This document shows positions 1-64,000 of a DNA stretch of 64,000 nucleotides, piece after piece. A program made the position numbers and the translations under genes. Where the stretch lies: positions 124,001 through 188,000 of the IMG/VR virus record IMGVR_UViG_3300032053_000002. One strand, written 5' to 3'. The notes under the pieces were generated by a model. That model was given only the letters and a program-made list of their open reading frames with translations. It ran no database searches and had not been told where the DNA came from. The number at the start of each line of letters is the position of its first letter. The stretch's first letter is position 1.

Positions 1-35
1 GAAAACGTTCTCTGATGCGGGTTGACATCGTTATA

Positions 36-65
36 CCGCTCCAGCTCCGCTCCAGCTCCGCTCCA
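36..65. repeat. 11-bp tandem repeat (CCGCTCCAGCT x2.7)
   Basis: Units at 36-46, 47-57 and partial 58-65 read directly. Confidence 0.8.
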
Positions 66-131
66 AATAGATATGGAGATTTTTTGCCCTGGAAAATAAC
101 TTACAGTTTGCAAAGAGTTATATAGTGGGAA

Positions 132-743
132 TTATAAGTTAATTTTTTTTATAGTGACATTGATTACAGGTGTTTGACGTAATAGCATATGATGATACTT
201 ATTCAGTGAGTCAATAGAGTTTTGTGTTAGTGTATCATCACTGATAAGTTTGTCGCGGATTTTTAGTATACTTTCCAATATATGAGGGCGAGTCCGTGAT
301 ATGTCGACCGTAGCCGCTACGGTCGCGACGTTTTTATAACCGCTATCTATATTCTTGTATAATTTTTCTATCTTAGCTAATAGATATATTTTCTTTATAT
401 AGCGAGTCGCCGCGGGGTGTTCCTTAATTATATGTTTAGTGAAATTGGGTCTATCGAAAAAGAATACAGTTTCCACATTTTCAATCAGCTTGAAATACTT
501 GGGATCATCTTTAAGGATGCCGCCGTTCGCAATACGATATATTTCTTCATGAGTACCTGTTAACTTTATTCTACTCGCCCCTTCTTTAATCTCGGCGACG
601 GTATTAAATACTTTCAGATTTTTCGGGAATGGAACTTCATATGATTCACCGACGTTAAAATGCGGTTCCCCATCTGAAATCTCTATCATTCCCACCGTAG
701 TAAAACGATAGCCGCTATCATTTATAAACTTATATGCCTTCAT
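132..743 (-). CDS. Hypothetical protein with the shared helical 'L..KL..L...LT...LN' module
   Basis: 203-aa ORF overlapping the next gene; LAKIEKLY...LTQNSIDSLNKYH. Confidence 0.75.
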   Translation of the reverse strand: MKAYKFINDSGYRFTTVGMIEISDGEPHFNVGESYEVPFPKNLKVFNTVAEIKEGASRIKLTGTHEEIYRIANGGILKDDPKYFKLIENVETVFFFDRPNFTKHIIKEHPAATRYIKKIYLLAKIEKLYKNIDSGYKNVATVAATVDISRTRPHILESILKIRDKLISDDTLTQNSIDSLNKYHHMLLRQTPVINVTIKKINL

Positions 744-1167
744 TGTTATACTTTCTATTTATCTTGTTCAACTTTTTAACTTCGTCGCCAGTCAATCTAG
801 ACCGATTAAACTTGGTGCCTTGTATTGTACCAGGCGCCAATAAGTCACGCGACGCAGGAGTTTTGCCAGCAGTAGAGAGAACTATAAATCTCGCTATAAT
901 TTCACCCACATAATCATGCGCCATCTTTGATCCAGGTCTGGTTGTATCATTCATACGTCCCAATGTAGCGTACAGTTTCAGTAATCTCCGATAGATATTA
1001 TACCCTTTATACAAACTTATAAACAGCTGCTTAGCAGTAGTTAAATTCCGCGATGCATAGGTTTTTGGTATATCTTTTAATGTTAGTTCCGATTCCACCA
1101 ATGAATATGTCGCCAGTACTTCACCGTTTTCCACGTACAGGTATTTAATCCATTTTCCAGGTAACAT
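730..1167 (-). CDS. Hypothetical protein, paralog of 12306-12731 and 12728-13219
   Basis: LYKGYNIYRRLLKL...RLTGDEVKKLNKINR matches LYKGTTIWRRLKEL...RLTDEEVKMLNKINR. Confidence 0.8.
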   Translation of the reverse strand: MLPGKWIKYLYVENGEVLATYSLVESELTLKDIPKTYASRNLTTAKQLFISLYKGYNIYRRLLKLYATLGRMNDTTRPGSKMAHDYVGEIIARFIVLSTAGKTPASRDLLAPGTIQGTKFNRSRLTGDEVKKLNKINRKYNNEGI

Positions 1168-1172
1168 ATTCC

Positions 1173-3425
1173 TTAATTCCTTTTAATCGTCGAGAACAAA
1201 GAATTCAACTCTTTAGCAAGCGGAACCAGTTGATCAACCCTGATGAAGCGACTATCCTTACCGTACATTTCGCGGAAAGTTACAGCGGAACTAGACGTGG
1301 TATCTACGCGATCACTTACGAAAAAGGACATAACCCGAATACCGTTTGCTCTCATTTTATCTACGGCTTCTTTTGTCAGAGTTTCAATATCCTTAATCCC
1401 ATTATAGCTGTTAGGTTCACCGTCGCTGATGTTGATGAAGTACGATACTTTTCCGACACTACTATTAAGTATTTCTTTCATCGTCGCCTCGAAACACAAT
1501 CCTTCGGGAGTACCACCAGTGGAACACATCATAGAGAAGTATTTACGAAACTTACCGAAACTGTCTTTGCGACTATCATACGCAAGCAGAACCGTCGGCG
1601 CTTGCATACCATTAGTAACGTAGTAATCCCACCGAAGAGAAATCATAACTTTTAAGTTATTCACCTGAGTAGCAGCGTAGGCTAAAGCCGACACCATAGT
1701 CATCGTCCTATTCCACTTATCACCCCCCATAGACGATGACGCGTCAATACTAATATGTAGCATCGCTTCACCGAAAGTGTCCTTAGTAACCTGTGAAAAG
1801 ACAGATTCCAAATCATATCCCAGTCCGTGAAGTAACCGTTTTTCCAGATGGCCGGTTTGTTTACGAATAAGTTTAGTAACCTTTGTCTCGTTACGAATCT
1901 GTAAGCGATTCGCCAACATCTTGCCTAACCGAATTCCGAGATTGACATACGTTTCAGACGGCTTACGATTGGAGTTATGAAATAAACTATCGCGCATCAA
2001 ATGCATCGACTCGTCGTTCAGTTCGCGAATGACAACTACTTGTACACCTTCTTTACTTTCACCATGACTGTCAGATTCAGTACCGGTAGCGCCATCACCA
2101 ACTTTAGTTTTTTTCCCACCAACGTTCTCAACCGTCGTACCGGACGCATCCATTGCGTTAATTATTTCGTGCTCGTCTTTAGTGATAGCACCTTTCTTTA
2201 CTTTTCCATTTACCAGTTCTTTTATTTCTTCAATAGCCTTTTTCAACTGTTTTTTCTGTTCTTTTGTCAGTTCATCTCCAGATTGTGGCGTTCCGTCTCC
2301 GACATTAACCATATCACCGTCTTGCAACTTATCTATTGGGTTATCGTGTTTCGAATCACCGTCATCTTTTTTATCACCGTCTTTGCTGTCGCCAGAGTCT
2401 TTGTCTTTTTTATCACTACCGTCAGAGTCTTTATCTTTTTTATCACTGTCGCCAGAACCGCCACCACTATCACCAGATTCTTCTCCACCATCACCGCTAT
2501 CGCCAGATTCTTTTTCATCACCACTATCTTTTGTCTGCGACTCATCACCGGTTTCCGTAGGTTTATTTAACGGATGGTCAACCGGAAGCGGGTCAATGTT
2601 TTCTAACACAACCGTAAAAATCTTTTCGGCGACTATACGAGAATCGGACGTACTTTCCAGGCGGTCGATATTGTCAATATCAAATATGTTACTGATTTTA
2701 TCTAAACCAGGAAGTGCATTCAGGTCAATGTTACTTTTATCAGACGCCAGACCGTAGAAGCGAAAATGATAACTTTCAAGATTTCTCTCGCGATAGTAAC
2801 TTGATTTCAATCCAAGAGCAACTATTTTCGCGTTCCAATATCTATTATACAACGATGTATAATATGGTCTATAACCGATAACTTTGTCCATCATAATACG
2901 GTCAATGCGACGATCTTCAATAAAGTTCCAGTAGTCAAAGAACAACTTTTCCAACTCTTCTTTATTGGTTATGTTTTTTGTAGCGGCTAAAGCCGTGATT
3001 GATGGGGTTACATTTATAGTTCCAGTTTTAAGAAACTCACTGTACAATATGTGACTGGACTCGTGGAGTGCTAACCCGACAACCGTATCAAAATCTTTGT
3101 TAGTAACGTTAGCACTAATAAAGACATTTTTACTGTCGGTCATACTATGATCTTGAACGTTAAACAATACTTTGATTTTTTTGTCGCGAGTCGCGATGTG
3201 GACAAACCTGGCGACCGCTCTGCGAATAGACGACATTTCGATAAGCGATTTCTTATCTTTTTCTTCTGGGATAGCACGTAGCCAGTAACGAGAATACAGA
3301 TTGGCGGTAGAGTAATCTTCATCTTCCCGAAAACCAAATCGCGTCTTGAAGAAATCTTTCGCCATTTCCTTATCGTATGCTTCGTCGGCTTTATTTTTGC
3401 CACCGAATAAGTTTTTTATACTCAA
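1173..3425 (-). CDS. vWA-domain protein with N-terminal HExxH metallopeptidase-like domain (CobT-like partner of MoxR ATPase)
   Basis: HESSH (aa121-125) followed by IEDRRID; D/G/S/K-rich linker; C-terminal MIDAS motifs IDASSSM, GGTPEG, ISDGEP. Confidence 0.85.
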   Translation of the reverse strand: MSIKNLFGGKNKADEAYDKEMAKDFFKTRFGFREDEDYSTANLYSRYWLRAIPEEKDKKSLIEMSSIRRAVARFVHIATRDKKIKVLFNVQDHSMTDSKNVFISANVTNKDFDTVVGLALHESSHILYSEFLKTGTINVTPSITALAATKNITNKEELEKLFFDYWNFIEDRRIDRIMMDKVIGYRPYYTSLYNRYWNAKIVALGLKSSYYRERNLESYHFRFYGLASDKSNIDLNALPGLDKISNIFDIDNIDRLESTSDSRIVAEKIFTVVLENIDPLPVDHPLNKPTETGDESQTKDSGDEKESGDSGDGGEESGDSGGGSGDSDKKDKDSDGSDKKDKDSGDSKDGDKKDDGDSKHDNPIDKLQDGDMVNVGDGTPQSGDELTKEQKKQLKKAIEEIKELVNGKVKKGAITKDEHEIINAMDASGTTVENVGGKKTKVGDGATGTESDSHGESKEGVQVVVIRELNDESMHLMRDSLFHNSNRKPSETYVNLGIRLGKMLANRLQIRNETKVTKLIRKQTGHLEKRLLHGLGYDLESVFSQVTKDTFGEAMLHISIDASSSMGGDKWNRTMTMVSALAYAATQVNNLKVMISLRWDYYVTNGMQAPTVLLAYDSRKDSFGKFRKYFSMMCSTGGTPEGLCFEATMKEILNSSVGKVSYFINISDGEPNSYNGIKDIETLTKEAVDKMRANGIRVMSFFVSDRVDTTSSSAVTFREMYGKDSRFIRVDQLVPLAKELNSLFSTIKRN

Positions 3426-3455
3426 TCTATCTTTCCTTCTTTAATTGTATACCTA

Positions 3456-3527
3456 AATATACCACCCCCCGGCGTATCAGTCAACTGTTATTTTAACTAT
3501 TTTTTTAACCATATGAATTATTTCACA
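3456..3527 (-). promoter_or_regulatory. Sigma70-type promoter P1 with UP element and palindromic box
   Basis: TTGACT (3484-3479)-17 bp-TATATT (3461-3456); box TATGAA-TTAT-TTCACA at 3512-3527. Confidence 0.8.
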
Positions 3528-3540
3528 TGACCGTTCCTGG

Positions 3541-3584
3541 AAAAAAAGAAATACCCCCTGCACATAATGTATAGGGGGTATTTC
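3541..3584 (-). terminator. Intrinsic terminator after the AAA+ ATPase gene
   Basis: GAAATACCCCCT / AGGGGGTATTTC 12-bp stem followed by T7 on the minus strand. Confidence 0.85.
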
Positions 3585-3603
3585 GCCTTCTTAGGGAAGG
3601 ATT

Positions 3604-4911
3604 TTACATTAAGTCATCTTGATGAAACAGGTCGCCAGATCCAGCCACGACCGGTTCAACTTCTTCTTTTTCCTTTTTCTCTTTTTTCGGCTCTTTGACT
3701 ACATCTTTTTCGAACAGCGGCTCGGCGTCGAGGTTACTATATTGCTGAATGAACTGCAACAGATGTGTTCTTTCGGAATCGGCACCACCTTCACCGGAAA
3801 ACATATTCACCACACTGGCTTCCATCACTTCACTGAAAGTAAACCCATCGTTCAACATGCTAACCTGCGCGACAGTGGAGCGGATAGAAATCATGGTAGT
3901 CAGGGTTGGCGCTTCACTGGTAGCCTCTTTACGAGTATACCCGGCAACAGCAACAATACCCTTAATAAGTTTCTGGTTAATTTCAGGATATAAAAGTTTT
4001 AACAACTTGAATTCTTCGGCTTCAGTAGGAATATCCATTTCAATCATGACCGGAAAACGGTCTTTCGTAGCACGATCAATGATACGAGTAGCGGTGTATT
4101 CACCACCGACGTTAGCGGTCGTAAAGAACGTTACTCCAGGAGCGACATTGATTACAGGTGTTTTCGGGTCTTCATCCAACCGCACATAACGCTGATCCGG
4201 ATCGAGAATCGTCATAAGGATATTTTCAGCATCAGGATTGGCACGAGTTATTTCGTCCAAGAGAATTACAGCACCCGGTGTCGTAATGGCTTTGATAAAC
4301 TCAGACTTGACGAAGTAAGTACCGGTTTCCTTATTGAAGTGTGTGTTACCGATTAAAGTAGCACGAGCGTCCTGTGTAGCCCCAAGATTAAACTTGAAGA
4401 ACGGGCGACCCAGAACTTTACCGATAGTGCGACCGGTAAGTGTTTTACCGAATCCACTATAACCCGTAAAGATGATATTCTGGCCACGAAGAGCAGAGTG
4501 CACCGCATACTTCCATTTCAGTTCAGCCAATATGAGGGTCTTCGGTTTCAGTGAGATTGCGTTCTTGATAGCAGTACGTACATCTTCATCAGATGGGGTT
4601 ACGTATCCTGTATATTCAGATGGAGTAGTCGCCTCGACTGTGGGGTTGGCGACAACCGAAGTAGGCATAAGTGTAGAACCGTTACTATATTCATAGTCAA
4701 CGGGAACTTCATCGGCTTTCAAACGACGCCAGAAAACATTACCGGCCTTCGATACCACTTTTCCTAAGTAGATACCGTGGTCAGCCGCATGGCGACGAGC
4801 GCCGTAAGGTATTGGTTCGCTATACATCTTCTCCGTCTTGATTTCAATCGGGTTCAGATGAGAACCATCGCGAACGACTTTAACGATTACTAAAAATTTT
4901 GGTGATTTCAT
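3604..4911 (-). CDS. MoxR/CbbQ/CobS-type AAA+ ATPase
   Basis: Walker A GYSGFGKT, Walker B LLDEITRA, LIG..HF pre-sensor insert, TANVG sensor I, DRF arginine finger; adjacent vWA gene. Confidence 0.9.
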   Translation of the reverse strand: MKSPKFLVIVKVVRDGSHLNPIEIKTEKMYSEPIPYGARRHAADHGIYLGKVVSKAGNVFWRRLKADEVPVDYEYSNGSTLMPTSVVANPTVEATTPSEYTGYVTPSDEDVRTAIKNAISLKPKTLILAELKWKYAVHSALRGQNIIFTGYSGFGKTLTGRTIGKVLGRPFFKFNLGATQDARATLIGNTHFNKETGTYFVKSEFIKAITTPGAVILLDEITRANPDAENILMTILDPDQRYVRLDEDPKTPVINVAPGVTFFTTANVGGEYTATRIIDRATKDRFPVMIEMDIPTEAEEFKLLKLLYPEINQKLIKGIVAVAGYTRKEATSEAPTLTTMISIRSTVAQVSMLNDGFTFSEVMEASVVNMFSGEGGADSERTHLLQFIQQYSNLDAEPLFEKDVVKEPKKEKKEKEEVEPVVAGSGDLFHQDDLM

Positions 4912-4944
4912 GTAACTTTATTCCTTCCCTAAATTGTATACTTA

Positions 4945-5016
4945 AATATACCAAATCCCGGCTTACTAGTCAACTGCTATTTTAACTATTTTTTCAGCCT
5001 TGTGAATTATTTCACT
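4945..5016 (-). promoter_or_regulatory. Sigma70-type promoter P2 with UP element and palindromic box
   Basis: TTGACT (4973-4968)-17-TATATT (4950-4945); TGTGAA-TTAT-TTCACT at 5001-5016. Confidence 0.8.
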
Positions 5017-5296
5017 TGACCTTTTTCTTAGCGAATTCTGAAAACGTATCACTCTTTCGAGCGACAGTCGCTACTTTCATTAACCGCTTACCGAACACCC
5101 GATCACAATCTTTGTCAGCAAGAGTTTTCTCTATTCTTTGCTGAACTTTCGCCACAAGCGCCGGGTGGATGTTAAAAGACGTAACCTTATATCCCCATTC
5201 CCGAACTTCAAACTTGAATATGCCCACCTTTTTAGGCATTCGTTTCAGTATCGTTAAAGTCAGACGATTATCCTGTTCCTTAAATATCGCTTTCAT
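5012..5296 (-). CDS. Hypothetical basic protein
   Basis: 94-aa ORF tightly tiled with its neighbours. Confidence 0.7.
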   Translation of the reverse strand: MKAIFKEQDNRLTLTILKRMPKKVGIFKFEVREWGYKVTSFNIHPALVAKVQQRIEKTLADKDCDRVFGKRLMKVATVARKSDTFSEFAKKKVK

Positions 5297-5503
5297 TTAT
5301 AGCGCTCCCATTCTTTTTAATTTGTTAATTGCGGTATGCAGTTCGTGGCAAAGATATTTATGCGCAACAAACTTTTCAACATCCTCTTCTTTTCGAGCAC
5401 GGTGAACTATCGTATAGCGTTTGGATTCCTTAACCCACCCAAATACCAGCCATTCGCGATGCCCCCTCAATGTCTTAAATAATCTTGGTCTTCCCGATTT
5501 CAT
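5297..5503 (-). CDS. Hypothetical protein
   Basis: 68-aa ORF, stop/start coupled with neighbours. Confidence 0.65.
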   Translation of the reverse strand: MKSGRPRLFKTLRGHREWLVFGWVKESKRYTIVHRARKEEDVEKFVAHKYLCHELHTAINKLKRMGAL

Positions 5504-5952
5504 TATACTTGTTCCTTGTTATATTTCATGTATATTTTATTTAATTTTGTCGCCACCTTTTCACCTATCGGAATCTTCTCATCGGATGAAATGGCTCTTA
5601 ATACGGTTAGTATCAACATGCACGACTCTACCTCGTCACGATCTTCCCCCACAGCAATTAACTGTAATTTTTTCAGCTTCTCATATAGTATCGTAAAATC
5701 TTTTAATTCCACGACTTTCGCTTTGTAAATGTATAAAATTTCGCCTCTTTTGTATTTATCTACTTTCGGCGTATTATTAGGATCAGAATGTCGTATATCA
5801 AATACCATACTAAAAGTACCGCTGGCATTCCCATACAAATCGACTGTGCCCGACCAGGGTTCGGCAGGTTCTATCAAAGAACCACCTAACCCCTGCTTCT
5901 CGTACCCGTCTTTTTTATCGAATTCTATTATCTTGTATACCATATCAATCAT
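5503..5952 (-). CDS. Hypothetical protein with the shared helical module
   Basis: LYEKLKKL...VATKLNKIYMKY at the C-terminus. Confidence 0.7.
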   Translation of the reverse strand: MIDMVYKIIEFDKKDGYEKQGLGGSLIEPAEPWSGTVDLYGNASGTFSMVFDIRHSDPNNTPKVDKYKRGEILYIYKAKVVELKDFTILYEKLKKLQLIAVGEDRDEVESCMLILTVLRAISSDEKIPIGEKVATKLNKIYMKYNKEQV

Positions 5953-6202
5953 TTATCAGTAAAAGTTTCATCCCATCGATGGAAACATATCTCCAGCCAT
6001 GCGTTTCTCCTTCACCATCTTTGTCGGCTCCAGAAAATATAAAGGTTCGTTTTTCTCCAGTACTCTCGTTCAACACAGTAACACAATTGTATAAGTGATG
6101 GTTTTTCACACGACCACTCAAATCACTCCATTCCCATGCCAGTGTCCGGGTTTTCTTATCCCACCCATTTTTCATCAGTTGGTTATTTACAGTGATTATC
6201 AT
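5945..6202 (-). CDS. Hypothetical protein
   Basis: 85-aa ORF overlapping the next gene by 8 bp. Confidence 0.7.
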   Translation of the reverse strand: MIITVNNQLMKNGWDKKTRTLAWEWSDLSGRVKNHHLYNCVTVLNESTGEKRTFIFSGADKDGEGETHGWRYVSIDGMKLLLIND

Positions 6203-6203
6203 A

Positions 6204-6344
6204 TTATTTGATCCTCTTTGATGTTAAAAAACTGTAGATGACGTACATAACTGCGGCGAATGCGAACAGCATCGGTTCCGTTATCAGTAAGTAAGTCAGT
6301 ATCGCGACAACAAATATCGTTTCAAATGTCGCCTTCAATATCAT
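6204..6344 (-). CDS. Small membrane protein (46 aa, not in ORF track)
   Basis: Manual translation MILKATFETIFVVAILTYLLITEPMLFAFAAVMYVIYSFLTSKRIK; first gene after promoter P3. Confidence 0.6.
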   Translation of the reverse strand: MILKATFETIFVVAILTYLLITEPMLFAFAAVMYVIYSFLTSKRIK

Positions 6345-6374
6345 TTTTTTATTCACTTTACTTTTCATATTCAT

Positions 6375-6445
6375 ATATTACATCTTTCCGAATTATCAGT
6401 CAAATTATATTTTAACTATTTTTATTCTTTGTGAAAAATTTCACT
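6375..6445 (-). promoter_or_regulatory. Sigma70-type promoter P3 with palindromic box
   Basis: TTGACT (6403-6398)-17-TAATAT (6380-6375); TGTGAA-AAAT-TTCACT at 6430-6445. Confidence 0.75.
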
Positions 6446-6469
6446 TTATTTGTGTCCTATTTTTTAATT

Positions 6470-6781
6470 TTAATGCCAGTTAGTCTGATATACGGAACTT
6501 CCACTCCATACGTACGCGCGTTCAAAAGAAGAGATCGATATAAACTCGCGACCATCTTTGGTAAGTTTTACCTTTTTCATTTTATTTTCCATACGAGCAT
6601 AGTCATTACCGGCATTTAGGTCAGGTATAACGTAGTCGCTTAAACCGGTTTCCCTCTTCACGATCTTCTGCCCCACTCCGACAACCTTCACAGACTTAGC
6701 GGTCACGGCAACCACTTTATAAAAGTTTACGTTGGTCTGTTCATAACCCCAGCAACTTACGAGAATGTCATTTACTTTCAT
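6470..6781 (-). CDS. Hypothetical phage protein (WGYEQTNVNFY motif)
   Basis: Start moved to ATG at 6781 behind AAGGG RBS; motif recalled from phage hypothetical proteins. Confidence 0.75.
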   Translation of the reverse strand: MKVNDILVSCWGYEQTNVNFYKVVAVTAKSVKVVGVGQKIVKRETGLSDYVIPDLNAGNDYARMENKMKKVKLTKDGREFISISSFERAYVWSGSSVYQTNWH

Positions 6782-6783
6782 TA

Positions 6784-6981
6784 TTATTTCCCTTTTAGTT
6801 TTAGTGTCAACATAAATGGATACAACCGCGTCAACCACTTTTCTACTTCTTCCAAAAGTGTTTCGTCAGAAACCGTTGATTTTGTCCGTGGTCTTAGCCA
6901 AGCTGCGAGTTCTTTTTTTATTTCGTCGAATGGACGAGTAGTGTCAATCGTAAACGGTGCGTCATTTTTTGATTTACTCAT
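6784..6981 (-). CDS. Hypothetical protein
   Basis: 65-aa ORF in the operon. Confidence 0.65.
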   Translation of the reverse strand: MSKSKNDAPFTIDTTRPFDEIKKELAAWLRPRTKSTVSDETLLEEVEKWLTRLYPFMLTLKLKGK

Positions 6982-7076
6982 TTTATTTATGTCCTATTTT
7001 TTTACTTACCAGTGAATGTATCGTATAGCACATCGCCAGATTCGCGGCGACAACTACTAAAACAACGACTACCATT

Positions 7077-7442
7077 TTAATTAGTCCTCGACTTGGATGC
7101 ACGTAACCAGTCAGTATTGACTACTACCGGAACGACATCAGTGATCTTACCATTAGCAACTTTCGCTAACTGACCAATATATTTTTTGATTCTACGTTTG
7201 ATGATGGCGAACTGCTTGTCAGTGATAAACCCAAACCGTGAATAGAAGTTACCGATGCTGGTAAATATCTCACCATCGACACCAGTGAACCCCACTCCAT
7301 TATCTTCGGTCGTACCAACGAATGATTTTTCGCCACGAGTCTGAAGAGAATAGATTCTCAGGAAACCCTTGAATATGGCGTAGTCATTGTCTATCAGCAT
7401 ATTCGCTATATCTTCTTTATTATACTTTGGTTTTGTTTTCAT
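7077..7442 (-). CDS. Hypothetical phage protein (IY..QT..E...NGVGF..D motif)
   Basis: 121-aa ORF directly after promoter P4. Confidence 0.75.
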   Translation of the reverse strand: MKTKPKYNKEDIANMLIDNDYAIFKGFLRIYSLQTRGEKSFVGTTEDNGVGFTGVDGEIFTSIGNFYSRFGFITDKQFAIIKRRIKKYIGQLAKVANGKITDVVPVVVNTDWLRASKSRTN

Positions 7443-7450
7443 AATAGTAT

Positions 7451-7634
7451 AATATACAATTCCTCAGTATAACAGTCAAATTATTTTTTAACTATTCTTA
7501 CAGAGTGTGAAATTATTCACAAGATCGTCGCCGTGACTGGCGACTTGCCATCCCGAGCCTTGTGAAGTTTTTCACAAAGTAGCGGCTCAGCTTGACGCGA
7601 GCAAGCGGCCGGCCGCGTTGTGAAATTTTTCACA
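7451..7634 (-). promoter_or_regulatory. Sigma70-type promoter P4 with three palindromic boxes
   Basis: TTGACT (7479-7474)-17-TATATT (7456-7451); boxes at 7506-7521, 7561-7576, 7619-7634 (last two are perfect TTGTGAA-N4-TTCACAA). Confidence 0.85.
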
Positions 7635-7644
7635 AGCGACTGTA

Positions 7645-8000
7645 ATAAAAAAGTCCTACGTCCGTGACTTCCATGTAGCCTCGGGTTGCGATCCCGTTCG
7701 TCATGGCCTCGTCACGTAATTCGTAGGACTTTTCTCACCTAAGTCGTTTCCGACTGTCCACATTACCTGCTAGCCGGCGGGATAGTTGGATGGGCGACGA
7801 CTCCCATCATCTCATACCGACACATACGGCCGGTGCGCCTTTCTTCCTTAGACCACAACTATTTTCGGTGATTCTCGCGATTTCTGCCGAATTCGCGATA
7901 CTTTTATTCATTTCTCAAAGAACAAAAGAGTGCCCCGTAGGACACCCCCGAACGTTCTCCCGGGGAGTGTCCTCCACGCGGGTATACGTTCCATATTTGA
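7645..8000 (-). ncRNA. Candidate ~350-nt structured RNA (may encode a 34-aa peptide)
   Basis: Lies between promoter P5 and an 85-nt hairpin plus U-tract; hairpins at 7939-7973, 7789-7808, 7742-7755 (GAAA loop) and 7649-7733. Confidence 0.5.
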
Positions 8001-8006
8001 TATACT

Positions 8007-8035
8007 AATATACAACTTCTTGGCGAGAAAGTCAA
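8007..8035 (-). promoter_or_regulatory. Sigma70-type promoter P5
   Basis: TTGACT (8035-8030)-17-TATATT (8012-8007) with the same UP element TAGTTAAAATAACAG. Confidence 0.8.
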
Positions 8036-8043
8036 CTGTTATT

Positions 8044-8223
8044 TTAACTAAATGGGGAATCTCGATCTTCTAACTCGTCGAGCGTACGCTTGAAATCTTC
8101 GAGCGTCTCAATATATTTCAACTTCAGCTGCTTGTTTTCTTTAAGCAATCGCTCCACTTCCTTCTTCAACTCGGAGATGGTTTTCAGCATCTCGATCTTA
8201 TTCTTTAGTTCAGCGGTAGTCAT
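8044..8223 (-). CDS. Small coiled-coil protein (59 aa, not in ORF track)
   Basis: Manual translation MTTAELKNKIEMLKTISELKKEVERLLKENKQLKLKYIETLEDFKRTLDELEDRDSPFS. Confidence 0.65.
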   Translation of the reverse strand: MTTAELKNKIEMLKTISELKKEVERLLKENKQLKLKYIETLEDFKRTLDELEDRDSPFS

Positions 8224-8249
8224 ATCTTATCCTTATTTTTAAGTCTTAG

Positions 8250-8474
8250 TTATAGAACAAAAAAAACCGCTCGGTTCTTTCCAACCTTTTCATACGTCAA
8301 CACCCTTGAAGGGCGGAAATCGCTCAAATAACCGGCGAGTTCATCCAAAGAATCGAAATACTTCGGCGAAAAAAACTTATCAGGATCGGGGTCTTTTTCC
8401 AATACCCATCGCTTGTTGAGCATTTTGCGCCGATTTTTGACCTTGTTGGCGAAATAATGGTCGGTGGTTTTCAT
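8250..8474 (-). CDS. Hypothetical protein
   Basis: 74-aa ORF, AAGGAA RBS. Confidence 0.65.
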   Translation of the reverse strand: MKTTDHYFANKVKNRRKMLNKRWVLEKDPDPDKFFSPKYFDSLDELAGYLSDFRPSRVLTYEKVGKNRAVFFVL

Positions 8475-8504
8475 ATATTGTTTCCTTTTTTTATATTTTA
8501 ATCT

Positions 8505-8580
8505 TGGGGTGCACGGTGAGATTCGAACTCACGCTCCGCGGGTCACAGCCGCGTAATGCTACCGCTACATCACGCGCACC
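8505..8580 (-). tRNA. tRNA-His (GUG)
   Basis: Cloverleaf: G-1, acceptor GTGCGCG/CGTGCAC, anticodon arm CGCGG-CT GTG AC-CCGCG, TTCGAAT loop, C73 and encoded CCA. Confidence 0.95.
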
Positions 8581-8587
8581 ATATATT

Positions 8588-8770
8588 TTATCCTGAGAAA
8601 GCTTTTTCCAATGTTATTCGTTGCAACACTTCCCAGTATAACTTCGGCATTGCCTTCTTATCGATCATTTCCGATATATTCCGAGCCGATCCGAATTCGT
8701 CTTCAAAAGCCTGTTCGGACTTCTCAATGTACTTTTTTACTTCTTTTAAAAACGTCATGTTACTCTTCAC
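8588..8770 (-). CDS. Hypothetical protein
   Basis: GTG start at 8770 behind AAGGAG, downstream of promoter P6; the track start at 8809 overlaps the promoter. Confidence 0.65.
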   Translation of the reverse strand: MKSNMTFLKEVKKYIEKSEQAFEDEFGSARNISEMIDKKAMPKLYWEVLQRITLEKAFSG

Positions 8771-8799
8771 GGCGAAACTCTCCTTAATTTTTATACTAT

Positions 8800-8828
8800 A
8801 ATATAACACCTATCAGCTTACCAGTCAA
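8800..8828 (-). promoter_or_regulatory. Sigma70-type promoter P6
   Basis: TTGACT (8828-8823)-17-TATATT (8805-8800). Confidence 0.8.
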
Positions 8829-8837
8829 CTGCTATTT

Positions 8838-9275
8838 TTACTTATTTTTTGCGTATGCATTTAGTGCCCATCTCCACATTTCGTTTAAAAACCCAACGTC
8901 TTTTATACTGAGTTTGCGGGTTTTTAAAAATTCTTTATAAAATAACGTTATTTCCGTTGCTGATTCGGTACACCCGACATTCTTTAAACTACTAATTAAA
9001 AGCTCAATTTTTTCGCTGATTCTTTTTATTTTCTCTTCGGGCGACTCTACTCTTTCTAGTACGAAAAATGGAAAATTATATCCGCTATCAAGATGAATTC
9101 CTTTACTTCCGCTACAAATAAACGTTATGTCGCCCTCTTCACCGACATATTTGTCCATCATAGAAGTCCAAGTATTATCCCATCCATTTTCATGATTATG
9201 AGCAATCATTACAACTTTTACTCTGTCGCCAACTTTGAATCCGGCAGCTTTTTGTTTGATTTCGTATTCACTCAT
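8838..9275 (-). CDS. Hypothetical protein, SH3/KOW-like N-terminus plus helical module; paralog of 9272-9706
   Basis: FKVGDRVKV...W.NTW...M.K.VG; EKIKRISEKIELLISSL...LSIKDVGFLN. Confidence 0.8.
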   Translation of the reverse strand: MSEYEIKQKAAGFKVGDRVKVVMIAHNHENGWDNTWTSMMDKYVGEEGDITFICSGSKGIHLDSGYNFPFFVLERVESPEEKIKRISEKIELLISSLKNVGCTESATEITLFYKEFLKTRKLSIKDVGFLNEMWRWALNAYAKNK

Positions 9276-9706
9276 TTTTTAATATACGCTTTCCATATTG
9301 CATTTAAATACTCAACATCGTCTATACTGAATTTATGACTTTTTTTAAATCGCGCGTACATTTTATACACTTCGTTAGCAACACGTTTGCATCCGTTATT
9401 CTGTAAACCACTAATTAAACGCTCAAACTTTTCACTTACTCTCTTTATTTTCTCATCGGACGACTTCACTTTTTTCAGTACGGAAGGTGGGAATCTGTAT
9501 GTCGGGCCTTTACGGGGAATACTTTCTAAACGAATTCCTGCGGTCTTATGAATATCGGATATAACCATTATTTTGCCAACACTTTTATTCATCTCAAGTA
9601 CCCATGTATTCCGCCACTCACTCGTGTAGCTCTCAGCAATACCGGTAACTTTTACTTTGTCGCCGATTTTGAACTGGGTGGGGGTTCTCTTTTTTCCTGG
9701 CGACAT
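9272..9706 (-). CDS. Hypothetical protein, tandem paralog of 8838-9275
   Basis: FKIGDKVKV...WRNTW..EMNKSVG; EKIKRVSEKFERLISGL...FSIDDVEYLN. Confidence 0.8.
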   Translation of the reverse strand: MSPGKKRTPTQFKIGDKVKVTGIAESYTSEWRNTWVLEMNKSVGKIMVISDIHKTAGIRLESIPRKGPTYRFPPSVLKKVKSSDEKIKRVSEKFERLISGLQNNGCKRVANEVYKMYARFKKSHKFSIDDVEYLNAIWKAYIKK

Positions 9707-9708
9707 CT

Positions 9709-10263
9709 CTACACACTCTCCAAATATGCGTGATTTAACCCGCCTTTTTTATTACTGTATATAGACACTTCTGCATCAAGTTCACTGGGAGTATTACTTA
9801 CCCAACCGAAGAACTTCTTTCTACAATCACTGTGACGACAGAAGTCAACTTGCGGACCGTCAACCGGTTTACCACAGTAGTGGCAATACCTTTCTTCACG
9901 AAACATTTCTGTTTTCGGAAGTAAACGTTTCCATAGGGAAATATCCTTCCGCTTATACGTTTTCTTCACCACTGCGGGACTTCCAAATATAACTTCACCA
10001 TGCAACTTAGCGAGATAAGGTCTTATCCATTTTACCGAGTATTCCACCACGGCGACTCGCTTATAAGTGTATTTATAATCGAACAACTTATCCATAGCGT
10101 CTTGCTGTTTTCTAATCAACTCCAGCATACCTGAATCATCTTTCACAGTAACGGTAATCCCCAGCTCACTATTCTTGAAAACTAGGAAGGTACGCCCGAC
10201 TTTATACGCAAAAGATACTTTCGCGTCTCCGTATGTCTCGTAAAACTTTTTTTCGTTCATCAT
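9709..10263 (-). CDS. Hypothetical protein with C-terminal zinc finger
   Basis: CHYC...CRHSDC; first gene after promoter P7. Confidence 0.7.
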   Translation of the reverse strand: MMNEKKFYETYGDAKVSFAYKVGRTFLVFKNSELGITVTVKDDSGMLELIRKQQDAMDKLFDYKYTYKRVAVVEYSVKWIRPYLAKLHGEVIFGSPAVVKKTYKRKDISLWKRLLPKTEMFREERYCHYCGKPVDGPQVDFCRHSDCRKKFFGWVSNTPSELDAEVSIYSNKKGGLNHAYLESV

Positions 10264-10285
10264 TATTCTTTTCTCCTATACCTAA

Positions 10286-10388
10286 AATATACCACTTCTC
10301 AGCGTATCAGTCAAGAACTATTTTCGCTATAGCGGCATTCCGGACGGCAATGCGGTCGTAACTAGAGCCCTTCGTGAACTTTTTCACA
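10286..10388 (-). promoter_or_regulatory. Sigma70-type promoter P7 with palindromic box
   Basis: TTGACT (10314-10309)-17-TATATT (10291-10286); CGTGAA-CTTT-TTCACA at 10373-10388. Confidence 0.75.
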
Positions 10389-10421
10389 TACGGTCTGTAC
10401 GTTTTCTGTAAGTGGTTTTTC

Positions 10422-10493
10422 AATCCGCTCGCTCCTCTCGGTTGCAATCCGCTCGCTCCTCTCGGTTGTCAATTCGCTCGCTCCTCTCGGTTG
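10422..10493. repeat. Three tandem copies of a 23-bp core AAT(C/T)CGCTCGCTCCTCTCGGTTG
   Basis: Copies at 10422, 10446 and 10471 (periods 24 and 25 bp), no spacers. Confidence 0.9.
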
Positions 10494-10586
10494 TAGGGGG
10501 CAACTCGGTAGACGTGTCAGGCGAGTTCAGAACCGTGCATGCAAATAGGCAGCCTGAAGTGTGTTCGTCGTGTGGGGGGGTTCTTG

Positions 10587-10658
10587 GCGGGAGTTTGTGG
10601 TTTGTGCGGGAGTTCTTGCGAGAGTTTGCGCGGGAGTTCTTGCGGGAGTTTGCGCGAG
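10587..10658. repeat. G-rich GCGGGAGTT repeats (24-bp unit x2 plus partials)
   Basis: GCGGGAGTTCTTGCG(A/G)GAGTTTGC at 10606-10629 and 10630-10653. Confidence 0.85.
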
Positions 10659-10833
10659 GAATCGTGGAGAAGTGGGGGCATGGGGGTGGCGGTGCTTCCG
10701 ACGAGTAGCAATTGCGCATCGGCAATACCTGCGACCCACTATTATAATATTATCCGAATATCAAAAAGGCGTGGATTATTTATTTATAATAGGGAAGTGA
10801 TTATCAATTCCAGCAAGTTGTATCAAATAGGCG

Positions 10834-10913
10834 AGTGATATGCAGCGATATGCAGTGATATGCAGCGATATGCAGTGATATGCAGTGATATGCAGTGATA
10901 TGCAGCGATATGC
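10834..10913. repeat. 10-bp tandem repeat TGCAG(C/T)GATA, 7 full copies plus partial flanks
   Basis: Full copies 10841-10910 read directly. Confidence 0.95.
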
Positions 10914-10929
10914 GCTGTAATATATATGG

Positions 10930-11688
10930 CTAATAACGTTGTATAAAAGCGAGTTCCGATTTAAGATTAGAAAGAAAGAAATGTTCATCAGTAGTTCTAT
11001 CGAATACTATTGTAGCATCGTGTATAGTAGGTTGATCATAAATTAGTTTCGGATCTATATTATTTTTAGAATAGTCGCCGATTAGTTGTTTGGCCAGAAC
11101 ATTTAATGTTTGTAAATCATCTTTTTTTAAAGATGGTCGCAGTAACAAATGGTCTACAAATATAAATCGTAATCTTGCCTGAAAGCGTTCTTCTGATATT
11201 AAATACTCAAATATTCTCTCATATTTCGAAGTATCATTTTCCCATAATGCATAGGATTCGCGAAGAATATGTCTCAATTTGTTTAATATCGTATAGTATT
11301 TATTTATGTAATATTTTTCGCCGAGGTGATTCGTATGATATTTACTTCTCCAGAATTCAAGCCGGGTTGAAACACTAACATCTTTACTAAGAAGGCTTTG
11401 CAGATGATTAATAGAAAAAAATGTTTCACTTTGATTGAGTAACTTGCGAACTTCATTAAAATCATAGCTTTCGCCTTCTTGCGAAGTTTGGGCAGATTTA
11501 TTTAGACACTTAGATACGATTTGGTGCTCTATTATTTTATAGTGCGAAAAATCTTTATCATACATTAAAACACCGCCGATTGGCAGCGCTTCTGCATAAA
11601 ACACATAAGAGCGAATATGTATTTTGTTGTCTTTATAAAAAGATTTTAAGTTGATAGCGTGAACAGGTACTATATTTGTATTAGACAT
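10930..11688 (-). CDS. Hypothetical protein, paralog of 14192-14893
   Basis: VPVHAINLK / LPVHVINLR; YYTILNKLRHIL / YFRILNKLKYLY. Confidence 0.75.
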   Translation of the reverse strand: MSNTNIVPVHAINLKSFYKDNKIHIRSYVFYAEALPIGGVLMYDKDFSHYKIIEHQIVSKCLNKSAQTSQEGESYDFNEVRKLLNQSETFFSINHLQSLLSKDVSVSTRLEFWRSKYHTNHLGEKYYINKYYTILNKLRHILRESYALWENDTSKYERIFEYLISEERFQARLRFIFVDHLLLRPSLKKDDLQTLNVLAKQLIGDYSKNNIDPKLIYDQPTIHDATIVFDRTTDEHFFLSNLKSELAFIQRY

Positions 11689-11694
11689 AACTAT

Positions 11695-11943
11695 TTATTT
11701 CGCCAACCAGGCCCAATATTTTGGAGTTCCGTAAGCACCTATTGACAAACCGTTGCACCATATGGTGCAACGGTTACCGTTGTACCATTGTAAAGGATTT
11801 AGTTCGTCTTTCCATGGCGAAAATGATACGGCTCTATTGTGGTTGAACCATACCAGAATAGCACTATTATAATCAACCGTATTAACGTCTGGCGGGTCGC
11901 CTTCAATCCACTCCAAATCAAGCGGTGATTTTGTTATTTTCAT
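11695..11943 (-). CDS. Hypothetical Trp-rich protein
   Basis: 82-aa ORF in the tiled operon. Confidence 0.65.
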   Translation of the reverse strand: MKITKSPLDLEWIEGDPPDVNTVDYNSAILVWFNHNRAVSFSPWKDELNPLQWYNGNRCTIWCNGLSIGAYGTPKYWAWLAK

Positions 11944-11952
11944 AAGTCGTTC

Positions 11953-12309
11953 CTATTTTTCTTTTATTGTAAACGTGCTGTCAGTAGGTTGAGTAATGAT
12001 GTAGTGATTGTCCCCTATTACTACTGGGATTTCGCGTGGTTTGGATCTAAATTGATTACTTTTCAATATACGAGAAATTTCCATTAACTTGCGCCTTGGT
12101 TCATCATACTTTCGGAATATTATAAACTTTTCTTTTTGAAAGTTGATTTCGTCGATAACCGCAAACAACGAATCACCAATCTCTTTTGAAAAACTATTTT
12201 TTTCGGAGAGTATCTTAAAAATAACCGTCAACTCTTCGGTTGGTTCTATATCACAACCGAGCGACATTAAAAATATAGAACATAATAATAATAACATTAA
12301 ATTTTTCAT
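11953..12309 (-). CDS. Putative lipoprotein
   Basis: MKNLMLLLLCSIFLMSLGC signal peptide with lipobox-like SLGC. Confidence 0.6.
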   Translation of the reverse strand: MKNLMLLLLCSIFLMSLGCDIEPTEELTVIFKILSEKNSFSKEIGDSLFAVIDEINFQKEKFIIFRKYDEPRRKLMEISRILKSNQFRSKPREIPVVIGDNHYIITQPTDSTFTIKEK

Positions 12310-12731
12310 TTTTTAACTCCAATTATTTTTGCTATTTTATTTAATCTTAACACATCATATTCGGTAAGGCGAGTACCCGAAAGATGAGTCCAATTTTCAT
12401 TGGCTCCGTAACTCTCAACAAACTTTTCTACTAAACGATTAACATAAATTCGATCTCCCCACGCCTTTTGTTTGGAGTATGATAAATATATCCCATCGTT
12501 TATAAACCTATTAAGTTTATTCGATAATATTTTTAATCGTCGCCAGATAGTTAAACCCTTGTATAAACCGTCTATTTTCTTCTTTGCCTCGTCAACCGTC
12601 ATTATATCATAATAGTTGGCCGGAACTTCAAGTATAACCATAATCTGAGAATCGGGTTTCCATTCGGCTATTGCGGGTACGCGACGATCTTCATAACAAA
12701 AATTTCCAACCCACGTCAAAACATCATTCAT
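12306..12731 (-). CDS. Hypothetical protein, LYKG..IWRRL family
   Basis: L.WV...CYE; LYKGLTIWRRL; RLTEYDVLRLNKI. Confidence 0.8.
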   Translation of the reverse strand: MNDVLTWVGNFCYEDRRVPAIAEWKPDSQIMVILEVPANYYDIMTVDEAKKKIDGLYKGLTIWRRLKILSNKLNRFINDGIYLSYSKQKAWGDRIYVNRLVEKFVESYGANENWTHLSGTRLTEYDVLRLNKIAKIIGVKK

Positions 12732-13219
12732 CTATTCTTATTTCCTTCAACGCACCTATTTATTTTATTTAGCATTTTTACTTCTTCGTCAGTTAGTCTC
12801 GACTCAAATCGCGGTATAACTTTTATGCTTCCAGGAACTTCGGCGGACTCTAGATAAGTAACAAATTTGCCAATTAGCCCATTAACATACCTTTCGTATT
12901 CTTCCAATACCAGAGACATTTTGGCGTAAGAAGATGGATAGTCTTTGTATTTAACCACCAGAGTTTTTTCCAGTTCAATAATTTTAAGTAGTAATTCTTT
13001 TAATCTTCGCCAGATGGTTGTGCCCTTATACAGGTCGTTCATCGCAACTTTTGCTACATCGAGGCTTAGGCAATCATGGTATACGTGCGGAACTTCGTGT
13101 AATATTAAAGATTTTTCTTCTGCGTTATAAGTCGCTATCTTATTAGAAGACCCGGTTTTCACGTCGCCTTCGTAACATTCATCATCAACCCATTGTAAAG
13201 TATTTTTTATTGCGTTCAT
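12728..13219 (-). CDS. Hypothetical protein, LYKG..IWRRL family
   Basis: LQWVDDECYE; LYKGTTIWRRL; RLTDEEVKMLNKINR. Confidence 0.8.
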   Translation of the reverse strand: MNAIKNTLQWVDDECYEGDVKTGSSNKIATYNAEEKSLILHEVPHVYHDCLSLDVAKVAMNDLYKGTTIWRRLKELLLKIIELEKTLVVKYKDYPSSYAKMSLVLEEYERYVNGLIGKFVTYLESAEVPGSIKVIPRFESRLTDEEVKMLNKINRCVEGNKNR

Positions 13220-13395
13220 AACTTACTCTCGATACGTTTTTCCATTACTTTGCATTTTCTGCATAAGCATCCAATCACTAAATTAAGATATTTTTTTCGC
13301 CAACGAGATTCTCTCGTTTTTAAAAACTCGTTTTCTTCTGTTAATTCAAGTATTCTCGCCTTCAATTGGGCGACCTCTTTCATATGTTTGCTCAT
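13216..13395 (-). CDS. Small coiled-coil protein with CxCxxC (59 aa, not in ORF track)
   Basis: Manual translation MSKHMKEVAQLKARILELTEENEFLK...GCLCRKCKV...; 4-bp overlaps with both neighbours. Confidence 0.65.
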   Translation of the reverse strand: MSKHMKEVAQLKARILELTEENEFLKTRESRWRKKYLNLVIGCLCRKCKVMEKRIESKL

Positions 13396-14180
13396 AATCT
13401 TTCAATCTTTTTACCGTATTTGGACAAGTAAATACCCACACATCCGATACAGCTACTTTCCGTGTTGTTAGGTATCGTGATGGCGATTCGCATACACTCT
13501 TCACTACAAAAACCGGCAGTTATAGTTTTGCCTTTTTCTAAATAACAACTACCTTTAATATGTTCGTAATGCAGGTGTCCGGTAAATGTTCGTGCCTTTT
13601 TACCGCAAATTATACACCTATCAACGTGCCAATGGATATGGTTTTTTGCGATATTGTTCATGGCATCTACCATACCAGGAGTAAACCGGTCATTATTTTT
13701 AACCTGCCGCATCACTGCTAAAACCCTTGATCTCGCACTTTCATCATCAACATTTTTCAGAATACTTTTTAGTTTTTTTAAGAGTCTCTCTTTTTTATGC
13801 GGTATAACATAATCATCATATAATTCGGCTAATATTTTATATTTGCCATTAAAAACGGGGCATAATCTACCCGCGAAGTTATTATACGCAAAAATATAGT
13901 CATCTCCGTTACGATGTATGAAATACGAACTCGGGGTTAAGAAAAATAATCCAAACGAAGCCACTCCGCGTCCGGTCTTGGAAAAAACTACATTCAATAA
14001 TTTGGATTTTTTTACTATTTCGCGAACATTTTTATATCTTCTAAAGTTTTCCGGAAGTGGTACGAGCGACATTATTTCCGGGATGCCGGTAATTTCTATC
14101 ATATTTTTATATAATAAATGTCCACCGTCCCCATCATAAATTTCTATGTCAGGAGTTTCATATTTATTTGCAACTAACAT
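13392..14180 (-). CDS. Hypothetical protein with helical module and C-terminal Cys-rich domain
   Basis: LLKKLKSIL...FTPGMVDAMNNIAK; CIIC, CSEEC, CIGC. Confidence 0.75.
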   Translation of the reverse strand: MLVANKYETPDIEIYDGDGGHLLYKNMIEITGIPEIMSLVPLPENFRRYKNVREIVKKSKLLNVVFSKTGRGVASFGLFFLTPSSYFIHRNGDDYIFAYNNFAGRLCPVFNGKYKILAELYDDYVIPHKKERLLKKLKSILKNVDDESARSRVLAVMRQVKNNDRFTPGMVDAMNNIAKNHIHWHVDRCIICGKKARTFTGHLHYEHIKGSCYLEKGKTITAGFCSEECMRIAITIPNNTESSCIGCVGIYLSKYGKKIERL

Positions 14181-14191
14181 AACTTTTATTC

Positions 14192-14893
14192 CTATACATG
14201 ACGCAAATATGGTTTGTCTTTACCGGGTGCAATATCCAATACCGTACCAGACGTGTCAAACAAATAATAATCATTTCCATTGTAACAATTGACTTCTTGA
14301 TAAACTTCGGTGGCGGTCATAAAATCCGAGTAAGAAATGATTTTATTTTTAATCAACCCGTCCGATATTTTGTTTAAAGTTTCAATCGACACAAAATTTT
14401 TAAAACTCTCTATTAGTAAAGTGTGTATTAACGTGCCTTTTATTATATCATAAATATTTTTATTAACAATAGTTGGAAATTTTTTAGTCATATGAAGATA
14501 CAGGTATTTTAGTTTATTTAGTATCCTGAAATATTTTGCAGACTCCAGGTCATGCATTTGCTTAAAATAATCCCAATCGAGAACCACGTTGATATTGTCA
14601 TAATGAATTGATGGGCGAAATTCGGAATCTATATAATTATAAATTTTCGTTATCGCTTCGCCTTGAGGAAACGATGCTAATATTCCTTCAGTCTTAGATT
14701 CTTTTATAATTTTGTTCTGAGTTTTACTTATCAAAAATGCTTTAACTGAAAATCTTGTTGGTGGTCTGTATTTTTTTGTGTCAGATACTTGCGAATAAAT
14801 AACAATAGATTTGACATAGATTCTCGCTCGTGACATATTTTCTCTTAAATTTATAACGTGAACTGGTAAATACCTATCCAGTGATGAAGCCAT
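14192..14893 (-). CDS. Hypothetical protein, paralog of 10930-11688
   Basis: Shared N-terminal PVH.INL and ILNKL..L motifs. Confidence 0.75.
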   Translation of the reverse strand: MASSLDRYLPVHVINLRENMSRARIYVKSIVIYSQVSDTKKYRPPTRFSVKAFLISKTQNKIIKESKTEGILASFPQGEAITKIYNYIDSEFRPSIHYDNINVVLDWDYFKQMHDLESAKYFRILNKLKYLYLHMTKKFPTIVNKNIYDIIKGTLIHTLLIESFKNFVSIETLNKISDGLIKNKIISYSDFMTATEVYQEVNCYNGNDYYLFDTSGTVLDIAPGKDKPYLRHV

Positions 14894-14923
14894 TTTCTGA
14901 TAACCTTACTTTTTTATCTATAA

Positions 14924-15271
14924 TTAAATCATTTTTATTGCGGAGTGGTCGAATAGATAACCTTTAATTTCTTTATTATACATATTCCAATTCTTTTCGT
15001 ACATTGGATATTCATTATAAATATATTCTTTATATTCATCCAATTCGTTTTTTTCTGCGTACAACCACTCATACTCATACGCAAAATATGACGTATTTAA
15101 TATGACCGCCAAATTTCCAATAATTAATGCGACGGCGAAAAGATAAAACAAAATCATCGCATCAGTTATTACTAGAGCCGGATAAGAAAATATAAGAATA
15201 ATCAGTGTTAATAATTCAGTATTAATCGTTACGATAACACCATTTCTACTAAATGTGTATGTGTAATTCAT
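14924..15271 (-). CDS. Putative membrane protein
   Basis: Two hydrophobic segments. Confidence 0.65.
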   Translation of the reverse strand: MNYTYTFSRNGVIVTINTELLTLIILIFSYPALVITDAMILFYLFAVALIIGNLAVILNTSYFAYEYEWLYAEKNELDEYKEYIYNEYPMYEKNWNMYNKEIKGYLFDHSAIKMI

Positions 15272-15272
15272 A

Positions 15273-15587
15273 TCAAATATTTCTCCATCTTTTTGATAAT
15301 GTTTTATCTAATTCTTCGGGAGTGGGTATTCTGGAAAATTGCAGAGATTCACTTTCATCCGCCATTTCCAAACGTCCGGCATCGATATAAAACGCCTGTT
15401 TTGGAAAACGAGACGCAAGAAGTGTTATCACTCCATTCTTCGGTTCGTTAGTGTCAGATATAGATTCTACCCTATCTTCTGACGCCAGAATGTTTTTATC
15501 TATTGAAAATGTTTGAGATGGGAATAATGAATGCAGTATGTTTAATAACTCATTATCATCTTTTATAACGATGTCGCGAAATTTCAT
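15273..15587 (-). CDS. Hypothetical protein with internal duplication
   Basis: LHSLFPSQTFSID / LASRFPKQAFYID. Confidence 0.65.
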   Translation of the reverse strand: MKFRDIVIKDDNELLNILHSLFPSQTFSIDKNILASEDRVESISDTNEPKNGVITLLASRFPKQAFYIDAGRLEMADESESLQFSRIPTPEELDKTLSKRWRNI

Positions 15588-15749
15588 AAATCTATTTCTA
15601 TTTTTTTATTTTGATAAAAACTAAAAAACGGGCGGGATTTGTGTCCGCATCTCTTACCCCAGAGCCGGCTCCGGATAAAGTGTTTTTTCAGCCTTCTATC
15701 TATTATGAGCCTACTTATTAAACTACCGTTCTATTATAAAGTTTCTCAC

Positions 15750-16088
15750 TTACTCCAACGGTGATATAGAAACGTCGCCAGTCTTTAATCCAGTGGCGAC
15801 AATATAATATTTATATCTTGAAGACATGGATAATCCGCTAGTGGAATATTGTATTTCAATTATAGCAATATTAACATCGTTTTCGCCGAAGCCGTCTATT
15901 ACTCGGGTGCCTTCGTATAAGACTTTAACGCCTTTTACTTCGAAACCTCCAGACGTTGTTTGCGAATTCGCGATTTTTATGAATCCGGTGCCGAATAACA
16001 AAAACAATATTAGCATGGTTAAAAAGAATGTTAGCGCCGTTTGAACGGAGGCCGATTTTAATATTTTATTCATAATGTTTCTCCTCAA
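15750..16088 (-). CDS. Putative exported or membrane-anchored protein
   Basis: N-terminal hydrophobic helix; true start may be MNKIL. Confidence 0.65.
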   Translation of the reverse strand: MRRNIMNKILKSASVQTALTFFLTMLILFLLFGTGFIKIANSQTTSGGFEVKGVKVLYEGTRVIDGFGENDVNIAIIEIQYSTSGLSMSSRYKYYIVATGLKTGDVSISPLE

Positions 16089-16105
16089 TTTATTTACGTT
16101 TTTTA

Positions 16106-16202
16106 GGAAGGACGGTGGGATTCGAACCCACCTATTACTTGCTCATACGGACTTAAACCGTCGCACTTTTGTCGCATTCCCGACATTCCTGTCACGTCCT
16201 TC
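16106..16202 (-). tRNA. Atypical tRNA-Leu (UAA) with enlarged D region
   Basis: 8-bp acceptor GAAGGACG/CGTCCTTC, T arm GTGGG-TTCGAAT-CCCAC, anticodon arm ACGG-TT TAA GT-CCGT; extra ~12 nt in D region; no encoded CCA. Confidence 0.6.
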
Positions 16203-16213
16203 ACCACCAAAAA

Positions 16214-17284
16214 TTACTTTACGGGTTGAATATTTACGAACGGAACCGCGCCACCAGTAACTTGTGGCAAAATACCATTCCAAGTTTGAACCGCTTGCCA
16301 TTGAATTAATGCTTGTGTTAAAGACGCATTGACGATTCGATTAGCTTCAGCTTGTCCTTTCGCCACGTTAATAAGTGATTGAGCCGTACCTTCAGAAGTT
16401 TTAATCTTCTGTTGTGCTTCCGCATCAGCTTGACGAATCTTATTTTCGGCTTCGATAGCACGCTGTGTTGCTTCAATAACGGCGTTAATACTGGCCTTGA
16501 CCGTTGGGTCAACGCGCATTTCGCCGACAAACCCAATCATATCAAACTTAAATCCCTTCGGCTCAAGATCCTTCACAGCTATTTCTTTAACTCTATCAAG
16601 TAGTTCTTGTTTTCCCGCTCCAAAAATAGCCGTAACTTTCATACTTGAAGCAATACGATTAAAATAATCCCTAATTTTTGAACGAACATAAACACGGGCA
16701 ATGTGTTCGGGGTCTTGACGATATTCAACGAATAAAGATGGTACTTTTTCAGAAATATATCCAAACGATACGGCTATATCTGTATTGATAACAGCACCTT
16801 CGATAGAATTAAAAGTAATGGCTTCGTCGGTTGGCGACCCCTCGTTAAGGTCTTGTGTCCATACCCAGTTTTGTAAAAATGTCGGGAATTTGTAAACATC
16901 TTCGGTAAATGGGTTTAGCCAAACACGACCGGTCATCAAAGGAAAATCTTCCACACCTTTTTGGGTGCCGTATTGGTTTACTTTGATTCCCACATAACCG
17001 GGTTCTACTTTTACGCAACCATTTAAAGTAAGAAAACAAAACGCGATAATCATTCCCAGCATGAAAATCTTTTTGACTTCTTTCACTAAAAAGATGCCCC
17101 AAAATACTGCGGCGAAAATCATAAGAACCAATATCACCACACCGACTAAAACGGCAATGGAGCTCGGTTCACTTATCATTTCGCCAACACTTTCGAATAC
17201 CCACATAAATGCGAAGATACCGAAAATAATCAGCGCAATGGCCTTGAGAGTCGCAGAGACTCTCGGGTTCATGTTAAATAACAT
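16214..17284 (-). CDS. SPFH/band-7 (prohibitin-like) protein with extra N-terminal TM segment
   Basis: KVEPGYVGIKVNQYG, band-7 core and AIEA/ADAEA coiled-coil tail; internal lipobox-like LNGC. Confidence 0.85.
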   Translation of the reverse strand: MLFNMNPRVSATLKAIALIIFGIFAFMWVFESVGEMISEPSSIAVLVGVVILVLMIFAAVFWGIFLVKEVKKIFMLGMIIAFCFLTLNGCVKVEPGYVGIKVNQYGTQKGVEDFPLMTGRVWLNPFTEDVYKFPTFLQNWVWTQDLNEGSPTDEAITFNSIEGAVINTDIAVSFGYISEKVPSLFVEYRQDPEHIARVYVRSKIRDYFNRIASSMKVTAIFGAGKQELLDRVKEIAVKDLEPKGFKFDMIGFVGEMRVDPTVKASINAVIEATQRAIEAENKIRQADAEAQQKIKTSEGTAQSLINVAKGQAEANRIVNASLTQALIQWQAVQTWNGILPQVTGGAVPFVNIQPVK

Positions 17285-17297
17285 GGTTTACCTCCTG

Positions 17298-17555
17298 TTA
17301 GTTATTGTTTATAGTTATTGTTCTTTTGCCTTCTTCAAGGTTTTTTATTCGTTTATGAAGTTCAAGTATACTGTCGTTTAATTTACCATTTTGTGTTATC
17401 GTGCCATTTACGAGATCCAAAATATCGTTGCTTTGTTTAAGAATCCATTTATCATTTTTGTAAATGCGGATTCCCAGAACAACCATATATATAGTCAATC
17501 CGATAATTATACCATATAATAAACTTAGCATAAAATTACTTTCTTTTTCTTGCAA
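17298..17555 (-). CDS. Membrane-anchored coiled-coil protein
   Basis: One TM helix then a heptad-like region. Confidence 0.65.
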   Translation of the reverse strand: MQEKESNFMLSLLYGIIIGLTIYMVVLGIRIYKNDKWILKQSNDILDLVNGTITQNGKLNDSILELHKRIKNLEEGKRTITINNN

Positions 17556-17565
17556 AACATATCTA

Positions 17566-17817
17566 TTAATTCATCGTATTAAATTTTTTAATAAGTAATT
17601 CTTTACGTTCTCCATCAATTTCTTCTTCATGTTTCAATATCAAATCCATCCTCGTGTATTTTTTCACTATTTCTTCTTCGGTTAAGGAATTCGGGTATTC
17701 TTCCGCAAGAACCAATAAAGTAATTTTTTCGCTCTTGGTTAAAGAATACCAATTTTTATCATTTACGAAATTTTCGATAACTAATTTATACCCACCGTGC
17801 ATTTTTAATCTCCCCAT
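17566..17817 (-). CDS. Hypothetical protein (possible winged-helix)
   Basis: LTKSEKITLLVLAEEYPNSLTEEEI. Confidence 0.6.
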   Translation of the reverse strand: MGRLKMHGGYKLVIENFVNDKNWYSLTKSEKITLLVLAEEYPNSLTEEEIVKKYTRMDLILKHEEEIDGERKELLIKKFNTMN

Positions 17818-17819
17818 TA

Positions 17820-18095
17820 TCAGATTGAAAAACTTGCAATCACGTCTTTCAGTCTTGCTTCAAACATATCATTTTTTATTCTTTTTTTCTTATCCGGCAT
17901 AATCCAGTTAAGATGTTTCCCGGTAGTGTTGCCCCAAATATTCTCGGAGCAAATCAGCCCATGATGAGAAGTGCTAAATGCGACAGGTGTACTGTACGAG
18001 AAATAGACCGACAGATTGCCGATAGAAACTATTAACGTATGAGCACCATAGTTACTGGTTGAGTATTTTCCGTAATTTTCAATTTTTGGTAACAT
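17820..18095 (-). CDS. Hypothetical phage protein (YFSY.TPVAF...TTGKHLN motif)
   Basis: 91-aa ORF; motif recalled from phage hypothetical proteins. Confidence 0.7.
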   Translation of the reverse strand: MLPKIENYGKYSTSNYGAHTLIVSIGNLSVYFSYSTPVAFSTSHHGLICSENIWGNTTGKHLNWIMPDKKKRIKNDMFEARLKDVIASFSI

Positions 18096-18125
18096 AAAAT
18101 TATAACCTTTTACTTTTTATGATGT

Positions 18126-18353
18126 TCAATTTAGATTGTTATTATTACTTGGTTGCATGGTTTTAATAAAAATATTATATTTCTCTTCGCCTAAAATTAA
18201 ATATAAAACCGAATGAATTGCTTTATTTTTTTCATCTTCACTGTATTTTGTGGCGTCAACTCCGGTCGATTCGAAAATTTCGTAAACCACTTTATGAAAT
18301 CGCTCATATTGGTCAGTCGTTTTTAATGATTTTTCTATTTTTGATAAATCCAA
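18126..18353 (-). CDS. Hypothetical protein
   Basis: 75-aa ORF after promoter P8. Confidence 0.6.
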   Translation of the reverse strand: MDLSKIEKSLKTTDQYERFHKVVYEIFESTGVDATKYSEDEKNKAIHSVLYLILGEEKYNIFIKTMQPSNNNNLN

Positions 18354-18386
18354 TTCACTTTCCTTTTTTATTATAATATACTATTA

Positions 18387-18414
18387 AATATACGAAATAT
18401 AATTAAAAAGTCAA
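18387..18414 (-). promoter_or_regulatory. Sigma70-type promoter P8
   Basis: TTGACT-16 bp-TATATT. Confidence 0.6.
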
Positions 18415-18722
18415 GGTTTATTTTTGTTTCTCATAATATAATTTTTCGCCCATATGAACGCATCGGCGCTTGAAGCATATCCGACACATTCGAATAAAAT
18501 TTGTTCCCATGAGTGTTTGCGAGTGTCAATCACTTGCCATACGTTGAAACGTGCTTTATAATAGATGATAAGGTTTTCAAACTGATAACGCTCGTCGTTT
18601 AACGCAACTATCAGACGCACTTTTTCCGACTCTACTCGTTTTTCGTCGATGTGATTTAATTTTTCACGGCGGCGTTCTTTTAAACCGTACTCTATTTTCT
18701 TCTTATTATTATTACTTACCAT
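18411..18722 (-). CDS. Hypothetical protein
   Basis: 103-aa ORF. Confidence 0.65.
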   Translation of the reverse strand: MVSNNNKKKIEYGLKERRREKLNHIDEKRVESEKVRLIVALNDERYQFENLIIYYKARFNVWQVIDTRKHSWEQILFECVGYASSADAFIWAKNYIMRNKNKP

Positions 18723-18885
18723 TTTTATTCTTGCCTCCTACCCAAACTTTGAAAACATACGCCGTAAGTGCGATAATAATTCCCGCAAATCCCCAATTTG
18801 AATCTAGTGTTAGTACCATAAATAACGCGCATATCAACGAAATAAAAATTAAGATTCCGCTGACTATAAGTTTTAATGGCTTCAT
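18712..18885 (-). CDS. Small 2-TM membrane protein (57 aa, not in ORF track)
   Basis: Manual translation MKPLKLIVSGILIFISLICALFMVLTLDSNWGFAGIIIALTAYVFKVWVGGKNKNGK. Confidence 0.6.
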   Translation of the reverse strand: MKPLKLIVSGILIFISLICALFMVLTLDSNWGFAGIIIALTAYVFKVWVGGKNKNGK

Positions 18886-18985
18886 AACTTTTTTCTTTTA
18901 TTTTATTTTCATATTGGATATTTTTATTTTAATTTTTAACTTTATGTATAGTATTTTCATATAAAATCCCCCGGCCTTCTTTTTG

Positions 18986-19153
18986 TTATAGGTGACAGTA
19001 TCCATCATCGATTAACGATTTAGCAGTACGACCATAAAATCCCTGTAATTGCCATACCACTCCGGAATCAATCATCTTCTGAAATTCGGTGATGACTTCA
19101 TCTTCAGTCGCCTCACCATTTTCAAAACGTAAAATAAAATCTAAATTCGGCAT
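18986..19153 (-). CDS. Small phage protein, WQLQG.YGR motif (55 aa, not in ORF track)
   Basis: Manual translation MPNLDFILRFENGEATEDEVITEFQKMIDSGVVWQLQGFYGRTAKSLIDDGYCHL; GGAG RBS. Confidence 0.75.
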   Translation of the reverse strand: MPNLDFILRFENGEATEDEVITEFQKMIDSGVVWQLQGFYGRTAKSLIDDGYCHL

Positions 19154-19285
19154 TATTTTGCTCCTTTATTTTTTCTTGTTTTCATTCCACCACATCACAA
19201 ATTGTTTCCATACCCACTCTAAAAAATGATAGGCGACAATACAAATTATTATATCTATTAGGTATGACAGTACTATTCGCATATT

Positions 19286-19615
19286 TTATACGTGCTCTCC
19301 ATTATTCAATTTCCGGTATAACTCTTTTACCGTTATCGGCCTGAAATACTTATCTCGTTCAAGTCCGCAACCCGGAAAAATTTCTACGGACTCCAGTTCT
19401 TTTAGCGATATTGAACCCATTTCAGGCCCCACATCGTCAAACAGAATTGCCACTCCCCATAAATAATCGGAGTCTTTCGGATCCTGGTTCATTAGATACC
19501 AGGTCGCCCGACCGTAGGGATTAAAGATTTTGGCGACAACTTCCTGTTCGAATGACGAACCTTTTGGAAATTGTTTTTTTAATTTAGTCTCTAACTCTTT
19601 GGTGAGTAACTTCAT
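19286..19615 (-). CDS. DUF2958-like protein
   Basis: VVAKIFNPYGRATWY...PEMGSISLKEL...GLERDKYF; start set at MKLL. Confidence 0.7.
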   Translation of the reverse strand: MKLLTKELETKLKKQFPKGSSFEQEVVAKIFNPYGRATWYLMNQDPKDSDYLWGVAILFDDVGPEMGSISLKELESVEIFPGCGLERDKYFRPITVKELYRKLNNGEHV

Positions 19616-19748
19616 TTGCCTATTCCTTTTTGGTTTTTGTTTTAACAACCGGTTTTTTAACTTCCGCCAACCACGTTTTAGTCGCGTCAGTATTTTTACG
19701 AACCATAACTTCTAAGCAATGCATTTTGTATTCTCCTTGTTATACTCT

Positions 19749-19777
19749 AATATACGAAATTTAAACCTATTTGTCAA
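19749..19777 (-). promoter_or_regulatory. Sigma70-type promoter P9
   Basis: TTGACA-17-TATATT. Confidence 0.75.
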
Positions 19778-19793
19778 CTGAATAAATAAATAG

Positions 19794-19934
19794 TGCCTGG
19801 AGGAGGAGTTGAACCCCCGACCATCCATTCGGGCAAATCTACTAAGGATGGCTTCTCAGTAGGCGATTCTACTTCAGTCATTTGCCAACCGAAATATATT
19901 CTTTTCCTACCTACCCGCTCCGGCGGTTCCGGGC
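19794..19934 (-). ncRNA. 141-nt tRNA-shaped non-coding RNA of unknown class
   Basis: Acceptor-like GCCCGGA/TCCAGGC, D-like hairpin CCGC-CGGA-GCGG, T arm GGGGG-TTCAACT-CCTCC, large structured insert in place of the anticodon arm; own promoter. Confidence 0.6.
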
Positions 19935-19961
19935 ATAATAAATTGTTTTTTATCATACCAG

Positions 19962-19990
19962 AATATACAACTATTTAAAGTAACAGTCAA
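19962..19990 (-). promoter_or_regulatory. Sigma70-type promoter P10 (for the tRNA-like RNA)
   Basis: TTGACT (19990-19985)-17-TATATT (19967-19962). Confidence 0.75.
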
Positions 19991-20039
19991 GTGGTATTTT
20001 GATTATTTTTTTGAAATGGTATACGAATGTACACCAGTG

Positions 20040-20570
20040 TTATTTTTTAAGTTTTATCTCTTGTATAATTTCTCCAGTATACGGGTCATATAGATATTCC
20101 CGTTTTTTTCCGGTCAAATTTCCAACAGTATAAAAATTACAATTATAACAGATCAGTGTTAGATTTTCTAGTTTATAGTTTGTTTTGTCACCATCATTAA
20201 ACCCGAGCAATAACGGTGTTCTACCATCCACTATTCGTTTTTCATTGAGTCCACATATAGAACATTTTTCTTCGACCATTAATTCGGCGATTATTTGGTC
20301 TCTGAAACGGGTAGTATTCATTTTTTTACCGTTATATTTTCCTTCGAGCGTCGCTTTGAATCGTTCCCTAGAGAACCCCCGAAACTTTACAGTACCCTTG
20401 CCACTTCTATTTTTTCCACCACATTCAAATATACCATAACTCTTCGCGACTTTCTTGAACGTATTATAACTAATATGGAGATAGCGAGCCGCATCCATAT
20501 ATGAATGCGTTTTATCGATTGCATCTCTTAATGTAACTTCTGATAATTCGATTAGTGGTCTTCCAGTCAT
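20040..20570 (-). CDS. HTH plus degenerate HNH-fold protein
   Basis: AARYLHISYNTFKK HTH; CSIC...LGFNDGDKTNYKLENLTLICYNC with the catalytic His absent. Confidence 0.65.
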   Translation of the reverse strand: MTGRPLIELSEVTLRDAIDKTHSYMDAARYLHISYNTFKKVAKSYGIFECGGKNRSGKGTVKFRGFSRERFKATLEGKYNGKKMNTTRFRDQIIAELMVEEKCSICGLNEKRIVDGRTPLLLGFNDGDKTNYKLENLTLICYNCNFYTVGNLTGKKREYLYDPYTGEIIQEIKLKK

Positions 20571-20878
20571 TCGTTTTCCTCATTTTGTAAATTATTCCAT
20601 AGAACAATGGCTTTTTTTATTGTTTCGGATTTTTCTGATTCTTTTCCGCATTCTATACAACATATGGAAACCAAAGTCGGCTCACCGACATATATGTTTG
20701 GTATAAGTTTATCATTCCCGCACTTGCAAGGAACTGTATTCTCGTACACTTCATTTCCCCTGCCCGCGATAAGGTTTTTTATATTTTTTGCTTCCTTTTC
20801 TAAAGCGCTTGGTATTCGGAGAATTTCCTTGCCGAGTCTTTTTTGATTTTCTTTTGCTATTGTCTCGTTTGTATTCAC
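20567..20878 (-). CDS. Lar-like (restriction alleviation) zinc-ribbon protein
   Basis: PCKCG...CIECG...KKAIVLWN. Confidence 0.55.
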   Translation of the reverse strand: MNTNETIAKENQKRLGKEILRIPSALEKEAKNIKNLIAGRGNEVYENTVPCKCGNDKLIPNIYVGEPTLVSICCIECGKESEKSETIKKAIVLWNNLQNEENE

Positions 20879-20904
20879 CTATAAAAGCCGCCATAATTTT
20901 TCTC

Positions 20905-21702
20905 CTATTTTTGTTTTCCTACCCAAATATAAGTATCACCTTTGAATTTAAGAGTCTTATGCTCAGAAACTTCAAATTTTGTTTTTAATAAGTCTAATAA
21001 ATAATACTTTCTATCACAATCATCTTTACTACGATTTTCAAAAATATTCATAGTCAAATAAACGTTATTCGAATACGAAAGTATGGAATCGAAGAAAAAC
21101 TTTGTAGCCGAAACATTCATTTCGGATAAACAATAATCACTGATAGTCAAATAACTTTCTTTTTTTTCGACACTGTCAGACGAATTAAATATAACATTGT
21201 TTAAATTAAATTTACTCAGGTATTTTTTAGATAACTCTATTGCTTCAGGCATATCAACCAATCTATACGAATTAAATTTGTATACGCAACTAGTTATTAG
21301 GCATTGACCACCATATGCAGAACCTATTTCGGTTATATCTTTATTATTTAAGTCGCCAAAATGTTTTCCTAAATCCCCAACAACTTTTATATAGCGCGTT
21401 GTATTTGGCGAAAATTTACCGAATTTTTCATATTCGTATATTGGAGGAGAACCATGTATATCATTCTTTCTAAACTCGTCGAAGTGATTTATTAAATATG
21501 GATATTCTTTTTCAATATAGGTAAGGAATTGTTTTCCTCTTTCAATTCCATGGCTATCACACCCAACAATTTGTATGTATTCTCGTAATCTTTTAAATGA
21601 TGAAAATGTTTCTTCATTTACGGCGGCTTCCTTACAAATTTTTGTATATGGTTCTGCGAATCTTCGTTCAAGCATCCAATGTCCCTTTACTGTGATAGTC
21701 AT
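20905..21702 (-). CDS. Putative sugar O-methyltransferase
   Basis: SAM motif ITEIGSAYGGQ; RY..VVGDL; LVDMPEA. Confidence 0.7.
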   Translation of the reverse strand: MTITVKGHWMLERRFAEPYTKICKEAAVNEETFSSFKRLREYIQIVGCDSHGIERGKQFLTYIEKEYPYLINHFDEFRKNDIHGSPPIYEYEKFGKFSPNTTRYIKVVGDLGKHFGDLNNKDITEIGSAYGGQCLITSCVYKFNSYRLVDMPEAIELSKKYLSKFNLNNVIFNSSDSVEKKESYLTISDYCLSEMNVSATKFFFDSILSYSNNVYLTMNIFENRSKDDCDRKYYLLDLLKTKFEVSEHKTLKFKGDTYIWVGKQK

Positions 21703-21703
21703 T

Positions 21704-23317
21704 TTAATTATCCTTCTTTAATTTGCTTACTAAAAGTTTCAATTCATAAAAATATAAAAAATCAATTTGAGTTTTTAAAAAACATTCGATGGCATCTTTT
21801 GGAGTTTCAACAATAGGCTCTCTATCGTTAAAACTGGTATTCAATATTAAAGGGATTCCGGTTTTTTCTTTCCATTTTTTTAAAAAATTATAATACCATT
21901 TATTGTCTTTTTCTGTTACGGTTTGTATTCTCGCCGAACCGTCTGCGTGAACTACTGCCGGAACTTTGTTTTTCATATCTTCTTTAAATTTAACAACGAT
22001 AGACATATATGGACTGTCTACATCTCTAACAAACCAATCTTCTACGTCTTCTCTCAAAATACTCGGAGCAAAAGGGCGAAACCACTGGCGATGTTTTACT
22101 TTTTCATTTACTTTATCTTTCATTTTTATGTCGCGAGGATCGGCAAGAATACTTCTATTTCCCAGTGCTCTTCTTCCGGTTTCAGATTTTCCACCATATA
22201 CGGAAATTATTTTTTGGTTATTCAATAAATCAATGGCTTCTTCATCATTTGAATTCCGTGATTCGATGTTGCTATATTGTTTAATAGATTTAAAAACGTC
22301 CGAATCAGGATAAGAATACCCCAAATACGGAGTGAAATTATCTTTCCAGAATATTCGAGGATTGTTGTTGATATGATGCCAAAAGTATTGAGCGGAGCCG
22401 ATGGCGCACCCAGAATCAGCTGGGGTTGGTGATACGTATATTCCGTCAACGTTGGGAAACCAATCATAAAGTTTCCCGACCATAACGGAATTAAGAGCCA
22501 CCCCTCCGGCCAAGCATAAGAATGTTGGGTTGTATTTTTCAATATAGGGCGACAATGTTTCTCGAATTAAAATTTCTGTATATTTTTGAAGCGCCGCGGC
22601 GACATCAAATTTATATTGCTCATTCTGCTGTATAAGTTCTCGAAGTGCTTCACGCGATATAGGAATTTCTTGAGTTACATTTTTGAAAAATCTTTCCGGG
22701 TCTCCAAACGCAGACATTGCCATAACCGTTCCTTCCTGAGATCCAATCGGATACCCGACAGACAACCCGAATACCTGACTCGTATATTTCTGCCATATCT
22801 CTCCGATATTTGGGTCTCCCTGAAATATTTTGATGGGGTATATTTTATTATCCACACCTGCCCAAATAGTAAATCCGGAAACTTGTTTACAAATACCACC
22901 GTCTTCGCCATTATGAAATTCGTCGCCACCACCATCCATCGTAATAATTAACGCATTTTTATAATTGGAAGAAAAAAACGCATTCGCTGCATGAGATTTA
23001 TGATGCCCAATACCATAACTGGGATTAGTTCCCGGGTCTCCATAAAAGTTAGCTATTTTTTCAGCTTTTTCATACGTATCAGGGTATCGTTTTTTAATTC
23101 CGCCGTGCCATGTCATAACAGGATGAGTAAATGCGTTTATATCACTATAATATGGATATACATTAAACATGAATTCAATAGAATCGGAAACTTTCATCTT
23201 CTCTCGCGAAAATCTTTCCAACTCGTGATGAACGGTCGGTATTCCATTTTCTAATATTGCAAATGAGCAATCATGCCCGCTAAGAAGTCCGCATATTTTC
23301 ATTTCTTTTATCTCCAT
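21704..23317 (-). CDS. O-carbamoyltransferase (CmcH/NodU/TobZ family)
   Basis: GHDCS, HHKSHA, GGVALN, GRRALGNRSILADPR, RPFAPS, LNTSFN. Confidence 0.92.
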   Translation of the reverse strand: MEIKEMKICGLLSGHDCSFAILENGIPTVHHELERFSREKMKVSDSIEFMFNVYPYYSDINAFTHPVMTWHGGIKKRYPDTYEKAEKIANFYGDPGTNPSYGIGHHKSHAANAFFSSNYKNALIITMDGGGDEFHNGEDGGICKQVSGFTIWAGVDNKIYPIKIFQGDPNIGEIWQKYTSQVFGLSVGYPIGSQEGTVMAMSAFGDPERFFKNVTQEIPISREALRELIQQNEQYKFDVAAALQKYTEILIRETLSPYIEKYNPTFLCLAGGVALNSVMVGKLYDWFPNVDGIYVSPTPADSGCAIGSAQYFWHHINNNPRIFWKDNFTPYLGYSYPDSDVFKSIKQYSNIESRNSNDEEAIDLLNNQKIISVYGGKSETGRRALGNRSILADPRDIKMKDKVNEKVKHRQWFRPFAPSILREDVEDWFVRDVDSPYMSIVVKFKEDMKNKVPAVVHADGSARIQTVTEKDNKWYYNFLKKWKEKTGIPLILNTSFNDREPIVETPKDAIECFLKTQIDFLYFYELKLLVSKLKKDN

Positions 23318-24311
23318 TTATCATATAATATTTTTTCCAATATTCGATCATTTCATCTAACATTTCTTCAAATGTTATTTCCGGTTTCCAACCCGTAGCA
23401 TTTCTTAATTTGGTCGAGTCTCCCCGTAGTTCATTTAGTTCTTCAGGTCGTAAATATTTTTTATCAATTTTAACATAATTTTTCCAATCCAATCCTAAAG
23501 ATGCAAATACATATTCGAGCAATTCCTTAACTGAATGAGATACACCGGTGGCACAAACAAAATCATCTGGACTATCTTGTTGTAAAATTAACCACATGGC
23601 TTTGGCATAATCTTTTGCGTGTCCCCAATCTCTTTTTGCATCAATATTTCCGAGGACTAACTCGTTTTCCAATCCAAGTTTTATTTCTGTAGCTCTCTTA
23701 ACAATTTTATTAGTGACAAAATTAGTTCCTCGAACAGGCGATTCATGATTAAATAAAATTCCATTTGATGCGAATAATTTATATGAATGTCTATAATTTC
23801 TTGTAATATTATACGCAAATAATTTCGAGCATCCGTATGGACTTACTGGATTTTTTGGCGTTGTTTCTCGCTGAAATCCATCACTATCAATATTGTTTCC
23901 AAACATTTCGCTTGAGCTCGCCTGATAAAATTTCGCGTTAGGAGTGATTAATTTAATGGCTTCTAATAAGTTCAACGTTCCTATCGCATTCGTCTGTGAC
24001 GTATAAATAGGTTGGTCGAAACTTATTCTAACATGAGATTGCGCCGCGAGATTATAAATTTCGTCGGGCCGTGAATCTTGTAATACACGAATTAGCGAAG
24101 ACATATCCGTCATGTCACCATAAACAAGTTCTAATTTTTTATGTAATTCTTTTTTAAACAGATCTTGTAATCTAGATGTTTGATTTTCGGCGACAGAATT
24201 TCTTTTTACTATTCCCCAGACTTTATAATTTTTTTCTAATAAGAATCTCGCTAAATAGCTTCCGTCCTGACCACCGGCACCAGTGAGGAACGCGACTTTT
24301 TTTATTCTCAT
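23280..24311 (-). CDS. gmd: GDP-mannose 4,6-dehydratase
   Basis: TGAGGQDGSYL, YNLAAQSHV, QASSSEMFG, SPYGCSK, FNHESP.RG..FVT.KI. Confidence 0.95.
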   Translation of the reverse strand: MRIKKVAFLTGAGGQDGSYLARFLLEKNYKVWGIVKRNSVAENQTSRLQDLFKKELHKKLELVYGDMTDMSSLIRVLQDSRPDEIYNLAAQSHVRISFDQPIYTSQTNAIGTLNLLEAIKLITPNAKFYQASSSEMFGNNIDSDGFQRETTPKNPVSPYGCSKLFAYNITRNYRHSYKLFASNGILFNHESPVRGTNFVTNKIVKRATEIKLGLENELVLGNIDAKRDWGHAKDYAKAMWLILQQDSPDDFVCATGVSHSVKELLEYVFASLGLDWKNYVKIDKKYLRPEELNELRGDSTKLRNATGWKPEITFEEMLDEMIEYWKKYYMINGDKRNENMRTS

Positions 24312-25522
24312 ACGGAAACTCCTTTATATCTATTTAATATATTACAGATATATTCAACGTCTTCGTCGTTCATTTCGGGATGATTGGGGACGTAAAATCC
24401 GAATTGGTCGGCTTTGTTGGCGTTATATAGTAATTTGTTTCCATATTTTTGAATGTACATCGGCTGAGTACCCATTGAACCGCATATCAGGGGTCTGGTT
24501 TCCACTCCGGCGTCAATTAAATCATACGTGATAGCGTATTTCATCGGATGAATAACAGGATACGCGAAGTTTGAAACAAAAGTATCGTTTAATGGCTTGG
24601 GTTTCCATCCAGGCAAATTTGGAACGTTTTCTTTCCAGATAAGATTTTGATATGTATTAAAATTTTTATTTCTGATTTCAACATTTTTATTAAGTTTTTT
24701 GAGTTGTAGTAATCCAAGTTTAGCATTTAAATCGGTTGACCTTAAATTAAATCCTGGATGATAAAAAGTCAGAAGCGCATCAAAATTATTTACATTCCAA
24801 TGTTTTCTAAGTAGATTTCTTTTTTCTTCTGGCAAATCCCTGTCCCATCCATGGCTTCGCAACATTAATAACATATGATATAAATCTTCGTCGTTTGTAT
24901 TCACAAATCCGCCTTCAATGGTCGAAATATGATGTCCGAAATAAGTTGAATATGTGCTGGCGATACCAAAATTGCCTAAATGTTTACCATGATATTTTGT
25001 TCCCATTGATTCACAGTTATCCTCAATCAAATCGACATGGTATTGTTTAGAAATATTTACGAGCTTATCCATATTTGGCGAAAACCCAAGAACCGAAACA
25101 GAAATAACGGCGACTATATGGTTGTCGTTTTCTAAGATTGTGGCTAATTGATCTAAATCAAGTGTTAAATCATCCATATTACAATCAACCAACACGGGCT
25201 TAAATCCAAGTTGTATAACCGGTGATAAGTCTGTCGCCCAAGAAATTGCGGGGACAACCACTCTAGCATTTCCGTCATAAAATTTTGCATACGCACTATT
25301 TTTACTTAATAAAGATAACGCGTACAATAAAAGAAGATTCGCGGACGAACCACTATTTACAAACACCGAATATTTAGTTCCGATATATTTTGCCCATTCA
25401 GATTCAAGTTGAACAGTTAGTTCACCTTTGGTCAACCTCGGAAATGTTTTTAACCATTCAATTAATTCGTCAATATCTTGTTTGTCAATTGTATCATTTA
25501 TTAATGCAATTTTTTTCATCAA
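24308..25522 (-). CDS. colD: PLP-dependent GDP-4-keto-6-deoxymannose 3-dehydratase (ColD-like)
   Basis: EDNCESMG; YFGHHISTIEGG has His where DegT aminotransferases have Lys; LRSHGW; adjacent to gmd. Confidence 0.75.
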   Translation of the reverse strand: MMKKIALINDTIDKQDIDELIEWLKTFPRLTKGELTVQLESEWAKYIGTKYSVFVNSGSSANLLLLYALSLLSKNSAYAKFYDGNARVVVPAISWATDLSPVIQLGFKPVLVDCNMDDLTLDLDQLATILENDNHIVAVISVSVLGFSPNMDKLVNISKQYHVDLIEDNCESMGTKYHGKHLGNFGIASTYSTYFGHHISTIEGGFVNTNDEDLYHMLLMLRSHGWDRDLPEEKRNLLRKHWNVNNFDALLTFYHPGFNLRSTDLNAKLGLLQLKKLNKNVEIRNKNFNTYQNLIWKENVPNLPGWKPKPLNDTFVSNFAYPVIHPMKYAITYDLIDAGVETRPLICGSMGTQPMYIQKYGNKLLYNANKADQFGFYVPNHPEMNDEDVEYICNILNRYKGVSV

Positions 25523-26222
25523 TAATCCCTTTCTTTTTCATATCATCAATTATATCCTGTGATAATGTTCTGTTATCATTGATTAAATTAAAATTTAGAG
25601 GCAGGTCAAGTCTTCCTCGTCTTATAGCCTGACATGGTTGAATGACATAATCTCTATATGTCGCCAATATTTTATATCCGTCATTTCTCGCGGCATTAGA
25701 CCCGTATATTTCAAATTCCCATGGCGACCAACCGGGTAATATATATTTTAATAAATATTTTCTATTCCATATCGACCACATTGCCGATAATCGGTAATCA
25801 ACGTTGGGGCGATTAATTATAACATCAAATCCCACTTGCGAACTACAAAAATCAAATGGTCGTAATTTACCATCATTCGTTAAACAAAATCTGCCCAACT
25901 CATCTGTTAGATAGTTTCCAATTATGTGATTATATATAAAAAAATTAACCGGTTGCATAATGAATTGATCTTCTGTTGCCCATACAAAAAATTCATCATC
26001 AATCGACTCAAAAAAAATTTTCAAATCCGTTGACCACATTTGTATTCCACCGGTTTGTTTTCCCATAGAAACAAATGTAAAATTACTCGGTAAATTAAAT
26101 TCGGGCGCATCATACCCCAAAATGGTCACTGATGCGGTTGTACTCCAAAACCTGTTAAACAAGTAAGAAAACACTTTTATTAAAGGCAAACATTGGTCGG
26201 CAGTTGAAATATAAATCTTCAT
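25494..26222 (-). CDS. Putative glycosyltransferase-like protein
   Basis: VWATEDQF (DxD-like), WSIWNRKYL, SPWEFE; island context. Confidence 0.45.
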   Translation of the reverse strand: MKIYISTADQCLPLIKVFSYLFNRFWSTTASVTILGYDAPEFNLPSNFTFVSMGKQTGGIQMWSTDLKIFFESIDDEFFVWATEDQFIMQPVNFFIYNHIIGNYLTDELGRFCLTNDGKLRPFDFCSSQVGFDVIINRPNVDYRLSAMWSIWNRKYLLKYILPGWSPWEFEIYGSNAARNDGYKILATYRDYVIQPCQAIRRGRLDLPLNFNLINDNRTLSQDIIDDMKKKGIIDEKNCINK

Positions 26223-27484
26223 TTATTAAGCACCATATTCCTTTCTTGAATAAATTCTAATATTTCTTTTCTATGTTTTTTTAAATCTTCATTTGATAAT
26301 TTATCATGCGTGAACACAAAATCTCTTTCATCTTCATCTTTATAGAGTCCGACCGTAAATACATAATCACTAAAATTAAGTTGTTTTTTTAATTTAATAT
26401 TATATTTTTCAGGATTGTTATAAATATCAGAACCTGGCAATGGGACAAACGTAGAAAGATCTACCGCGTCCGGATTGGTTTTTTTAATAAAATCAATCAT
26501 ATTTTTACTCACATCACTTTCCTGCCCCGGCAATCCTATCATTAAAAATGCTCTAATTTTAATTCCCGCTTCTTTTGTATTATGGATCGCTTCATAGATT
26601 TCACTAACATTAACCCCTTTATTATTTATATCTAAAACATTTTGAGAAACGTCTTCAATTCCAAAATCTAATTCATAACACCCAGCATCAAACATTTTTT
26701 TTAGAACGTCTTTTTCAGCAAAATCTATTCTTGTATTCGCTCTCCATTTGATATTCAAATCTTTTATTGTATCGCAAAATTCAAATACCCACTTTTTGTT
26801 GGATGTTAAAGTATCATCTTGAAATCTAAATTGTTTTATATCGTATTTATTAATAATATCACGTATTTCTAGCGAAACATTTTCTGGGCTTCTATATCGC
26901 AATCTTCTTTTCCAGATGCTATTGATAGCACAGAAAGAACAGTTGAAAGGACATCCACGAGACGCAATTATAGAAGTTGCGTCTTCTCCCCTTTCGCAAA
27001 GATATTTACTAATAAAAGAATCTTTTGGAAGAAGATGTCTAGCCGGAAAGGGCAAATCGCTTATATTTTTTATTAATTTCGCCTCGTATACATTTTTAAG
27101 ATTGTTTTTTTCATAATCGTTTATCGCATCAATTGTAGATAACTCGCCTTCTCCAATTATTACAGAATCAAATATTTCATCAACTTTGGATGCGGTTCCA
27201 TGCATTCCACCGAGAATTATTTTGCATCTATTATCTCTTCCTTTTAGCAATTTCGCGAGTTTTAAAACGGTTGGATATTCCGGTGTAGTAGCCGTAATCC
27301 CATATATCTCATTTTGTGGCACAAAATTTAACCATCCACGTTCTTCAATATTCCGTAAATCTATCATTTCTACCAAAAATCCGTTCGTTTCAAGATATGA
27401 CGCAATATACATTATACCCAGAGACGGATTGCGTTTCTGGTCTCCTAAAAATAGTGATGGTGGTATTATTAGAATTATTTTCAT
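26219..27484 (-). CDS. B12-binding radical SAM enzyme (class B methylase-like)
   Basis: N-terminal PSLGIMYIASYL B12-binding domain; SRGCPFNCSFC; FQDDT. Confidence 0.9.
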   Translation of the reverse strand: MKIILIIPPSLFLGDQKRNPSLGIMYIASYLETNGFLVEMIDLRNIEERGWLNFVPQNEIYGITATTPEYPTVLKLAKLLKGRDNRCKIILGGMHGTASKVDEIFDSVIIGEGELSTIDAINDYEKNNLKNVYEAKLIKNISDLPFPARHLLPKDSFISKYLCERGEDATSIIASRGCPFNCSFCAINSIWKRRLRYRSPENVSLEIRDIINKYDIKQFRFQDDTLTSNKKWVFEFCDTIKDLNIKWRANTRIDFAEKDVLKKMFDAGCYELDFGIEDVSQNVLDINNKGVNVSEIYEAIHNTKEAGIKIRAFLMIGLPGQESDVSKNMIDFIKKTNPDAVDLSTFVPLPGSDIYNNPEKYNIKLKKQLNFSDYVFTVGLYKDEDERDFVFTHDKLSNEDLKKHRKEILEFIQERNMVLNK

Positions 27485-27490
27485 AACGAA

Positions 27491-27874
27491 TTATTTTTTG
27501 TTGTTTTTTAAACGACCTTTATTTTCCTTACGATTTTTATATTTGTTTTCTTCATTTTTCATTTTTGTTTTTTTAATTTCAGAAAACTTTTCGAAATTTT
27601 CTTCTTGTTCGTCAAGTTCTTCAAAATCCTCGATTTCTCTAAGATTTATTTTAGGCATTTTAATTTTCTCCTCTAAGTTTTTCGTTAGGTCGTTTATGTT
27701 TAAATTGGAAGGTACTACTGATACTATTCCGAAATGATGCAATGATTTGAAGTTCCCCATCGCGAATTTTGTCGCCTCGAAAATGGAATAAGACATCACA
27801 TCGCACAATTTTTGCGGTTGTGTATGTTCATTTTCCATATAAACCATGTATGATTTTAATTGATTTTTTTTCAT
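27491..27874 (-). CDS. Hypothetical protein with charged C-terminal tail
   Basis: 127-aa ORF. Confidence 0.6.
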   Translation of the reverse strand: MKKNQLKSYMVYMENEHTQPQKLCDVMSYSIFEATKFAMGNFKSLHHFGIVSVVPSNLNINDLTKNLEEKIKMPKINLREIEDFEELDEQEENFEKFSEIKKTKMKNEENKYKNRKENKGRLKNNKK

Positions 27875-28161
27875 TTAAATAAATTATTAAACCACGCCGT
27901 TATCTTTTTAACTCTTTCATATTTCCATAAGTATTTAGAAAAAAAAATATGCAAGGGCGAAACATATGTTGCATCTATCAACTCTTGTATTGTGTGCTGA
28001 TAAATATCATCGGCGAGAATAATGAATCCTATTGTAATAATTACTTTCGCTACTATAATGAGAATTATGTAGTGAATAGCAATTGCCAGCCATAATAAAA
28101 GAGCGCCAAAAATCACCAAACCAATTCCTAGATATCCATGATGCCATTCTCTCCAAGTCAT
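27871..28161 (-). CDS. Small membrane protein
   Basis: Two TM helices; HHGYLG, DDIYQH. Confidence 0.65.
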   Translation of the reverse strand: MTWREWHHGYLGIGLVIFGALLLWLAIAIHYIILIIVAKVIITIGFIILADDIYQHTIQELIDATYVSPLHIFFSKYLWKYERVKKITAWFNNLFK

Positions 28162-28583
28162 TTTTTATTCTCCAATTTGTAAATTTCATAGTCGCGATTT
28201 TTTTCAATTGACTCTAAGGATAAATATACTAATCTTTGTTTATAGTCTCGTACTGAATAATCTTTTTTTATATCTCTTCTAACCGCAATATACGCCTTTC
28301 CGTTTGGAGTTAATAGTCTTTTTATTTTCTTGAGTATTGTCGCCTGAACTACTTCTGAAACAACATTCAACACAAACAAACAGGTAATAGTATCAAATTT
28401 TTCTTCAGGAACGGTGGGATTCCAGTGCGGGTCATACGATTCTGTTTTTAATATTTTCGCATCTTCTCCCTGACCGCAACCATAATCTAAAATTCTTCCC
28501 ACCAATAATTTATTATCGGCAAGAAATTTCATCGGCCGGGACAAGGATTTTCTTTTAATGGCGGCTTTCCAGGAAGTATTCAT
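28158..28583 (-). CDS. Small class I SAM-dependent methyltransferase
   Basis: ILDYGCGQGED; YDPH; FDTITCLFVLNV. Confidence 0.85.
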   Translation of the reverse strand: MNTSWKAAIKRKSLSRPMKFLADNKLLVGRILDYGCGQGEDAKILKTESYDPHWNPTVPEEKFDTITCLFVLNVVSEVVQATILKKIKRLLTPNGKAYIAVRRDIKKDYSVRDYKQRLVYLSLESIEKNRDYEIYKLENKK

Positions 28584-28585
28584 AA

Positions 28586-29785
28586 TTATCTATTCATCGA
28601 TTTATCACAAAAAATTAATTCCCGTTCATAATGTTTTACGCGACTAACTATAACAGTAAATATATCAAATTGATAATTTCCAACTTCGGTTAGTTGGTCG
28701 CCCAATATGAAGGGCATCTCGGCGACATAATTAAAAGTTTCTCTCGTCGCTTTTCTGGCGTCAAACTTAATCATAATATCAGGTTCAAAAAGAGTTTTAT
28801 TTTTTTCATTTGGAAATACTCTTTTAGTTAAATCATAAAAAGTATTCGGTTGCTCTTCTTTAATATATTTTTCGCATTCACCAACTGGCAAATCTGTGAA
28901 GATGCGTGTTGAATACGGCTCCAAAAAGTGCAACAAATCCAGAGTTACTCCTGAAACGGAATATGTGATCTGATATTTGTGCGGGATAGTTGGTCTTAAA
29001 TAATTGTCGTGTTTAACCATTGCGCCCCATTTGCGAATAAAGTTTCTTTCTGACCGACGATTTTGTATCAACCATTCTATTGAAGGAGTTCCCACCGTAG
29101 TGAGTTGCGGTTGAAATCTTGATCCGCGACAGGTCATATGATAGCAAAAAGAGTTCCACGTCTGTATTGGTTCATACCCCGCCAGAATAAATCTATTGAA
29201 AATATCAGAGTCTTCTCGCGACTGCGGAGCAAAAAGAGGATCGTGCCCACCAATTTTTAAAAAATCTTCCTTGTGTATCGCCCACGGCGCGAACATCCCC
29301 TTTGTTTTTTCTGAACTTTTTTGTTTTTCCGCAAACTCCAAAAAATCCTTTTCTATAAATTGTTCTGGTTCAGTACCATATGCGGCTAATATCTTTTCTG
29401 GGCCGGGCGGGTGGATTGGTGGTTCTATTCTGGTAACAGATACTACTGTTTTCGGTTTTATTAAATCAGATATTTCAGTATCCATTCCAGGGATTGCGTG
29501 CATGTCCGCGTGCCAGATCATTATTATTTCGTTTGTCGCCGAGTCGATTAACCGGTCGTATAGTATGGTGTGACCGAGACGAGTTGGGCCTTCGTTACGA
29601 AATATCCGAACATTCTTATCTTTTTCGGCGACCTCTTGTAGCCATTTCCACGTTCCATCGTTGGAAAAGTCGTCGTACATACAGATTTCGTGAGATGGGT
29701 CGCAATGTTTTCTTAGCGAATTATACGACCATTTTAAGTACTGTAAATTGTTTCGGCTTGGAACTATAAAACTGATTTTTTTCAT
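28586..29785 (-). CDS. GT2-family glycosyltransferase
   Basis: ISFIVPSRNN, DDFSNDGT, WHADM, REDSD. Confidence 0.85.
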   Translation of the reverse strand: MKKISFIVPSRNNLQYLKWSYNSLRKHCDPSHEICMYDDFSNDGTWKWLQEVAEKDKNVRIFRNEGPTRLGHTILYDRLIDSATNEIIMIWHADMHAIPGMDTEISDLIKPKTVVSVTRIEPPIHPPGPEKILAAYGTEPEQFIEKDFLEFAEKQKSSEKTKGMFAPWAIHKEDFLKIGGHDPLFAPQSREDSDIFNRFILAGYEPIQTWNSFCYHMTCRGSRFQPQLTTVGTPSIEWLIQNRRSERNFIRKWGAMVKHDNYLRPTIPHKYQITYSVSGVTLDLLHFLEPYSTRIFTDLPVGECEKYIKEEQPNTFYDLTKRVFPNEKNKTLFEPDIMIKFDARKATRETFNYVAEMPFILGDQLTEVGNYQFDIFTVIVSRVKHYERELIFCDKSMNR

Positions 29786-30018
29786 CCAAGTTTCTCCACA
29801 AGTTTTTCTTTAAACTTAATAATGGCCGGATTTTTTCCGCACATTGGAAAATCGTTTATCACAGTATTACTCGTTATGACCGTGTTGCAGTATTCACACG
29901 CATAATAATCAGGTCGCAATTCAATCCAAAAATGAGAGTTGAAAACCCAATCTTGCAGCATATTTTCTTTTTCGTCTTTTATATCCGTTGGTTTAAATGG
30001 TTCAAGTCTTTTAAGCAT
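29782..30018 (-). CDS. Hypothetical protein (CxxC)
   Basis: CEYC...C. Confidence 0.6.
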   Translation of the reverse strand: MLKRLEPFKPTDIKDEKENMLQDWVFNSHFWIELRPDYYACEYCNTVITSNTVINDFPMCGKNPAIIKFKEKLVEKLG

Positions 30019-30358
30019 AACTACCTCCCGTTTTTATTTTTAAAATCTTTTTTTCTATATCTTTGATTTTAATCTCTTCCGCTTCAGATTTGTTGTCGCT
30101 TCCGCGCTCTAAAAATATAATGTCGCCATCATTATAAAATTCAAACAAATAATACATATAATCTATTCTGAAAAATTCCATTATGACACCCTCCTCGGAA
30201 GAAGCGACTACTAAATCAGGAAGAAAATTATTTTTAGTGAAGATATTTACCGCTTCTATTGCATTTTTGATGGCGACATCATTTGGAGGGTTCGACTCAT
30301 ACGAATCAAATCCTACGGGTAAATCTTTGAAAGAAAGAATTTTACTTATTAAGTCCAC
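30011..30358 (-). CDS. Hypothetical protein
   Basis: 115-aa ORF, FDSYESNPP...AIKNA. Confidence 0.65.
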   Translation of the reverse strand: MDLISKILSFKDLPVGFDSYESNPPNDVAIKNAIEAVNIFTKNNFLPDLVVASSEEGVIMEFFRIDYMYYLFEFYNDGDIIFLERGSDNKSEAEEIKIKDIEKKILKIKTGGSYA

Positions 30359-30360
30359 TT

Positions 30361-31086
30361 TTATTTTTCTTTAGACGCTTTTTTTCGGTCTTCATCCGTA
30401 ATTTCATAATCTCCGGTGGTACGATATGACGCGACTACTGTATTTACTGCGGAATATAAATTCATCGTTCCTATCGCATTCGCATTATAAGTTAGTGAAG
30501 ATTTTGCTGAGATTCCATATTGAGACGCCGTGGTAATTGCATCCTGATTTGCTCCCAAAAATATAAATTCCCATTTATTATTTTCTTTTTTATCGGTAAT
30601 GAGTTTGAAAATATGTTTAGCATCAAATTCTTTACTATTATTTTCGTAACCATCCGTCATAACAATAATCATAACTTTTTTAGGCTTATCACTTTCGGCT
30701 AATAAACGTATTCTATCTTCCGTCGATTCTATGGTTCTACCTATCGCATCTAGTAAAGAAGTCATTCCTCTCGGAACAAAAGTGCTATCATCCAATTCGT
30801 TTGCGGTTTGTATATCTGCTCCGGTATAGACAACTTCATATTCATGATCAAATTGGAATAAAGAAAATAACGCTCTATCTTTTAACTTTTTCTGTTTTTT
30901 AAGAAATTCATTAAATCCTCCGATAACATCGTTTTTAATAGACGACATCGACCCCGACCGGTCTAATACAAATGATATGTCCGTGTAGTTTTGAGATCCT
31001 ACTTTTTTACTATAATGTTTTTTAATGTAGTTATTCCTTTTTTTTCTAATCACGGACTCTTCTTTTTTGTTAAGTTTTTTTTTCAT
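30361..31086 (-). CDS. Stand-alone vWA-domain protein
   Basis: VLDRSGSM, PRGMTSLLDAIG, MTDGYEN, IFLGAN. Confidence 0.9.
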   Translation of the reverse strand: MKKKLNKKEESVIRKKRNNYIKKHYSKKVGSQNYTDISFVLDRSGSMSSIKNDVIGGFNEFLKKQKKLKDRALFSLFQFDHEYEVVYTGADIQTANELDDSTFVPRGMTSLLDAIGRTIESTEDRIRLLAESDKPKKVMIIVMTDGYENNSKEFDAKHIFKLITDKKENNKWEFIFLGANQDAITTASQYGISAKSSLTYNANAIGTMNLYSAVNTVVASYRTTGDYEITDEDRKKASKEK

Positions 31087-31122
31087 TTTTTGTTTCTCCT
31101 ATTTTTAAATTATAACTCGTTT

Positions 31123-31519
31123 TTAATTATTTGAAAATGGATTTTTAGTTAAATCGTTTTCCGCCTTTTTCTCGCCTCGTGAACTTAAACTGAAAACAAT
31201 GTCGTCTTTTTCGGGCGAATAATCTATAAGGACATCAAAATTGAGGACGGATTTTAATAACGCCAGTCCTATAAATATGGTATCCGCCCCATTTAAGAAT
31301 TTTTTCTACTTCATTTACATCAAATCCTTTGTTATTTCGAGAAACCCCCAGATTCGTAATCAATCTTATAGCAATTTCATCAGTCAACTCATGATTTGTG
31401 TTAATCAGAGTTTTTAATTCTTCGCTAACATTTTCGAGAAATTCTTCCGGGTTGCTGGACAGAAGTTTTTTTATTTTCTCGTCATTTTTTTGATTGCCTC
31501 TTGCCGATTTTGACTTCAT
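31123..31519 (-). pseudogene. Hypothetical gene apparently split by a 1-bp insertion (or assembly error)
   Basis: Removing one C from CCCC at 31287-31290 gives a continuous 131-aa ORF from ATG 31519 (GGAG RBS) to TAA 31123. Confidence 0.55.
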
Positions 31520-31529
31520 TTCTCCTCTC

Positions 31530-32324
31530 CTATCTATTTTCAAACAACTTATTGGGGTCATTTGCTATATGTTTATAATCTTTTACTTTGCTCACACTCA
31601 TGCCTTTATAATGGTAAATAAATGCGGTTTTACACACGGCAGAGAAATCATTGTTCGGAATAAGGGTTGACCAGTTAAATTGGTCTTCGGCTTTATCCAT
31701 CAAGAATTTCGAGTCGAATAAGAATCCGTCGTCTCTTTCATATTTAATAATATTACGACTCATCATAAAAAAGAAACCATTAAACATTTTCATGCGAAGT
31801 GGATCTAAAAAATATAAATTATTTTCTTTAGTTAATTTGGTTTTAATACTTAAAATCTGATCCTGAACGATTTGATAATTAACATCGAGAGTAACAAAAT
31901 TTGCGTCTAATTGGTAATGATTTTCTATTCCTTGAAATTGGCCGTTGTGCCCTGCTCCGTATCTAGTTGACAGTGGTACAACCAATGAAAACGGCCATTT
32001 ATTAAAAACATCAACCATTTCGCTTAATGCGCCATTTGGAACGAGAATATCATTATTGGTGAGAACAATATATTTATAATTCGCGTTATCTTTAAAATGT
32101 TTATATGCATTGTTCCACGAATCAGTTAATCCTCTCCCCGTATCCTTTTCTTTAATCGTAACAGTGTTTTTATAACACCATTGTTGAGTGCCATCCTTTG
32201 ATACATCGTCAAATATCATTAAATCATAATTTACGTCGGTTATTTTTTTAATCGATTCGACACATAATTTAGTGAAAGGCAATTGATTGTATGTAGTAAC
32301 CGCCAATAAAATTTGATCAGGCAT
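31530..32324 (-). CDS. GT2-family glycosyltransferase
   Basis: AVTTYN, FDDVSKDGT, LTNNDIL; start set at MPDQ. Confidence 0.8.
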   Translation of the reverse strand: MPDQILLAVTTYNQLPFTKLCVESIKKITDVNYDLMIFDDVSKDGTQQWCYKNTVTIKEKDTGRGLTDSWNNAYKHFKDNANYKYIVLTNNDILVPNGALSEMVDVFNKWPFSLVVPLSTRYGAGHNGQFQGIENHYQLDANFVTLDVNYQIVQDQILSIKTKLTKENNLYFLDPLRMKMFNGFFFMMSRNIIKYERDDGFLFDSKFLMDKAEDQFNWSTLIPNNDFSAVCKTAFIYHYKGMSVSKVKDYKHIANDPNKLFENR

Positions 32325-32502
32325 TAGCACTCTCAACTTCGATTTTGTATTTCGCAAGTAATGCAATGAGTGCCTCTTCTAAAACGGCGTGTTGACTAGA
32401 TTTTTTGTTTTCTTTGATTGTTTTCAAAACGACTAACTCTTCCAGTAACACTTTTGTATCTTCTGAAACCTTAAAATTTAAATTTACTTTATGGCTTTCC
32501 AT
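32317..32502 (-). CDS. Ribbon-helix-helix-like DNA-binding protein
   Basis: VNLNFKV beta strand followed by two helices (SEDTKVLLEEL, SQHAVLEEAL). Confidence 0.6.
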   Translation of the reverse strand: MESHKVNLNFKVSEDTKVLLEELVVLKTIKENKKSSQHAVLEEALIALLAKYKIEVESANA

Positions 32503-32525
32503 TTTTTTCCTCTATTTTATACTTT

Positions 32526-32541
32526 ATAGTATTTATACTAT
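32526..32541 (-). promoter_or_regulatory. TATAAATA (T4-late-like) box inside an inverted repeat
   Basis: ATAGTA-TAAA-TACTAT on the minus strand, 24-39 bp upstream of the RHH start. Confidence 0.4.
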
Positions 32542-32563
32542 TTATTTTAAAGAAAGTTCCATT

Positions 32564-33541
32564 TCATCTAAATAGTTCGTTGATAACGTTGTTAATATAT
32601 GGTATATAATTCTTTTCATTATATAACGATTTATTAAAATTTTCTCGGGCTTCCAATTCGCACTCTTTTCTAAAAACTTCGTCGGTCTTTAATTTTTTTG
32701 CTAATTTTGTCGCCGTGAGAATATCGCCATCACTAACACTTAGTTTTGGCTGGCAGCTTTCTTGCGTATCCAACCCCCTATATCCGATGCAAGGAATTCC
32801 ATAAAAAGAGCAATTCAAAGTAAACGTTCCTGCGGCGTGAGTCGGCATTAAATGCACCCCAAAGGAAAATTGTGAAAGTTGTCTCATCCATTCCAACCAA
32901 TCAACAAACGGTATATGAATTAACTCCAAATCTTCTTCCTGTTTTATTCTTCTTCCCATACTAGGAGCATATATTGGGTAACCGAATGTTTGGGCGACAA
33001 TATAAGAATCGAATCCCCCATACCATCTAACCATATTTCCACCAATTATAGTCAATTCCCGTCTATTGACAATATTTTGTGAAAGTCTTTCTGTAATCAT
33101 TAAAGTCGGGTTAATAACAGTTTTAACTCCAGTAAGTCCTTGATAATAACTGGCATCTTTTTTATTGTGCGCCCAAATCATATCAAATTCTGTTAAAATA
33201 TTATAATACCAAACCTGTTCTGCCATAGAAAAATCTTGGAAATACCAATGCGGCCCCTCTTGCATCATTATCATTTTTTTAGAATTTTTTTTAATTTTTT
33301 CTATCGAATTCAGTTGAATTAGAGCGGTTATATTTTTTTTAGGTAATGTTACAATAGATAAATCAAATTTTATATCAGGAACATTAAATCTTGTATCGGG
33401 AACATTAAAAATACAATAGTGAGTCGCGTTTAAAACATGCATCCACGCCGAGTCATTTCTCATATTACGATGATCTCTAGGAATTTTTCCGACCCAGTTG
33501 CCCTCTGTAAACCACGCAATGTTTAAGTCTTTTATTTCCAT
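32564..33541 (-). CDS. Putative GT-B glycosyltransferase-like protein
   Basis: MQEGPHW, GTFTLNCSFYGIPCIGY C-terminal GT-B-like segment; context. Confidence 0.5.
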   Translation of the reverse strand: MEIKDLNIAWFTEGNWVGKIPRDHRNMRNDSAWMHVLNATHYCIFNVPDTRFNVPDIKFDLSIVTLPKKNITALIQLNSIEKIKKNSKKMIMMQEGPHWYFQDFSMAEQVWYYNILTEFDMIWAHNKKDASYYQGLTGVKTVINPTLMITERLSQNIVNRRELTIIGGNMVRWYGGFDSYIVAQTFGYPIYAPSMGRRIKQEEDLELIHIPFVDWLEWMRQLSQFSFGVHLMPTHAAGTFTLNCSFYGIPCIGYRGLDTQESCQPKLSVSDGDILTATKLAKKLKTDEVFRKECELEARENFNKSLYNEKNYIPYINNVINELFR

Positions 33542-34455
33542 ATCAGGTCTTCCATTTCTTTGATAGACATTTTTTCCGCCGTTAAAGAAGAATACTTTTC
33601 AAGCAATCTTGTATTCGAATTGGTATTCTTTTCATTTTTAATGTATATAAAGTCGCCTTCGACATATGAATATAATATTTCCATATCATTTATTAAATCT
33701 TCATTTATTTTTTCGCCTTCTCTATCTCCTACTATCATTACTTTGTCGGAAATGATTTTTGCTAAAGAATACATATTTACTGATTTTGATTTATACAATC
33801 CGATTATTCCACCGCCATTTTTTACTGTATATTCCAGTACGTTTTTTATCGTAGTCGCCGCATTTTCTTGGCTCAACATCAATCTATTCATATCGGGATT
33901 AGTAAGTAACAAGGGCTCTCCATTTTCTTTTAGTGATAACCAGTATGGTATAACGGAACCGGTACTGTGCGCGACATTAGCAAACCTGACTATCGAAAAT
34001 TTATTTTTTTCAGAATTGGAATTCAAAAAACACTTTTCCATTAAATACTTAGTTGACCCGTATACATTGCTCGGAGAACACGCTTTATCTGTGCTGATAA
34101 ATAATGTGACTGGAACATTGGTGCGTAAAGACGCATCTATAACGTTTAAACCGCCCGTTATATTTACTTTACACGCATACGTTGGATTTTTTTCAATCAA
34201 ATCAACGTGTTTTAATGCTGCGGTATGAATCACCGCATGCGGTTTAACTTCAGAAAAAACTTTTAATAAAAATCCGGCGTCTTCAATTCCTCCCGAATAC
34301 GTTTTAATGCCAGGAAATTCCCTATTCAATTTTACTGAATTTATTTCCGTTCTATTCACATTTATAAATTCGTAATCGTTTTTATATTTCCTTATAAAAG
34401 AACTTCCAATAGTCCCGCTTCCGCCGGTTACAAGAATTTTCATATTACTCGCCAT
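33532..34455 (-). CDS. UDP-GlcNAc 4,6-dehydratase-like (PseB/CapD family)
   Basis: TGGSGTIG, HTAALKHV, ISTDKAC.P.NVYGSTK, VRFANV..S.GSVIP. Confidence 0.85.
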   Translation of the reverse strand: MASNMKILVTGGSGTIGSSFIRKYKNDYEFINVNRTEINSVKLNREFPGIKTYSGGIEDAGFLLKVFSEVKPHAVIHTAALKHVDLIEKNPTYACKVNITGGLNVIDASLRTNVPVTLFISTDKACSPSNVYGSTKYLMEKCFLNSNSEKNKFSIVRFANVAHSTGSVIPYWLSLKENGEPLLLTNPDMNRLMLSQENAATTIKNVLEYTVKNGGGIIGLYKSKSVNMYSLAKIISDKVMIVGDREGEKINEDLINDMEILYSYVEGDFIYIKNEKNTNSNTRLLEKYSSLTAEKMSIKEMEDLIWK

Positions 34456-34834
34456 CCGATGCGTGGTTTATTTTTATATCTTTAAATCCTTCACCGTATT
34501 CTTCAACAATTTCATTTTTTATTGCAACTCTTTTCTTATTCAGGTCGCGAATTTTTATTGCGCGTCTTCCTACTTCTTCAAGACCGAGTTCACCCTCTCT
34601 ACCCTTTCGTATGTCAGATTCAAGATCCCAGATTTCCGCATTTATATTGTATAATCGTTCGGCATATGAAAAAATATCATTAACTTCTTTTCCATTGTCG
34701 CGAGTTTTCCAAAATTCGGTTATTTCATCAATATACATCTGAATTTCTTTTAACATATCAGCACCCGTTCTCTCTCGTTTGAGAACGCAAATAGAATATC
34801 TATCCGCTATTTCTGAAATAGGCATTGGTATCAT
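34445..34834 (-). CDS. Small all-helical protein (DUF6165-like)
   Basis: ISEIADRYSI..LK...INAEIWDLE.DIR...LNKKR..IKN.I. Confidence 0.6.
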   Translation of the reverse strand: MIPMPISEIADRYSICVLKRERTGADMLKEIQMYIDEITEFWKTRDNGKEVNDIFSYAERLYNINAEIWDLESDIRKGREGELGLEEVGRRAIKIRDLNKKRVAIKNEIVEEYGEGFKDIKINHASDGE

Positions 34835-35859
34835 TTTATTACTCCTTGTACTTTCTCAAAATAATTTTCCCACGTATGAAATTTGAAATTCGGATTATCT
34901 AAATTATTCAGATTTGCTTTTGACATATCTACCAGCATCGACCACCACAATCCCTTATCAGTTGATCCGCAAAATCCCATTTCATTATTTTCGCCTTTAA
35001 TGTATAGCCGTTTTTTTGAACGGCGACGATTATGTACGCGCAAAATATTTTTTATGATGTATTGAGTATAGTTTTTTCCAAGTATTTTTTTCGCCGACCA
35101 TCCAAAACTAGTGTCTTCTCCGCTACATAATAATGCGTGCGGAATATTTACTCCGCACTTAACCATTTCGGAACTAATAACCAAACACGACCCATCAAAT
35201 TTTGGTTCATCCGTTATTCTAATATCATACTTTACGGACTTTTTATTTATTTCATTCATTTGTTCGATTGACATATAACATTTTTCACTGGCGATATTTT
35301 TTAGCGTCCACTCGTCATTATCCTGGAATTGTTCATTTTCAAATTCAGGGTGTTCCAACAATTTCCAATCCGTTCCCCACATTTTACGATAGGCGAAAAC
35401 AATCGTATACCGGCGATTTTCATTGTTTTTTTCAATGTGTTCAGAAATGCTTTCTATTATATGAAATGTTTCTTGTGGAAAAAAACTATCCGTTTCCAAC
35501 CACAATAAAAAATCCACCATTTCGCAATATTTATGATTAAAATCTCTTCGATACTGAGCAATATTATATGGGAACTTTTCGTTTTCGTCATATAAAATTT
35601 TATCATTAACAGTTAATCCAACACTTGTTAATCTGTTTTTTTGCGTATTATATTTTTCTATTATCTTTTCTCTAGTAATTTTATTAATATCTATGGTTTC
35701 AAAAAATTGCGTTGTATTGAAACAAAAATCTATAATAATATTCTCCTTATTTTCTATATCTTTAATCATATTTAATATACCATCAACAAATTCTATAAAC
35801 ATCTCTACTTCGTAAAATTGAATCAAACATCCCAATCCATATTTGTTTTTAAGGATCAT
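34831..35859 (-). CDS. Putative glycosyltransferase-like protein
   Basis: LLWLETDSFF, GEDT; island context. Confidence 0.4.
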   Translation of the reverse strand: MILKNKYGLGCLIQFYEVEMFIEFVDGILNMIKDIENKENIIIDFCFNTTQFFETIDINKITREKIIEKYNTQKNRLTSVGLTVNDKILYDENEKFPYNIAQYRRDFNHKYCEMVDFLLWLETDSFFPQETFHIIESISEHIEKNNENRRYTIVFAYRKMWGTDWKLLEHPEFENEQFQDNDEWTLKNIASEKCYMSIEQMNEINKKSVKYDIRITDEPKFDGSCLVISSEMVKCGVNIPHALLCSGEDTSFGWSAKKILGKNYTQYIIKNILRVHNRRRSKKRLYIKGENNEMGFCGSTDKGLWWSMLVDMSKANLNNLDNPNFKFHTWENYFEKVQGVIK

Positions 35860-35860
35860 T

Positions 35861-36628
35861 TTATTTTCCCCATATTTCTATAAATTCACATTTTAAATAA
35901 TTAATAATTTCTTGTTTTCTTTTTTTATCTTTTTCAATTTGAAATCGGTGACGCTTTTCATAATATTCAAACCAAGTATTAGTTGATTTACTATATCCGT
36001 CGGCCCAATATCCTAAATCTTTAATATAAAACTCGCCCCCGTTTTCGGCGTGTTGCAAATCTGTAATATTGAGTTTTTCCGCGTTTGATTCTAGAATCGG
36101 AATGGCTCTTGGATTATAATTTGGTTTTATTTGCCCTTTATTTTTTTCTATTCTTTTAATAGCAGACAATCTCATTTTTTTCTTTGTTTCTTTTGATAGT
36201 TTTTTTCCTGAATTGGCTTTATTCCCAATAGTTGCGTTACCTATTTTTCTTTTCGTCTCTTCCGTATGTAAATGCCAAGAATTTACTCTTATTTTTTCTT
36301 TTGATTCTTCGGAATGTTTTCTACCACCAAATCCCGCCGGTTTAACTCTCTTTATAGATTCGCTAATCTTTCTTCTATGTTCTGATGAAAGTTGCTTGCC
36401 GAAAAAAGGATTTCCTTCTCCGGTTTTTGATTTACTCATATTTAACTTCGCATTCTCAGAAAGGTGTCTTCCTGAGAATGTACAGGAAAGACATTTATAA
36501 TTTCTAATTTCTGCAAAATTTCTGTTTTTTTGTGATTTATAGAATATTTTTTTCTCACACTTAGGGCACTTTCTGCTCCATTTTTTTTCTTTTATTTTCC
36601 CAATATCGCTTTTTGTTTCGTTCATCAA
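35861..36628 (-). mobile_element. Free-standing homing endonuclease-like gene (NUMOD3 repeats plus C-terminal nuclease)
   Basis: CPKC..CLSC; GNPFFGKQLSSEHRRKIS, GRKHSEESKEKI, HTEETKRKI, GKKLSKETKKKM; YWADGY...FEYYE..H. Confidence 0.8.
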
Positions 36629-36722
36629 TTTTCTCCTTATTTTTCCAATAAAATCTGCGAGATTTTTGACGGTTTGCTTCCATCAGCTCTTCTTTTGTTT
36701 TATATTTTTTTAGTCGTCCCAT
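36561..36722 (-). CDS. Small very basic protein overlapping the endonuclease start (53 aa, not in ORF track)
   Basis: Manual translation MGRLKKYKTKEELMEANRQKSRRFYWKNKEKIDERNKKRYWENKRKKMEQKVP. Confidence 0.55.
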   Translation of the reverse strand: MGRLKKYKTKEELMEANRQKSRRFYWKNKEKIDERNKKRYWENKRKKMEQKVP

Positions 36723-36801
36723 TTAAAATCTCTTTTAATATAAATATCGGAAAAATAAAAAAGTTAGAAAAAAAGTTAGATTATTTTCTATTATTTCTTT
36801 T

Positions 36802-37614
36802 TTAAACATATTTGTCTTTAACCATTTCCCACGTTTCTTTCATCAATCTATTTCTTGTTTCTCCTCTGTCAGAATATCCTGAAAAAATCCAGCAATAACA
36901 ATATTTGATAAAAAATGGCGTGGTATCTTCTTTAAGTTGCCAGTTGTGTGAAAATAATTCGTGGCGATATAAATGGCTAGCCCCATACACTATCGGAAGA
37001 TAGTTTACGTCTATGTTTTTTATTTGCAATAAATAATTTATTACTGGTTGGTCTCGTCCCCTTTTTACTTTAACATCTTCCAATTCTATAATTTTATCTG
37101 TATTCTGCAAATAAAAATCTTTTAACTCCCTGAAAAATTGTTCGTGGTATTGTTTATTAAAAACTATAAATCCAGACGCGATATACTTATCAATATCAAA
37201 ATTGAAATTATTAAAAAACTCTTTATATCCCATCGCGCTCTCATACGTCCATTTCAAGTTTTCATCAGAACGAAATGCGCATAATCTTCTTTTATCGAGT
37301 TCAAAATAATTTGGAGCGTCCCATCTCACCATTGTACTGGCATCAACTGATAATATGTTGTCATAGTCGCCAGGAACAATATCAGATATGTCGAGCCATC
37401 GAGCCCAATTTATTTTAGTTTTTAGCATATCTATATTTTTATCCAGCGGCTTCTCGTATGGAATAAACGTAACCCCATTTTTATTGCACCAGTATTCCCA
37501 CGTTTTCCGAGAATAATCCATCCACGAGAAATCTCCATACCCGTATTTTTCACTAACTCTCGGATCATCTGATTTTACGCCCGTCCAGAATACAAAATTT
37601 TTCATTTTATACAC
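36802..37614 (-). CDS. GT-A glycosyltransferase (GT8/GT34-like)
   Basis: WEYWCNKN, ILSVDAS, SGFIVFNK, DQPVINYLL. Confidence 0.7.
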   Translation of the reverse strand: MYKMKNFVFWTGVKSDDPRVSEKYGYGDFSWMDYSRKTWEYWCNKNGVTFIPYEKPLDKNIDMLKTKINWARWLDISDIVPGDYDNILSVDASTMVRWDAPNYFELDKRRLCAFRSDENLKWTYESAMGYKEFFNNFNFDIDKYIASGFIVFNKQYHEQFFRELKDFYLQNTDKIIELEDVKVKRGRDQPVINYLLQIKNIDVNYLPIVYGASHLYRHELFSHNWQLKEDTTPFFIKYCYCWIFSGYSDRGETRNRLMKETWEMVKDKYV

Positions 37615-38057
37615 TCCTCAACCCATTTTTTAGTTTCTTCAGCAATAGTTATTTTATTTTTATTTTTTTCATACCACTCTTTTATATCCACGAATCCGTT
37701 TATTGCTCTTCCCGCGCCAATCCAGTCGCATAACATTTCAACGCGATATTTTATAGACATCTCCATAACTTTTTCTTTTCCTTCGTCCTCTCTTAAAATC
37801 CACCATTGCCAGTGGTGTTTATTTCTTCTTTGATGGAGTAACCACGCAAAATCAAACTTCTTTTTATTTTCATCATTTTTTTCGCCAAAGAAATAGTTCG
37901 TGTAAGGAATAAATTCCGATGGAAGCAACTTTGACCAGTCGTGAATGATCCCCAGCAAATACTGTTTTCTTTTAAAGCACTCAATTGCCACAAACCATTT
38001 ATGGCGAAGAATATAATTAAAAGTTTTTAAATATTTATTCATTTTTATTTTTTCCAT
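37602..38057 (-). CDS. HD-domain-like protein (DUF5662-like)
   Basis: HKWFV, IIHDWSK, H...NKHHW, EMLCDW.GA. Confidence 0.65.
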   Translation of the reverse strand: MEKIKMNKYLKTFNYILRHKWFVAIECFKRKQYLLGIIHDWSKLLPSEFIPYTNYFFGEKNDENKKKFDFAWLLHQRRNKHHWQWWILREDEGKEKVMEMSIKYRVEMLCDWIGAGRAINGFVDIKEWYEKNKNKITIAEETKKWVEECIK

Positions 38058-38310
38058 ATAATAGTTTTTTAAAAAAGTCTTCTACGTCTATCGCGAAATA
38101 TGTACCGACAAAAAGACCAAACAACCACGGAAATATTGGCCAAGAATTTATAATTATTCCTTTGATTATGACGGCTGCAAATATTCCGGTAGCGACTGAA
38201 TAGAATGCGCCCTGTAATTTTTTTCCTTCGGCAACTTTTCTGATATACAATGCCCAAACTATGTCCGTGAATACTCCCGTCAAAAATAATATTAGTGCAT
38301 AAAGTATCAT
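38035..38310 (-). CDS. Small 3-TM membrane protein
   Basis: Three hydrophobic segments. Confidence 0.65.
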   Translation of the reverse strand: MILYALILFLTGVFTDIVWALYIRKVAEGKKLQGAFYSVATGIFAAVIIKGIIINSWPIFPWLFGLFVGTYFAIDVEDFFKKLLYGKNKNE

Positions 38311-39668
38311 TTTAATTCACCCCAAAAGTATCCGTAAGTTTTTTTCATCCAATAATTCGTCGCTTGGTTGTTTTCATTGTTTGGTATGGCATTAAACTGA
38401 TATATCCAACCGCATTTAGTAAAGAGTAAATCTTCGGTCAAAATTTCTTTTCTATTCATATCTACCATATTGTACGAGTACGGGAGTTGAATGCGCGGAA
38501 TATTATTCATTTGCAGCAAAAAATTAACTGGAGTCTGGTCGGTTCCTCCGTGAAACTTTTCCATTTCTTTTAGTGCGTTTTTACTACTCAAATAAAATTG
38601 AAGTATATTATCATAAAATTTTTTATGCATTTTATTTACGATAAAAAATCCTGCATCCATATATTCCCAATAGTTTATCATACTACCACCAAAAATAAAC
38701 TTGGAATAGTTTTCTATGCTTCTCAAAACCCAATCCCAACTTCCCGCAAAATGCGCTCCCGCGAAATCATATTTAGTCATATCAAAAAAATTGGGCGTAT
38801 CTGGGTGAACTATTGTGTCAGCATCAACCATTAAAATTTGATTATATTTTACGCCATTTCCTACCAAAATTTGAAACATATAATATCTTTGCCAACAGAT
38901 GCCCATTTCCTCGATTGGCATCAGCAAATCTTCTAGCAAAATCACATCCGAGTTATTTTTCTCCGCCCATTTTTGCCAACTGGCGATAGAATATTTGTAC
39001 GGTTCGCTACGGCTACTTGACCATCTTCCGTCACCAGATAGTTTTATATTTAGCATAAAGATTATATCTTTTTTTCTCTTCAATTTGAGAATAACCCCCT
39101 CCGGATCATCGGGACGAAACTCCGTTCCTTTTGCAGAAATTAAATCTTTTCCTAACTCTCCTATGTAGTGAATCGACTCCACCGCTCCAGATTCAACTAA
39201 CTCGCTTACAACCTGTTTTACTCCGACATTTGGATGCGCATAATCATCAAAAATAATATATGGGTCATTCAAATTATCAGTAAATCTTTCGACATCATAT
39301 TTTATGGAACTATAATCGTGCCCCGCATCAATCCAGATTATGCGAACATCGCTCGGGCATTCAAACGTTTTAGAATATACATCGTCTACATAAAATTCCG
39401 TATTAGCGCGATTTTTATTAACTTCTTTTGCAATAGAAATTGCGTTTGGATCTTTGTCCACCGCGAAAACCTTTTTAAACAAATGACTTAATATAAAAGT
39501 TGAATAGCCATTACTACACCCCAATTCAAGCACTTTTAAACCCCGGCTGCCAATTTCTTCTTTGGAAAAATATTCGATAAGGTCTTTCTTGAATTTCCGA
39601 CTAGTCGTATTTTTATCAGTATTTTTATTATGGGGAACCTGGTTTAGCAATTCTTCATAATTTATCAT
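38307..39668 (-). CDS. SAM methyltransferase - GT-A glycosyltransferase fusion
   Basis: N-term VLELGCSNG, WIDAGHDY; C-term ILMVDADT, DQTPVNFLL (similar to 36802-37614). Confidence 0.8.
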   Translation of the reverse strand: MINYEELLNQVPHNKNTDKNTTSRKFKKDLIEYFSKEEIGSRGLKVLELGCSNGYSTFILSHLFKKVFAVDKDPNAISIAKEVNKNRANTEFYVDDVYSKTFECPSDVRIIWIDAGHDYSSIKYDVERFTDNLNDPYIIFDDYAHPNVGVKQVVSELVESGAVESIHYIGELGKDLISAKGTEFRPDDPEGVILKLKRKKDIIFMLNIKLSGDGRWSSSRSEPYKYSIASWQKWAEKNNSDVILLEDLLMPIEEMGICWQRYYMFQILVGNGVKYNQILMVDADTIVHPDTPNFFDMTKYDFAGAHFAGSWDWVLRSIENYSKFIFGGSMINYWEYMDAGFFIVNKMHKKFYDNILQFYLSSKNALKEMEKFHGGTDQTPVNFLLQMNNIPRIQLPYSYNMVDMNRKEILTEDLLFTKCGWIYQFNAIPNNENNQATNYWMKKTYGYFWGELK

Positions 39669-40423
39669 AGCAACTCCTCAGGAAAAGATACCATTTCGGC
39701 TTTCATAGACTCTTTGATTTCTTTATTTTTTTCGGGTATCAGAGATAAAAAATTGTAATAGTTGTTATATCCTGTTTCTGTCCAGGAATACGGGTGACAT
39801 AACAACTGTAATTTATTTATTTTAGATAAATCTTCTTTTAATGGGTGCCCATATTTCCACGAATGATTGCTATCAGAAAAATAATAAACATCTAAATCGA
39901 TAGGTCTTTCGCCTTCGAAATAACGAAAAAATGGTTTATCAAAAAGATTTATCAATTTATTTACTTCAATACGACTTTTTAATAAATCGGGCGTGGGACG
40001 ATGAAATACGAATCGATCAATAGAAATGTTCAAAAAATGCCCGAGAGTCCACGCATCTTGATAAATAAAACCTCTCAAAAGCTCAGGAATAACGATATGG
40101 TTTTTCCAATAATCTATATGAACATGCGCACCTAGGTGGTGCCCTAAATCGTAGATTTTTCTCGCCAATTCTATATTTTTATCTGATAGTGCGTTATAAT
40201 TATTATTTCGCAATTGTATATTATAAGTCGACTGCACTCCCATTTCTTTTTCAACTTTCGCAAGTTTGTATGCACGTTTCATTGAAAATTCTATGTCGTG
40301 GCGAATAACACAATACTTGTCTAAATTTTTATCAATAACGTCTTTATAGTCAACGATCGGCAAATATTTTCTGATCGTGTCCATTATAATTGCGTATTCT
40401 TTGTAACTAAATTGTTCTACCAT
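39665..40423 (-). CDS. Polysaccharide deacetylase-like (NodB-fold) protein
   Basis: IRHDIE, GAHVH, FHRP, LLCHP..W. Confidence 0.65.
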   Translation of the reverse strand: MVEQFSYKEYAIIMDTIRKYLPIVDYKDVIDKNLDKYCVIRHDIEFSMKRAYKLAKVEKEMGVQSTYNIQLRNNNYNALSDKNIELARKIYDLGHHLGAHVHIDYWKNHIVIPELLRGFIYQDAWTLGHFLNISIDRFVFHRPTPDLLKSRIEVNKLINLFDKPFFRYFEGERPIDLDVYYFSDSNHSWKYGHPLKEDLSKINKLQLLCHPYSWTETGYNNYYNFLSLIPEKNKEIKESMKAEMVSFPEELL

Positions 40424-40533
40424 TTTTTAAGTCTCCTAATTATCAAATAAATTTTTTAATAGTTATATTTTTTCAGTATCTTTATGTGGAGTTTCATCTA
40501 ATATTTTTTTATTTAGTCGCGAAAACTCTTCCA

Positions 40534-41319
40534 TTATATTCCCCTTTCTATGTCGCGAATTCGCGAGAATGGGTTTTTCCAATGAAATAAATAATCATAT
40601 ACATTAAACGGGCATCCCGTTTTATCAAGTAAACTCCCAAATCTAAGTCCTTGCGCTTCTAGAACACGTTTTGTTCCATCAAACGCGATACAATCATCCC
40701 ATCTATCAAATTCGAAAACTGCATGAGTTAAATAAGATTTTAAAAAACCGTCAATAAAATATTTTCCTCGTTCCCCCAAATTGAAAATCATAATATCCGT
40801 CTCGGTATAAAGACCAAACAATTTTCTATCTATATGGCAAACATCGAATTTTTGTACCCACGCTAAAAATTCATCATCGATAGGCTTTTTCCAAAAAACA
40901 TCTGCGCCTACCCAAATTAAAAAAGGTGTTTTTACCATATTAATAACACTATGCAATGCGACTACTTTTCTAAACCAAAATATTGCGTTTCTTTTCCAAT
41001 AATGAGGTGGATCAAAAGTGGATGGGGTTCCGAATGTATGGCAATATTTAAAAGGGCTATTAGATAAAAAATCGGGCAGCCACGGATTCAACTCAAATAA
41101 ATCGTATACGTGAAGCTTATCCCAATTTTCCTTAATTATTACCTCTTCCCTCCCTCGTTCTTTTTCAAATTTATTTTCATGAAATACAAAAAAATCCATA
41201 TCAGGATAAGTATCTAACATACTTTTTACTATCATACAATATTCATTTTCGTATAATCGTTTATTAAAAGTTGTTCCGACAGTAAAAAGTTCTTCTATGG
41301 AAAGTTCTTCCGTAATCAT
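40534..41319 (-). CDS. Putative GT-A glycosyltransferase-like protein
   Basis: RKVVAL, LIWVGADVF, WDDC..FD. Confidence 0.5.
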   Translation of the reverse strand: MITEELSIEELFTVGTTFNKRLYENEYCMIVKSMLDTYPDMDFFVFHENKFEKERGREEVIIKENWDKLHVYDLFELNPWLPDFLSNSPFKYCHTFGTPSTFDPPHYWKRNAIFWFRKVVALHSVINMVKTPFLIWVGADVFWKKPIDDEFLAWVQKFDVCHIDRKLFGLYTETDIMIFNLGERGKYFIDGFLKSYLTHAVFEFDRWDDCIAFDGTKRVLEAQGLRFGSLLDKTGCPFNVYDYLFHWKNPFSRIRDIERGI

Positions 41320-41343
41320 CTCGAATTTTCCTCCTTATTATTT

Positions 41344-42261
41344 TTATCCCATGCCTAAATTGTAAAAGTTTTCAAAATACCATTCATACGTTTTTCTCAA
41401 CCCGTTTTCCAACGAAGTAAACGAATATTCATATCCTAACAAACTATTTAATTCGCCGTTATCTCCATCTTTTCTATATTGCCCATCAAGTTTCCCATTG
41501 AATTTTATATGTAGATGTTTACCGCTAATTTTTAATACCATGTCAATATATTCTTTAATACTGATATTTTCTTTTGGCGCAACTATTATCGGAATATCAT
41601 TGTGATGTTTTTCCAACAGAATAGGAATAATATTAGCCAAATCGTCTACATATAATTCTTGTCTTAATGGATTTCCAGTACCAAAAAATTCTATCGTGTC
41701 CCCATTACGTGCATGCACAACTTTTCTAATAAGAACGGATGTAAAATGCGAGGTTTCCAGATCAAAATTGCTTCCCGGCCCATATAAATTTGACGGTACG
41801 AAAGTACAATAATCCATGCCATATTGTTTTCTACACGCATTAATGTGAACGATCAGCATTCTCTTCGCATATCCATAGCCTAAATTTGTTTCAGCTGGAG
41901 CCCCTTCATGCAAATCTCTTTCAGCCATTGGATATTTTGGAAGAACATCTGGAAAAGAACAAACACTAGACGCCGCAATAAGTCTTTTAATTTTCATTTC
42001 AAGCGCGGCTTTAACAACATTAGTATTGATCATAATGTTCTCATAATAAAACGTTTCTGGAAAACTACTATTTGCTTTAATCCCCCCAACGCGTGCGGCT
42101 AAATGAATAATTGCGTCCGGATTATAATATTCTACCATATCACGTGTGTCTTTAAAATCAATAAGATTGTTGTGTTCGTTTCCAACGTATATCCATTCGG
42201 GTTTAACCTTACGTAACGCACTTCCTACAAATCCAGTACCACCGGTGACTAATATTTTCAT
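41344..42261 (-). CDS. fcl: GDP-L-fucose synthase / ColC-type epimerase-reductase
   Basis: HLAARVGGIKAN, YGYAKR, PSNLYGP..NF, G.G.PLRQ.LYVDD. Confidence 0.85.
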   Translation of the reverse strand: MKILVTGGTGFVGSALRKVKPEWIYVGNEHNNLIDFKDTRDMVEYYNPDAIIHLAARVGGIKANSSFPETFYYENIMINTNVVKAALEMKIKRLIAASSVCSFPDVLPKYPMAERDLHEGAPAETNLGYGYAKRMLIVHINACRKQYGMDYCTFVPSNLYGPGSNFDLETSHFTSVLIRKVVHARNGDTIEFFGTGNPLRQELYVDDLANIIPILLEKHHNDIPIIVAPKENISIKEYIDMVLKISGKHLHIKFNGKLDGQYRKDGDNGELNSLLGYEYSFTSLENGLRKTYEWYFENFYNLGMG

Positions 42262-42265
42262 AATA

Positions 42266-42688
42266 TCACTCCCAACTTATTTCCCAATCTTTAAATTCTG
42301 CGGCTATACAATCTATTTTATAATCTTTTCTACCGCCAATTATATTTTGTATTTTATTTTTCGCCGTGTTTCTGATACCATTCAGACCATGAGTTAATCC
42401 AAGATTTCCGTTTCCGGTACCCGCACGATATTCGGTTTCGTTATGCCAGATATGCAAGTTCATCTGCGACAAAACAACAATAGCACGAATGACATCTGCA
42501 TTCATATCCGGATCATTTTCTGCTAATATCAAATCTATATCATGCATTATATCCTTGATCTCTTGAGCATATTCTTCTTTGTGTTCTGGAATAAAAACTT
42601 CTTTCAGTTGTATAATGGATAATCTATCTATCAATTCTGCAAATGTGGGAAGATAACGTCTTCCATTATTTTCTATGCCCATTTTCAT
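42266..42688 (-). CDS. Small all-helical protein (DUF6165-like)
   Basis: FAELIDRLSI.QLK...MNLHIWHNE...LNGIRN..KN.I. Confidence 0.6.
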   Translation of the reverse strand: MKMGIENNGRRYLPTFAELIDRLSIIQLKEVFIPEHKEEYAQEIKDIMHDIDLILAENDPDMNADVIRAIVVLSQMNLHIWHNETEYRAGTGNGNLGLTHGLNGIRNTAKNKIQNIIGGRKDYKIDCIAAEFKDWEISWE

Positions 42689-43433
42689 TTCTCCACTTTA
42701 TAAGTTTCTGAATGTCTTCTTCTATTCTCTGTTTACCTTCCCCGTGATCTAACCAGTACTTAGCAGGGACTTTTACTTTTGTAGAATATCCTCCAGCACC
42801 ATCGTCGGGTAATCCAAAAATTAATTTTTTCGCTCCACCATCATCATAATAATCCATTTCGCCTTTTCCTCTTTGTAAGTGGAGCATTTTCATATTAGCA
42901 TTTAATGGAAGAATACCCGCGCCAATTCCCACCAATTTTAAATAGCCATCCGTTGCTCTACTTCCACTAACCCTTCCAATGATTTCGTACCATTTTCTAT
43001 TTATTCCAACAAAAGTCGGAGTCCCCTTCCAAATTTCGTTTAGCGGAACGCTCGCAATCCAAAATGGCTGCCCTTTGACCGGAGCAACAGCGTTTCTAAG
43101 ATTGGTATCCCACCCCCCTTCTATACAAATTAGATCGTCGTTAAAAATAAATAAACATTCTCCGGTAAACAATTCTCCCGCCTTATTTTGGTATTGTTCT
43201 AATTCCCCGTACCCGTATCGTTTGTCCATAACAAAACAAAACAATTGCGCATCATTCGCATAACACATTGGCGAAATTTTAGTCAACGCGTCTTCGGTTT
43301 CCTTATCGTCGGGGTCTAATGCAAAAAAATACTCGATATTTTTATTATCATCCGCATTTTGAATAAATGACGAAAGAGAATATACCAATTCGTGCGAACG
43401 TTTTCTTGTTATCCACACCACACTAATTTTCAT
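42666..43433 (-). CDS. GT2-like glycosyltransferase
   Basis: ISVVWITRKR, ALDPDD, FIFNDD. Confidence 0.65.
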   Translation of the reverse strand: MKISVVWITRKRSHELVYSLSSFIQNADDNKNIEYFFALDPDDKETEDALTKISPMCYANDAQLFCFVMDKRYGYGELEQYQNKAGELFTGECLFIFNDDLICIEGGWDTNLRNAVAPVKGQPFWIASVPLNEIWKGTPTFVGINRKWYEIIGRVSGSRATDGYLKLVGIGAGILPLNANMKMLHLQRGKGEMDYYDDGGAKKLIFGLPDDGAGGYSTKVKVPAKYWLDHGEGKQRIEEDIQKLIKWRNENGHRK

Positions 43434-43434
43434 T

Positions 43435-44418
43435 TTATCTCCAATATTGATATAATCCTTTTTCTATTTCGTAGTTTTCCCATTTATATACTGGGCGATT
43501 TGGTTGTATTTTGGCCCACTCCCACATTTTTTCCAACCCCTCTTTCAATCCAATCTTATGTTCGAACCCGAGAAAATCAATAGATTTTTGATAAGTCGAA
43601 AACGCATTTTGAACTTCGTGACGACACTCAAGAAATTTCATTTCACCTTTACCGGCAACATCAATTAAAGTTTTAGCCGCATCAAGAATAGTAATTGACT
43701 CAAATCCTCCAAGATTTATAATTTCATCAGTCGATTTTTTGTCGATAGCATTCCACAAAGGTTCTAAAATATCGTCGACAAAAGTGAATGCTCGGCGTTG
43801 TTCACCGTTACCGTATATAGAAATCGGTTCATTATTTAAAATTTGTCTTACCCAAATTCCGAGAACATTCCGATATTTATCCCATATATTTTGGTTAATA
43901 CCATAAACATTATGAGGGCGAATAATCGTATACTCTAACCCATGTTGGGCGTACGCCACTTGTAAGTCTAATTCACACGCAAGTTTTGAAATGCCGTACG
44001 GGTCGATTGGTTTTGGAACATCACGCTCATCAAATGGCACTTCGCCGTGTCCATATACAGCTAAAGAAGATGTGAAAATAAACTTCTTAACGTTATATTT
44101 AATCGCCATATTGATCAATCGTACTGTCGCAATTAAATTTGTTTCATAATTAAAGTGCCGTATAAATGGCGACAATCCTTCGGCAGCATATGCGGCGAAA
44201 TGATATACATAATCAATTTTATGGTTTATAAAGATATTTTCAACATTGTCGTGAACCAGATTCATTTTTTGAAAATAAACACCCTGAGGAATATGTTCCA
44301 AATATCCGCCGCTTAAATCATCGATTCCGATAATCATAACATCTTTTTTATTTTCAAGAACCCAGTGACAAAATCGCGACCCGATCATTCCTGCGCATCC
44401 CGTTACTAAAATTATCAT
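43435..44418 (-). CDS. NAD-dependent sugar epimerase/dehydratase (GalE-like SDR)
   Basis: TGCAGMIG, HFAAYA, YGISK, RPHNVYG; start set at MIILV. Confidence 0.85.
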   Translation of the reverse strand: MIILVTGCAGMIGSRFCHWVLENKKDVMIIGIDDLSGGYLEHIPQGVYFQKMNLVHDNVENIFINHKIDYVYHFAAYAAEGLSPFIRHFNYETNLIATVRLINMAIKYNVKKFIFTSSLAVYGHGEVPFDERDVPKPIDPYGISKLACELDLQVAYAQHGLEYTIIRPHNVYGINQNIWDKYRNVLGIWVRQILNNEPISIYGNGEQRRAFTFVDDILEPLWNAIDKKSTDEIINLGGFESITILDAAKTLIDVAGKGEMKFLECRHEVQNAFSTYQKSIDFLGFEHKIGLKEGLEKMWEWAKIQPNRPVYKWENYEIEKGLYQYWR

Positions 44419-44434
44419 GTACTTCTCCTTAAAT

Positions 44435-45424
44435 TTATAATACACCTCTCCAATATTCCAGCAAATCATCACAGATATGAGTTAAACTCTTTTTAGGTTT
44501 CCAACCAAACTCATTTCTAAACTTTGAGCTGTCGGGAATCTGTAAAGTAATATCAGTTGGTCTAATTCTGTCGGGATTTAGTTGTTTGTAAAAAGCGTCT
44601 GGATATTTAGACATGGAAATTAGCATATCTAAAGCATCGCCAACAGTACAAGTATAATCCCCTCCGATATTGTATACTTCGCCAAACTTTTTTGCAGAAG
44701 AACATAACCAATATGCTTCAACCGCATCTTCAATATGATTATACGTCCTAACGGAGTTTAAGTTCCCGTGCTCTATTGAATATAATCCGATTGGAAAATC
44801 TTTTGATTTTTCATGCGCGACTATTTGATGCGCAAAAGAAGATAGTGCGAATTGTTTGCTGCGTCTTGCTCCCTCGTGACTAAACATTCTCGTAATAATA
44901 ACCTTCATGCCATACGCCGAATGATAATATTGTGACATCAAATCATGCCCGACTTTGGAAATTGAATAAGGATTCGCCGCTCGAATCGGATTTTTTTCTG
45001 TAATCGGAACTTCGTCTTTGGTAGGATTTCCATAGACTTCAGAAGAAGATACACTAACTATTATTGGATTACACCATCCCGCTTCTTTAAAGTTTTTTAG
45101 TTCTTCCATAAGATTTGTCGTACCAAGCACATTTGTTGTCAAAGTCATTATCGGAGTTAAGAAACTCGTTTCAGGAAAACTTTGCGCGGCAAAATGATAA
45201 ACAATATCTGGTAAAGATGCTTTAATAGCTCTAAATAAACTTCCTCTGTCTGTTAAGTCGGCTTCGAGAAACTTTACTCTCATATCAGAATAGAAATGTT
45301 TTATATTATCATCTCTACTTCTCCATCGTCTTATCGCATATATTTGTATATTTTCTTTTTTCAGAAGATAGTCCACCATGTGACTACCGACAAATCCCGT
45401 GCAACCTGTAAGTAAAACTTTCAT
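44435..45424 (-). CDS. GDP-mannose 4,6-dehydratase / Rmd-like SDR
   Basis: TGCTGFVG, HFAAQSF, SSSEVYG, NPYSISK, FSHEG. Confidence 0.8.
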   Translation of the reverse strand: MKVLLTGCTGFVGSHMVDYLLKKENIQIYAIRRWRSRDDNIKHFYSDMRVKFLEADLTDRGSLFRAIKASLPDIVYHFAAQSFPETSFLTPIMTLTTNVLGTTNLMEELKNFKEAGWCNPIIVSVSSSEVYGNPTKDEVPITEKNPIRAANPYSISKVGHDLMSQYYHSAYGMKVIITRMFSHEGARRSKQFALSSFAHQIVAHEKSKDFPIGLYSIEHGNLNSVRTYNHIEDAVEAYWLCSSAKKFGEVYNIGGDYTCTVGDALDMLISMSKYPDAFYKQLNPDRIRPTDITLQIPDSSKFRNEFGWKPKKSLTHICDDLLEYWRGVL

Positions 45425-45624
45425 AAACTTTCTCCCGTTTTTATATCATATACCGGCAACTTGCTCGTATGTTTTTTCTCATACGCATAAATAAACGCGG
45501 ACGAACTTTTGCGATATATATTCTGCGAACGACAATTTGGGCATTCAATAAAAGATTCATAATCCGTATCAACCCATTGTGTATCGCAATCTTCACACCA
45601 CATTTCTTCAACATTTGTATTCAT
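45421..45624 (-). CDS. Zinc-ribbon protein
   Basis: CEDC...CPNC. Confidence 0.65.
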   Translation of the reverse strand: MNTNVEEMWCEDCDTQWVDTDYESFIECPNCRSQNIYRKSSSAFIYAYEKKHTSKLPVYDIKTGESL

Positions 45625-46570
45625 TTTTATACCATTTCAGAGTTTTCTTTATTCCTTCGTCTATACCGGTTTTCGCCGACCAGCCTAATAAATCTTTCGC
45701 CTTTGAGCAATCTAAATATAAAGATGTTGGAATTGTTGGTTTTGATAGATCATGCGTTACCTTTAATTGTTTCCCAGAGTGTTGAATTATTTTATTTACC
45801 AGGTCTATTATTTTAACAGCTTTACCCACCCCAACATTAAATAGTTCATAATTAGATTTTTGGTTTTCTAGCGACAAATCTATAAAATCTATTAAATCGT
45901 CTACATATAATAAATCTCTCGCCTCTTCACCGGTTCCCCAAACAACCAACTCTCCAGTTTTATTTGTCATTACTTTAGTAATTGTGGCGCCGAAAACATG
46001 GCTTTTTTCTAAATCATATTTATCGTACGGCCCGTACACATTCGAATGGCGAATTACTGTATGTTTGGTTCTTCCCAACCTCGAATAAAACTCACACATT
46101 TTTTCAATATAAACTTTTGTATTGCCTACACCAAAATAAGTTTTGTATATCTCGTCGTTACCGTTAAAATCCGTTTCCTTTAATGCTTTATCAGATGGTT
46201 GATACATAACAGTGCAACTTGGAAATATAATATGTTCTATCTTTTGTTCGTAGCATTCTCTTAAAATATAACTATTCATGACCGCATTATCAGTAACGTG
46301 AACGTATGGTTGATTGACTATATCGTTAGCACCAGACGTTGTTGCGGCGAACTGAAGTACAATATCAACATCTTTCAGTGCGTCTTTAACATCTACGGGA
46401 TTTCTCAAATCGCACCAAACCCATTCAGCATTTCGATATTCTCTCGCCAAAAATAATGACCACACGGAAAGAAATGGTATTCTAATTTTGTATTTTCCAC
46501 TTTTGTAATAATGATTTAATAAATTTCTGCCTATAAAACCAGATGCTCCGCAAATTAAAATTCTTTTCAT
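45608..46570 (-). CDS. NAD-dependent sugar epimerase/reductase (SDR)
   Basis: GASGFIG, FAATTSG, FGVGNTK, RHSNVYGP. Confidence 0.85.
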   Translation of the reverse strand: MKRILICGASGFIGRNLLNHYYKSGKYKIRIPFLSVWSLFLAREYRNAEWVWCDLRNPVDVKDALKDVDIVLQFAATTSGANDIVNQPYVHVTDNAVMNSYILRECYEQKIEHIIFPSCTVMYQPSDKALKETDFNGNDEIYKTYFGVGNTKVYIEKMCEFYSRLGRTKHTVIRHSNVYGPYDKYDLEKSHVFGATITKVMTNKTGELVVWGTGEEARDLLYVDDLIDFIDLSLENQKSNYELFNVGVGKAVKIIDLVNKIIQHSGKQLKVTHDLSKPTIPTSLYLDCSKAKDLLGWSAKTGIDEGIKKTLKWYKNEYKC

Positions 46571-46571
46571 T

Positions 46572-46757
46572 TTAACCCCTTCTCATTAAAAATCGTTTTG
46601 ACACGATTGCTACAATTGCCAATGTTAATGTTATTAAAAAAGAAATACTCATAACGTATATTATTGAATGAGTACCTTTTCCAGATAAGCAAACCAGAAA
46701 ATAGTATACCCACGTTCCGACCACAACAAGAGTAAAATTTTTCCAACTCGGTTTCAT
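46572..46757 (-). CDS. Small 2-TM membrane protein
   Basis: Two hydrophobic segments. Confidence 0.55.
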   Translation of the reverse strand: MKPSWKNFTLVVVGTWVYYFLVCLSGKGTHSIIYVMSISFLITLTLAIVAIVSKRFLMRRG

Positions 46758-46760
46758 TTT

Positions 46761-47450
46761 TTAACTTCCTCCCAAATAATCATCAATTGCTTGCCATGAT
46801 GTTTTTCCTGTATAAATTGGATTTGGAAATGTTTCTGGAGTAATATATGTAAAGTCGCCAAATTCAACATCGAAACCATAGTGATATTTAATATCTTTCA
46901 ATTTAACATTTCCCGTAGTAACAAAATCATAAATTCCCTGTAAATCGTAACATTGTTCGCTCATAAAAAATTTCAAAAGATAATCATAGCAAACATAATT
47001 AAAGGTCGATTCTTCAGATAAAGTTATTTTTTCTCCTATAATCATTTTCGTGAAATGATTTTCTCTCATTCCTTTGCCAATTAATGCTGAACATCTCAAT
47101 ATCAATGAATTTGGGTATTGTTTAACAATCGATTCGGTGAATCTTTTAAACATACTGTAAAGATTTTCTTGTAAAGCGAACCAATATACATCAATAGATG
47201 AAATATAAATAAACTTACCATACTTCATGTTTAGCAATCTTTGGGTTAGTAAAATGTTATCATCGATATATTTGTAGTAGTCAGTTATTTTTTTTTCCTT
47301 ATTGAAAGCACAATGAATAACAGTATCATATTCTTTATTTTTTATGTCGTCAAAATTATGTCTATTCAATCCAACAGAGTTATTTAAATTTTCATATAAA
47401 TATTTACCTAGACCGCTACCAACACCTGTAATCAAATATTTCTTTATCAT
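46761..47450 (-). CDS. Short NAD-dependent epimerase/reductase (SDR)
   Basis: LITGVGSGLG, IHCAFN, YSMFK; start set at MIKKY. Confidence 0.75.
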   Translation of the reverse strand: MIKKYLITGVGSGLGKYLYENLNNSVGLNRHNFDDIKNKEYDTVIHCAFNKEKKITDYYKYIDDNILLTQRLLNMKYGKFIYISSIDVYWFALQENLYSMFKRFTESIVKQYPNSLILRCSALIGKGMRENHFTKMIIGEKITLSEESTFNYVCYDYLLKFFMSEQCYDLQGIYDFVTTGNVKLKDIKYHYGFDVEFGDFTYITPETFPNPIYTGKTSWQAIDDYLGGS

Positions 47451-47558
47451 TTTAATTTCCTTTCTTTTGGTAAGAAAGGGTACGCTCCAATTTTCCACCA
47501 TATAAACACCGCTATTAAAAATAGAGAAATCCAAAACACTAAAAATACAATATTCATA

Positions 47559-48554
47559 TTATTTAACTCCCTTCTTAAAAGCATTATATCTTTTATCAAC
47601 AATATCTTTATTTTCTAAATACCATTTTATTGTATCTTTTATGCCTTCTTCAATTGAAATAAATGGCTCGAATCCATATGAACGAATGCGACCTGTATCG
47701 AATAGTCTTTCTAAATCTCCGGTAGGCTTGTCGCTCAACCATTTTATCGGTTTGTTAAATTCTTTCGCCACAATCTCGGCGACTTCCTTAATCGCTACCC
47801 CAAATCCACTTCCCAGATTAACTGGTTGAGTTATACCGCTTTCAACTGCTAATATCATTCCCCTGGCGACATCATCGGCGTGTATAAAATCTCTAATGGG
47901 GCTTCCGTCTCCCCAAACTTCCAACATATCATTTTCATCGGCTTTTCGTATTAGTGAAGGTATAACCATAGCATTTTCTGGATCGAAGTTATCATATCGC
48001 CCATAAACATTCGCGGGTCTGACAATAGATACTTTATTCCAATTATATTGTATGGAATATGCTTCCGCTTGTAACTCTCCCATCCGTTTCGCCCAACCTG
48101 CAAACCTATCATTAGGCGATGGAAATGTTTTCCACACATCGTCTTCTCTAAATAACTTAGCAGGAGAATACACACCAACAGAACTTGTATACAGATACCA
48201 TTCTACATCTGCAAGTCTCGCCGCTTCCATCATGTTTGTGTTGAATTGCAGCATGGGAACAAAAAAACTTGCGGGTTGTTCCGCACACATTTTCGGAGAA
48301 CCTTTTACGCCAACTAAATTAAATACGTAATCCATTCTTTCGCAAATAGCGCGGCAATCTTCAAAATTTCTTAAATCGGCATAAACGTATACGGCATCCA
48401 ACCCTTCAGGATATGTCAAATCCGCCACTTCCACATCCGCTCCGCAAATCTTTAACCTCTCGACCAATGAGCGGCCTATCATTCCACTACCACCAGTAAC
48501 TAAAACTTTTTTATTTTCTAAATTATTTTGTAGCATAACATTCTCCATACTCAA
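47559..48554 (-). CDS. NAD-dependent sugar epimerase/reductase (SDR)
   Basis: TGGSGMIG, YTSSVGVY, AGWAKRMGE, RPANVYG. Confidence 0.85.
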   Translation of the reverse strand: MSMENVMLQNNLENKKVLVTGGSGMIGRSLVERLKICGADVEVADLTYPEGLDAVYVYADLRNFEDCRAICERMDYVFNLVGVKGSPKMCAEQPASFFVPMLQFNTNMMEAARLADVEWYLYTSSVGVYSPAKLFREDDVWKTFPSPNDRFAGWAKRMGELQAEAYSIQYNWNKVSIVRPANVYGRYDNFDPENAMVIPSLIRKADENDMLEVWGDGSPIRDFIHADDVARGMILAVESGITQPVNLGSGFGVAIKEVAEIVAKEFNKPIKWLSDKPTGDLERLFDTGRIRSYGFEPFISIEEGIKDTIKWYLENKDIVDKRYNAFKKGVK

Positions 48555-49059
48555 TTAATAATGTTGATATAAAATCATTTCTATTATATGCAAATTCAAA
48601 TGCTGGAAATATCTGTTCAGCTGAATTTAATATTACTATATTAATTTCGTTTAACATATGTACGAACGCGGAAGTATGATTCTGGGTATGTTGAACTCCG
48701 GCGTCTAACGGTGTTTTCGACCCGACCGAAGTTCGTATAATAACTCTTGGCAATTTTTCCCCTTTTGACATTTCTCGCATTTTATCAAGATGATTTACTA
48801 ACTGATTGCATGCAAGAATTAGAAAATCAAATCGGGGGTAACAAGTTATCGGAACAAATCCTTCCAACGCAAGTCCTGTGGATATACCCATTTGTAATTC
48901 TTCAGCAACAGGCATCTCATATCGTTTTTCTTTTGGTACACGTTCCATTGTACCAGACATAGCATGACCACTATATACAATTGCTTGCCCAATAAAAATA
49001 GTATTTGGTTTTTCTGCTAGCCATTCCATTGCCTTAATTAATTCTTCTCTGTATTTCAT
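48523..49059 (-). CDS. TPP-dependent E1-beta-like subunit, pyrimidine-binding domain only
   Basis: MPVAEELQMGISTGLALEG, QLVNHLDK; 178 aa. Confidence 0.8.
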   Translation of the reverse strand: MKYREELIKAMEWLAEKPNTIFIGQAIVYSGHAMSGTMERVPKEKRYEMPVAEELQMGISTGLALEGFVPITCYPRFDFLILACNQLVNHLDKMREMSKGEKLPRVIIRTSVGSKTPLDAGVQHTQNHTSAFVHMLNEINIVILNSAEQIFPAFEFAYNRNDFISTLLIEYGECYATK

Positions 49060-49072
49060 AAGTTTTTCGCCT

Positions 49073-49699
49073 TTAAAAATTTAAAAATTTGCCAGTTCCG
49101 TGGTGAGGATACTCTAATTTGTATGAATACGTAATAATATCACTGTAAAAAGGACTTGGGATGCCCCACGCAATATTAGTTGGCGTATGAACGCTCATAC
49201 CGTTGTCCTCGACAACAAATTGAATGGGCAAATTGAAATTTTTTGAATACTTATGGCTTTCGTGAAATATTCCCGTTTCATAAGTCATATCGCCAATAAA
49301 GCACCACACTTTTCTTTCAGATTGTTTAAATTTTAGCGCCAGTGCAACACCAACCGCTATTGGTATTATTCCACCAACAATTGAAGATGCATAAAAGTTT
49401 TTATAACTGGTACTCATACTTCTACCATTTAATATGTCTTGAAACAAAATATCTGGCGACATCCCATGTAATAATGCATGATAGTGATTTCTCCACGTAG
49501 AAAACACCCAATCGTCCGGATGAACATATTGAAAAATTTCCATTAGTTCATCTTCATTTCCTTTTGATAAATGAATCGCGGCTTTTATTTTTCCGTCGTT
49601 ATAATATTCGGCAACCGCCGTTTCAAAGTCAATAAGTTCTTGTTTAGTAATTGTAATATCTCTAATTTTTTTAAGATTTTTTGGAATGTGTATATCCAT
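49073..49699 (-). CDS. TPP-dependent E1-alpha-like subunit (short)
   Basis: HLSKGNE, STWRNHYH, IVGGIIP.AVG, GD...ETG...EDN TPP motif; 208 aa. Confidence 0.8.
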   Translation of the reverse strand: MDIHIPKNLKKIRDITITKQELIDFETAVAEYYNDGKIKAAIHLSKGNEDELMEIFQYVHPDDWVFSTWRNHYHALLHGMSPDILFQDILNGRSMSTSYKNFYASSIVGGIIPIAVGVALALKFKQSERKVWCFIGDMTYETGIFHESHKYSKNFNLPIQFVVEDNGMSVHTPTNIAWGIPSPFYSDIITYSYKLEYPHHGTGKFLNF

Positions 49700-49700
49700 A

Positions 49701-50477
49701 TTATACGTCCCTCAATAAATTTTTAATTTTGCTTCCTGAACGCACCCAAACACTTCTCGAAGGCTTTCCAACTACCGCATCTACCATCGAACCCAATTCT
49801 ATGCAATGTATATTCTTATTTAAATTCCACAATCTCTTTGTAATAACTCGCCCCGCCATACCTGCAGTAGGTAAAACCAATTCAACATCATCGACATACT
49901 TTAATACTTCAGGCCACCACTCGTCCATAGAATAATATGCTCCCGAAAATACTTTCTGTTCTTCTACTTTTGCGCAAGGAATTTTAACATAATAATCTAT
50001 TTTACCTACTAATTTTTCGATTTCGTTTTTATCTACACTTCCTATAAAAAGTTTTTTCTTTGGACGTATAAAAACATCTAGAAAATTCATCATTATATCT
50101 TGTTGGCACACGGCTAAATAAGTTAATAAAACGTGAGAATCGAAAGTTATTTCTTCTCTTTCGCCATCATAAAGACGCTCAATAAGATCTAATATTTGTT
50201 TATTGCGAGCCGAATTTACGGGTTGCAAACTAAAACCATTAAACGTAGGCTCGTTTACCATAACACCTTTAATATAATTCGGAGCGTCAATCATAAACGC
50301 GCCAACCAATTCTTTTTGAAGTTCGGGTGACGCGGCGTGTTCTATACACCTTCCCGTACCAAACATAATATTTAAATCGCCGTCACCAAATCTGCAATAG
50401 TATACTTTAGTATTCGTACTCAACAAATTATACAATTTGTTAAGCGTTGTTTGTATGTCATTGGTTTTTATTATCAT
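49701..50477 (-). CDS. GT-D-fold-like glycosyltransferase
   Basis: YCRFGDGD motif. Confidence 0.55.
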   Translation of the reverse strand: MIIKTNDIQTTLNKLYNLLSTNTKVYYCRFGDGDLNIMFGTGRCIEHAASPELQKELVGAFMIDAPNYIKGVMVNEPTFNGFSLQPVNSARNKQILDLIERLYDGEREEITFDSHVLLTYLAVCQQDIMMNFLDVFIRPKKKLFIGSVDKNEIEKLVGKIDYYVKIPCAKVEEQKVFSGAYYSMDEWWPEVLKYVDDVELVLPTAGMAGRVITKRLWNLNKNIHCIELGSMVDAVVGKPSRSVWVRSGSKIKNLLRDV

Positions 50478-50478
50478 T

Positions 50479-51441
50479 CTATTCTCCTCGAATATAAAGA
50501 AGATCGTCGCCTTCTTTACCTTTTATTCCTAACTGATAATTATGTTCTAACATATATGTATGAAAATCGTTAACCTGCGTTGGCGAAAGAATTAATGGAT
50601 GTTGTTCCGCAAAAATAACTTTTGGTCTTATATTTTTTAGCCCTTTTATTACGTTTAATTCCAACCCCTCCACGTCAATATGAAGCAAATCAATTTCCGT
50701 AATGTTGTTTTCTTGACAATATGTGTGCAAAGAAATTGTTTTTATTTTTATGGGATCCGAAAATATAATTCTATAATCCCCATCTTTCGCTCTCGATTCA
50801 ATAAATGTTCCGCTCCCGCAAATTACTTGCCGCCCCGATGCAACTTTAGCTGAATAAAAATTGCGCTCACCATCTTCGTCCGATACTCCAATATTTGAAA
50901 GGATGATGCCTTCATCTTTCATATAATCTTTAATTTTATCATTGATTCCAGGATCCGCTTCAAATGCATGCACTTGCGCGTTTTTCCACTTACGTTTGAA
51001 TCGTATTGAATCTCCACCATTATTGCACCCGACATCAAAAATTACTTTAGGAATTATTTCCAGTTCGTCTATCCAATTTAAATTAAATGCGCTATAGTTA
51101 AGATAGAGAATCGTTTCTTTTCCGAATTCATTTATTGTGGTTTTATAAAAATTCTCGGTTTCTCCGGGTAAATAATCGGATTTTATCTTTTTATTTACGA
51201 TTGTAGGCATTGCCGTCACCCGCGCATTTTCTTCTTTCAATTCTTTATATTTGGATTTTATTTCATCATATAATTTTTCCAATCGAATCTTTTCTTCTTT
51301 CAACTCTTTATATCTCGTTTCTATCTGGTCGAGCGTTTTTTTCAAATAGTCAATTGTTTTTTGAACGTCGATAATTTGAAATTTAGTCTGGCCCAATTGA
51401 AACGCCAGATTTTCATATAAGACTTTAATGGAATCAGGCAT
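50479..51441 (-). CDS. FkbM-family methyltransferase with N-terminal coiled coil
   Basis: FDVGCNNG, AFEADP, HIDVEGLE; repeated YKELKEE heptads. Confidence 0.85.
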   Translation of the reverse strand: MPDSIKVLYENLAFQLGQTKFQIIDVQKTIDYLKKTLDQIETRYKELKEEKIRLEKLYDEIKSKYKELKEENARVTAMPTIVNKKIKSDYLPGETENFYKTTINEFGKETILYLNYSAFNLNWIDELEIIPKVIFDVGCNNGGDSIRFKRKWKNAQVHAFEADPGINDKIKDYMKDEGIILSNIGVSDEDGERNFYSAKVASGRQVICGSGTFIESRAKDGDYRIIFSDPIKIKTISLHTYCQENNITEIDLLHIDVEGLELNVIKGLKNIRPKVIFAEQHPLILSPTQVNDFHTYMLEHNYQLGIKGKEGDDLLYIRGE

Positions 51442-52837
51442 AATTTACATCTCTTTTATATAGTTCTTTATTATTCATCATTTTTTCAAATACGTCTAAA
51501 TTTTTTATTGGCGCCAAATCATACGCTAATTTCTGATATTTTCTAAGTGTTTCTATGCTCATTCTTTCACTTTCCATAACTATCCCGTGTTGTTTTCCGT
51601 ACTCATCCCAATCATTAGATAATATTTTTAATCCATATTCTCCTTTAGTTGCCCACTCTCTCAATATTGTCCCTGGAAATGGAACCGCTATTGGGTATGT
51701 TAGGGAATATACTTTTGGATATAAAAGTTTGGAAAATTCTATAATTTCTTTCGCCGTTTCTTCGGTTTCCCCCGCCAAATTAAAGATAAAACTTCCCGCC
51801 GTAATAATTCCCGCATCCCACGCAGCATCCACCGCACTTTTTATTTGCCATTTTGTTTTAATTCCCTTACCCACTCTCGCAAGCATATCTTCATTCGCAG
51901 CTTCAAATCCGAAAAATATGTAATAACATCCTGCTTCCCTCATCAATTTGTAAAACGAAAGGTCGTCTATATGAACCGTCGTTTCGCAAGACCATTTTAT
52001 TTTTTTGGAGATTCCGGTCTCTATCATTTTTTTAAATAATTGTTCAGACCAATTTTTATTAACTACAAAAGATTCATCTAAAAAAACTATTGCCTCTACA
52101 CCAAAATCTCTGTGATTTCTTTCCATTTCATATATAATACTATCGATTGAACGATAAGTACGTTTCTTTCCAAAAGGTCTGGCGCAGAAATGACAATTGT
52201 ACGGACACCCTCTGCTTGTGCTCATGGGAAGTTCCCGAGATGTTCGGTGTGGGTCGCCTCCCATATATTTATTTAAATCCGCAAAATCTTCCCACGCGGG
52301 TGATGGTAAGTCATCTAACACCGTCACTCTTAGCGAATCGGACGGGGAAAAGGATTCCGCCGTATAAATTCCCGGAACTTTATTTGGAGTATTTAAATTT
52401 TCAAATATCAAAGGCAGAAGTGTATCAGCTTCACCTTTGACTGAAAAATCAAAGACCGGAAATTCTTTTAATGTCTCCACCGGCATAGCGGATGCATGAG
52501 AACCGCCAACGCATATTTTTATTTGCGGAAATTCGTTTTTAATATGTTGCGCAATCTTGGCAGCAGTTTTAATTTGCACAGTGAATGCGGTGAATCCTAT
52601 CAATAATGGTTGTTCTTTTTTTATAATATCAATCAATTCTGGTATATTAACATTTTCCGTTACCAAATTAACAACCTTTGACTTTATATTATATTTTTTA
52701 GCGGATGCCTGTAAATATGCCAATCCAATGTTTGGCACATTTCCAGTAGATAAGTTTTTTAATACTTGTTCTTTTTTAAATTTATCAACCATTCTAGGAT
52801 CAAACTGCGTATCAATTAATAATAAATCTAAACTCAT
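51434..52837 (-). CDS. B12-binding radical SAM enzyme (class B methylase-like)
   Basis: PNIGLAYL, VGGSHAS, SRGCPYNCHFC, FLDESF. Confidence 0.9.
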   Translation of the reverse strand: MSLDLLLIDTQFDPRMVDKFKKEQVLKNLSTGNVPNIGLAYLQASAKKYNIKSKVVNLVTENVNIPELIDIIKKEQPLLIGFTAFTVQIKTAAKIAQHIKNEFPQIKICVGGSHASAMPVETLKEFPVFDFSVKGEADTLLPLIFENLNTPNKVPGIYTAESFSPSDSLRVTVLDDLPSPAWEDFADLNKYMGGDPHRTSRELPMSTSRGCPYNCHFCARPFGKKRTYRSIDSIIYEMERNHRDFGVEAIVFLDESFVVNKNWSEQLFKKMIETGISKKIKWSCETTVHIDDLSFYKLMREAGCYYIFFGFEAANEDMLARVGKGIKTKWQIKSAVDAAWDAGIITAGSFIFNLAGETEETAKEIIEFSKLLYPKVYSLTYPIAVPFPGTILREWATKGEYGLKILSNDWDEYGKQHGIVMESERMSIETLRKYQKLAYDLAPIKNLDVFEKMMNNKELYKRDVNYA

Positions 52838-53532
52838 AATAGATTACTCATTTTTGTTATATTCATAGAAATATCTTCGGAATCAATAAACTTTCTGTTC
52901 TTATGTATAGGTAAAACTTTTGGATTGGTTTTCTTTGCCATATCATAAACCGTTTTTAACTCTGTTCCGATATTATATATTCCGATTGCATCCTTCTTTA
53001 TTACTTTTATCATCAACTTTGCTATCACATCAACATAATCGAAATTTCCAACTAAATCAATCCATGCGCTATCGTAAGGAAATGGTATCGGTTTAAAAGA
53101 AGATCTTAATATTAAGTATTTGTTCGACTTTGCAACTATATATGCATCGGCTAATAACTTTGTATAAGTATACCAATTATCATAATGAATAGGAATATCT
53201 TCTTCTGTCGCCATCTTTTTTGAATTCGCATAAACATAATCCGTGCTGATATGAACTAATTTTATATTTAACTTGTTGCATAATTCTACCAAATCAATCA
53301 CCGCAACATAATTTGTATTCCAGTGCATATTTCTTGTGTTATCCAACGTGTTCGTATACGCAATGCAATTTATCAATTCTTTCGGGTTGTATTTTAACAA
53401 TAAAGGATAATAACTATTGCTATCAATAAAATCAAATTTATCTTTTAGGCGACTTATACAATTCCATCTTGTCAAGTTAATAATTTTACTTCCTAAAAGT
53501 CCATCACCTAAAATTAATCTTTTCGGTTTCAT
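52834..53532 (-). CDS. rfbD: dTDP-4-dehydrorhamnose reductase-like
   Basis: LGDGLLG, INCIAYT, HISTDYVY, YTYTK. Confidence 0.75.
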   Translation of the reverse strand: MKPKRLILGDGLLGSKIINLTRWNCISRLKDKFDFIDSNSYYPLLLKYNPKELINCIAYTNTLDNTRNMHWNTNYVAVIDLVELCNKLNIKLVHISTDYVYANSKKMATEEDIPIHYDNWYTYTKLLADAYIVAKSNKYLILRSSFKPIPFPYDSAWIDLVGNFDYVDVIAKLMIKVIKKDAIGIYNIGTELKTVYDMAKKTNPKVLPIHKNRKFIDSEDISMNITKMSNLL

Positions 53533-54836
53533 TGAGAAAATTCCTTAACTATTTTTTTAATATAATTTATTGTTTTTTTATTGTATTGCGGGGAACATCC
53601 AACAAAAAATACTCTTTTCAACACTTTATTTGCATTTTCATATTCTTTCCAATCGCCTAAATGTTTATATGCTGGATGAATTAAAATGTTTCCTGCAAAA
53701 TAATTTCTAGTTTGAATTCCGCTTTTTTCCAAATATTCGACCAATAAATATTTCATTTCTTCATTATCGCATATTAGCGGAACTCCAAACCAACAAACGT
53801 CCGATAGAGAAAGAACATCTACTCCCCGTAAACCGATTATATTCGATAAAAATATTTCTTCTATTTCATTTTTATATTTTATTCTTTTTTTATGTATTTC
53901 GCCAAATTTTTGTAGTTGAACCAACCCAATCGCGCCTTGTAAATCTAACGGTTTTAAATTATACCCAACATTGGTAAATATGTATTTGTGGTCGAGTATT
54001 CCATCGTGTTCAGGTATCCATTTATCAAATCTATGTTTGCAGGTTCCGCCGGGTAACAAATTTGCAGCTCCAACACAATAACAATCCCTTCCCCACCATG
54101 CCATACTTCTGGCGATTTTTATTATTTCCGAATTATTGGAACAAATCATTCCACCTTCTCCGGTTGTAATGTGGTGCGCGGGATAAAATGAAAATGAACT
54201 CGCAATCGCAAAATTATGCAAATACTCACCATTCCACTTTGTCCCTAAGCTATCACAACTATCTAATATTAATTCTATTTTATGTTCGTTTGATAAATTC
54301 ACTAAACAATCCATATCCGGCGGATTTCCGAGAACGGGAGATATGAATATTGCGCGTGTTCTTTCTGTTATTTTATTTTTTATTTCGGCGACATCAAAAT
54401 TAAGAGTGCCGAATTCAATATCCACGAAAACCGGTTTTAAATTGTTAAGCGTTATTGCAGATAATGTTGTCGGAAATCCAACTACTGATACTATAATCTC
54501 ATCCCCATCACTCCATTTTAAATATTTTTTTAACGCGGCTATCATCAACAAATTGGCCGAACTTCCAGAATTCACCATTACAGAACTTGTTATGCTAAAC
54601 ATTTTTGAAAAGGTTATTTCAAATTTGTGGACATATTCTCCTCCAGAAAACCATTTTCCGAAAATCAATGATTCCATTATTGCCAATATTTCTTTTTTAT
54701 CAAAATACGGACCGGAATAAAAAACTCTATTCTCAAATTTTTTATTGTTGTAAACAAACTTTGGAAATTGACCAAAACTTTTTGTCAGTTTATTTATTAT
54801 GCCATGAAGTTTTTTCTTATTTTTTTCCGTAATCAT
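53529..54836 (-). CDS. rfbH: CDP-4-keto-6-deoxyglucose 3-dehydratase E1 (RfbH/DdhC)
   Basis: SFYPAHHITTGEGG, WGRDCYC...C..RF Fe-S motif, DHKY...GYNLK. Confidence 0.9.
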   Translation of the reverse strand: MITEKNKKKLHGIINKLTKSFGQFPKFVYNNKKFENRVFYSGPYFDKKEILAIMESLIFGKWFSGGEYVHKFEITFSKMFSITSSVMVNSGSSANLLMIAALKKYLKWSDGDEIIVSVVGFPTTLSAITLNNLKPVFVDIEFGTLNFDVAEIKNKITERTRAIFISPVLGNPPDMDCLVNLSNEHKIELILDSCDSLGTKWNGEYLHNFAIASSFSFYPAHHITTGEGGMICSNNSEIIKIARSMAWWGRDCYCVGAANLLPGGTCKHRFDKWIPEHDGILDHKYIFTNVGYNLKPLDLQGAIGLVQLQKFGEIHKKRIKYKNEIEEIFLSNIIGLRGVDVLSLSDVCWFGVPLICDNEEMKYLLVEYLEKSGIQTRNYFAGNILIHPAYKHLGDWKEYENANKVLKRVFFVGCSPQYNKKTINYIKKIVKEFSQ

Positions 54837-54861
54837 GTTTCCTCATCTAAAGTTATTATTT

Positions 54862-55908
54862 TTATTCAGTACCAATTCCATCTAATTCTTTTAATAAATA
54901 ATAGAGATGTTCGGCTCTCTTTTCGGGTTTGTTCTGAGCTTCATATATTTCTTGAAAACGCGTATACATTTTTTTATGAATATCCTGCCATTTAGAAATC
55001 GCAAAATCGAGTTTTTCTTCTAAATTACTCCAGTCCCACTTAACGGAAATATAGGATTCGCCATCGACGTAAGGATTCGGTATGGTTTCAATATGGCTCA
55101 TATCATTTTTAATTAAAATGCTTCCAAACATTGAAGATTCTAAATCACGATGGGTTATTTCACCATAACCCAAAGGCCCAATAACCACTTTTGCGTTTGT
55201 CATTTTTTGATAATATTGGTCTAGTGGCAATCTAACTCCGTTAATCAATTTATTTATGCTATATTTTTTTTCTAATTTTTCTAACTTTTCTATCACCGGT
55301 CGACGAAGTTCATCATAATATTTTGATTGAAGTTCTTCATGTTCATAAACTTCTTTTCCCATTGGATATTGGAACATTGCTGAAATATCAACCGGTTTCG
55401 GATTATTTCTGAACGGCAAATTCCAATTAGGAATTGTGGTCGATAACCAATTAAATCCGGCGAGTTTCATTTTATGTTTCATATCATCTATATCCGGAAC
55501 CGAATATTTTCCTTCGCCCCAATATATTCTTCCAGTATTCCACCCCCTTTTATACAGATCAAAATCTTTAAGATACGTGGGTTTAAGAAATAGTCGGCAT
55601 CGTTTATCTTTATAGACGTGTCTAAAGACATCAACGGTTCCTATTAGTGTCGTGGCGTCTTGCCCATCAACGATTATGTAGTCGCCAGTAATGGAATCGA
55701 GTTTTTTCAACCCCATTTCTACCGACTCTTTTAATGATTTTTTCTTGTCGATAATAGACGCCTGTCCAACCATCGCGAAATCGTAAGAAGTCGCGTCGGT
55801 GATTAATTCTATCCCGAGTTGTTTAAGTAAATTTTTAATAAATAAATAAGGTCGATATGTACATTCGTTTCTATGAATATCTGGCTCAAATAACTTTATT
55901 TTAATCAT
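54862..55908 (-). CDS. Putative GT-B glycosyltransferase-like protein
   Basis: C-terminal GYGEI..RD.E...GSILIK...YISVKWDWSNL segment. Confidence 0.55.
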   Translation of the reverse strand: MIKIKLFEPDIHRNECTYRPYLFIKNLLKQLGIELITDATSYDFAMVGQASIIDKKKSLKESVEMGLKKLDSITGDYIIVDGQDATTLIGTVDVFRHVYKDKRCRLFLKPTYLKDFDLYKRGWNTGRIYWGEGKYSVPDIDDMKHKMKLAGFNWLSTTIPNWNLPFRNNPKPVDISAMFQYPMGKEVYEHEELQSKYYDELRRPVIEKLEKLEKKYSINKLINGVRLPLDQYYQKMTNAKVVIGPLGYGEITHRDLESSMFGSILIKNDMSHIETIPNPYVDGESYISVKWDWSNLEEKLDFAISKWQDIHKKMYTRFQEIYEAQNKPEKRAEHLYYLLKELDGIGTE

Positions 55909-55926
55909 TATTCAACCTTTTCAATT

Positions 55927-56895
55927 TCAATATGCCGCATTTTTCCACCAAGCTTCATTTTTAACATACCATCTAATCGTTTGTAATAAACCAACTTCAA
56001 ATTTCCATTTATGCGACCACCCTAACTTTTTCATCTTATCGTATTCTATCGAATACCTAAAGTCGTGACCTGGCCTATCATTCACAAACTCGATCATATC
56101 TTTTGGCTTATTCATATATTCTATAATTAAATTTGCTATTTTTATATTTGTGAATTCTTTTTCTCCACCGATGTTGTAAATATTTCCAGATTCGCCATAA
56201 TTTAATACATATTCTATAGCTCTACAGTTATCTAAAATGAAAATCCAATTTCTAATATTTTCGCCTTTTCCATATATCGGTATGGGTTTATCCTGAATTA
56301 AATTAGTGATTGCTAACGGAATAAATTTTTCTGGATGCTGATAATATCCATAATTATTTGAACTCCTAGTGATTACTACCGGAACACCATAAGTTCGATA
56401 ATATGATAATGCTAACAAATCTGCGGCAGCTTTCGATGCGGCATAAGGATTCCCCGGTTTCAACATTGATTCTTCCGTAAAAGAACCGCTATGAATTTCC
56501 CCGTACACTTCGTCCGTGGATATTTGAATGAACTTTTCTATTTTATATTTTTTCGCCGCTTCCAGTAGGACATACGTTCCAAATAAATTAGTATCCAAAA
56601 ACTGTTTCGCGGAATCTATGGAGCGGTCAACGTGAGTCTCCGCGGCGAAATTTATTATAACATCAACATTTCTCATTAAATTATTAACTACATTTTCGTT
56701 ACAGATGTTCCCGCAATAAAACATAATATTTTTATCGTTTATTATACCGTCTATATTTTTTATATTGCTAGCATAAGTCATTGCATCCAATATTATTATT
56801 TCCTGGTTGTTTTTATCCTGACCATTTTTATTGTGCAAGTATCTGACAAAATTGCTACCAATAAAACCCGCTCCGCCGGTCACCAATATTTTCAT
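55927..56895 (-). CDS. rfbB: dTDP-glucose 4,6-dehydratase
   Basis: TGGAGFIGSN, FAAETHVDRSI, ISTDEVYG, PYAASKA, NNYG.YQHPEK.IP. Confidence 0.95.
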   Translation of the reverse strand: MKILVTGGAGFIGSNFVRYLHNKNGQDKNNQEIIILDAMTYASNIKNIDGIINDKNIMFYCGNICNENVVNNLMRNVDVIINFAAETHVDRSIDSAKQFLDTNLFGTYVLLEAAKKYKIEKFIQISTDEVYGEIHSGSFTEESMLKPGNPYAASKAAADLLALSYYRTYGVPVVITRSSNNYGYYQHPEKFIPLAITNLIQDKPIPIYGKGENIRNWIFILDNCRAIEYVLNYGESGNIYNIGGEKEFTNIKIANLIIEYMNKPKDMIEFVNDRPGHDFRYSIEYDKMKKLGWSHKWKFEVGLLQTIRWYVKNEAWWKNAAY

Positions 56896-56896
56896 T

Positions 56897-57097
56897 TTAT
56901 TTCCCGTTATTTATTATCGTATCTTTAATTATTTTCGCGCAACTAGAACACAAATCATATTTATCCGTTTTACGTCCACTTGGAGTTAAATAAGATTCGT
57001 ATGTAAACGTTCCCGCCAACTCTCTCGATATGTCGTTTGAAAGATAACCTCGTTCAATTATTTCTTTTTTACACATATCACAATAATGTTTTATCAT
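56897..57097 (-). CDS. Small zinc-binding protein
   Basis: CDMC...CSSC. Confidence 0.65.
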   Translation of the reverse strand: MIKHYCDMCKKEIIERGYLSNDISRELAGTFTYESYLTPSGRKTDKYDLCSSCAKIIKDTIINNGK

Positions 57098-58041
57098 TTT
57101 ATCTCCTCAAATCTTTTTTTTACCGCATCATATGAATATATTTCATTTACTTTACTCCAAGCATATTGAATAGCATTTATTCTTTTATTTATATCTTCAA
57201 AATATTCTGCAAACATATTTTCTAATATTCTTTTGTCGTTTGTCGCAGTATCAGGCCATAAAAACTGATGTGAGTCGTTTATCCCTCCTATGTGAACCAC
57301 TCCCAATGCAGAACATTGCATAGCTTGTTGCCCCGGATATTGTGGAGTAGGATCTAAATTAAAGTGAAATGTGCATGGAGTCCACAACTTTAAAAAATCC
57401 TCCCACTGTGTTTTACTGTTTTGTGTGTGCTCTCTGATAAATGGAACTTTGTATTTTAAACTGATGTATTCCGTAAATTTTAATGTCTCCCCCCATCGAG
57501 ATTGATTATGAACCGGAAAATATGAAAAGATTTTTTCAACCCTATTTTCTTTATAAAAATGGTCGTATAAATACTCAACATGAACAGGTTGCGGTAAAAA
57601 GACTATTTCTTTCTCGCAATATTTTAATTCTGGAAACAAATCAATTTTACTTACCGGAATGATAACTTTGTCGCATTTATTATAAACGGAAATTCTTTCT
57701 GAAAATGTTTGACCCCAATTCCATGTTTCCTTTAATGCGGCAAATAACTTTGCATTTGGGTATTTCCTTCGCAAATCACAAATTTTATATTTATTAAAAT
57801 CTCTTTCAATTATGATAAAAATGACATCCAAATCTAAATTTGGAAGACTTTCCCATTCGCTCCAATTTATAAAACACCCGCCAAATACAAATGGATAACC
57901 CCAAAATCCAATAAAAGATTCATTTCCGACGGAATGATGAAATTTGTACGGAACTTCTGGAAATTTCATTTTGTATGCTTTTTGATTTCTTATAATATAT
58001 GATTCTACTTTACAGTGATCTACAATCAACGCAAAATTCAT
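57094..58041 (-). CDS. Putative GT-B glycosyltransferase-like protein
   Basis: FLPQPV, PGQQAMQCSALG; island context. Confidence 0.4.
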   Translation of the reverse strand: MNFALIVDHCKVESYIIRNQKAYKMKFPEVPYKFHHSVGNESFIGFWGYPFVFGGCFINWSEWESLPNLDLDVIFIIIERDFNKYKICDLRRKYPNAKLFAALKETWNWGQTFSERISVYNKCDKVIIPVSKIDLFPELKYCEKEIVFLPQPVHVEYLYDHFYKENRVEKIFSYFPVHNQSRWGETLKFTEYISLKYKVPFIREHTQNSKTQWEDFLKLWTPCTFHFNLDPTPQYPGQQAMQCSALGVVHIGGINDSHQFLWPDTATNDKRILENMFAEYFEDINKRINAIQYAWSKVNEIYSYDAVKKRFEEIK

Positions 58042-58682
58042 TTGGCTTCCAATATTTTACTATATTTTTGGTTTTGTTCTATTTGTCGCCAGAGAGTTTT
58101 AACGTGTTTTATGGCGACATATTCGGTCATATCCATTTCAAACGGCAAAAATGCGTGATTTTTGTATCCGGTAAGTCTTTCGTGCACTTTATTTATCCAG
58201 CATATTCGCGGATAATCTTTTTTAAAAACCCGCTGTTGCGGATCCGGCCAGTTTACCCAACCTTTTTCGTTTACGCGAAACCCAAATCTTTGCGCCCATT
58301 CTGGCGTAAGTCCCTCAACAATGTTAACGCGCGGAAGCCACAGACATTCAGCTTTGTTTTGTTCGATGATAAGATGTATATTTTCTAAGAGATAATCAGG
58401 AAAAATCTCGTCCGCATCTGGATTTAATATGTAGTCGCCAACGCATTTTTCTATCATAAAGTTTTTTTGAGCCGCATAATCATTATTGAGATGTCGTTGA
58501 TAAACTTTAACTCCCCTTTCTGCCTGATGATAACCGAGAATCCCCGCCGTTCCCTGATTATCAGAATAATCATCTATGATCACAACCTCATATTCATAGT
58601 CGCGATGTTTTAATAGGGAATCTAATAGTTTTTGTAAACTATCCGTTTCGTTATGAACGAGTATGCCAAATGATATTCTCAT
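58038..58682 (-). CDS. GT2-family glycosyltransferase
   Basis: ISFGILVHNE, IDDYSD, QKN, DADE, VHE. Confidence 0.85.
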   Translation of the reverse strand: MRISFGILVHNETDSLQKLLDSLLKHRDYEYEVVIIDDYSDNQGTAGILGYHQAERGVKVYQRHLNNDYAAQKNFMIEKCVGDYILNPDADEIFPDYLLENIHLIIEQNKAECLWLPRVNIVEGLTPEWAQRFGFRVNEKGWVNWPDPQQRVFKKDYPRICWINKVHERLTGYKNHAFLPFEMDMTEYVAIKHVKTLWRQIEQNQKYSKILEAK

Positions 58683-58981
58683 AATGTATATTGTAATAAG
58701 TTTATCGGTTTCACTGTGATTTCATTAGTATTGTCGTTATATGATTTTAGCAAAAAGTTTCCTGCCCATAGACTGTTATCCTTCCCATAAAAATATAATG
58801 GTATATAGTTATTTTTATGATCTATTCTATTTTTTATGGATGTTGGGATCAGTTTTTTAAGTTTGACGGTGACTTCATTCCATTCAATGCGGTCGTGTGA
58901 ATGTTTTGGGTCAAAAATAAAATCTGTTTCAACCATCCCAAGTTGATAATCAAACTCATATGGAAACATATAATATTCCAT
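58679..58981 (-). CDS. Hypothetical protein
   Basis: 100-aa ORF in tiled operon. Confidence 0.6.
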   Translation of the reverse strand: MEYYMFPYEFDYQLGMVETDFIFDPKHSHDRIEWNEVTVKLKKLIPTSIKNRIDHKNNYIPLYFYGKDNSLWAGNFLLKSYNDNTNEITVKPINLLQYTL

Positions 58982-59000
58982 TATTTACCTCTTTTTATAT

Positions 59001-59207
59001 TTATTTTTCCTTTACTACAGGTTTCGCCATTGGCTGCGACATGACCCAGTTCATAATTTTATCCACGTCCAACTTCTTATTTTTTTCTTCTTTGTAATAA
59101 TCTAGCCAGGCTCTCATCCACGCAAACTTATCTTCGTTTCTTCCGCGGCGCAACATTTCGTCAAATAACTCGCCATCGTTAAATAATTTTAATAGTTTTT
59201 CTTTCAT
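59001..59207 (-). CDS. Hypothetical protein
   Basis: 68-aa ORF, AAGGAG RBS. Confidence 0.65.
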   Translation of the reverse strand: MKEKLLKLFNDGELFDEMLRRGRNEDKFAWMRAWLDYYKEEKNKKLDVDKIMNWVMSQPMAKPVVKEK

Positions 59208-59224
59208 GGTAAACTCCTTTTATT

Positions 59225-59416
59225 TTATTGTTCTCTAAATTCTACGGTGGTTGTTTTTTTAACTTTTCCGATATTAACTAATTGATATACCGCGACATCA
59301 ACACCATCATCGTAACCATCAACATCATTGTCAGCGATATAATAATCACTATCATTCGCATCACTACCTCTCATAACATACAATTCGTTTGGAAATTCTA
59401 CTTTTTTGTTTTTCAT
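59225..59416 (-). CDS. Hypothetical protein
   Basis: 63-aa ORF. Confidence 0.65.
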   Translation of the reverse strand: MKNKKVEFPNELYVMRGSDANDSDYYIADNDVDGYDDGVDVAVYQLVNIGKVKKTTTVEFREQ

Positions 59417-59434
59417 AACTCGTTTTCCTTTTTT

Positions 59435-59929
59435 TTAAGTTTTTGATTTTAAGTCGTTAGGCATATTTTCGTCCAACCCAGAATAGAAATCTTTATAGTG
59501 ATAATATATCAGGCGAAGATTTGTTATACCGCTTACTTTATATGTTCTATAAGGCGAATCGCCTTCACTGAAATGTAATCTAATAAATGGTTTTAATTCG
59601 TTGTCGTAAAACCTTCGTGGGTCTTGTATAGTTGCTTTCAATAAAGGAAGTCGCAAATGCAATAACTTCTGCAATCTTTCTGTTTTGGTCTCTTTAATTA
59701 TGTCGTGTAGTTTAATCAATACTCTATCACTAACATAATCTAACACTACCCCATGTAAATAACTTCTCCAGTCCGGATTTAATATTAAAACAAGCGGGCG
59801 TTTTATATGAGATCTGTCGCCAGAATAGTTAAACCGAACAATCTGCCCGGCCTCCAATTTCGTTCTCAGAACAACATTTTCAGAAAGTATGTTTCGCTGG
59901 TGGAATCCTGTCCAAACCTTATTAGGCAT
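59435..59929 (-). CDS. Hypothetical protein, possibly T4 gp2-like DNA end protector
   Basis: GQIVRFNY...RPLVL...HGVVLDY resembles the gp2 F.Y...PL...G.NLHY core; start set at MPNKV behind AAGGAG. Confidence 0.35.
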   Translation of the reverse strand: MPNKVWTGFHQRNILSENVVLRTKLEAGQIVRFNYSGDRSHIKRPLVLILNPDWRSYLHGVVLDYVSDRVLIKLHDIIKETKTERLQKLLHLRLPLLKATIQDPRRFYDNELKPFIRLHFSEGDSPYRTYKVSGITNLRLIYYHYKDFYSGLDENMPNDLKSKT

Positions 59930-59939
59930 TTTTGTCTCC

Positions 59940-60461
59940 TTATTGTGTTTCGTTTGGTTTTTTCGACATAAAATCTTCTTCGGGCAAAATCGCGCCCATT
60001 TCGATAAGAGCATCGTAGAATCTCGTGAATCTTTTAGCGCTGTTAGGATTTATTCTATTTTCATAATATTTATTTTTACTGTTTGGAATTGGAAAGTTGA
60101 TTCTTTCATTCTCCGGTATAATTTCTATCGGCGCGTATACCCATATTATATTCGTCTTAGTTCCTTCTGGAAAAAGTATTCCTTTGGACGGCATATTGAT
60201 AACGGTCGGGATCCACCAAATAAATCTAATGTTGTCGTATTCTCGAAAACCGATTATCAATTTTGGCGATGTATTTATTACCTGCCGAAATTCTTTAGAA
60301 TTTTTCTTCCAGGTCGAGTTTGAAGTGTATCCGCAATTTATACATAACCAGGTTTTAATTTTATCAAAGTCTTCTTCTAGTGCGGAATACTTATTACATA
60401 CCGGACAATAATCCGTTTTTCCTGACAACGGAATAAAGTTATTACTTCTGTCATTTTCCAC
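59940..60461 (-). CDS. Hypothetical protein with N-terminal zinc ribbon
   Basis: CPVC...CINCGY. Confidence 0.7.
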   Translation of the reverse strand: MENDRSNNFIPLSGKTDYCPVCNKYSALEEDFDKIKTWLCINCGYTSNSTWKKNSKEFRQVINTSPKLIIGFREYDNIRFIWWIPTVINMPSKGILFPEGTKTNIIWVYAPIEIIPENERINFPIPNSKNKYYENRINPNSAKRFTRFYDALIEMGAILPEEDFMSKKPNETQ

Positions 60462-60636
60462 CCGAATCTCCTTCTCGTTTTTTTAATATTATAGACATAT
60501 AAATTCTTTCCAATTTTTTGTAAGGCAAGTTCGCTAAAGTTTCCCCATATTTCTCTAACTCGCCGTCAAAATATTTTTTTCGTATTTCAATTAATTCGGT
60601 GAACATTTTTATTCTATCTGTTTCATTCGTTTCCAT
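60451..60636 (-). CDS. Hypothetical protein
   Basis: 61-aa ORF overlapping both neighbours. Confidence 0.55.
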   Translation of the reverse strand: METNETDRIKMFTELIEIRKKYFDGELEKYGETLANLPYKKLERIYMSIILKKREGDSGGK

Positions 60637-62134
60637 TATTTTTCTCCAATGCGGGTTCCCCCATTTTATCAGGTTCTTCCATTCTAGGAAGACTTATTTT
60701 CATTGTGTCTTCTTTCGCCGCCTCATTACTTCCCGCCGCAGGTTCTTCTGCATTTAATCTTTTCAATTTAGGCAAAATAATGTTTTTTTGCAGGTCTGGC
60801 GAAGATATATCTTCTATACCGCTTATTTTTCTAAGTTTTGGTAAATTAGGTAAACTGATAGATACTTCACTCGGAAATTCTGGTAAATACTTGTTTAATA
60901 TTTCTTCAAATTTTTTCTTCATTTTTTCTCTTGTAAATCTGGCTTCATTTATCGCTCCCAACTTTTTAGCGTTTAATTCATATTTTTGATAATTTCTATG
61001 CACATCTTTCATCGCAGCGATTGCGTAACCATAATTTACAGTAAACCATTTTGATTCTTTAACTATGACCCCTTCCCATACCGCCGATTTGTGTACATCC
61101 GTTATTTGTCCTGGAAGTAATACTGATAAATCCTTATTGAGAAAATCCATTTGCCCAGACCAACCACTCGCTATAATAGGTTTCCCGCTTATAGATGCTT
61201 CTAGTAAAGGTCTTCCAAATCCTTCCCCCTTAGTAAAAGAAATATGAACTTTTACTTTTGGATGATTATACAGAGCATTCATTTCCTCGTCAGTTAATTC
61301 TCCATGTAATAGATATATCGGTGGGTGAGTATTGACATCAGTTCCTATTGATGACTTTATAGAATTTATTTTCATCGTAAGTTCTTCTCTATCCATAACA
61401 GAAAATCCCGCTCCGCTCGTTTTTAGAATCAACCCGGGAGGATTTTTTTCATCTTTAAAAGCGTCTATAAAAGTTTTTAATAGCATACCAACATCTTTTC
61501 TATCCTGACCGATGTCGCCTTTTAGCCAGTGTCCAACAAATAGAAAATTAAAAGTGGTATGAATTTCTTTCATTTTATCCGCAATCGGCTTTGGATATTC
61601 GTCGATTTTCGATAGGCGACGATATATTTTCGAGTTAAATCCTTCAAATAAAACTTCTATTGGTTTTTCGCATTTTAGTTGTTTGACTGGTTGGTTGTTT
61701 TGATCTCGTTGAGTCCAAACCGTAGTAGTAAAAACATTTTTAGCGTGTTCGGACGGGACAATGTTCAAATCCATTCGATTCAATCCCATAATCCAATCCG
61801 CCGAACACATTGTCGTTTCTATTCCGGCCGTTATTCCTATATTAAATTTTGCAATAGTTTGATATTCATTCGGCACTACTAAATGAACGTGAATGTCGGG
61901 AGTTTTATTTAATGGTTGATTCATATTTATTAACCGTTGAATAATTGGAATGTGATCCGGATTGTCGATCTTTAATGCGTTTCTTGGGGTGCTTCCCCAG
62001 CGAACATCTCCGATTTTTATATCAAACCTATCCATCTCAATTAATGCGTTCGCAATATCTACGGCATGGCTACCATAACCACTGCGAGTTCCAACTGGCG
62101 CGGTCATTATCAAAAAAGGTTTGCTTTTGCCCAT
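60623..62134 (-). CDS. GT4-like (GT-B) glycosyltransferase
   Basis: GYGSHA, FLFVGHW, TKGEGFGRPLLEAS..GKPIIAS. Confidence 0.85.
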   Translation of the reverse strand: MGKSKPFLIMTAPVGTRSGYGSHAVDIANALIEMDRFDIKIGDVRWGSTPRNALKIDNPDHIPIIQRLINMNQPLNKTPDIHVHLVVPNEYQTIAKFNIGITAGIETTMCSADWIMGLNRMDLNIVPSEHAKNVFTTTVWTQRDQNNQPVKQLKCEKPIEVLFEGFNSKIYRRLSKIDEYPKPIADKMKEIHTTFNFLFVGHWLKGDIGQDRKDVGMLLKTFIDAFKDEKNPPGLILKTSGAGFSVMDREELTMKINSIKSSIGTDVNTHPPIYLLHGELTDEEMNALYNHPKVKVHISFTKGEGFGRPLLEASISGKPIIASGWSGQMDFLNKDLSVLLPGQITDVHKSAVWEGVIVKESKWFTVNYGYAIAAMKDVHRNYQKYELNAKKLGAINEARFTREKMKKKFEEILNKYLPEFPSEVSISLPNLPKLRKISGIEDISSPDLQKNIILPKLKRLNAEEPAAGSNEAAKEDTMKISLPRMEEPDKMGEPALEKNNGNE

Positions 62135-62137
62135 AAT

Positions 62138-62344
62138 TTATTTCCTCATAAGTTTTAATTCATTCAATAATTGTTTTTGTTTTGCCTTCCCACCCGATAT
62201 TTCTCTTTTCAGATAAATCCAATGGTCATCCTTAAACATAACTTCCCAACCGTTCAACCCGGCCGCATTTAATCTAATTATCAAATCCTCCGGTTCAATA
62301 ACGCTGGCAATAATATCTATTTTTTTATACTCAAACTCCTTCAT
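62138..62344 (-). CDS. DUF4177-like small protein
   Basis: FEYK...LNAAG.NGWE...YLKRE. Confidence 0.55.
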   Translation of the reverse strand: MKEFEYKKIDIIASVIEPEDLIIRLNAAGLNGWEVMFKDDHWIYLKREISGGKAKQKQLLNELKLMRK

Positions 62345-62814
62345 TTTTTCAACCCCCTTTTTGCTGAAAGTTTCCCGTTCCCTTCAATGAAATCTTTATT
62401 CCATAATGAAGGATTTTTTCTTATTTTAAATTTTTCGCCCGTTTTGGTATCTTTTATGACAATGTTTTCCGGTTCCGTTTTTTCAACTGCCGCGATTGCT
62501 TTTTTTACCACATCATCTTTTACTCCATAACGCAACCGTAAAAGATTTTTAACGTTACGAAAAAAATTCTTGATTTTAGTTTTTAGTGAAGGTTTGAGCA
62601 TTTCAATTTCAAGATCATTTGGTGTATTTTTCTTCCTCTTCAAAGAACTTGCTGATGCGGGTTTTGATGCGGATATGAACCCGGTTCCCCATTTTTCATC
62701 AATATCAAAAATTTCAAAATTCGAATCGAGAGATTCTAGCGCCGATTTCTTTTTCGGTCGCGGTTTTGTTTGTGTGCTAATTTTCTTTTTGGTACTCATT
62801 TTGTTTCCTCCCAT
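62341..62814 (-). CDS. Hypothetical basic protein
   Basis: 157-aa ORF; start probably MSTKK. Confidence 0.6.
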   Translation of the reverse strand: MGGNKMSTKKKISTQTKPRPKKKSALESLDSNFEIFDIDEKWGTGFISASKPASASSLKRKKNTPNDLEIEMLKPSLKTKIKNFFRNVKNLLRLRYGVKDDVVKKAIAAVEKTEPENIVIKDTKTGEKFKIRKNPSLWNKDFIEGNGKLSAKRGLKK

Positions 62815-64000
62815 TTAGTCGCGAATTCTTTTTGAAAATCCGATATTCCGAAAGATTCGGCGACAAATTTTATTTTATCATCCACTGGTTTTATTTCAAA
62901 AATATCAAATCTTTTTCTCGATTTAAAATTTTCAAAAGTGATGTCTATAAAATCCATAAAATTCTTACCCATCATTTCAGACGTCATTCCACATTTAATT
63001 AAATATTCTCGCCCTTCCAATCCACGCTTATCTCTTTCCTCTTTGGGCACGTCATACCAGTATTTTATCGCAACCGCCGCATCGTACCAGTCGCATCTAT
63101 CGTCAAAAATGTATGGCGTTGGAGGCGACCCAACTAGTGCACGATTAGTCGGGAACAGTGGTCTTACCCAACTACCGTGTTTTTTATATTTTCCATCGTG
63201 ATTTGAACCCCATTCCGAATTGAAGTGCTTATCGGGATCGATGTATTCTCCGTTCTCATCGACAAATCCCATTTGATCCTGTAATCCTCCAGTAACCGTT
63301 GCTATAATAGGTTTCCCGACCATAAGAGATTCGCAAGTAGATAACCCGAAACCCTCGTTTGACGCCATGTTGATTGTCACATCGCAAACATTGTATAAAT
63401 AATTTAAGTATTTTGGCTCTAGCCTATCATTAGAAAAGATTAGATTTATATCAGGTGCAACTGCACGTTTAACCGCAATCAAATCCGTTCCATTTTCGTC
63501 TATTGGTTGAGTATGCATGACCAACGCAACTTTTTTTCGTTGTTCTTCGGTTAGCATATCAGTGAAGCATTTAAATGCTAAAATCACATCACCCGGCATT
63601 TTTCTGCGAATATTTCTATTATTGTAAAATACAATGAAATCAAAATCTCTTTCCTTAAAAATCTTTTTTCTGAAATCTCGTAATTCTTCGTATTCATTAG
63701 TGATTTTAACGGTTTCGGTTTTTTTATCTTTTATTTCGAAACTTTCTTCGGGAGATGATAAGCCGAGAGGTTTAAAGTTTATATGATCTACTCCGTGTGG
63801 TAAGTATCTTAGCGCCCAAGATTCAAGAGGCAATCTTTTTCTTGATTGTTTGACTATGTTGTATGTCTGTTTGCTAATACACCCAACACTGTCACATGAT
63901 TCATAATAATCCTGATTATACATTGGAATCGGAACATCGTCCCATATCGCGTAAAATGACAATGGTATGTATTGCCGTATTTCGTGTTCCATCTGATATA
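62796..64000 (-). CDS. GT4-like (GT-B) glycosyltransferase, 5' end beyond the window
   Basis: NRNIRRK, SNEGFGLS..ESL..GKPIIA; frame is open to the window edge (TAT CAG ATG). Confidence 0.85.
   Translation of the reverse strand, partial: YQMEHEIRQYIPLSFYAIWDDVPIPMYNQDYYESCDSVGCISKQTYNIVKQSRKRLPLESWALRYLPHGVDHINFKPLGLSSPEESFEIKDKKTETVKITNEYEELRDFRKKIFKERDFDFIVFYNNRNIRRKMPGDVILAFKCFTDMLTEEQRKKVALVMHTQPIDENGTDLIAVKRAVAPDINLIFSNDRLEPKYLNYLYNVCDVTINMASNEGFGLSTCESLMVGKPIIATVTGGLQDQMGFVDENGEYIDPDKHFNSEWGSNHDGKYKKHGSWVRPLFPTNRALVGSPPTPYIFDDRCDWYDAAVAIKYWYDVPKEERDKRGLEGREYLIKCGMTSEMMGKNFMDFIDITFENFKSRKRFDIFEIKPVDDKIKFVAESFGISDFQKEFATKWEETK

What the first reader, a model, noticed from the sequence alone, without database searches (positions are those of the whole stretch)
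132..14893. Expanded family of about 10 proteins sharing one helical module attached to different N-terminal domains
Seen: a module of the form (I/L)xxKLxxL...(L/F)(T/S)xxx(V/I)xxLNxI recurs in ORFs 132, 730, 5503, 8838, 9272, 10930, 12306, 12728, 13392 and 14192. Examples are RLTGDEVKKLNKINR, RLTDEEVKMLNKINR, LSIKDVGFLNEMW, FSIDDVEYLNAIW, LKKDDLQTLNVLAK, FTPGMVDAMNNIAK and LTQNSIDSLNKYH. The attached domains differ (SH3/KOW-like, L.WV..CYE, PVH.INL, C-terminal Cys-rich). Inference: a common docking or adaptor domain that delivers variable effector domains to one target (a host complex, a phage scaffold, or the neighbouring AAA+/vWA machine). I do not recognise this family.
Basis: partly seen in the sequence, partly recalled or inferred. 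Interest (0 to 1): 0.65.

Follow-up and report, generated by a model that had tools for sequence, protein, structure and literature searches.

The report
Shuffled three-helix module family in jumbo phage
A 293-kb phage carries at least 22 small early-region genes that share one roughly 60-75-residue three-helix domain joined to at least seven unrelated partner domains; the domain matches no described family and its function is untested.

Summary
The window belongs to a 292,723-bp, T4-like jumbo phage record. A 60-75-residue antiparallel three-helix bundle recurs in at least 22 proteins of this genome. Its last helix carries h-[TS]-x-x-[DE]-h-x-x-L-N-x-h-[YW]-x-K-[YH] with an invariant Asn.

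- Five are solid: 730, 12306, 12728, 8838, 9272.
- Two are probable, through a bridging paralog: 132, 13392.
- One is borderline: 5503.
- Two are unsupported: 10930, 14192.

Profiles built with each family left out recover the left-out members at E of 1e-5 to 1e-8, against decoy maxima of 9-16 bits. One module subtype sits behind three different N-domains (SH3-like, WGR-like, and the N-domain of the 132/13392 family), so the domains are shuffled.

Conservation is at protein level. The genes lie in operons behind a repeated sigma-70-type promoter. Pfam, PHROGs, PDB, BFVD and the ESM Atlas give no match. The 11-member family A has no relative among 1.84 billion representative proteins. The module does have distant kin in a widespread family of about 130-residue marine-phage hypothetical proteins.

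The docking/adaptor function is plausible but untested. Linkage to the AAA+/"vWA" pair is not supported.

The parts
730..1167 (-). ORF 730 (145 aa). Family A: N-terminal beta-sheet domain plus the module (module = 733-1026).
   Evidence: Iterated HMM family of 11. Recovered by a profile built without family A at E 2.2e-5.
12306..12731 (-). ORF 12306 (141 aa). Family A (module = 12309-12578).
   Evidence: BLASTP to ORF 12728 at 1e-14; family HMM.
12728..13219 (-). ORF 12728 (163 aa). Family A (module = 12731-13045). This is the modelled member.
   Evidence: AlphaFold2 gives pLDDT 84.7 and pTM 0.72. The model has a five-strand sheet, helices 53-90 and 95-119, a hairpin, and helix 144-161. Residues 62-163 form a generic antiparallel three-helix bundle.
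8838..9275 (-). ORF 8838 (145 aa). SH3-like N-domain plus the module (8841-9044).
   Evidence: BLASTP to ORF 9272 at 2e-31. The module alone matches g121797 at 2.8e-4. dN/dS against a metagenomic ortholog is 0.63.
9272..9706 (-). ORF 9272 (144 aa). SH3-like N-domain plus the module (9275-9463).
   Evidence: Recovered by a profile built without the SH3 pair at E 3.4e-5. The N-domain matches PHROG 7488 at 9.6e-5 and Pfam SH3_15 at 0.0086.
132..743 (-). ORF 132 (203 aa). C-type N-domain plus the module (174-398) plus a roughly 20-residue tail.
   Evidence: The N-domain is homologous to the 13392/g116806 family (hhalign E 3.2e-5, 120 columns). It aligns collinearly with P0019. Leave-family-out E is 3.9e-3.
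13392..14180 (-). ORF 13392 (262 aa). C-type N-domain, an internal module (13626-13799), then a Cys-rich FCS/TRASH-like tail.
   Evidence: Paralog of g116806. The C-family module profile matches the non-C module profile at E 1.7e-4. Leave-out E is only 0.34. Weak zf-FCS/DUF7576 hits.
5503..5952 (-). ORF 5503 (149 aa). Borderline carrier (candidate module 5506-5706). Its last helix closely matches the family A consensus.
   Evidence: hhalign of the family A profile gives E 1.7e-3 over 58 columns, third-best non-A hit among the 261 ORFs compared. Leave-one-out HMM gives E 0.89.
10930..11688 (-). ORF 10930 (252 aa). Membership not supported.
   Evidence: Not hit by the 20-sequence module profile at E<=1. 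hhalign E values are 0.12-0.5. Only the last helix aligns, at E 2.3e-3 with probability 12%.
14192..14893 (-). ORF 14192 (233 aa). Membership not supported. It is related to ORF 10930 only through a 27-residue N-terminal stretch.
   Evidence: BLASTP E 0.006 and hhalign E 1.4e-3 to ORF 10930. No module hit. Its LN motif is one residue out of register with the capping box (read directly from the sequence).
3456..3484 (-). Conserved promoter TTGACT-N17-TATATT ahead of the 750-aa gene, ORF 730 and ORF 132.
   Evidence: There are 37 copies on the coding strand against 2 on the other strand, all intergenic.
10286..10314 (-). The same promoter ahead of ORF 9709-10263, ORF 9272 and ORF 8838.
3604..4911 (-). 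Context gene: MoxR/CobS-like AAA+ ATPase.
   Evidence: Pfam AAA_5 at 5e-13 and phrog_249 at 5e-29.
1173..3425 (-). This is unconfirmed.
   Evidence: The whole protein gives no Pfam hit and only one sub-threshold NCBIfam hit (exonuclease VII small subunit, E 0.059); its C-terminal 275 residues give no PDB sequence hit. A DxSxS-like stretch is visible by eye only.

Best explanation
What it is. This is a superfamily of small phage proteins built around one constant domain. The domain is an antiparallel three-helix bundle of about 60-75 residues.
- Helix 1 carries a basic residue followed by a near-invariant Leu.
- Helix 3 opens with a capping box and carries an invariant Asn, in the pattern L-N-x-h-[YW]-x-K-[YH].

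How it arose. In this jumbo phage the domain has been duplicated and recombined onto at least seven different partner domains:
- the family A beta-sheet domain (11 copies, six of them in a tandem array);
- an SH3-like domain (2 copies);
- a WGR-like domain (1 copy);
- the 'C-type' domain (4 copies, one of which also has a Cys-rich zinc-finger-like tail);
- the unrelated N-terminal regions of g213525, g34115 and ORF 5503;
- in g114344 the module sits at the N-terminus.

These points are shown. The genes also sit in operons behind a repeated sigma-70-type promoter, which suggests early transcription by host RNA polymerase.

What it probably does (inferred, about one chance in three). The bundle is the constant interaction or assembly surface, and the variable domains supply target recognition. 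On that reading the family is a set of host-takeover adaptors that converge on one partner. The partner is unknown.
For: - Motif enrichment: 14 hits against about 1-2 expected, and 13 near the C-terminus against 0.34 expected.
- Leave-family-out profiles recover g50468 at 9.7e-9, g213525 at 5.2e-8, g121797 at 8.3e-7, g214715 at 1.7e-7, ORF 730 at 2.2e-5 and ORF 9272 at 3.4e-5. Decoy maxima in those runs are 8.5-15.7 bits.
- Module-only phmmer links proteins with three different N-domains at 7.5e-5 to 6e-4.
- P0019, the intact ortholog of g121797, has the C-type N-domain (E 1e-7 to g116806) and the B-type module. It aligns collinearly with ORFs 132 and 13392.
- AlphaFold2 gives three helices in both a family A member and the WGR-like member, using independent alignments. 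Both match the same generic three-helix bundles, for example 9rgv_A at Z 6.8 and 6.7.
- Information content by codon position in the motif is 0.86 at position 2, 0.70 at position 1 and 0.54 at position 3. This is protein-level selection.
- The promoter TTGAC[TA]-N17-TATATT occurs 37 times on the coding strand and 2 times on the other.
- There are distant relatives outside the genome. The marine 127-138-aa family matches the module profile by hhalign at probability 81%, E 1.3e-5. Raw HMM hits score 16-20 bits against a decoy maximum of 11.3.
Against: - No partner or activity was found.
- The conserved positions are mostly core hydrophobics, a generic helix capping box and one Asn. They may be fold determinants rather than a binding surface.
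- The three-helix bundle is a generic fold, with best Z of only 6.8-7.3.
- Support for ORFs 132 and 13392 is indirect. ORF 5503 fails the leave-one-out test. ORFs 10930 and 14192 fail all tests.
- 'Early' timing rests on a consensus promoter match, not on expression data.
- The host is unknown.
Confidence: 0.55

Rival explanations
1. The module is only a structural or self-association scaffold, a stable helical 'handle' or oligomerisation domain inherited by duplication. There is no common external target, and each paralog acts through its own variable domain.
For: - The conserved positions are largely core or capping residues (alignment A3).
- In the family A model the bundle packs against the N-domain as one unit (pTM 0.72).
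- The fold is generic.
Against: - The Asn is invariant across 20 sequences that share only about 23% mean column identity.
- The aromatic-Lys-aromatic tail is conserved.
- The module is retained on at least seven unrelated partner domains.
Together these are more than a fold usually demands.
- The homodimer prediction gave no verdict, so self-association is untested.
Confidence: 0.3
2. The module is a targeting signal that loads variable cargo proteins into the capsid or onto a virion scaffold for injection. The analogue is the capsid-targeting sequence of the T4 internal proteins.
For: - The architecture is a constant tag plus variable cargo.
- The family is expanded in a T4-like phage.
- dN/dS is high (0.63), as might be expected for injected counter-defence proteins.
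Against: - The module is a folded domain of 60-75 residues, not a short cleavable peptide.
- It is internal in ORF 13392 and N-terminal in g114344.
- The genes sit behind sigma-70-type promoters, away from the structural genes that were identified.
Confidence: 0.07
3. The similarity is chance or convergence: an amphipathic helix with a common capping box in an AT-rich, Lys/Asn-rich proteome.
For: - L-[TS]-x-x-[DE]-h is a generic helix N-cap with a hydrophobic staple (established knowledge).
- ORFs 10930, 14192 and 5503 score within decoy range.
Against: For the core set this is excluded by the leave-family-out E-values down to 1e-8, by the natural-protein background rate, by the consistently in-register best alignments, and by the bridging protein. 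It remains the likeliest reading only for ORFs 10930 and 14192.
Confidence: 0.05
4. The conserved 3' gene ends are a DNA or RNA element, such as a promoter for the next gene, rather than a protein motif.
For: The K-Y-K-K codons are A/T-rich and resemble TATA-like boxes, and many carriers end just before the next gene.
Against: - Third codon positions are the least conserved.
- Synonymous Leu and Asn codons vary among copies.
- The repeated promoter lies in the intergenic spacers, not in the motif.
Confidence: 0.02

Closest known systems
Viral multigene families with a constant small helical docking domain and variable binding domains (poxvirus ankyrin/PRANC F-box-like proteins; cellular F-box, SOCS-box and BTB adaptors). 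Comparison from general knowledge.
   Same: A short helical constant domain, often C-terminal in the viral versions, is fused to diverse recognition domains and expanded to many copies within one viral genome.
   Different: There is no sequence or fold match to F-box or related Pfam models. The hub partner is unknown. This is a bacteriophage, and the module is an up-down-up three-helix bundle with its own signature.
T4 internal proteins carrying the capsid-targeting sequence (from general knowledge).
   Same: A constant targeting element sits on variable, fast-evolving cargo in a T4-like phage.
   Different: The T4 sequence is an N-terminal peptide of about 10 residues that is removed by the prohead protease. 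Here the element is a folded 60-75-residue domain, mostly C-terminal, in genes behind sigma-70-type promoters.
Marine uncultured-phage hypothetical protein family of 127-138 aa (P0021-P0102; examples L041:7044-7427 and L045:4932-5327).
   Same: It has the same last-helix signature (V-N-K-I-Y-K-K-H) and a profile-profile match over helices 2-3, or over the whole module: E 1.3e-5 against the 20-sequence module profile and 1.9e-4 against the B-type module profile.
   Different: Only one copy was found in each locus fragment examined, and the whole-record search of five such records detected nothing, not even that known copy. These proteins have no fused globular domains and carry an extra N-terminal helical region. 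They have no annotation or known function.
Generic antiparallel three-helix bundles in the PDB (designed bundle 9rgv_A, myosin VI lever-arm extension 2ld3, PezA C-domain 2p5t_A).
   Same: Same topology. Z is 6-7 with rmsd 2.7-3.5 Angstrom over 65-88 residues for both models.
   Different: These scores are in the range expected for unrelated helical bundles. Sequence identity is 8-15%. No functional inference is possible.

Membership tests
Three-helix 'LN-helix' module family defined here (profile A3) | Significant match to a module profile built without the tested family | tested here: met
   ORF 730 at 2.2e-5 and ORF 9272 at 3.4e-5. ORFs 12306, 12728 and 8838 are joined through unambiguous paralogy (E 1e-14 and 2e-31). 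Outside the window: g50468, g213525, g121797 and g214715 at 1e-7 to 1e-9..
Three-helix 'LN-helix' module family defined here (ORFs 132 and 13392) | Significant match to a module profile built without the tested family | tested here: inconclusive
   ORF 132 scores 3.9e-3 (rank 2) and ORF 13392 scores 0.34. Profile-profile comparison gives E 1.7e-4 over the last helix. Membership rests on the bridge protein P0019: its N-domain matches g116806 at E 1e-7, it carries the B-type module, and it aligns collinearly.
Three-helix 'LN-helix' module family defined here (ORF 5503) | Significant match to a module profile built without the tested protein | tested here: inconclusive
   hhalign gives E 1.7e-3 over 58 columns. 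Leave-one-out HMM gives E 0.89, rank 18.
Three-helix 'LN-helix' module family defined here (ORFs 10930 and 14192) | Any profile match above decoy level | tested here: not met
   There is no hit at E<=1 with the 20-sequence profile. Ranks are 19-74 in the hhalign scans. The best result is E 2.3e-3 at probability 12%, on one helix of ORF 10930.
Three-helix 'LN-helix' module family defined here | Predicted antiparallel three-helix bundle with the motif in helix 3 and an invariant Asn | tested here: met
   Models of ORF 12728 (pLDDT 84.7) and of g50468 (module pLDDT 73-90). Both match the same bundle templates. The Asn is invariant in 20 of 20 sequences.
Any described protein family (Pfam-A, PHROGs) | Score above the curated or significance threshold | tested here: not met
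   None of the ten ORFs reaches a Pfam gathering score or a PHROGs E<1e-4 on the module. The only near-hit is PHROG 7488 on the SH3-like N-domain of ORF 9272.
F-box / PRANC-type adaptor module | Match to F-box-type models and binding to a Skp1-like hub | tested here: not met
   There is no Pfam hit. Hub binding cannot be tested here. This is an analogy only.
WGR domain (N-domain of g50468, L007:1468-1983) | Pfam PF05406 at or above the gathering score | tested here: inconclusive
   E 2.5e-3 at 18.3 bits, against a cutoff of 22, covering the first half of the profile only. The N-domain model is of low confidence.
vWA domain (750-aa neighbour, window 1173-3425) | Match to vWA/CobT-type models | tested here: not met
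   Pfam gives no hit. NCBIfam gives only a sub-threshold exonuclease VII small-subunit hit (E 0.059) and no vWA/CobT model. The C-terminal 275 residues give no significant PDB sequence hit. A MIDAS-like DxSxS stretch is seen by eye only.
MoxR/CobS-like AAA+ (window 3604-4911) | AAA_5 domain | tested here: met
   Pfam AAA_5 at 5.3e-13, above its cutoff. phrog_249 at 4.6e-29.

The most novel reading that the evidence does not exclude
The three-helix module is a phage-specific docking domain, functionally analogous to an F-box. Through it about twenty different recognition domains (SH3-like, WGR-like, zinc-finger-bearing and others) would be plugged into a single host or phage hub early in infection. 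Candidate hubs are a Clp-type or MoxR-type AAA+ machine; the phage also encodes a ClpS homolog beside the tandem array. That would be a combinatorial host-takeover adaptor system not described for bacteriophages.
Probability: 0.2. Interest if true: 0.8.

Novelty: new variant of a known kind. Interest (0 to 1): 0.5.

Why it matters
Jumbo phages carry many lineage-specific paralog families of unknown role. In this one the family logic can be read directly: one constant small domain is recombined with many unrelated domains.

If the constant domain docks on a single hub, the family would give a direct way to find that hub. It would also reveal a set of host targets at once.

The module defines an undescribed domain family. 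The same family also occurs as a widespread single-domain gene in marine uncultured phages. A function found here would therefore annotate at least 83 sequence clusters of marine-phage hypothetical proteins.

Tried and rejected
- Homodimer prediction for ORF 12728 (two copies, alignment A1) returned 'no answer' with a median score of 0.01. It is not evidence either way.
- Foldseek against the PDB and BFVD, the ESM Atlas feature and shape searches, and the wide VIA search gave only generic or insignificant matches. Weak SspB and RF-1-domain look-alikes for the family A N-domain (TM below 0.5) were not pursued.
- The search for related loci with alignment A1 failed because the alignment has no conserved 7-10-column stretch.
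- The DNA polymerase pattern scan of viral contigs found nothing.
- Megablast of the first 15 kb of the window against phage records found nothing.
- The module profile found nothing in Microcystis phage Mel-JY01, the closest isolate at 44% PolB identity. In three 200-kb-class viral records it gave only one marginal hit.
- The whole-record search of the contigs that hold the weak external hits also found nothing, not even those known hits, so it is uninformative.
- A conserved AAA+-to-module gene order was considered and dropped. The loci had been fetched around the AAA+ gene, so proximity is built in. An independent contig shows DNA ligase, not the AAA+ gene, upstream.
- A DNA-level (promoter) origin of the motif was rejected by the codon-position analysis.
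- The T4 late-promoter word TATAAATA shows no coding-strand enrichment.
- A paper search for Mel-JY01 returned nothing.
- One script was killed by the sandbox and rerun.
Full report
**Setting**

The window is bases 124,001-188,000 of a 292,723-bp IMG/VR virus record estimated to be 91% complete. Nearly all genes lie on the minus strand: 207 of the 224 ORFs of 150 aa or more. The phage has a family B DNA polymerase (phrog_262), baseplate wedge proteins and a portal protein. Its closest isolate is Microcystis phage Mel-JY01, at 44% polymerase identity. It is therefore a distant, T4-like jumbo myovirus of unknown host. Megablast of the first 15 kb of the window found no near-identical phage record.

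**The observation**

All ten ORFs and all quoted peptides are present.
- ORFs 8838 and 9272 at 2e-31.
- ORFs 12306, 12728 and 730 at 1e-14 to 8e-4.
- ORFs 10930 and 14192 over 27 N-terminal residues, at 0.006.
- A 14-residue C-terminal match between ORFs 5503 and 730, at 0.06.

The motif itself is strongly enriched:
- The strict pattern occurs 14 times in 448 minus-strand ORFs. Composition-preserving shuffles give 0.96. The rate in 1,328 natural ORFs from other phage loci predicts 1.9.
- Thirteen of the 14 lie within 25 residues of the C-terminus, against 0.34 expected.

Within the motif, information content by codon position is 0.86 at position 2, 0.70 at position 1 and 0.54 at position 3. 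Leu and Asn codons vary among copies. The conservation is therefore on the protein, not on a DNA element.

**Size and structure of the family**

Iterated HMM searches within the genome give three starting families:
- Family A (ORFs 730, 12306, 12728) has 11 members. Six form a tandem array at genome 117,482-120,448, just upstream of the window.
- The 8838/9272 group collects g121797 and g50468.
- ORF 13392 has a paralog, g116806.

ORF 132 shares its N-terminal 130 residues with 13392 and g116806 (hhalign E 3.2e-5). These three form the 'C family'.

The key point is that the 8838/9272 group is held together by the C-terminal module alone. Its members have three different N-domains:
- SH3-like in ORFs 8838 and 9272 (weak PHROG 7488 and Pfam SH3_15 hits).
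- WGR-like in g50468 (Pfam WGR at E 2.5e-3, below the cutoff).
- The C-type domain in g121797.

The last assignment rests on P0019, an intact ortholog of g121797 from a metagenome. P0019 matches the g116806 N-domain at E 1e-7. It aligns end to end with ORF 132 and collinearly with all C-family members. Module-only phmmer queries link these three architectures at 7.5e-5 to 6e-4.

In this assembly g121797 is frameshifted at a poly-A run.

**Unbiased tests**

I aligned 20 module segments (A3). The Asn is invariant and a Leu in helix 1 is nearly so. I then rebuilt the profile with each family left out and scored the left-out members against the 448 ORFs, their reversed sequences and five sets of shuffles. 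Decoy maxima were 8.5-15.7 bits.

| Family left out | Left-out member | E-value |
|---|---|---|
| g50468 | g50468 | 9.7e-9 |
| g213525 | g213525 | 5.2e-8 |
| g121797 | g121797 | 8.3e-7 |
| Family A | g214715 | 1.7e-7 |
| Family A | g118959 | 1.8e-5 |
| Family A | ORF 730 | 2.2e-5 |
| Family A | g117482 | 3e-5 |
| SH3 pair | ORF 9272 | 3.4e-5 |
| C family | ORF 132 | 3.9e-3 (rank 2) |
| C family | ORF 13392 | 0.34 |
| C family | g116806 | 5.3 |
| ORF 5503 | ORF 5503 | 0.89 |

Other tests agree with this picture:
- The C-family module profile matches the module profile that contains no C-family sequence at E 1.7e-4, over the last helix.
- In a scan of 261 ORFs with the C-family module profile, six of the ten best non-C hits are module carriers aligned in register.
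- The full 20-sequence profile, run on the six-frame genome, adds g34115 (5.4e-5) and g114344 (8e-5, with the module at the N-terminus). It does not touch ORF 10930 or ORF 14192 at E<=1.

The verdict on the ten ORFs is:
- Solid: 730, 12306, 12728, 8838, 9272.
- Probable: 132, 13392.
- Borderline: 5503.
- Unsupported: 10930, 14192.

The genome holds at least 22 carriers. Sixteen of them lie between 114 and 138 kb.

**Structure**

AlphaFold2 on ORF 12728 with the family A alignment gives pLDDT 84.7 and pTM 0.72. The model has a five-stranded sheet, helices 53-90 and 95-119, a hairpin, and the motif helix 144-161.

A second model was made for g50468, with an alignment that contains no family A sequence. 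Its N-domain is poor, but three helices (106-125, 132-149, 154-167) are predicted at pLDDT 73-90.

Exhaustive structural alignment places both C-terminal regions on the same generic antiparallel three-helix bundles. Examples are 9rgv_A at Z 6.8 and 6.7, and 2ld3 at 6.6 and 6.4. Direct superposition of the two models was not possible with the tools.

There is no specific structural relative in the PDB, BFVD or the ESM Atlas. Family A inserts the hairpin between helices 2 and 3; the other families lack it.

The family-specific part is L-N-x-h-[YW]-x-K-[YH], together with the basic-Leu pair in helix 1.

**Distribution outside the genome**

- Family A is private to this phage. The word-indexed search and a full HMMER pass over 1.84 billion representative proteins return only this genome's own 11 proteins, plus one spurious hit to a repeat protein.
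- The 8838/9272 group has only strain-level variants at 66-95% identity.
- ORF 8838 and its 66%-identical ortholog give dN/dS of 0.63, with the motif retained. This indicates fast evolution.

The module profile does hit small ORFs in other uncultured phage contigs. L016:4123-4389 scores 20.0 bits, L029:11273-11530 scores 18.3 bits, and a 127-131-aa family scores 16-17 bits. Decoy maxima are 11.3 bits.

That 127-131-aa family comprises at least 83 sequence clusters from marine metagenomes, all unnamed. Its profile matches the module profile at probability 81%, E 1.3e-5. It matches the SH3/WGR-type module over all three helices at E 1.9e-4.

The domain is therefore older than this phage. What is special here is its expansion and its fusion to other domains.

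**Context and function**

A promoter-like site, TTGAC[TA]-N17-TATATT, occurs 37 times on the coding strand and twice on the other strand. Every copy is intergenic, and most lie 6-34 nt before a start codon. They are concentrated between 35 and 144 kb.

Copies directly precede:
- g34115, g50468 and g117916;
- the 750-aa gene, which is followed by ORFs 730 and 132;
- the AAA+ gene;
- ORF 9709-10263, which is followed by ORFs 9272 and 8838.

This suggests transcription by the host sigma-70 holoenzyme, that is, early genes. That is an inference.

The variable domains that can be named are binding-type domains: SH3-like, WGR-like and an FCS/TRASH-like zinc finger. A ClpS homolog lies next to the tandem array (Pfam E 4e-8, above its cutoff). 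The MoxR/CobS-like AAA+ gene lies 2.4 kb upstream of ORF 730.

I give it only about one chance in three. No partner was found, and the conserved residues could equally be fold determinants.

The specific AAA+/vWA suggestion is not supported:
- The 750-aa neighbour matches no vWA model in Pfam or NCBIfam, and its C-terminal 275 residues match no PDB sequence.
- In an independent marine contig the module-family gene lies downstream of a DNA ligase gene, with hsp20 downstream, and no AAA+ gene among the called genes of the 13.4-kb locus.
- The homodimer prediction gave no verdict.

**Novelty**

The phenomenon, a viral multigene family with a constant small domain and variable partners, is known from other viruses. 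The domain, its signature, its 22-fold expansion with domain shuffling in one phage, and its link to a widespread marine-phage family have no counterpart in the libraries searched. The function remains open.

Noticed in passing
L004:5759-6058 (-) = genome 115,759-116,058, about 8 kb upstream of the window: The phage encodes a ClpS (Clp protease adaptor) homolog of 99 aa. Pfam gives E 4.2e-8, above the gathering score. It lies about 750 bp downstream of g116806, which follows the family A tandem array.
   Followed up: partly
L004:1493-2995 (-) = genome 111,493-112,995: A 500-aa CckA-like hybrid histidine kinase is encoded by the phage. NCBIfam gives E 1.7e-107, below the equivalog cutoff, and phrog_5982 gives 9e-100.
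   Followed up: no
37 sites genome-wide; in the window at 3456-3484, 4945-4973, 7451-7479, 8007-8035, 8800-8828 and 10286-10314 (all on the minus strand): A near-invariant promoter-like site, TTGAC[TA]-N17-TATATT, occurs 37 times on the coding strand and 2 times on the other. Every copy is intergenic, and most lie 6-34 nt before a start codon. This is probably the phage's early promoter class.
   Followed up: partly
window 10264-10930: This is a non-coding, relatively GC-rich stretch with three tandem-repeat arrays: 24-25 bp x3 at 10420-10494, 24 bp x2.4 at 10600-10656, and 10/20 bp x8 at 10834-10913. It holds the only positive GC-skew bin in the window. It could be an origin or an iteron-like region.
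   Followed up: no
window 8505-8579 (-): A tRNA-His (GTG) gene sits among the small ORFs.
   Followed up: yes
L004:11797-12330 (-) = genome about 121,797-122,330: g121797 is split by a frameshift at a poly-A run in this assembly. The intact form (P0019, 170 aa) occurs in another metagenome. The cause could be a sequencing error, a pseudogene or slippage.
   Followed up: partly
L079:12826-16848 (-) = genome 260,826-264,848: The portal gene is 1,340 aa long and contains an HNH-endonuclease-like insert, which may be an intein or a homing element.
   Followed up: no
window 21704-23317, 53529-54836 and 60623-62134 (all on the minus strand): Auxiliary metabolic genes are present: a Nol-like carbamoyltransferase (1.8e-109), an aminotransferase (1.5e-46) and a glycosyltransferase (1.1e-20).
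   Followed up: no
window 9709-10263 (-): This 184-aa ORF is the first gene of the operon that continues with ORFs 9272 and 8838. It has a Cys-rich C-terminus (weak DUF7575 hit), reminiscent of the zinc-finger-like tail of ORF 13392.
   Followed up: no
L084:5031-5426 and L041:7044-7427 (other phages): The marine 127-138-aa module-family gene sits in a conserved block upstream of a 215-aa ORF and hsp20, in T4-like marine phage contigs. It has no match in the collection of GenBank phage records searched.
   Followed up: partly

What the first reader, a model, noticed from the sequence alone, without database searches (positions are those of the whole stretch)
3456..10388. Seven TGTGAA-N4-TTCACA boxes (Rex-type, also CRP-like) tied to a battery of near-identical early promoters
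Seen: seven promoters TTGACT-17-TA(T/A)(A/T)(T/A)T, mostly with the UP element AAAATAGTTAAAATARCAG, within 7 kb. Seven palindromes lie at 3512, 5001, 6430, 7506, 7561, 7619 and 10373. All have A at position 6 and T at position 11, and two are perfect TTGTGAA-N4-TTCACAA. Four are centred 34.5-35.5 bp upstream of the first base of the -35 hexamer (about -70), and one at about -101. Known: TTGTGAA-N4-TTCACAA is the operator consensus of the NADH/NAD+-sensing repressor Rex. TGTGA-N6-TCACA is the CRP site, and about -70 is a class I CRP activation position. Inference: early transcription may be gated by host redox or cAMP state, the boxes may titrate host Rex to derepress fermentative metabolism, or a phage factor may use them. 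Oxygen-sensitive B12-radical SAM genes in the same window fit an anaerobic host.
Basis: partly seen in the sequence, partly recalled or inferred. Interest (0 to 1): 0.8.

Follow-up and report, generated by a model that had tools for sequence, protein, structure and literature searches.

The report
Rex-type operator boxes at phage promoters
A 293-kb T4-like phage from anoxic sediment carries about ten copies of a palindrome matching the binding site of the bacterial redox sensor Rex, each at a fixed distance upstream of one subclass of its early promoters, so part of its early gene expression may be tied to the host's metabolic state, though the protein that binds is not identified.

Summary
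All seven boxes and seven promoters are at the stated coordinates. Genome-wide (292,723 bp) there are 11 boxes with at most one mismatch, against about one expected. Eight lie 15-70 bp upstream of a TTGAC(T/A)-17-TATATT promoter (P about 1e-15). Box centres sit 24.5/25.5, 34.5/35.5 or 66.5 bp upstream of the -35 hexamer, all on one face of the helix and just outside the UP element.

The boxed promoters form a distinct subclass with a G+C-rich spacer. A second palindrome, GGTG-N10-CACC, occupies the same slot at three other promoters.

The half-site (T)TGTGAA, with A at position 6 in 21 of 22 half-sites, fits the generalized Rex operator better than the E. coli CRP site. The position fits class I activation better than Rex-style occlusion. 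The phage encodes no detectable Rex or CRP/FNR homologue. It does encode NAD+ salvage enzymes, PAS sensors and a hybrid histidine kinase.

The host is unknown and no relative shares the system, so the binding protein stays inferred: host Rex about 0.35, a phage-encoded or other factor about 0.3, a host CRP/FNR-type activator about 0.2. This is a new variant of a known kind, namely host regulator sites on phage promoters.

The parts
3512..3527 (.). Box 1 copy (TATGAATTATTTCACA on +; 1 mismatch). Its centre is 35.5 bp upstream of the -35 hexamer of the promoter at 3456-3484.
5001..5016 (.). Box 1 copy (1 mismatch). Its centre is 35.5 bp upstream of the -35 hexamer of the promoter at 4945-4973.
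6430..6445 (.). Box 1 copy (1 mismatch). Its centre is 34.5 bp upstream of the -35 hexamer of the promoter at 6375-6403.
7506..7521 (.). Box 1 copy (exact 16-mer). Its centre is 34.5 bp upstream of the -35 hexamer of the promoter at 7451-7479. It is the first of three tandem boxes.
7561..7576 (.). Box 1 copy (perfect 18-mer TTGTGAA-N4-TTCACAA), 55 bp upstream of the box at 7506. Its centre is 89.5 bp from the -35 hexamer.
7619..7634 (.). Box 1 copy (perfect 18-mer), 58 bp further upstream. Its centre is 147.5 bp from the -35 hexamer, off the common helical phase. It lies just past the terminator-like end of the putative ncRNA.
10373..10388 (.). Box 1 copy (1 mismatch). Its centre is 66.5 bp upstream of the -35 hexamer of the promoter at 10286-10314 (about -101), three helical turns from the common slot.
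3456..3504 (-). Class B sigma-70-type promoter: UP-like AAAAATAGTTAAAATAACAG, TTGACT, 17-bp G+C-rich spacer, TATATT. It drives a 750-aa ORF (1173-3425). I read that ORF's C-terminus as vWA-like; this was not tested.
4945..4993 (-). Class B promoter with UP element. It drives an AAA_5 (MoxR/CobS-like) ATPase at 3604-4911. It is 84% identical over 104 bp to the 3456 promoter region.
6375..6423 (-). Class B promoter (-10 TAATAT) with UP element. An ATG lies 6 nt after the -10 hexamer, so the mRNA is predicted to be leaderless. It drives a run of small ORFs (6204-6374 and onward to 5012).
7451..7499 (-). Class B promoter with UP element, preceded by three boxes. It drives a 121-aa ORF at 7077-7442 (phrog_21015, unknown function).
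8007..8055 (-). Class B promoter with UP element but without a box. It drives the putative structured RNA.
8800..8848 (-). Class B promoter with UP-like element but without a box. It drives a 73-aa ORF, tRNA-His (8505-8579) and small ORFs.
10286..10334 (-). Class B promoter with a weaker UP element. Its box sits at about -101. It drives a 184-aa zinc-ribbon ORF and two paralogous ORFs of about 145 aa.
20018..20035 (.). Box 2 copy (GGTGTACATTCGTATACC on the minus strand), a different 18-bp palindrome. It is centred about 35 bp upstream of the -35 hexamer of the promoter at 19962-19990, the same slot as box 1.

Best explanation
The boxes are operators for a dimeric, sequence-specific DNA-binding protein. 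This protein controls a distinct subclass (class B) of the phage's sigma-70-type early promoters. It acts from one face of the helix, immediately upstream of the UP element (box centres at about -60, -70 and -101).

The most likely binder is the host's NADH/NAD+-sensing regulator Rex. Rex bound in its NAD+ form beside the UP element would modulate initiation that depends on the RNA polymerase alpha C-terminal domain (alphaCTD), rather than occlude the core promoter. About eight early operons would then respond to host redox state. These include an AAA_5 ATPase, the 750-aa ORF downstream of it, and many small ORFs of unknown function.

Shown: the boxes exist, they are non-random, they associate with one promoter subclass at fixed and phased distances, the motif matches the Rex consensus, and no Rex or CRP homologue was detected in the phage. 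Inferred: that any protein binds, that it is Rex, the direction of the effect, and the redox coupling.

I put the general claim (a protein operator controlling this promoter subclass) at about 0.85. The confidence given in this field is for the Rex identification.
For: Non-randomness and association:
- Searches give 11 sites against about 1 expected, and 8 of 11 in the 0.75% of the genome that lies 15-70 bp upstream of -35 hexamers (P = 1.6e-15).

Sequence conservation rather than structure conservation:
- The 22 half-sites read T18 G21 T22 G22 A22 A21 (out of 22), with T preceding in 14 of 22 and an A/T-rich centre.
- That is the generalized Rex consensus TTGTGAANNNNTTCACAA (PMC5317091, citing Ravcheev 2012) and the S. 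aureus TTGTGAAW4TTCACAA (PMC2883068).
- Three copies are perfect 18-mers.
- The near-invariant A6/T11 is part of the Rex half-site. From my own knowledge, it is not part of the E. coli CRP consensus TGTGAT..ATCACA.

Density:
- The phage has 6 matches to the 18-mer (at most 1 mismatch) in 0.29 Mb.
- Sixteen bacterial genomes of 2.4-5.2 Mb have 0-3 each, no more than the reversed-pattern control.

No phage-encoded candidate:
- No Put_DNA-bind_N (the Rex N-terminal domain), HTH_Crp_2 or cNMP_binding domain was found in the 91%-complete genome.

Setting:
- The source is sediment metagenomes.
- The phage carries B12-radical-SAM enzymes.
- Rex homologues occur in sediment lineages sampled here.
- The phage encodes NAD+ salvage and synthesis enzymes (NAPRTase, an isochorismatase-like protein, NAD synthase) partly downstream of a boxed promoter. 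It therefore changes the very pool that Rex reads.

Strain variation:
- A variant in another sample has 6 substitutions and 1 insertion across 7445-7667, none inside the three boxes. This is weak evidence: chance alone gives about 0.23.
Against: - Position. None of the ten promoter-linked boxes overlaps or abuts a core promoter. All end at least 16 bp upstream of the -35 hexamer, and no weaker box overlaps a core promoter. Mapped Rex sites lie within the promoter or a few bp from it, and Rex acts by occlusion (PMC2883068).
- Phasing. The fixed, helically phased positions are the signature of class I activators, and Rex is not known as one.
- Second palindrome. An unrelated palindrome (box 2) occupies the same slot at three promoters. 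This fits a phage-specific design with its own factors as well as it fits host factors.
- Host unknown. Conflicting hints came from PncB (Ignavibacteriae/Bacteroidota, whose promoters look different) and from the histidine kinase (Thermodesulfobacteriota/Acidobacteriota). Only 13 of 81 sampled genomes in one candidate class have Rex.
- No comparative support. No relative with the same system exists in the collections searched.
- Shared half-site. From my own knowledge, TTGTGA-type half-sites are used by several helix-turn-helix families (CRP, LacI, Rex), so the match is less diagnostic than its length suggests.
Confidence: 0.35

Rival explanations
1. A phage-encoded regulator, or another factor not recognisable by sequence, binds box 1, and a second such factor binds box 2. 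The slot at about -70 would be a phage-specific operator position used to switch promoter subclasses on or off during the infection programme.
For: - Two unrelated palindromes sit in exactly the same slot (box 1 about 10 times, box 2 three times).
- Palindromes in general are enriched 30-40 bp upstream of -35 hexamers: 16 promoter-bins against about 2 expected.
- Box 1 is restricted to a promoter subclass with its own conserved spacer.
- Eight of the 11 boxes are packed into an 11-kb module of ORFs with unknown function and higher G+C content.
- Relatives lack both the promoters and the boxes.
- Most early ORFs have no annotation, so an unrecognised DNA-binding protein is easy to hide.
- The phage has one HTH_3 protein (genome 65060-65347).
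Against: - No DNA-binding domain was found in any ORF of the module by Pfam, PHROGs or the Atlas.
- The single HTH_3 gene is 60 kb away and has no box near it.
- An arbitrary phage operator matching all 14 specified positions of a widespread host regulator's consensus would be a coincidence.
Confidence: 0.3
2. A host CRP/FNR-family activator binds the boxes and activates class B promoters by the class I mechanism. It would contact the RNA polymerase alpha C-terminal domain (alphaCTD) positioned on the adjacent UP element, tying these operons to cAMP or another effector.
For: - The core is TGTGA-N6-TCACA.
- Box centres fall at about -59.5/-60.5, -69.5/-70.5 and -101.5 if the transcription start is 7 nt past the -10 hexamer. 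These are in phase within about 0.15 turn and close to the class I positions -61.5, -71.5 and so on, which I cite from my own knowledge.
- An A/T-rich UP element lies directly between the box and the -35 hexamer.
- There is a precedent in T4-like cyanophages, which carry 1-16 sites per genome for NtcA (PMC3037559), which to my knowledge is a CRP-family regulator.
Against: - A at position 6 and T at position 11 are nearly invariant (21 of 22). From my own knowledge, the E. coli CRP consensus has the opposite bases there with little information.
- The promoters already have near-consensus -35 and -10 hexamers plus a UP element, so they should need little activation.
- No CRP/FNR homologue is present in the phage, and the host is unknown.
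Confidence: 0.2
3. The palindromes act as RNA hairpins at the 3' ends of upstream transcripts, for example as processing or stabilising signals or as terminators, rather than as protein operators on DNA.
For: - Each box can fold into a hairpin of -4 to -14.7 kcal/mol.
- Some copies have extra flanking complementarity (7561, 7619).
- Each box lies between the end of one operon and the next promoter.
Against: - The sequence is conserved, not the pairing. There is no compensatory variation among 22 half-sites.
- No U tract follows on either strand.
- The stems are short and A/U-rich.
- The distance is fixed relative to the downstream -35 hexamer, not to the upstream stop codon.
- A separate canonical terminator precedes the box at 3512.
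Confidence: 0.05

Closest known systems
Rex operators (ROP sites) of Gram-positive and anaerobic bacteria
   Same: Both are 18-bp palindromes of the form TTGTGAA-N4-TTCACAA with an A/T-rich centre (PMC2883068, PMC5317091). The phage has three perfect copies and a half-site profile that follows the consensus.
   Different: Bacterial sites lie within or next to the core promoter and repress by occlusion. The phage sites all lie upstream of the UP element at phased positions. No Rex protein is assigned here. The density, 6-11 sites in 0.29 Mb, is far above that of the bacterial genomes sampled.
Class I CRP-dependent promoters (E. coli lac type)
   Same: Both have a TGTGA-N6-TCACA core, a site centred near -60 or -70 on one helix face, and an A/T-rich segment that binds the RNA polymerase alpha C-terminal domain between the site and the -35 hexamer.
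   Different: Positions 6 and 11 are nearly invariant A/T here. The core promoters are near-consensus. The phage encodes no CRP, and no CRP is known for the unidentified host.
NtcA (and Pho-box) promoters of T4-like cyanophages
   Same: A T4-like phage carries multiple binding sites for a host global metabolic regulator in front of phage genes (1-16 NtcA sites per genome; PMC3037559).
   Different: The motif and the regulator family differ. To my knowledge, NtcA sites act at about -41.5 in place of a -35 element. Here the box is added upstream of a complete strong promoter and is confined to one promoter subclass.
Early promoters of T4-like phages
   Same: Both have dozens of sigma-70-type promoters on one strand, with A-rich UP-like elements, in front of small novel ORFs and tRNA genes (PMC1524935).
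   Different: That survey of five T4-like genomes contains no mention of a palindrome, inverted repeat or CRP site. This phage also splits its promoters into two spacer classes.

Membership tests
Rex operator (ROP) | 18-bp inverted repeat TTGTGAA-N4-TTCACAA | tested here: met
   There are 3 perfect copies, 6 with at most 1 mismatch and 10 box copies with at most 2 mismatches (12 matches genome-wide, two of them background; the box at 3512 has 3). Half-site counts out of 22 are T18 G21 T22 G22 A22 A21, with a preceding T in 14. The consensus is from PMC5317091 and PMC2883068.
Rex operator (ROP) | A/T-rich 4-bp centre (W4, S. aureus type) | tested here: met
   Seven of 11 centres are purely A/T. 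The other four have one to three G/C.
Rex operator (ROP) | Site within or adjacent to the core promoter, so that the bound repressor excludes RNA polymerase | tested here: not met
   All promoter-linked boxes end 16-27 bp or more upstream of the -35 hexamer. No weaker box overlaps a core promoter. The criterion is from PMC2883068.
Rex operator (ROP) | A Rex protein present in the cell | tested here: inconclusive
   No Rex N-terminal domain was found in the phage. The host is unknown. Rex occurs in 13 of 81 genomes of one candidate class and in one candidate Thermodesulfobacteriota MAG.
Rex operator (ROP) | Binding strengthened by NAD+ and relieved by NADH | not testable with these tools
   This needs a gel-shift assay or in vitro transcription.
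Class I CRP/FNR-family activator site | TGTGA-N6-TCACA-type palindrome | tested here: met
Class I CRP/FNR-family activator site | Centre near -61.5, -71.5, -82.5 or -92.5 on one helix face | tested here: inconclusive
   Centres lie 24.5/25.5, 34.5/35.5 and 66.5 bp upstream of the -35 hexamer. That is about -60, -70 and -101, in phase within 0.15 turn. Transcription starts are predicted, not mapped, so absolute positions are uncertain by 1-2 bp. The boxes at 89.5 and 147.5 are 0.24 and 0.76 turn off phase.
Class I CRP/FNR-family activator site | A CRP/FNR-family protein available | tested here: inconclusive
   The phage has none. The host is unknown.
T4-like early promoter | Sigma-70-type -35 and -10 hexamers with an A-rich upstream element, many copies, co-oriented with genes, in a T4-like genome | tested here: met
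   Forty TTGAC(A/T)-17-TAnnnT sites lie almost all on the coding strand. The genome has a T4 portal, a family B DNA polymerase (44% identical to the polymerase of Microcystis phage Mel-JY01; about 29-32% to gp43 of T4-like phages) and a fused Mre11/Rad50-like protein. Timing was not tested.

The most novel reading that the evidence does not exclude
A virulent T4-like jumbo phage of an anaerobe reads the host NADH/NAD+ ratio through host Rex bound at a non-canonical upstream, alphaCTD-proximal position. Its own NAD+ synthesis genes (pncB, nadE) would shift that ratio during infection. Rex occupancy would then act as a built-in timer or metabolic gate for one class of early promoters. A second host regulator (box 2, which has the same geometry as the Geobacter LexA motif) would gate another set from the same slot.
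Probability: 0.12. Interest if true: 0.8.

Novelty: new variant of a known kind. Interest (0 to 1): 0.55.

Why it matters
Lytic phages are usually thought to run their early programme regardless of host physiology. The few known exceptions, NtcA and Pho boxes in cyanophages, changed how infection in nutrient-limited oceans is understood.

A redox-sensor operator at fixed positions on a subclass of early promoters would extend that idea. Here the phage comes from anoxic sediment and also carries NAD+ synthesis genes, PAS sensors and a histidine kinase. Phage development would then be gated by host energy state in anaerobes.

The regular architecture of operator, UP element and core promoter, with two interchangeable operator types, is also a clean natural system. 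It could be used to study how a regulator placed just upstream of a UP element affects RNA polymerase.

If the binder turns out to be a phage protein, the result is a more ordinary phage regulatory circuit.

Tried and rejected
Comparative genomics found nothing:
- There is no near DNA match in 50,697 phage records.
- An exact scan for box-N26/27-TTGACT found nothing in IMG/VR. In 241 million metagenome records it found only the window's own contig (Ga0315284_10000017) plus unrelated chance hits.
- A UP-plus-(-35) pattern gave only single chance hits.
- Relatives found through the AAA ATPase (about 50% amino-acid identity), and Microcystis phage Mel-JY01, have 0-1 boxes and no TTGACW-17-TATATT promoters.
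- The DNA polymerase query found no IMG/VR relatives by peptide patterns.

Host identification failed:
- The genome-contig scan with a DegT aminotransferase gave nothing useful.
- PncB points to Ignavibacteriae/Bacteroidota (57-62% identity, same pncB-isochorismatase gene order). Those genomes, however, show TAnnTTTG-type -7 elements rather than the phage's TTGACT/TATATT.
- The hybrid histidine kinase points weakly (about 42% identity) to Thermodesulfobacteriota and Acidobacteriota.

Box 2 as a host LexA site:
- Box 2 has the geometry of the G. sulfurreducens LexA motif GGTT-N10-AACC (PMC8565304).
- GGTGNAC-N4-GTNCACC is not enriched in 301 genomes of that phylum: 22 genomes had a match, with a comparable number of hits to the reversed-pattern control. 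This lead was left as a lead.

A phage-encoded binder was not found:
- Pfam, PHROGs and the Atlas, run on the module's ORFs, found no DNA-binding domain.
- HTH_17 is absent.
- There is one HTH_3 protein far from any box.
- The only response-regulator receiver domains lack DNA-binding outputs.

Other checks:
- Strain variation from other sediment runs was too sparse to test conservation.
- The two repeat-rich regions flanking the module are not homologous to each other.
- Ravcheev et al. 2012 (PMC3294762) is not held, so it is cited only through PMC5317091.

Full report
**What the window is.** The window is bases 124001-188000 of a 292,723-bp linear virus record (91% complete by CheckV). The same contig appears in a JGI sediment metagenome as Ga0315284_10000017, and near-identical DNA is present in several sediment metagenome runs. 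About 90% of genes lie on the minus strand. The phage is T4-like. It has a T4-type portal interrupted by inteins, a family B DNA polymerase, a fused Mre11/Rad50-like protein and a ribonucleotide reductase carrying a TSCPD domain. The nearest cultured relative is Microcystis phage Mel-JY01, at 44% amino-acid identity in the polymerase. No near DNA match exists among 50,697 phage records.

**Checking the observation.** The exact 16-mer TGTGAA-N4-TTCACA occurs at 7506, 7561 and 7619, where none is expected in shuffles. One-mismatch copies lie at 3512, 5001, 6430 and 10373. The promoter pattern TTGACT-17-TA(W)3T occurs eight times in the window, all on the minus strand, against 0.29 expected. Seven of these lie between 3456 and 10314. 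In the whole genome there are 5 exact boxes (0 expected), 11 with at most one mismatch (about 1 expected) and 19 with at most two (about 16 expected). There are therefore about ten real sites and no tail of weaker ones. Relaxing the 18-mer to three mismatches adds only background hits, none near a promoter.

**Association with promoters.** The genome has 40 matches to TTGAC(A/T)-17-TAnnnT, nearly all on the coding strand in front of ORFs or tRNA genes. Eight of the 11 boxes lie 15-70 bp upstream of one of these -35 hexamers. That zone is 0.75% of the genome (P = 1.6e-15). Two more boxes (7561, 7619) are stacked further upstream of the same promoter as 7506. Only one box (genome 123918) is not at a promoter. 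It sits in a G+C-rich, repeat-rich non-coding stretch at the edge of the module.

**Geometry.** The distance from box centre to the first base of the -35 hexamer takes few values:
- 34.5 or 35.5 bp at five promoters.
- 24.5 or 25.5 bp at two promoters outside the window (genome 54903 and 118423).
- 66.5 bp at the promoter at 10286.

Relative to 34.5 bp, these are -0.95, -0.86, 0, +0.1 and +3.05 helical turns, so all are on one face. The sequence between box and UP element differs from copy to copy while the box and the UP element are kept. This argues for selection on the elements rather than simple copying of a cassette. However, the promoters at 3456 and 4945 are 84% identical over 104 bp.

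**A promoter subclass.** The boxed promoters are not typical of the genome. Ten promoters (class B) share a G+C-rich spacer with consensus G.TA.GCCG.GAAGT.G and the UP-like AAAAATAGTTAAAATA. Eight of the ten carry box 1. The other 28 TATATT promoters (class A) have a T-rich spacer, and none carries box 1. Seven class B promoters lie in an 11-kb stretch (genome 123.5-134.9 kb, window about -500 to 10930). This stretch has 39-41% G+C against 31-37% elsewhere in the window. It is bounded on both sides by unusual tandem-repeat-rich non-coding DNA. The genes driven are an AAA_5 (MoxR/CobS-like) ATPase, a 750-aa protein downstream of it, a HAD-family domain protein, and many small ORFs without recognisable domains.

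**A second operator in the same slot.** While listing upstream regions I found a second 18-bp palindrome, GGTG(A/T)ACA(C/T)T(C/T)GTA(C/T)ACC, that is GGTG-N10-CACC. It occurs exactly three times in the genome, one copy at window 20018-20035. Each copy is centred 34-36 bp upstream of a -35 hexamer. Palindromes of any sequence are enriched 30-40 bp upstream of -35 hexamers: 16 promoter-bins against about 2 expected, half of them from boxes 1 and 2. The position of about -70 therefore looks like a designated operator slot in this phage.

**What binds: the motif.** The 22 half-sites read T18 G21 T22 G22 A22 A21, preceded by T in 14, with an A/T-rich centre. This is the generalized Rex consensus TTGTGAANNNNTTCACAA (PMC5317091, citing Ravcheev et al. 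2012) and the S. aureus TTGTGAAW4TTCACAA (PMC2883068). In the T. maritima Rex-DNA structure, the contacted bases are the two guanines and the following adenine of the half-site, plus the two leading thymines in the minor groove (PMC8836258). The core also satisfies TGTGA-N6-TCACA. However, the near-invariant A6/T11 is not a feature of the E. coli CRP consensus, as far as I know. On motif alone, Rex is the better match.

**What binds: the position.** Mapped Rex sites lie within or a few bp from the core promoter and act by excluding RNA polymerase (PMC2883068). Here no box touches a core promoter. The phased positions near -60, -70 and -101, with an A/T-rich UP element between box and -35 hexamer, are what class I activators use. 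On position alone, a CRP/FNR-type activator is the better match. So is any protein that works through the RNA polymerase alpha C-terminal domain (alphaCTD).

**What binds: the phage's own genes.** The phage has no detectable Rex N-terminal domain, HTH_Crp_2 or cNMP-binding domain. It has one HTH_3 protein (genome 65060-65347), far from any box. No DNA-binding domain was found in the module's ORFs by Pfam, PHROGs or the Atlas. Most early ORFs are unannotatable, so a phage factor cannot be excluded.

**Context that bears on a redox reading.** The phage encodes nicotinate phosphoribosyltransferase, an isochorismatase-like protein, NAD synthase and an IMPDH/GMP-reductase-like enzyme. These lie downstream of a class B promoter carrying a perfect box (genome 46290), with a class A promoter in between. 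It also encodes a protein with three PAS domains, a hybrid histidine kinase (PAS-HisKA-HATPase-REC) and a stand-alone receiver protein. In addition it has two B12-radical-SAM enzymes. This is a phage that invests in NAD+ supply and in sensing. That is compatible with the Rex reading but does not prove it.

**Host.** I could not identify the host.
- PncB's best named relatives are Ignavibacteriae and Bacteroidota MAGs (57-62% identity), with the same pncB-isochorismatase gene order. Promoter regions in those genomes show TAnnTTTG-type elements rather than TTGACT/TATATT.
- The histidine kinase's best named relatives (about 42% identity) are Thermodesulfobacteriota and Acidobacteriota.
- The Rex N-terminal domain is present in 13 of 81 genomes of the class around the Ignavibacteriae MAG, and in the Thermodesulfobacteriota MAG examined.
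- The 18-mer Rex consensus with at most one mismatch occurs 0-3 times in each of 16 bacterial genomes, no more than the reversed control. The phage has six in 0.29 Mb.
- Box 2 has the geometry of the G. sulfurreducens LexA motif GGTT-N10-AACC (PMC8565304). A scan of 301 genomes of that phylum showed no enrichment.

**Comparative evidence.** None is available. The box-promoter architecture was found nowhere else in IMG/VR or in 241 million metagenome records apart from the window's own contig. The nearest relatives have neither the promoters nor the boxes. One strain variant in another sediment run has six substitutions and one insertion across 7445-7667, none inside the three boxes. Chance alone would give this about one time in four.

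**Rival: RNA hairpins.** The boxes can fold (-4 to -14.7 kcal/mol). Four points argue against an RNA role:
- The sequence, not the pairing, is conserved.
- No U tract follows on either strand.
- The distance is fixed to the downstream promoter, not to the upstream stop codon.
- A canonical terminator already precedes the box at 3512.

**Verdict.** The boxes are almost certainly operators for a dimeric DNA-binding protein that controls one subclass of early promoters from a fixed upstream position. I put host Rex at about 0.35, a phage-encoded or otherwise unrecognised factor at about 0.3, a host CRP/FNR-type class I activator at about 0.2, and an RNA-level role at about 0.05. The rest is unassigned. 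Host regulator sites on T4-like phage promoters are known (NtcA in cyanophages; PMC3037559). A Rex-type box at a class-I-like position, paired with a second operator type in the same slot, has not been described in what I could read. I therefore rate this a new variant of a known kind, of moderate to good interest.

Noticed in passing
window 20018-20035; also genome 34959-34976 and 216535-216552: A second 18-bp palindrome, GGTG(A/T)ACA(C/T)T(C/T)GTA(C/T)ACC, occurs exactly three times in the genome. Each copy is centred 34-36 bp upstream of a sigma-70-type -35 hexamer, the same slot as the Rex-type box. Its geometry (GGTG-N10-CACC) resembles the Geobacter LexA motif GGTT-N10-AACC, but it is not enriched in 301 genomes of that phylum.
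   Followed up: partly
window 7645-8000 (minus strand): A putative RNA of about 355 nt has its own class B promoter (8007-8035) and a terminator-like end. No ORF of 60 aa or more lies on its strand; a 43-aa TTG-initiated frame overlaps its 5' end. It folds much better than shuffles (z = -4.4). Positions 7782-7856 give a sub-threshold match to the skipping-rope RNA family (RF02924; 21.6 bits against a gathering score of 36.7; E = 0.011). The three tandem boxes start right after it.
   Followed up: partly
genome-wide; in the window at 6375-6403, 7451-7479 and 19962-19990: Twelve of 40 sigma-70-type promoters have an ATG that opens a real ORF only 5-8 nt after the -10 hexamer, most often exactly 5 nt. 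About 30% of early transcripts are therefore predicted to be leaderless. This is unusual for a T4-like phage and may be a clue to the host.
   Followed up: partly
window 10400-10930 and genome 123300-124100 (just left of the window): Two non-homologous, repeat-rich, G+C-rich non-coding regions bracket the 11-kb promoter module. The first holds a 10-bp tandem repeat GCATATC(A/G)CT (about 8 copies), AACTCCCGC-type repeats and three copies of CCGAGAGGAGCGAGCG(A/G)ATTG. The second holds GGAGCGGAGCT repeats and a 46-bp unit repeated three times, plus one orphan Rex-type box. Their function is unknown. GC skew is locally reversed at 10001-12000.
   Followed up: partly
genome 36756-41561 (L256): The phage encodes an NAD+ salvage and synthesis set: NAPRTase (PncB), an isochorismatase-like protein directly downstream of it, NAD synthase (NadE) and an IMPDH/GMP-reductase-like enzyme. 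PncB is 57-62% identical to Ignavibacteriae and Bacteroidota proteins, and the pncB-isochorismatase gene order is the same.
   Followed up: partly
genome 68758-69936, 111493-112995 and 104295-104612: The phage encodes signalling proteins: one with three PAS domains, a hybrid histidine kinase (PAS-HisKA-HATPase-REC) and a stand-alone receiver-domain protein. No DNA-binding output domain was found.
   Followed up: partly
genome 63331-65347, with non-coding stretches at 66288-67433: A Ro60/TROVE protein with its vWA domain sits next to the only HTH_3 protein of the phage. Nearby ORF-poor stretches could hold a Y-RNA-like partner, but Rfam at gathering thresholds found only tRNAs there.
   Followed up: partly
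window 8505-8579; genome 57337-58107; genome 47-107 kb: A tRNA-His gene lies in the module, and a Thg1-family tRNA-His guanylyltransferase is encoded elsewhere in the phage. Thirty-six tRNA genes lie between 47 and 107 kb, many directly followed by early promoters.
   Followed up: no
window 21704-62134: A large sugar or glycan modification region includes a carbamoyltransferase, two DegT-family aminotransferases, two B12-binding radical SAM enzymes, methyltransferases and glycosyltransferases.
   Followed up: no
genome 1-7400: The left end of the record has very few ORFs of 60 aa or more. There are non-coding gaps of 0.4-1.5 kb at about 40% G+C, unlike the rest of the genome, which is about 90% coding.
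   Followed up: no
genome 260826-264848: The T4-type portal gene is 1340 aa long and carries intein splicing, HINT and HNH-like segments. It appears to be interrupted by one or two inteins.
   Followed up: no

What the first reader, a model, noticed from the sequence alone, without database searches (positions are those of the whole stretch)
10320..10929. 600-bp GC-rich non-coding block with three repeat families directly upstream of the promoter battery: candidate genome end, packaging site or origin
Seen: no credible ORF; a 3x 24/25-bp repeat, G-rich 24-bp repeats with strong strand asymmetry, an AT-rich stretch (10741-10800) and a 10-bp tandem array. The densest set of strong promoters starts immediately downstream in the direction of transcription. 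Known: T7, T5 and SPO1 place short repeats and strong host-RNAP promoters next to the first-injected terminus, and iteron plus AT-rich layouts mark origins. Inference: a terminal-repeat boundary or replication origin.
Basis: partly seen in the sequence, partly recalled or inferred. Interest (0 to 1): 0.6.

Follow-up and report, generated by a model that had tools for sequence, protein, structure and literature searches.

The report
Likely terminal-repeat boundary of jumbo phage
The 666-bp gene-free, repeat-packed block is real. It most likely marks where a long terminal repeat carrying the earliest genes begins in an uncultured 293-kb sediment phage, because sequencing depth doubles inside it in several samples. 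Other giant phages have the same kind of feature.

Summary
Window 10264-10929 is a 666-bp gene-free interval (48% GC in a ~35% GC genome). It holds three tandem families: 24/25 bp x3, a G-rich 12/24-bp family, and 10 bp x8. None occurs anywhere else in the 292,723-bp phage contig. It also holds the most G-over-C skewed 140 bp of the genome.

The first of a battery of near-identical sigma-70-type promoters (TTGACT-N17-TATATT, all on the minus strand) sits at 10314-10286.

New evidence comes from Logan contigs of independent sediment runs. K-mer depth is about 2.2x higher left of the block than right of it (36.3 vs 16.5; 15.3-16.6 vs 7.1). Flow through the 10-bp array shows the drop happens inside one contig, without a graph branch. 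That pattern fits a collapsed long direct terminal repeat of at least 10.8 kb, as in XacN1, PA5oct, T5 and SPO1.

The repeat probably runs to a second untranslated repeat block 10.4 kb downstream. The stretch between the two blocks has higher GC3 and its own promoter subtype.

Limits: no raw reads were available, so no read termini were seen. The far boundary was not measured. TerL is T4-like, the headful type. No close relatives were found.

Verdict: a new member of a known kind, of moderate interest.

The parts
10264..10929 (.). Whole untranslated block (666 bp, GC 0.48) between the last gene of the single-depth side and the first gene of the double-depth side
10834..10913 (.). 10-bp tandem array, 8 units (AGYGATATGC; 20-bp super-period x4). 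It sits on the single-depth side. It is 4 units long in three other samples.
   Evidence: copy-number allele and local depth ~18
10741..10800 (.). AT-rich dip (GC 0.25) between the GC-rich part and the 10-bp array
10560..10700 (+). G-rich segment (C-rich on the transcribed strand) containing the 12/24-bp repeats at 10571-10659 and a G7 run at 10574-10580. It has the most extreme G>C skew in the genome. The depth step in run X2 falls at about 10575.
10420..10494 (.). Three direct 24/25-bp iteron-like repeats, unique in the genome and unchanged in a variant strain
10286..10314 (-). First promoter of the battery: TTGACT, 17-nt spacer, TG-extended TATATT. A GGAG ribosome-binding site and the ATG of gene 9709-10263 follow.
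3456..10314 (-). Promoter battery: six near-identical sigma-70-type promoters with an AAAATA upstream element and unusually GC-rich spacers
132..10263 (-). Early module on the double-depth side: 15 genes and a tRNA-His. Most are ORFans; one is a MoxR-like AAA+ ATPase. GC3 is 0.416 against 0.313 elsewhere.
1..131 (.). In-window part of a second untranslated repeat block (genome 123,479-124,131). It holds a 46-bp unit in about 3.5 tandem copies, a 23-bp x2 repeat and an 11-bp x2.7 repeat. It is the candidate far boundary of the repeat, and the high-depth Logan contig ends inside it.
10930..11688 (-). Last gene before the block (252 aa, no family match, TAG stop), on the single-depth side

Best explanation
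The block is the junction between unique sequence and a long direct terminal repeat (DTR) that the assembly collapsed into one copy.

In the virion, the DNA from roughly window 10,300-10,830 leftwards would be present at both ends of a linear genome. That stretch is at least 10.8 kb. It probably runs to the second repeat block at genome 123.5-124.1 kb. One physical end would therefore lie inside this block.

The repeated segment carries the first genes to be expressed. They are ORFans read by the host RNA polymerase from a battery of strong sigma-70-type promoters that start about 100-500 bp inside the repeat.

By inference only, the three unique tandem families are cis-acting sites. The one-helical-turn 10-bp array and the G-rich repeats lie on the unique side, and the 24/25-bp iterons lie just inside the repeat. 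The packaging machinery could use them to recognise and cut the concatemer at a fixed place and to regenerate the repeat. This parallels the untranslated multi-repeat regions at the T5 long-terminal-repeat border and the short-repeat arrays flanking the T7 terminal repeat.

Shown here: the anatomy, its uniqueness, the promoters, and the depth step without a branch. Inferred: the physical terminus, the far boundary, and the role of each repeat.
For: 1. Depth step.
- Run X1: the contig covering window -208..10863 (11,072 nt) has mean k-mer depth 36.3. The contig covering 10856-16447 has 16.5.
- Run X2: contigs at 4343-8602 and 9265-10164 have 15.3 and 16.6. Contigs at 10575-12617 and 12634-14073 have 7.06 and 7.18. 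The bin 10392-10575 reads 18.5 and the next bin reads 8.7.
- Run X3: about 7.3-8.0 on the left against 2.5-6.2 on the right.

2. No branch. Inside the 10-bp array, the 32-nt piece made of the two k-mers that occur twice per array has depth 36.5, and the loop piece has 18.6. The flow entering from the left contig is therefore about 17.9, half that contig's mean. The drop happens within one unbranched contig. The 292.7-kb JGI contig also runs straight through.

3. Not GC bias. Contigs of GC 0.397 and 0.365 still differ 2.3-fold in depth.

4. The double-depth side is a discrete unit.
- It has the densest promoter cluster, with its own GC-rich spacer subtype.
- Its GC3 is 0.416 against 0.313 elsewhere.
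- It consists mostly of ORFans.
- Untranslated repeat blocks sit at both ends.

5. Nearly all genes lie on one strand, and the promoter-rich region with all tRNAs begins at the block. That fits a genome with a fixed leading end.

6. In a variant strain the block has 3 substitutions in 543 nt. The adjacent 707 nt have 29 substitutions plus 32 gap letters.

7. Precedents.
- XacN1's 66-kb DTR was found as a 2x-depth collapsed region and carries tRNAs, including CUA suppressors (PMC5852040).
- PA5oct has a 39-kb DTR holding early genes read by host RNA polymerase (PMC7318152).
- T5's untranslated Repeat Region 3 straddles the long-terminal-repeat border and is better conserved than the ORFs inside the repeat (10.1101/866236).
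Against: - Only Logan contigs were available, so there is one depth figure per contig. No read starts or ends could be seen.
- Samples X2-X4 contain strain mixtures that complicate the depth ratios.
- The large terminase is gp17-like. Its nearest characterised relatives package by headful without fixed ends.
- The higher GC3 of the module also fits a horizontally acquired island.
- No relatives are close enough to test whether the position is conserved.
- The two boundary blocks share no significant sequence.
Confidence: 0.55

Rival explanations
1. The block is a pac-type start site for headful packaging. The T4-like terminase begins series here and packages leftwards, so DNA just downstream of the site is over-represented because of terminal redundancy. 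There would be no exact terminal repeat.
For: TerL is gp17-like. Unique repeat arrays could be small-terminase binding sites. There is a one-sided depth step at the block.
Against: A step of about 2.0-2.3x in several samples would need essentially one headful per series. Processive series give smaller, staircase-like excess. The block lies 132 kb from the terminase gene, whereas classical pac sites lie in or next to terS. The high-depth zone coincides with a compositionally distinct module.
Confidence: 0.12
2. The block is an iteron-type replication origin firing in one direction. The depth step would be the saw-tooth of replicating DNA in infected cells, not a terminal repeat.
For: The block has direct iterons (3 x 24/25 bp; 8 x 10 bp) beside a 60-bp AT-rich dip and the genome's most skewed G/C segment. 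There is a sharp step without a branch.
Against: The ratio is nearly the same, about 2, in different samples, whereas replication ratios should vary. There is no skew inflection. DnaA-like boxes are not enriched. No Rep3-type initiator is found, and the flanking genes have no replication domains. T4-like replication modules do not use iteron initiators as a rule (my own background knowledge).
Confidence: 0.12
3. The block is the border of a horizontally acquired 10-11 kb module. The extra depth would come from a second replicon in the same sediments that carries an identical module.
For: GC3 is 0.416 inside the module against 0.313 outside. Non-coding repeat blocks flank it. Strain alleles exist within the module in X2-X4.
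Against: A shared segment with different flanks would branch the graph. Yet the X1 contig runs from the double-depth zone into the single-depth array, and the JGI contig spans both borders. The flanking proteins were found only in this genomic context. The module has no integrase or transposase hit. The ratio stays near 2 in different samples.
Confidence: 0.1
4. The block is a purely regulatory upstream region. The arrays would bind a phage or host protein that controls or insulates the first early promoter, and the depth step would be unrelated.
For: The 10-bp phasing suits cooperative binding on one face of the helix. The iterons lie 106-180 bp upstream of the -35 element.
Against: The motifs occur nowhere else, although 35 similar promoters exist. 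This reading does not explain the depth step. The array tolerates halving of its copy number.
Confidence: 0.08

Closest known systems
Phage T5 long terminal repeat with its untranslated Repeat Regions (Repeat Region 3, the injection stop signal region; Davison, bioRxiv 10.1101/866236)
   Same: Both have a terminal repeat of about 10 kb holding pre-early ORFan genes under strong host-type promoters. Both have an untranslated block of about 0.6-1.2 kb packed with several different direct-repeat families, including a 9-copy short repeat in T5. In both, the block straddles the repeat/unique border and is better conserved than the neighbouring ORFs.
   Different: There is no sequence similarity. 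The T5 block is rich in inverted repeats, palindromes and paired DnaA boxes; here no inverted repeats were found and DnaA-like boxes are not enriched. T5 is a 122-kb siphovirus with a different terminase, whereas this is a 293-kb phage with T4-like PolB and TerL. Two-step injection is not testable here.
Jumbo myoviruses with long DTRs: Xanthomonas phage XacN1 (66 kb), Pseudomonas phage PA5oct (39 kb), Pectobacterium phage CBB (22 kb)
   Same: These are giant genomes with many tRNA genes, including a CUA suppressor. In XacN1 the DTR collapsed in assembly and was revealed by 2x depth. In PA5oct early genes read by the host RNA polymerase lie in the DTR.
   Different: The measured double-depth stretch here is only known to be at least 10.8 kb, and the tRNA cluster lies outside the proposed 10.8-kb unit. 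Those phages were not among the 30 best TerL matches listed, though they were not compared directly. No boundary repeat blocks came up in the passages of those papers that I read.
T7 terminal repeat with flanking short-repeat arrays (SRL/SRR) and early promoters A1-A3 (Dunn and Studier 1983; recalled from memory, not checked here)
   Same: Arrays of short tandem repeats flank the terminal repeat. Strong host-polymerase promoters lie a few hundred bp inside the leading end. All genes are on one strand.
   Different: The T7 repeat is 160 bp and the genome 40 kb. The repeat units differ, and T7 has its own RNA polymerase.
SPO1 13.2-kb terminal redundancy with its host-takeover module
   Same: Both have a long terminal repeat filled with small early genes, each with its own strong host-type promoter (as summarised in PMC5852040).
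   Different: The phage lineage is unrelated. I know of no comparable boundary repeat block in SPO1, but I did not check.

Membership tests
Long direct terminal repeat (T5/SPO1/XacN1/PA5oct type) boundary | The segment is present twice per genome, so it shows about 2x depth in a collapsed assembly | tested here: met
   Depth is 36.3 vs 16.5 (X1) and 15.3-16.6 vs 7.06-7.18 (X2). X3 gives about 2x. These are contig means only. GC bias is excluded.
Long direct terminal repeat (T5/SPO1/XacN1/PA5oct type) boundary | The depth change occurs without an alternative junction, meaning no graph branch | tested here: met
   Flow through the 10-bp array gives 36.5 - 18.6 = about 17.9 at the right end of a contig whose mean is 36.3. 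The JGI contig spans the block.
Long direct terminal repeat (T5/SPO1/XacN1/PA5oct type) boundary | Fixed molecule ends, seen as read-start pile-ups at both boundaries | not testable with these tools
   All runs that hold the sequence are kept as contigs, with no raw reads.
Long direct terminal repeat (T5/SPO1/XacN1/PA5oct type) boundary | A second boundary where depth returns to 1x | not tested
   The candidate is the repeat block at genome 123,479-124,131, where the high-depth contig ends and the GC3 island ends.
Long direct terminal repeat (T5/SPO1/XacN1/PA5oct type) boundary | Early or host-takeover genes with host-polymerase promoters inside the repeat | tested here: met
   Six consensus promoters lie within 6.8 kb, and the genes are mostly ORFans. 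Expression timing was not measured.
Long direct terminal repeat (T5/SPO1/XacN1/PA5oct type) boundary | A terminase of a clade known to make long DTRs | tested here: inconclusive
   TerL is gp17-like: 52% identical to Microcystis phage Mel-JY01, 49% to Flavobacterium phage immuto, and about 30% to T4-like cyanophages. No tree with reference packaging types was built.
Iteron-type replication origin | Direct iterons next to an AT-rich unwinding element | tested here: met
   3 x 24/25 bp and 8 x 10 bp repeats, plus 60 bp at GC 0.25.
Iteron-type replication origin | A cognate initiator gene adjacent or elsewhere in the genome | tested here: not met
   No Rep3_N match in the genome. The flanking genes have no replication domains.
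Iteron-type replication origin | A strand-composition inflection at the site | tested here: not met
   Cumulative GC skew falls monotonically through the block and the whole contig. The skew is dominated by one-strand transcription, so this is a weak test.
pac site of headful packaging | A headful-type (gp17-like) large terminase | tested here: met
   PF03237 hit at genome 267,028-267,510, and tblastn relatives.
pac site of headful packaging | The site lies in or beside the small-terminase gene, and the depth excess is below 2x and staircase-like | tested here: not met
   The block is about 132 kb from TerL, and the step is about 2.0-2.3x. The staircase shape was not testable.
CRISPR array | Repeats separated by unique spacers of similar length | tested here: not met
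   All three families are head-to-tail without spacers.
Structured non-coding RNA | An Rfam match, or folding energy below that of shuffled sequence | tested here: not met
   No Rfam hit in the block. Folding z-scores are +0.49 (minus strand) and +0.90 (plus strand).
Plasmid-type centromere (ParR/ParB-bound repeat array) | A phased short-repeat array with an adjacent partition operon | tested here: not met
   The 10-bp array is present, but the genome has no ParB_N match and the neighbouring genes have no family hits. ParM and ParA were not searched.

The most novel reading that the evidence does not exclude
A phage with T4-like replication and packaging genes may have evolved a T5-style leading-end cassette. 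This would be a compositionally distinct terminal repeat of about 10.8 kb, holding immediate-early genes and bounded on both sides by untranslated multi-repeat blocks. The blocks would act as cis signals for exact end formation and possibly for staged DNA entry, as in T5 first-step transfer. The G-rich, telomere-like strand and the helically phased 10-bp array would be a previously undescribed terminase or end-binding recognition module.
Probability: 0.12. Interest if true: 0.7.

Novelty: new member of a known kind. Interest (0 to 1): 0.4.

Why it matters
If the block is a terminal-repeat boundary, the true genome of this uncultured 293-kb phage is linear with fixed ends. It is also at least 10.8 kb longer than the contig. 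The correct start of its map is here, not at the contig ends, which merely break inside repetitive fibre genes.

It would add a sediment phage with T4-like core genes to the short list of giant phages with long terminal repeats. It would also give a concrete, unique set of candidate cis-acting packaging sites to test.

More generally, depth flow through Logan contigs can reveal collapsed terminal repeats in metagenomic phage contigs that catalogues label 'linear fragment'.

Tried and rejected
- Close relatives: none found. Megablast and blastn of the block and 6 kb around it against GenBank phages gave nothing. Peptide-pattern searches of IMG/VR with both flanking proteins, the Band_7 protein and PolB gave no relatives.
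- The AAA+ ATPase search returned only unrelated phages carrying a widespread ATPase.
- A TerL-profile search found relatives of at most 60% identity, mostly fragments. Of the four larger related records that could be searched, three had no match to the promoter consensus and one had two isolated matches. Position conservation could therefore not be tested.
- Pattern scans for the 10-bp array in IMG/VR and for the iteron in JGI metagenomes returned only the source contig plus single chance hits.
- Structured RNA, CRISPR array, protein-coding and centromere readings were rejected.
- TAG recoding was considered because a CUA-anticodon tRNA is present and the upstream gene ends in TAG. It was rejected as a genome-wide code: 51 ordinary genes end in TAG, and the apparently ORF-free left end of the contig is one open-ended ORF in the standard code.
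- Homology between the two boundary blocks was sought. Only short, non-collinear matches of chance level were found. For example, one shared 10-mer has about 0.8 such matches expected by chance by my own estimate, and ACTTCAGGC occurs 4x in one block and 1x inverted in the other.
- GC bias as the cause of the depth step was rejected.
- Loose-end sequences from the read laying mostly do not belong to this genome, so they gave no extra depth points.
- Literature searches for Mel-JY01 and immuto gave nothing on their genome ends.

Full report
**Context**

The window is bases 124,001-188,000 of a 292,723-bp IMG/VR virus contig from a sediment metagenome. IMG/VR classes it as 'linear', and CheckV estimates it 91% complete. 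It is a jumbo phage.
- 374 of 415 crude ORF calls lie on the minus strand, and cumulative GC skew falls monotonically over the whole contig.
- It encodes 45 tRNAs, including one with a CUA anticodon, and a tmRNA.
- It has a T4-type family-B DNA polymerase, 44% identical to that of Microcystis phage Mel-JY01.
- It has a gp17-like large terminase at genome 266,113-267,711. This is 52% identical to Mel-JY01, 49% to Flavobacterium phage immuto, and about 30% to T4-like cyanophages.
- The contig ends fall inside repetitive genes: an open-ended ORF of at least 2,405 aa with 162-bp repeats on the left, and collagen-like repeats on the right. They are assembly breaks, not physical ends.

**The observation**

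The finding lies in the 666-bp interval 10264-10929, between two minus-strand genes (10930-11688 upstream, 9709-10263 downstream). JGI's gene calls leave the interval empty. The ORFs inside it have no Pfam match, and the 24- then 25-bp repeat spacing breaks any frame.

Read in the direction of transcription (right to left), the interval contains:
- a 10-bp array of 8 units (10913-10834);
- a 60-bp AT-rich dip at GC 0.25 (10800-10741);
- a 140-bp segment that is G-rich on the plus strand, with 12/24-bp repeats and a G7 run (10700-10560);
- three 24/25-bp direct repeats (10494-10420);
- a consensus promoter, TTGACT-17-TGnTATATT (10314-10286), followed by a GGAG ribosome-binding site and the ATG.

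All three repeat families are unique in the genome. No other non-coding locus has three arrays. The G-rich segment is the most G-over-C skewed 140-bp window of the genome, at +53 against +28 for the next.

The promoter belongs to a family of 36 sites, all on the minus strand. Twenty-eight of them lie between genome 34.9 and 134.3 kb. The first six after the block sit within 6.8 kb and share a distinctive GC-rich spacer and an AAAATA upstream element.

**What it is not**
- Rfam finds nothing in the block.
- Neither strand folds better than shuffled sequence, with z = +0.49 and +0.90.
- The repeats have no spacers, so it is not a CRISPR array.
- The block has no inverted repeats.
- DnaA-like boxes are not enriched.
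- The genome has no Rep3-type initiator and no ParB.
- There is no skew inflection.

**New evidence: a depth step**

Seven public sediment runs hold the stretch, but all are kept only as Logan contigs. I laid four of them on window 8000-13500.

In X1, probably the source sample, the contig to the left has mean k-mer depth 36.3. It is 11,072 nt long and covers window -208 to 10863. The contig to the right (10856-16447) has depth 16.5.

In X2, the left contigs (4343-8602 and 9265-10164) have depths 15.3 and 16.6. The right contigs (10575-12617 and 12634-14073) have 7.06 and 7.18. The bin 10392-10575 reads 18.5 and the next bin reads 8.7.

X3 gives about 7.3-8.0 on the left against 2.5-6.2 on the right. 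X4 is a strain mixture and is roughly compatible.

GC content cannot explain the step, because contigs of GC 0.397 and 0.365 still differ 2.3-fold.

The 10-bp array gives a local measurement. With k = 31, exactly two k-mers occur twice in the 8-unit array. They form a 32-nt piece of depth 36.5, and the loop piece has depth 18.6. The flow entering from the left contig is therefore about 17.9, which is half that contig's own mean.

So the fall from double to single depth happens inside one unbranched contig, somewhere between about 10,300 and 10,830. X2 points to about 10,575. The 292.7-kb JGI contig also crosses the block.

A segment shared with another replicon would branch the graph at its borders. 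A collapsed terminal repeat, or any physical DNA end, would not.

**The double-depth side is a discrete unit**
- The high-depth contig ends at genome ~123,792. That is inside a second untranslated block (123,479-124,131) with its own repeats: a 46-bp unit in about 3.5 tandem copies, a 23-bp x2 repeat and an 11-bp x2.7 repeat.
- The 15 minus-strand genes between the two blocks have GC3 0.416, against 0.313 for the other 357.
- They are almost all ORFans. The exceptions are a MoxR-like AAA+ ATPase and three PHROG families of unknown function. The module also carries a second tRNA-His.
- The two blocks share no significant sequence.

**Population data**
- The 10-bp array has 4 units instead of 8 in X2, X3 and X4. 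This allele needs a k-mer that the 8-unit array cannot supply, so it is real and not an assembly collapse.
- In a variant strain (X4, one 2,285-nt contig), the block from 10304 to 10846 has 3 substitutions in 543 nt. The 707 nt to its left have 29 substitutions and 32 gap letters. This is one comparison only, but it suggests the untranslated block is more constrained than the neighbouring gene and promoter.

**Interpretation**

The simplest reading is a long direct terminal repeat collapsed by assembly, with one physical end of the virion DNA inside this block.

The precedents fit closely.
- XacN1's 66-kb repeat was discovered as a 2x-depth region of a collapsed contig. It carries tRNAs, including CUA suppressors (PMC5852040).
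- PA5oct's 39-kb repeat holds genes transcribed early by the host polymerase (PMC7318152).
- T5's ~10-kb repeat holds pre-early genes. Its border is straddled by a 1.2-kb untranslated region with many direct-repeat families, which is better conserved than the ORFs (10.1101/866236).
- From memory, T7 has short-repeat arrays on both sides of its terminal repeat.

How each array works is inference only. The 10-bp phasing suits cooperative protein binding on one helical face. The unique-side arrays and the repeat-side iterons could position the terminase cut and the regeneration of the repeat.

**Weaknesses**
- Depths are contig means.
- No read termini could be seen.
- The far boundary was not measured, so the repeat is only known to be at least 10.8 kb.
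- The terminase is of the T4 type, which normally packages by headful.
- The GC3 island also fits horizontal acquisition.

A pac start site, a unidirectional origin producing a saw-tooth depth profile, a shared module, or a purely regulatory region therefore remain possible. I put the terminal-repeat boundary at 0.55.

**Relatives**

No close relative exists in the collections searched. TerL relatives reach 60% identity at most. Of the four larger related records searched, three had no match to the promoter consensus and one had two isolated matches. Conservation of position could not be tested.

**Verdict**

The feature is real and statistically exceptional within its genome. It most likely marks a genome end at a long terminal repeat. 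That makes it a new member of a known kind, with an unusual combination of T4-like core genes and a T5-like leading-end layout. Interest is moderate.

Noticed in passing
window 1-131, continuing to genome 123,479 (L009:3479-4131): A second 653-bp untranslated block lies 10.4 kb downstream. It holds a 46-bp unit in about 3.5 tandem copies (two of them identical), a 23-bp x2 repeat, an 11-bp x2.7 repeat (CCGCTCCAGCT, window 36-65) and a stretch that is C-rich on the plus strand. A rare plus-strand gene (231 aa, no Pfam hit) with a hairpin terminator converges on it. The high-depth Logan contig ends inside the 46-bp repeat.
   Followed up: partly
window 10834-10913: The 10-bp array is polymorphic in nature: 8 units in the reference and source sample, and 4 units in three other sediment runs.
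   Followed up: yes
window 132-10263: The module between the two repeat blocks has GC3 0.416 against 0.313 for the rest of the genome. Its promoters have GC-rich spacers, unlike the 30 other promoters of the family.
   Followed up: partly
window 8505-8579: A tRNA-His (GTG) lies inside the early module. It is a second copy, about 83% identical to the tRNA-His in the main tRNA cluster at genome 78,067-78,139.
   Followed up: partly
genome 36,140-110,858 (outside the window; L004-L008): The genome has 44 further tRNA genes plus a tmRNA (tag GNYSLAYAA). One tRNA has a CUA anticodon (genome 74,629-74,702) and one has a 4-base anticodon call, caga (81,704-81,779). TAG is nevertheless used as an ordinary stop in 51 genes.
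   Followed up: partly
window 8635-8714: Contigs from three other runs skip 78 nt here, between the tRNA-His and the promoter at 8828. This is a deletion or replacement allele present at about half the local depth in X2.
   Followed up: no
window 21704-23317, 53529-54836, 60623-62134, 38307-39668: A NodU/Nol-like carbamoyltransferase, an aminotransferase, a glycosyltransferase and a protein with a weak partial DNA-methyltransferase-like match lie in the last part of the genome before the block. They could form a DNA- or sugar-modification cluster. A related phage (immuto) appears in a paper on 7-deazaguanine DNA modifications.
   Followed up: no
window 16214-17284: A phage-encoded Band_7/SPFH-family protein (356 aa; PHROG 200).
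   Followed up: no
window 1173-4911: A MoxR/CbbQ-like AAA+ ATPase (435 aa) sits next to a 750-aa ORFan inside the early module. Homologues of the ATPase at 45-53% identity are widespread in IMG/VR contigs.
   Followed up: partly
genome 1-7216 and 274,571-275,719, 292,628-292,723 (outside the window): An open-ended ORF of at least 2,405 aa with 162-bp repeats runs off the left contig end. Collagen-like Gly-rich repeats occur in a 583-aa gene and at the right contig end. The contig therefore breaks in repeats, not at genome ends.
   Followed up: partly
genome 120,532-120,647 (outside the window; L009:532-647): Another tandem repeat, 27 bp x4.3 at 91% identity, lies 3 kb beyond the second block.
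   Followed up: no
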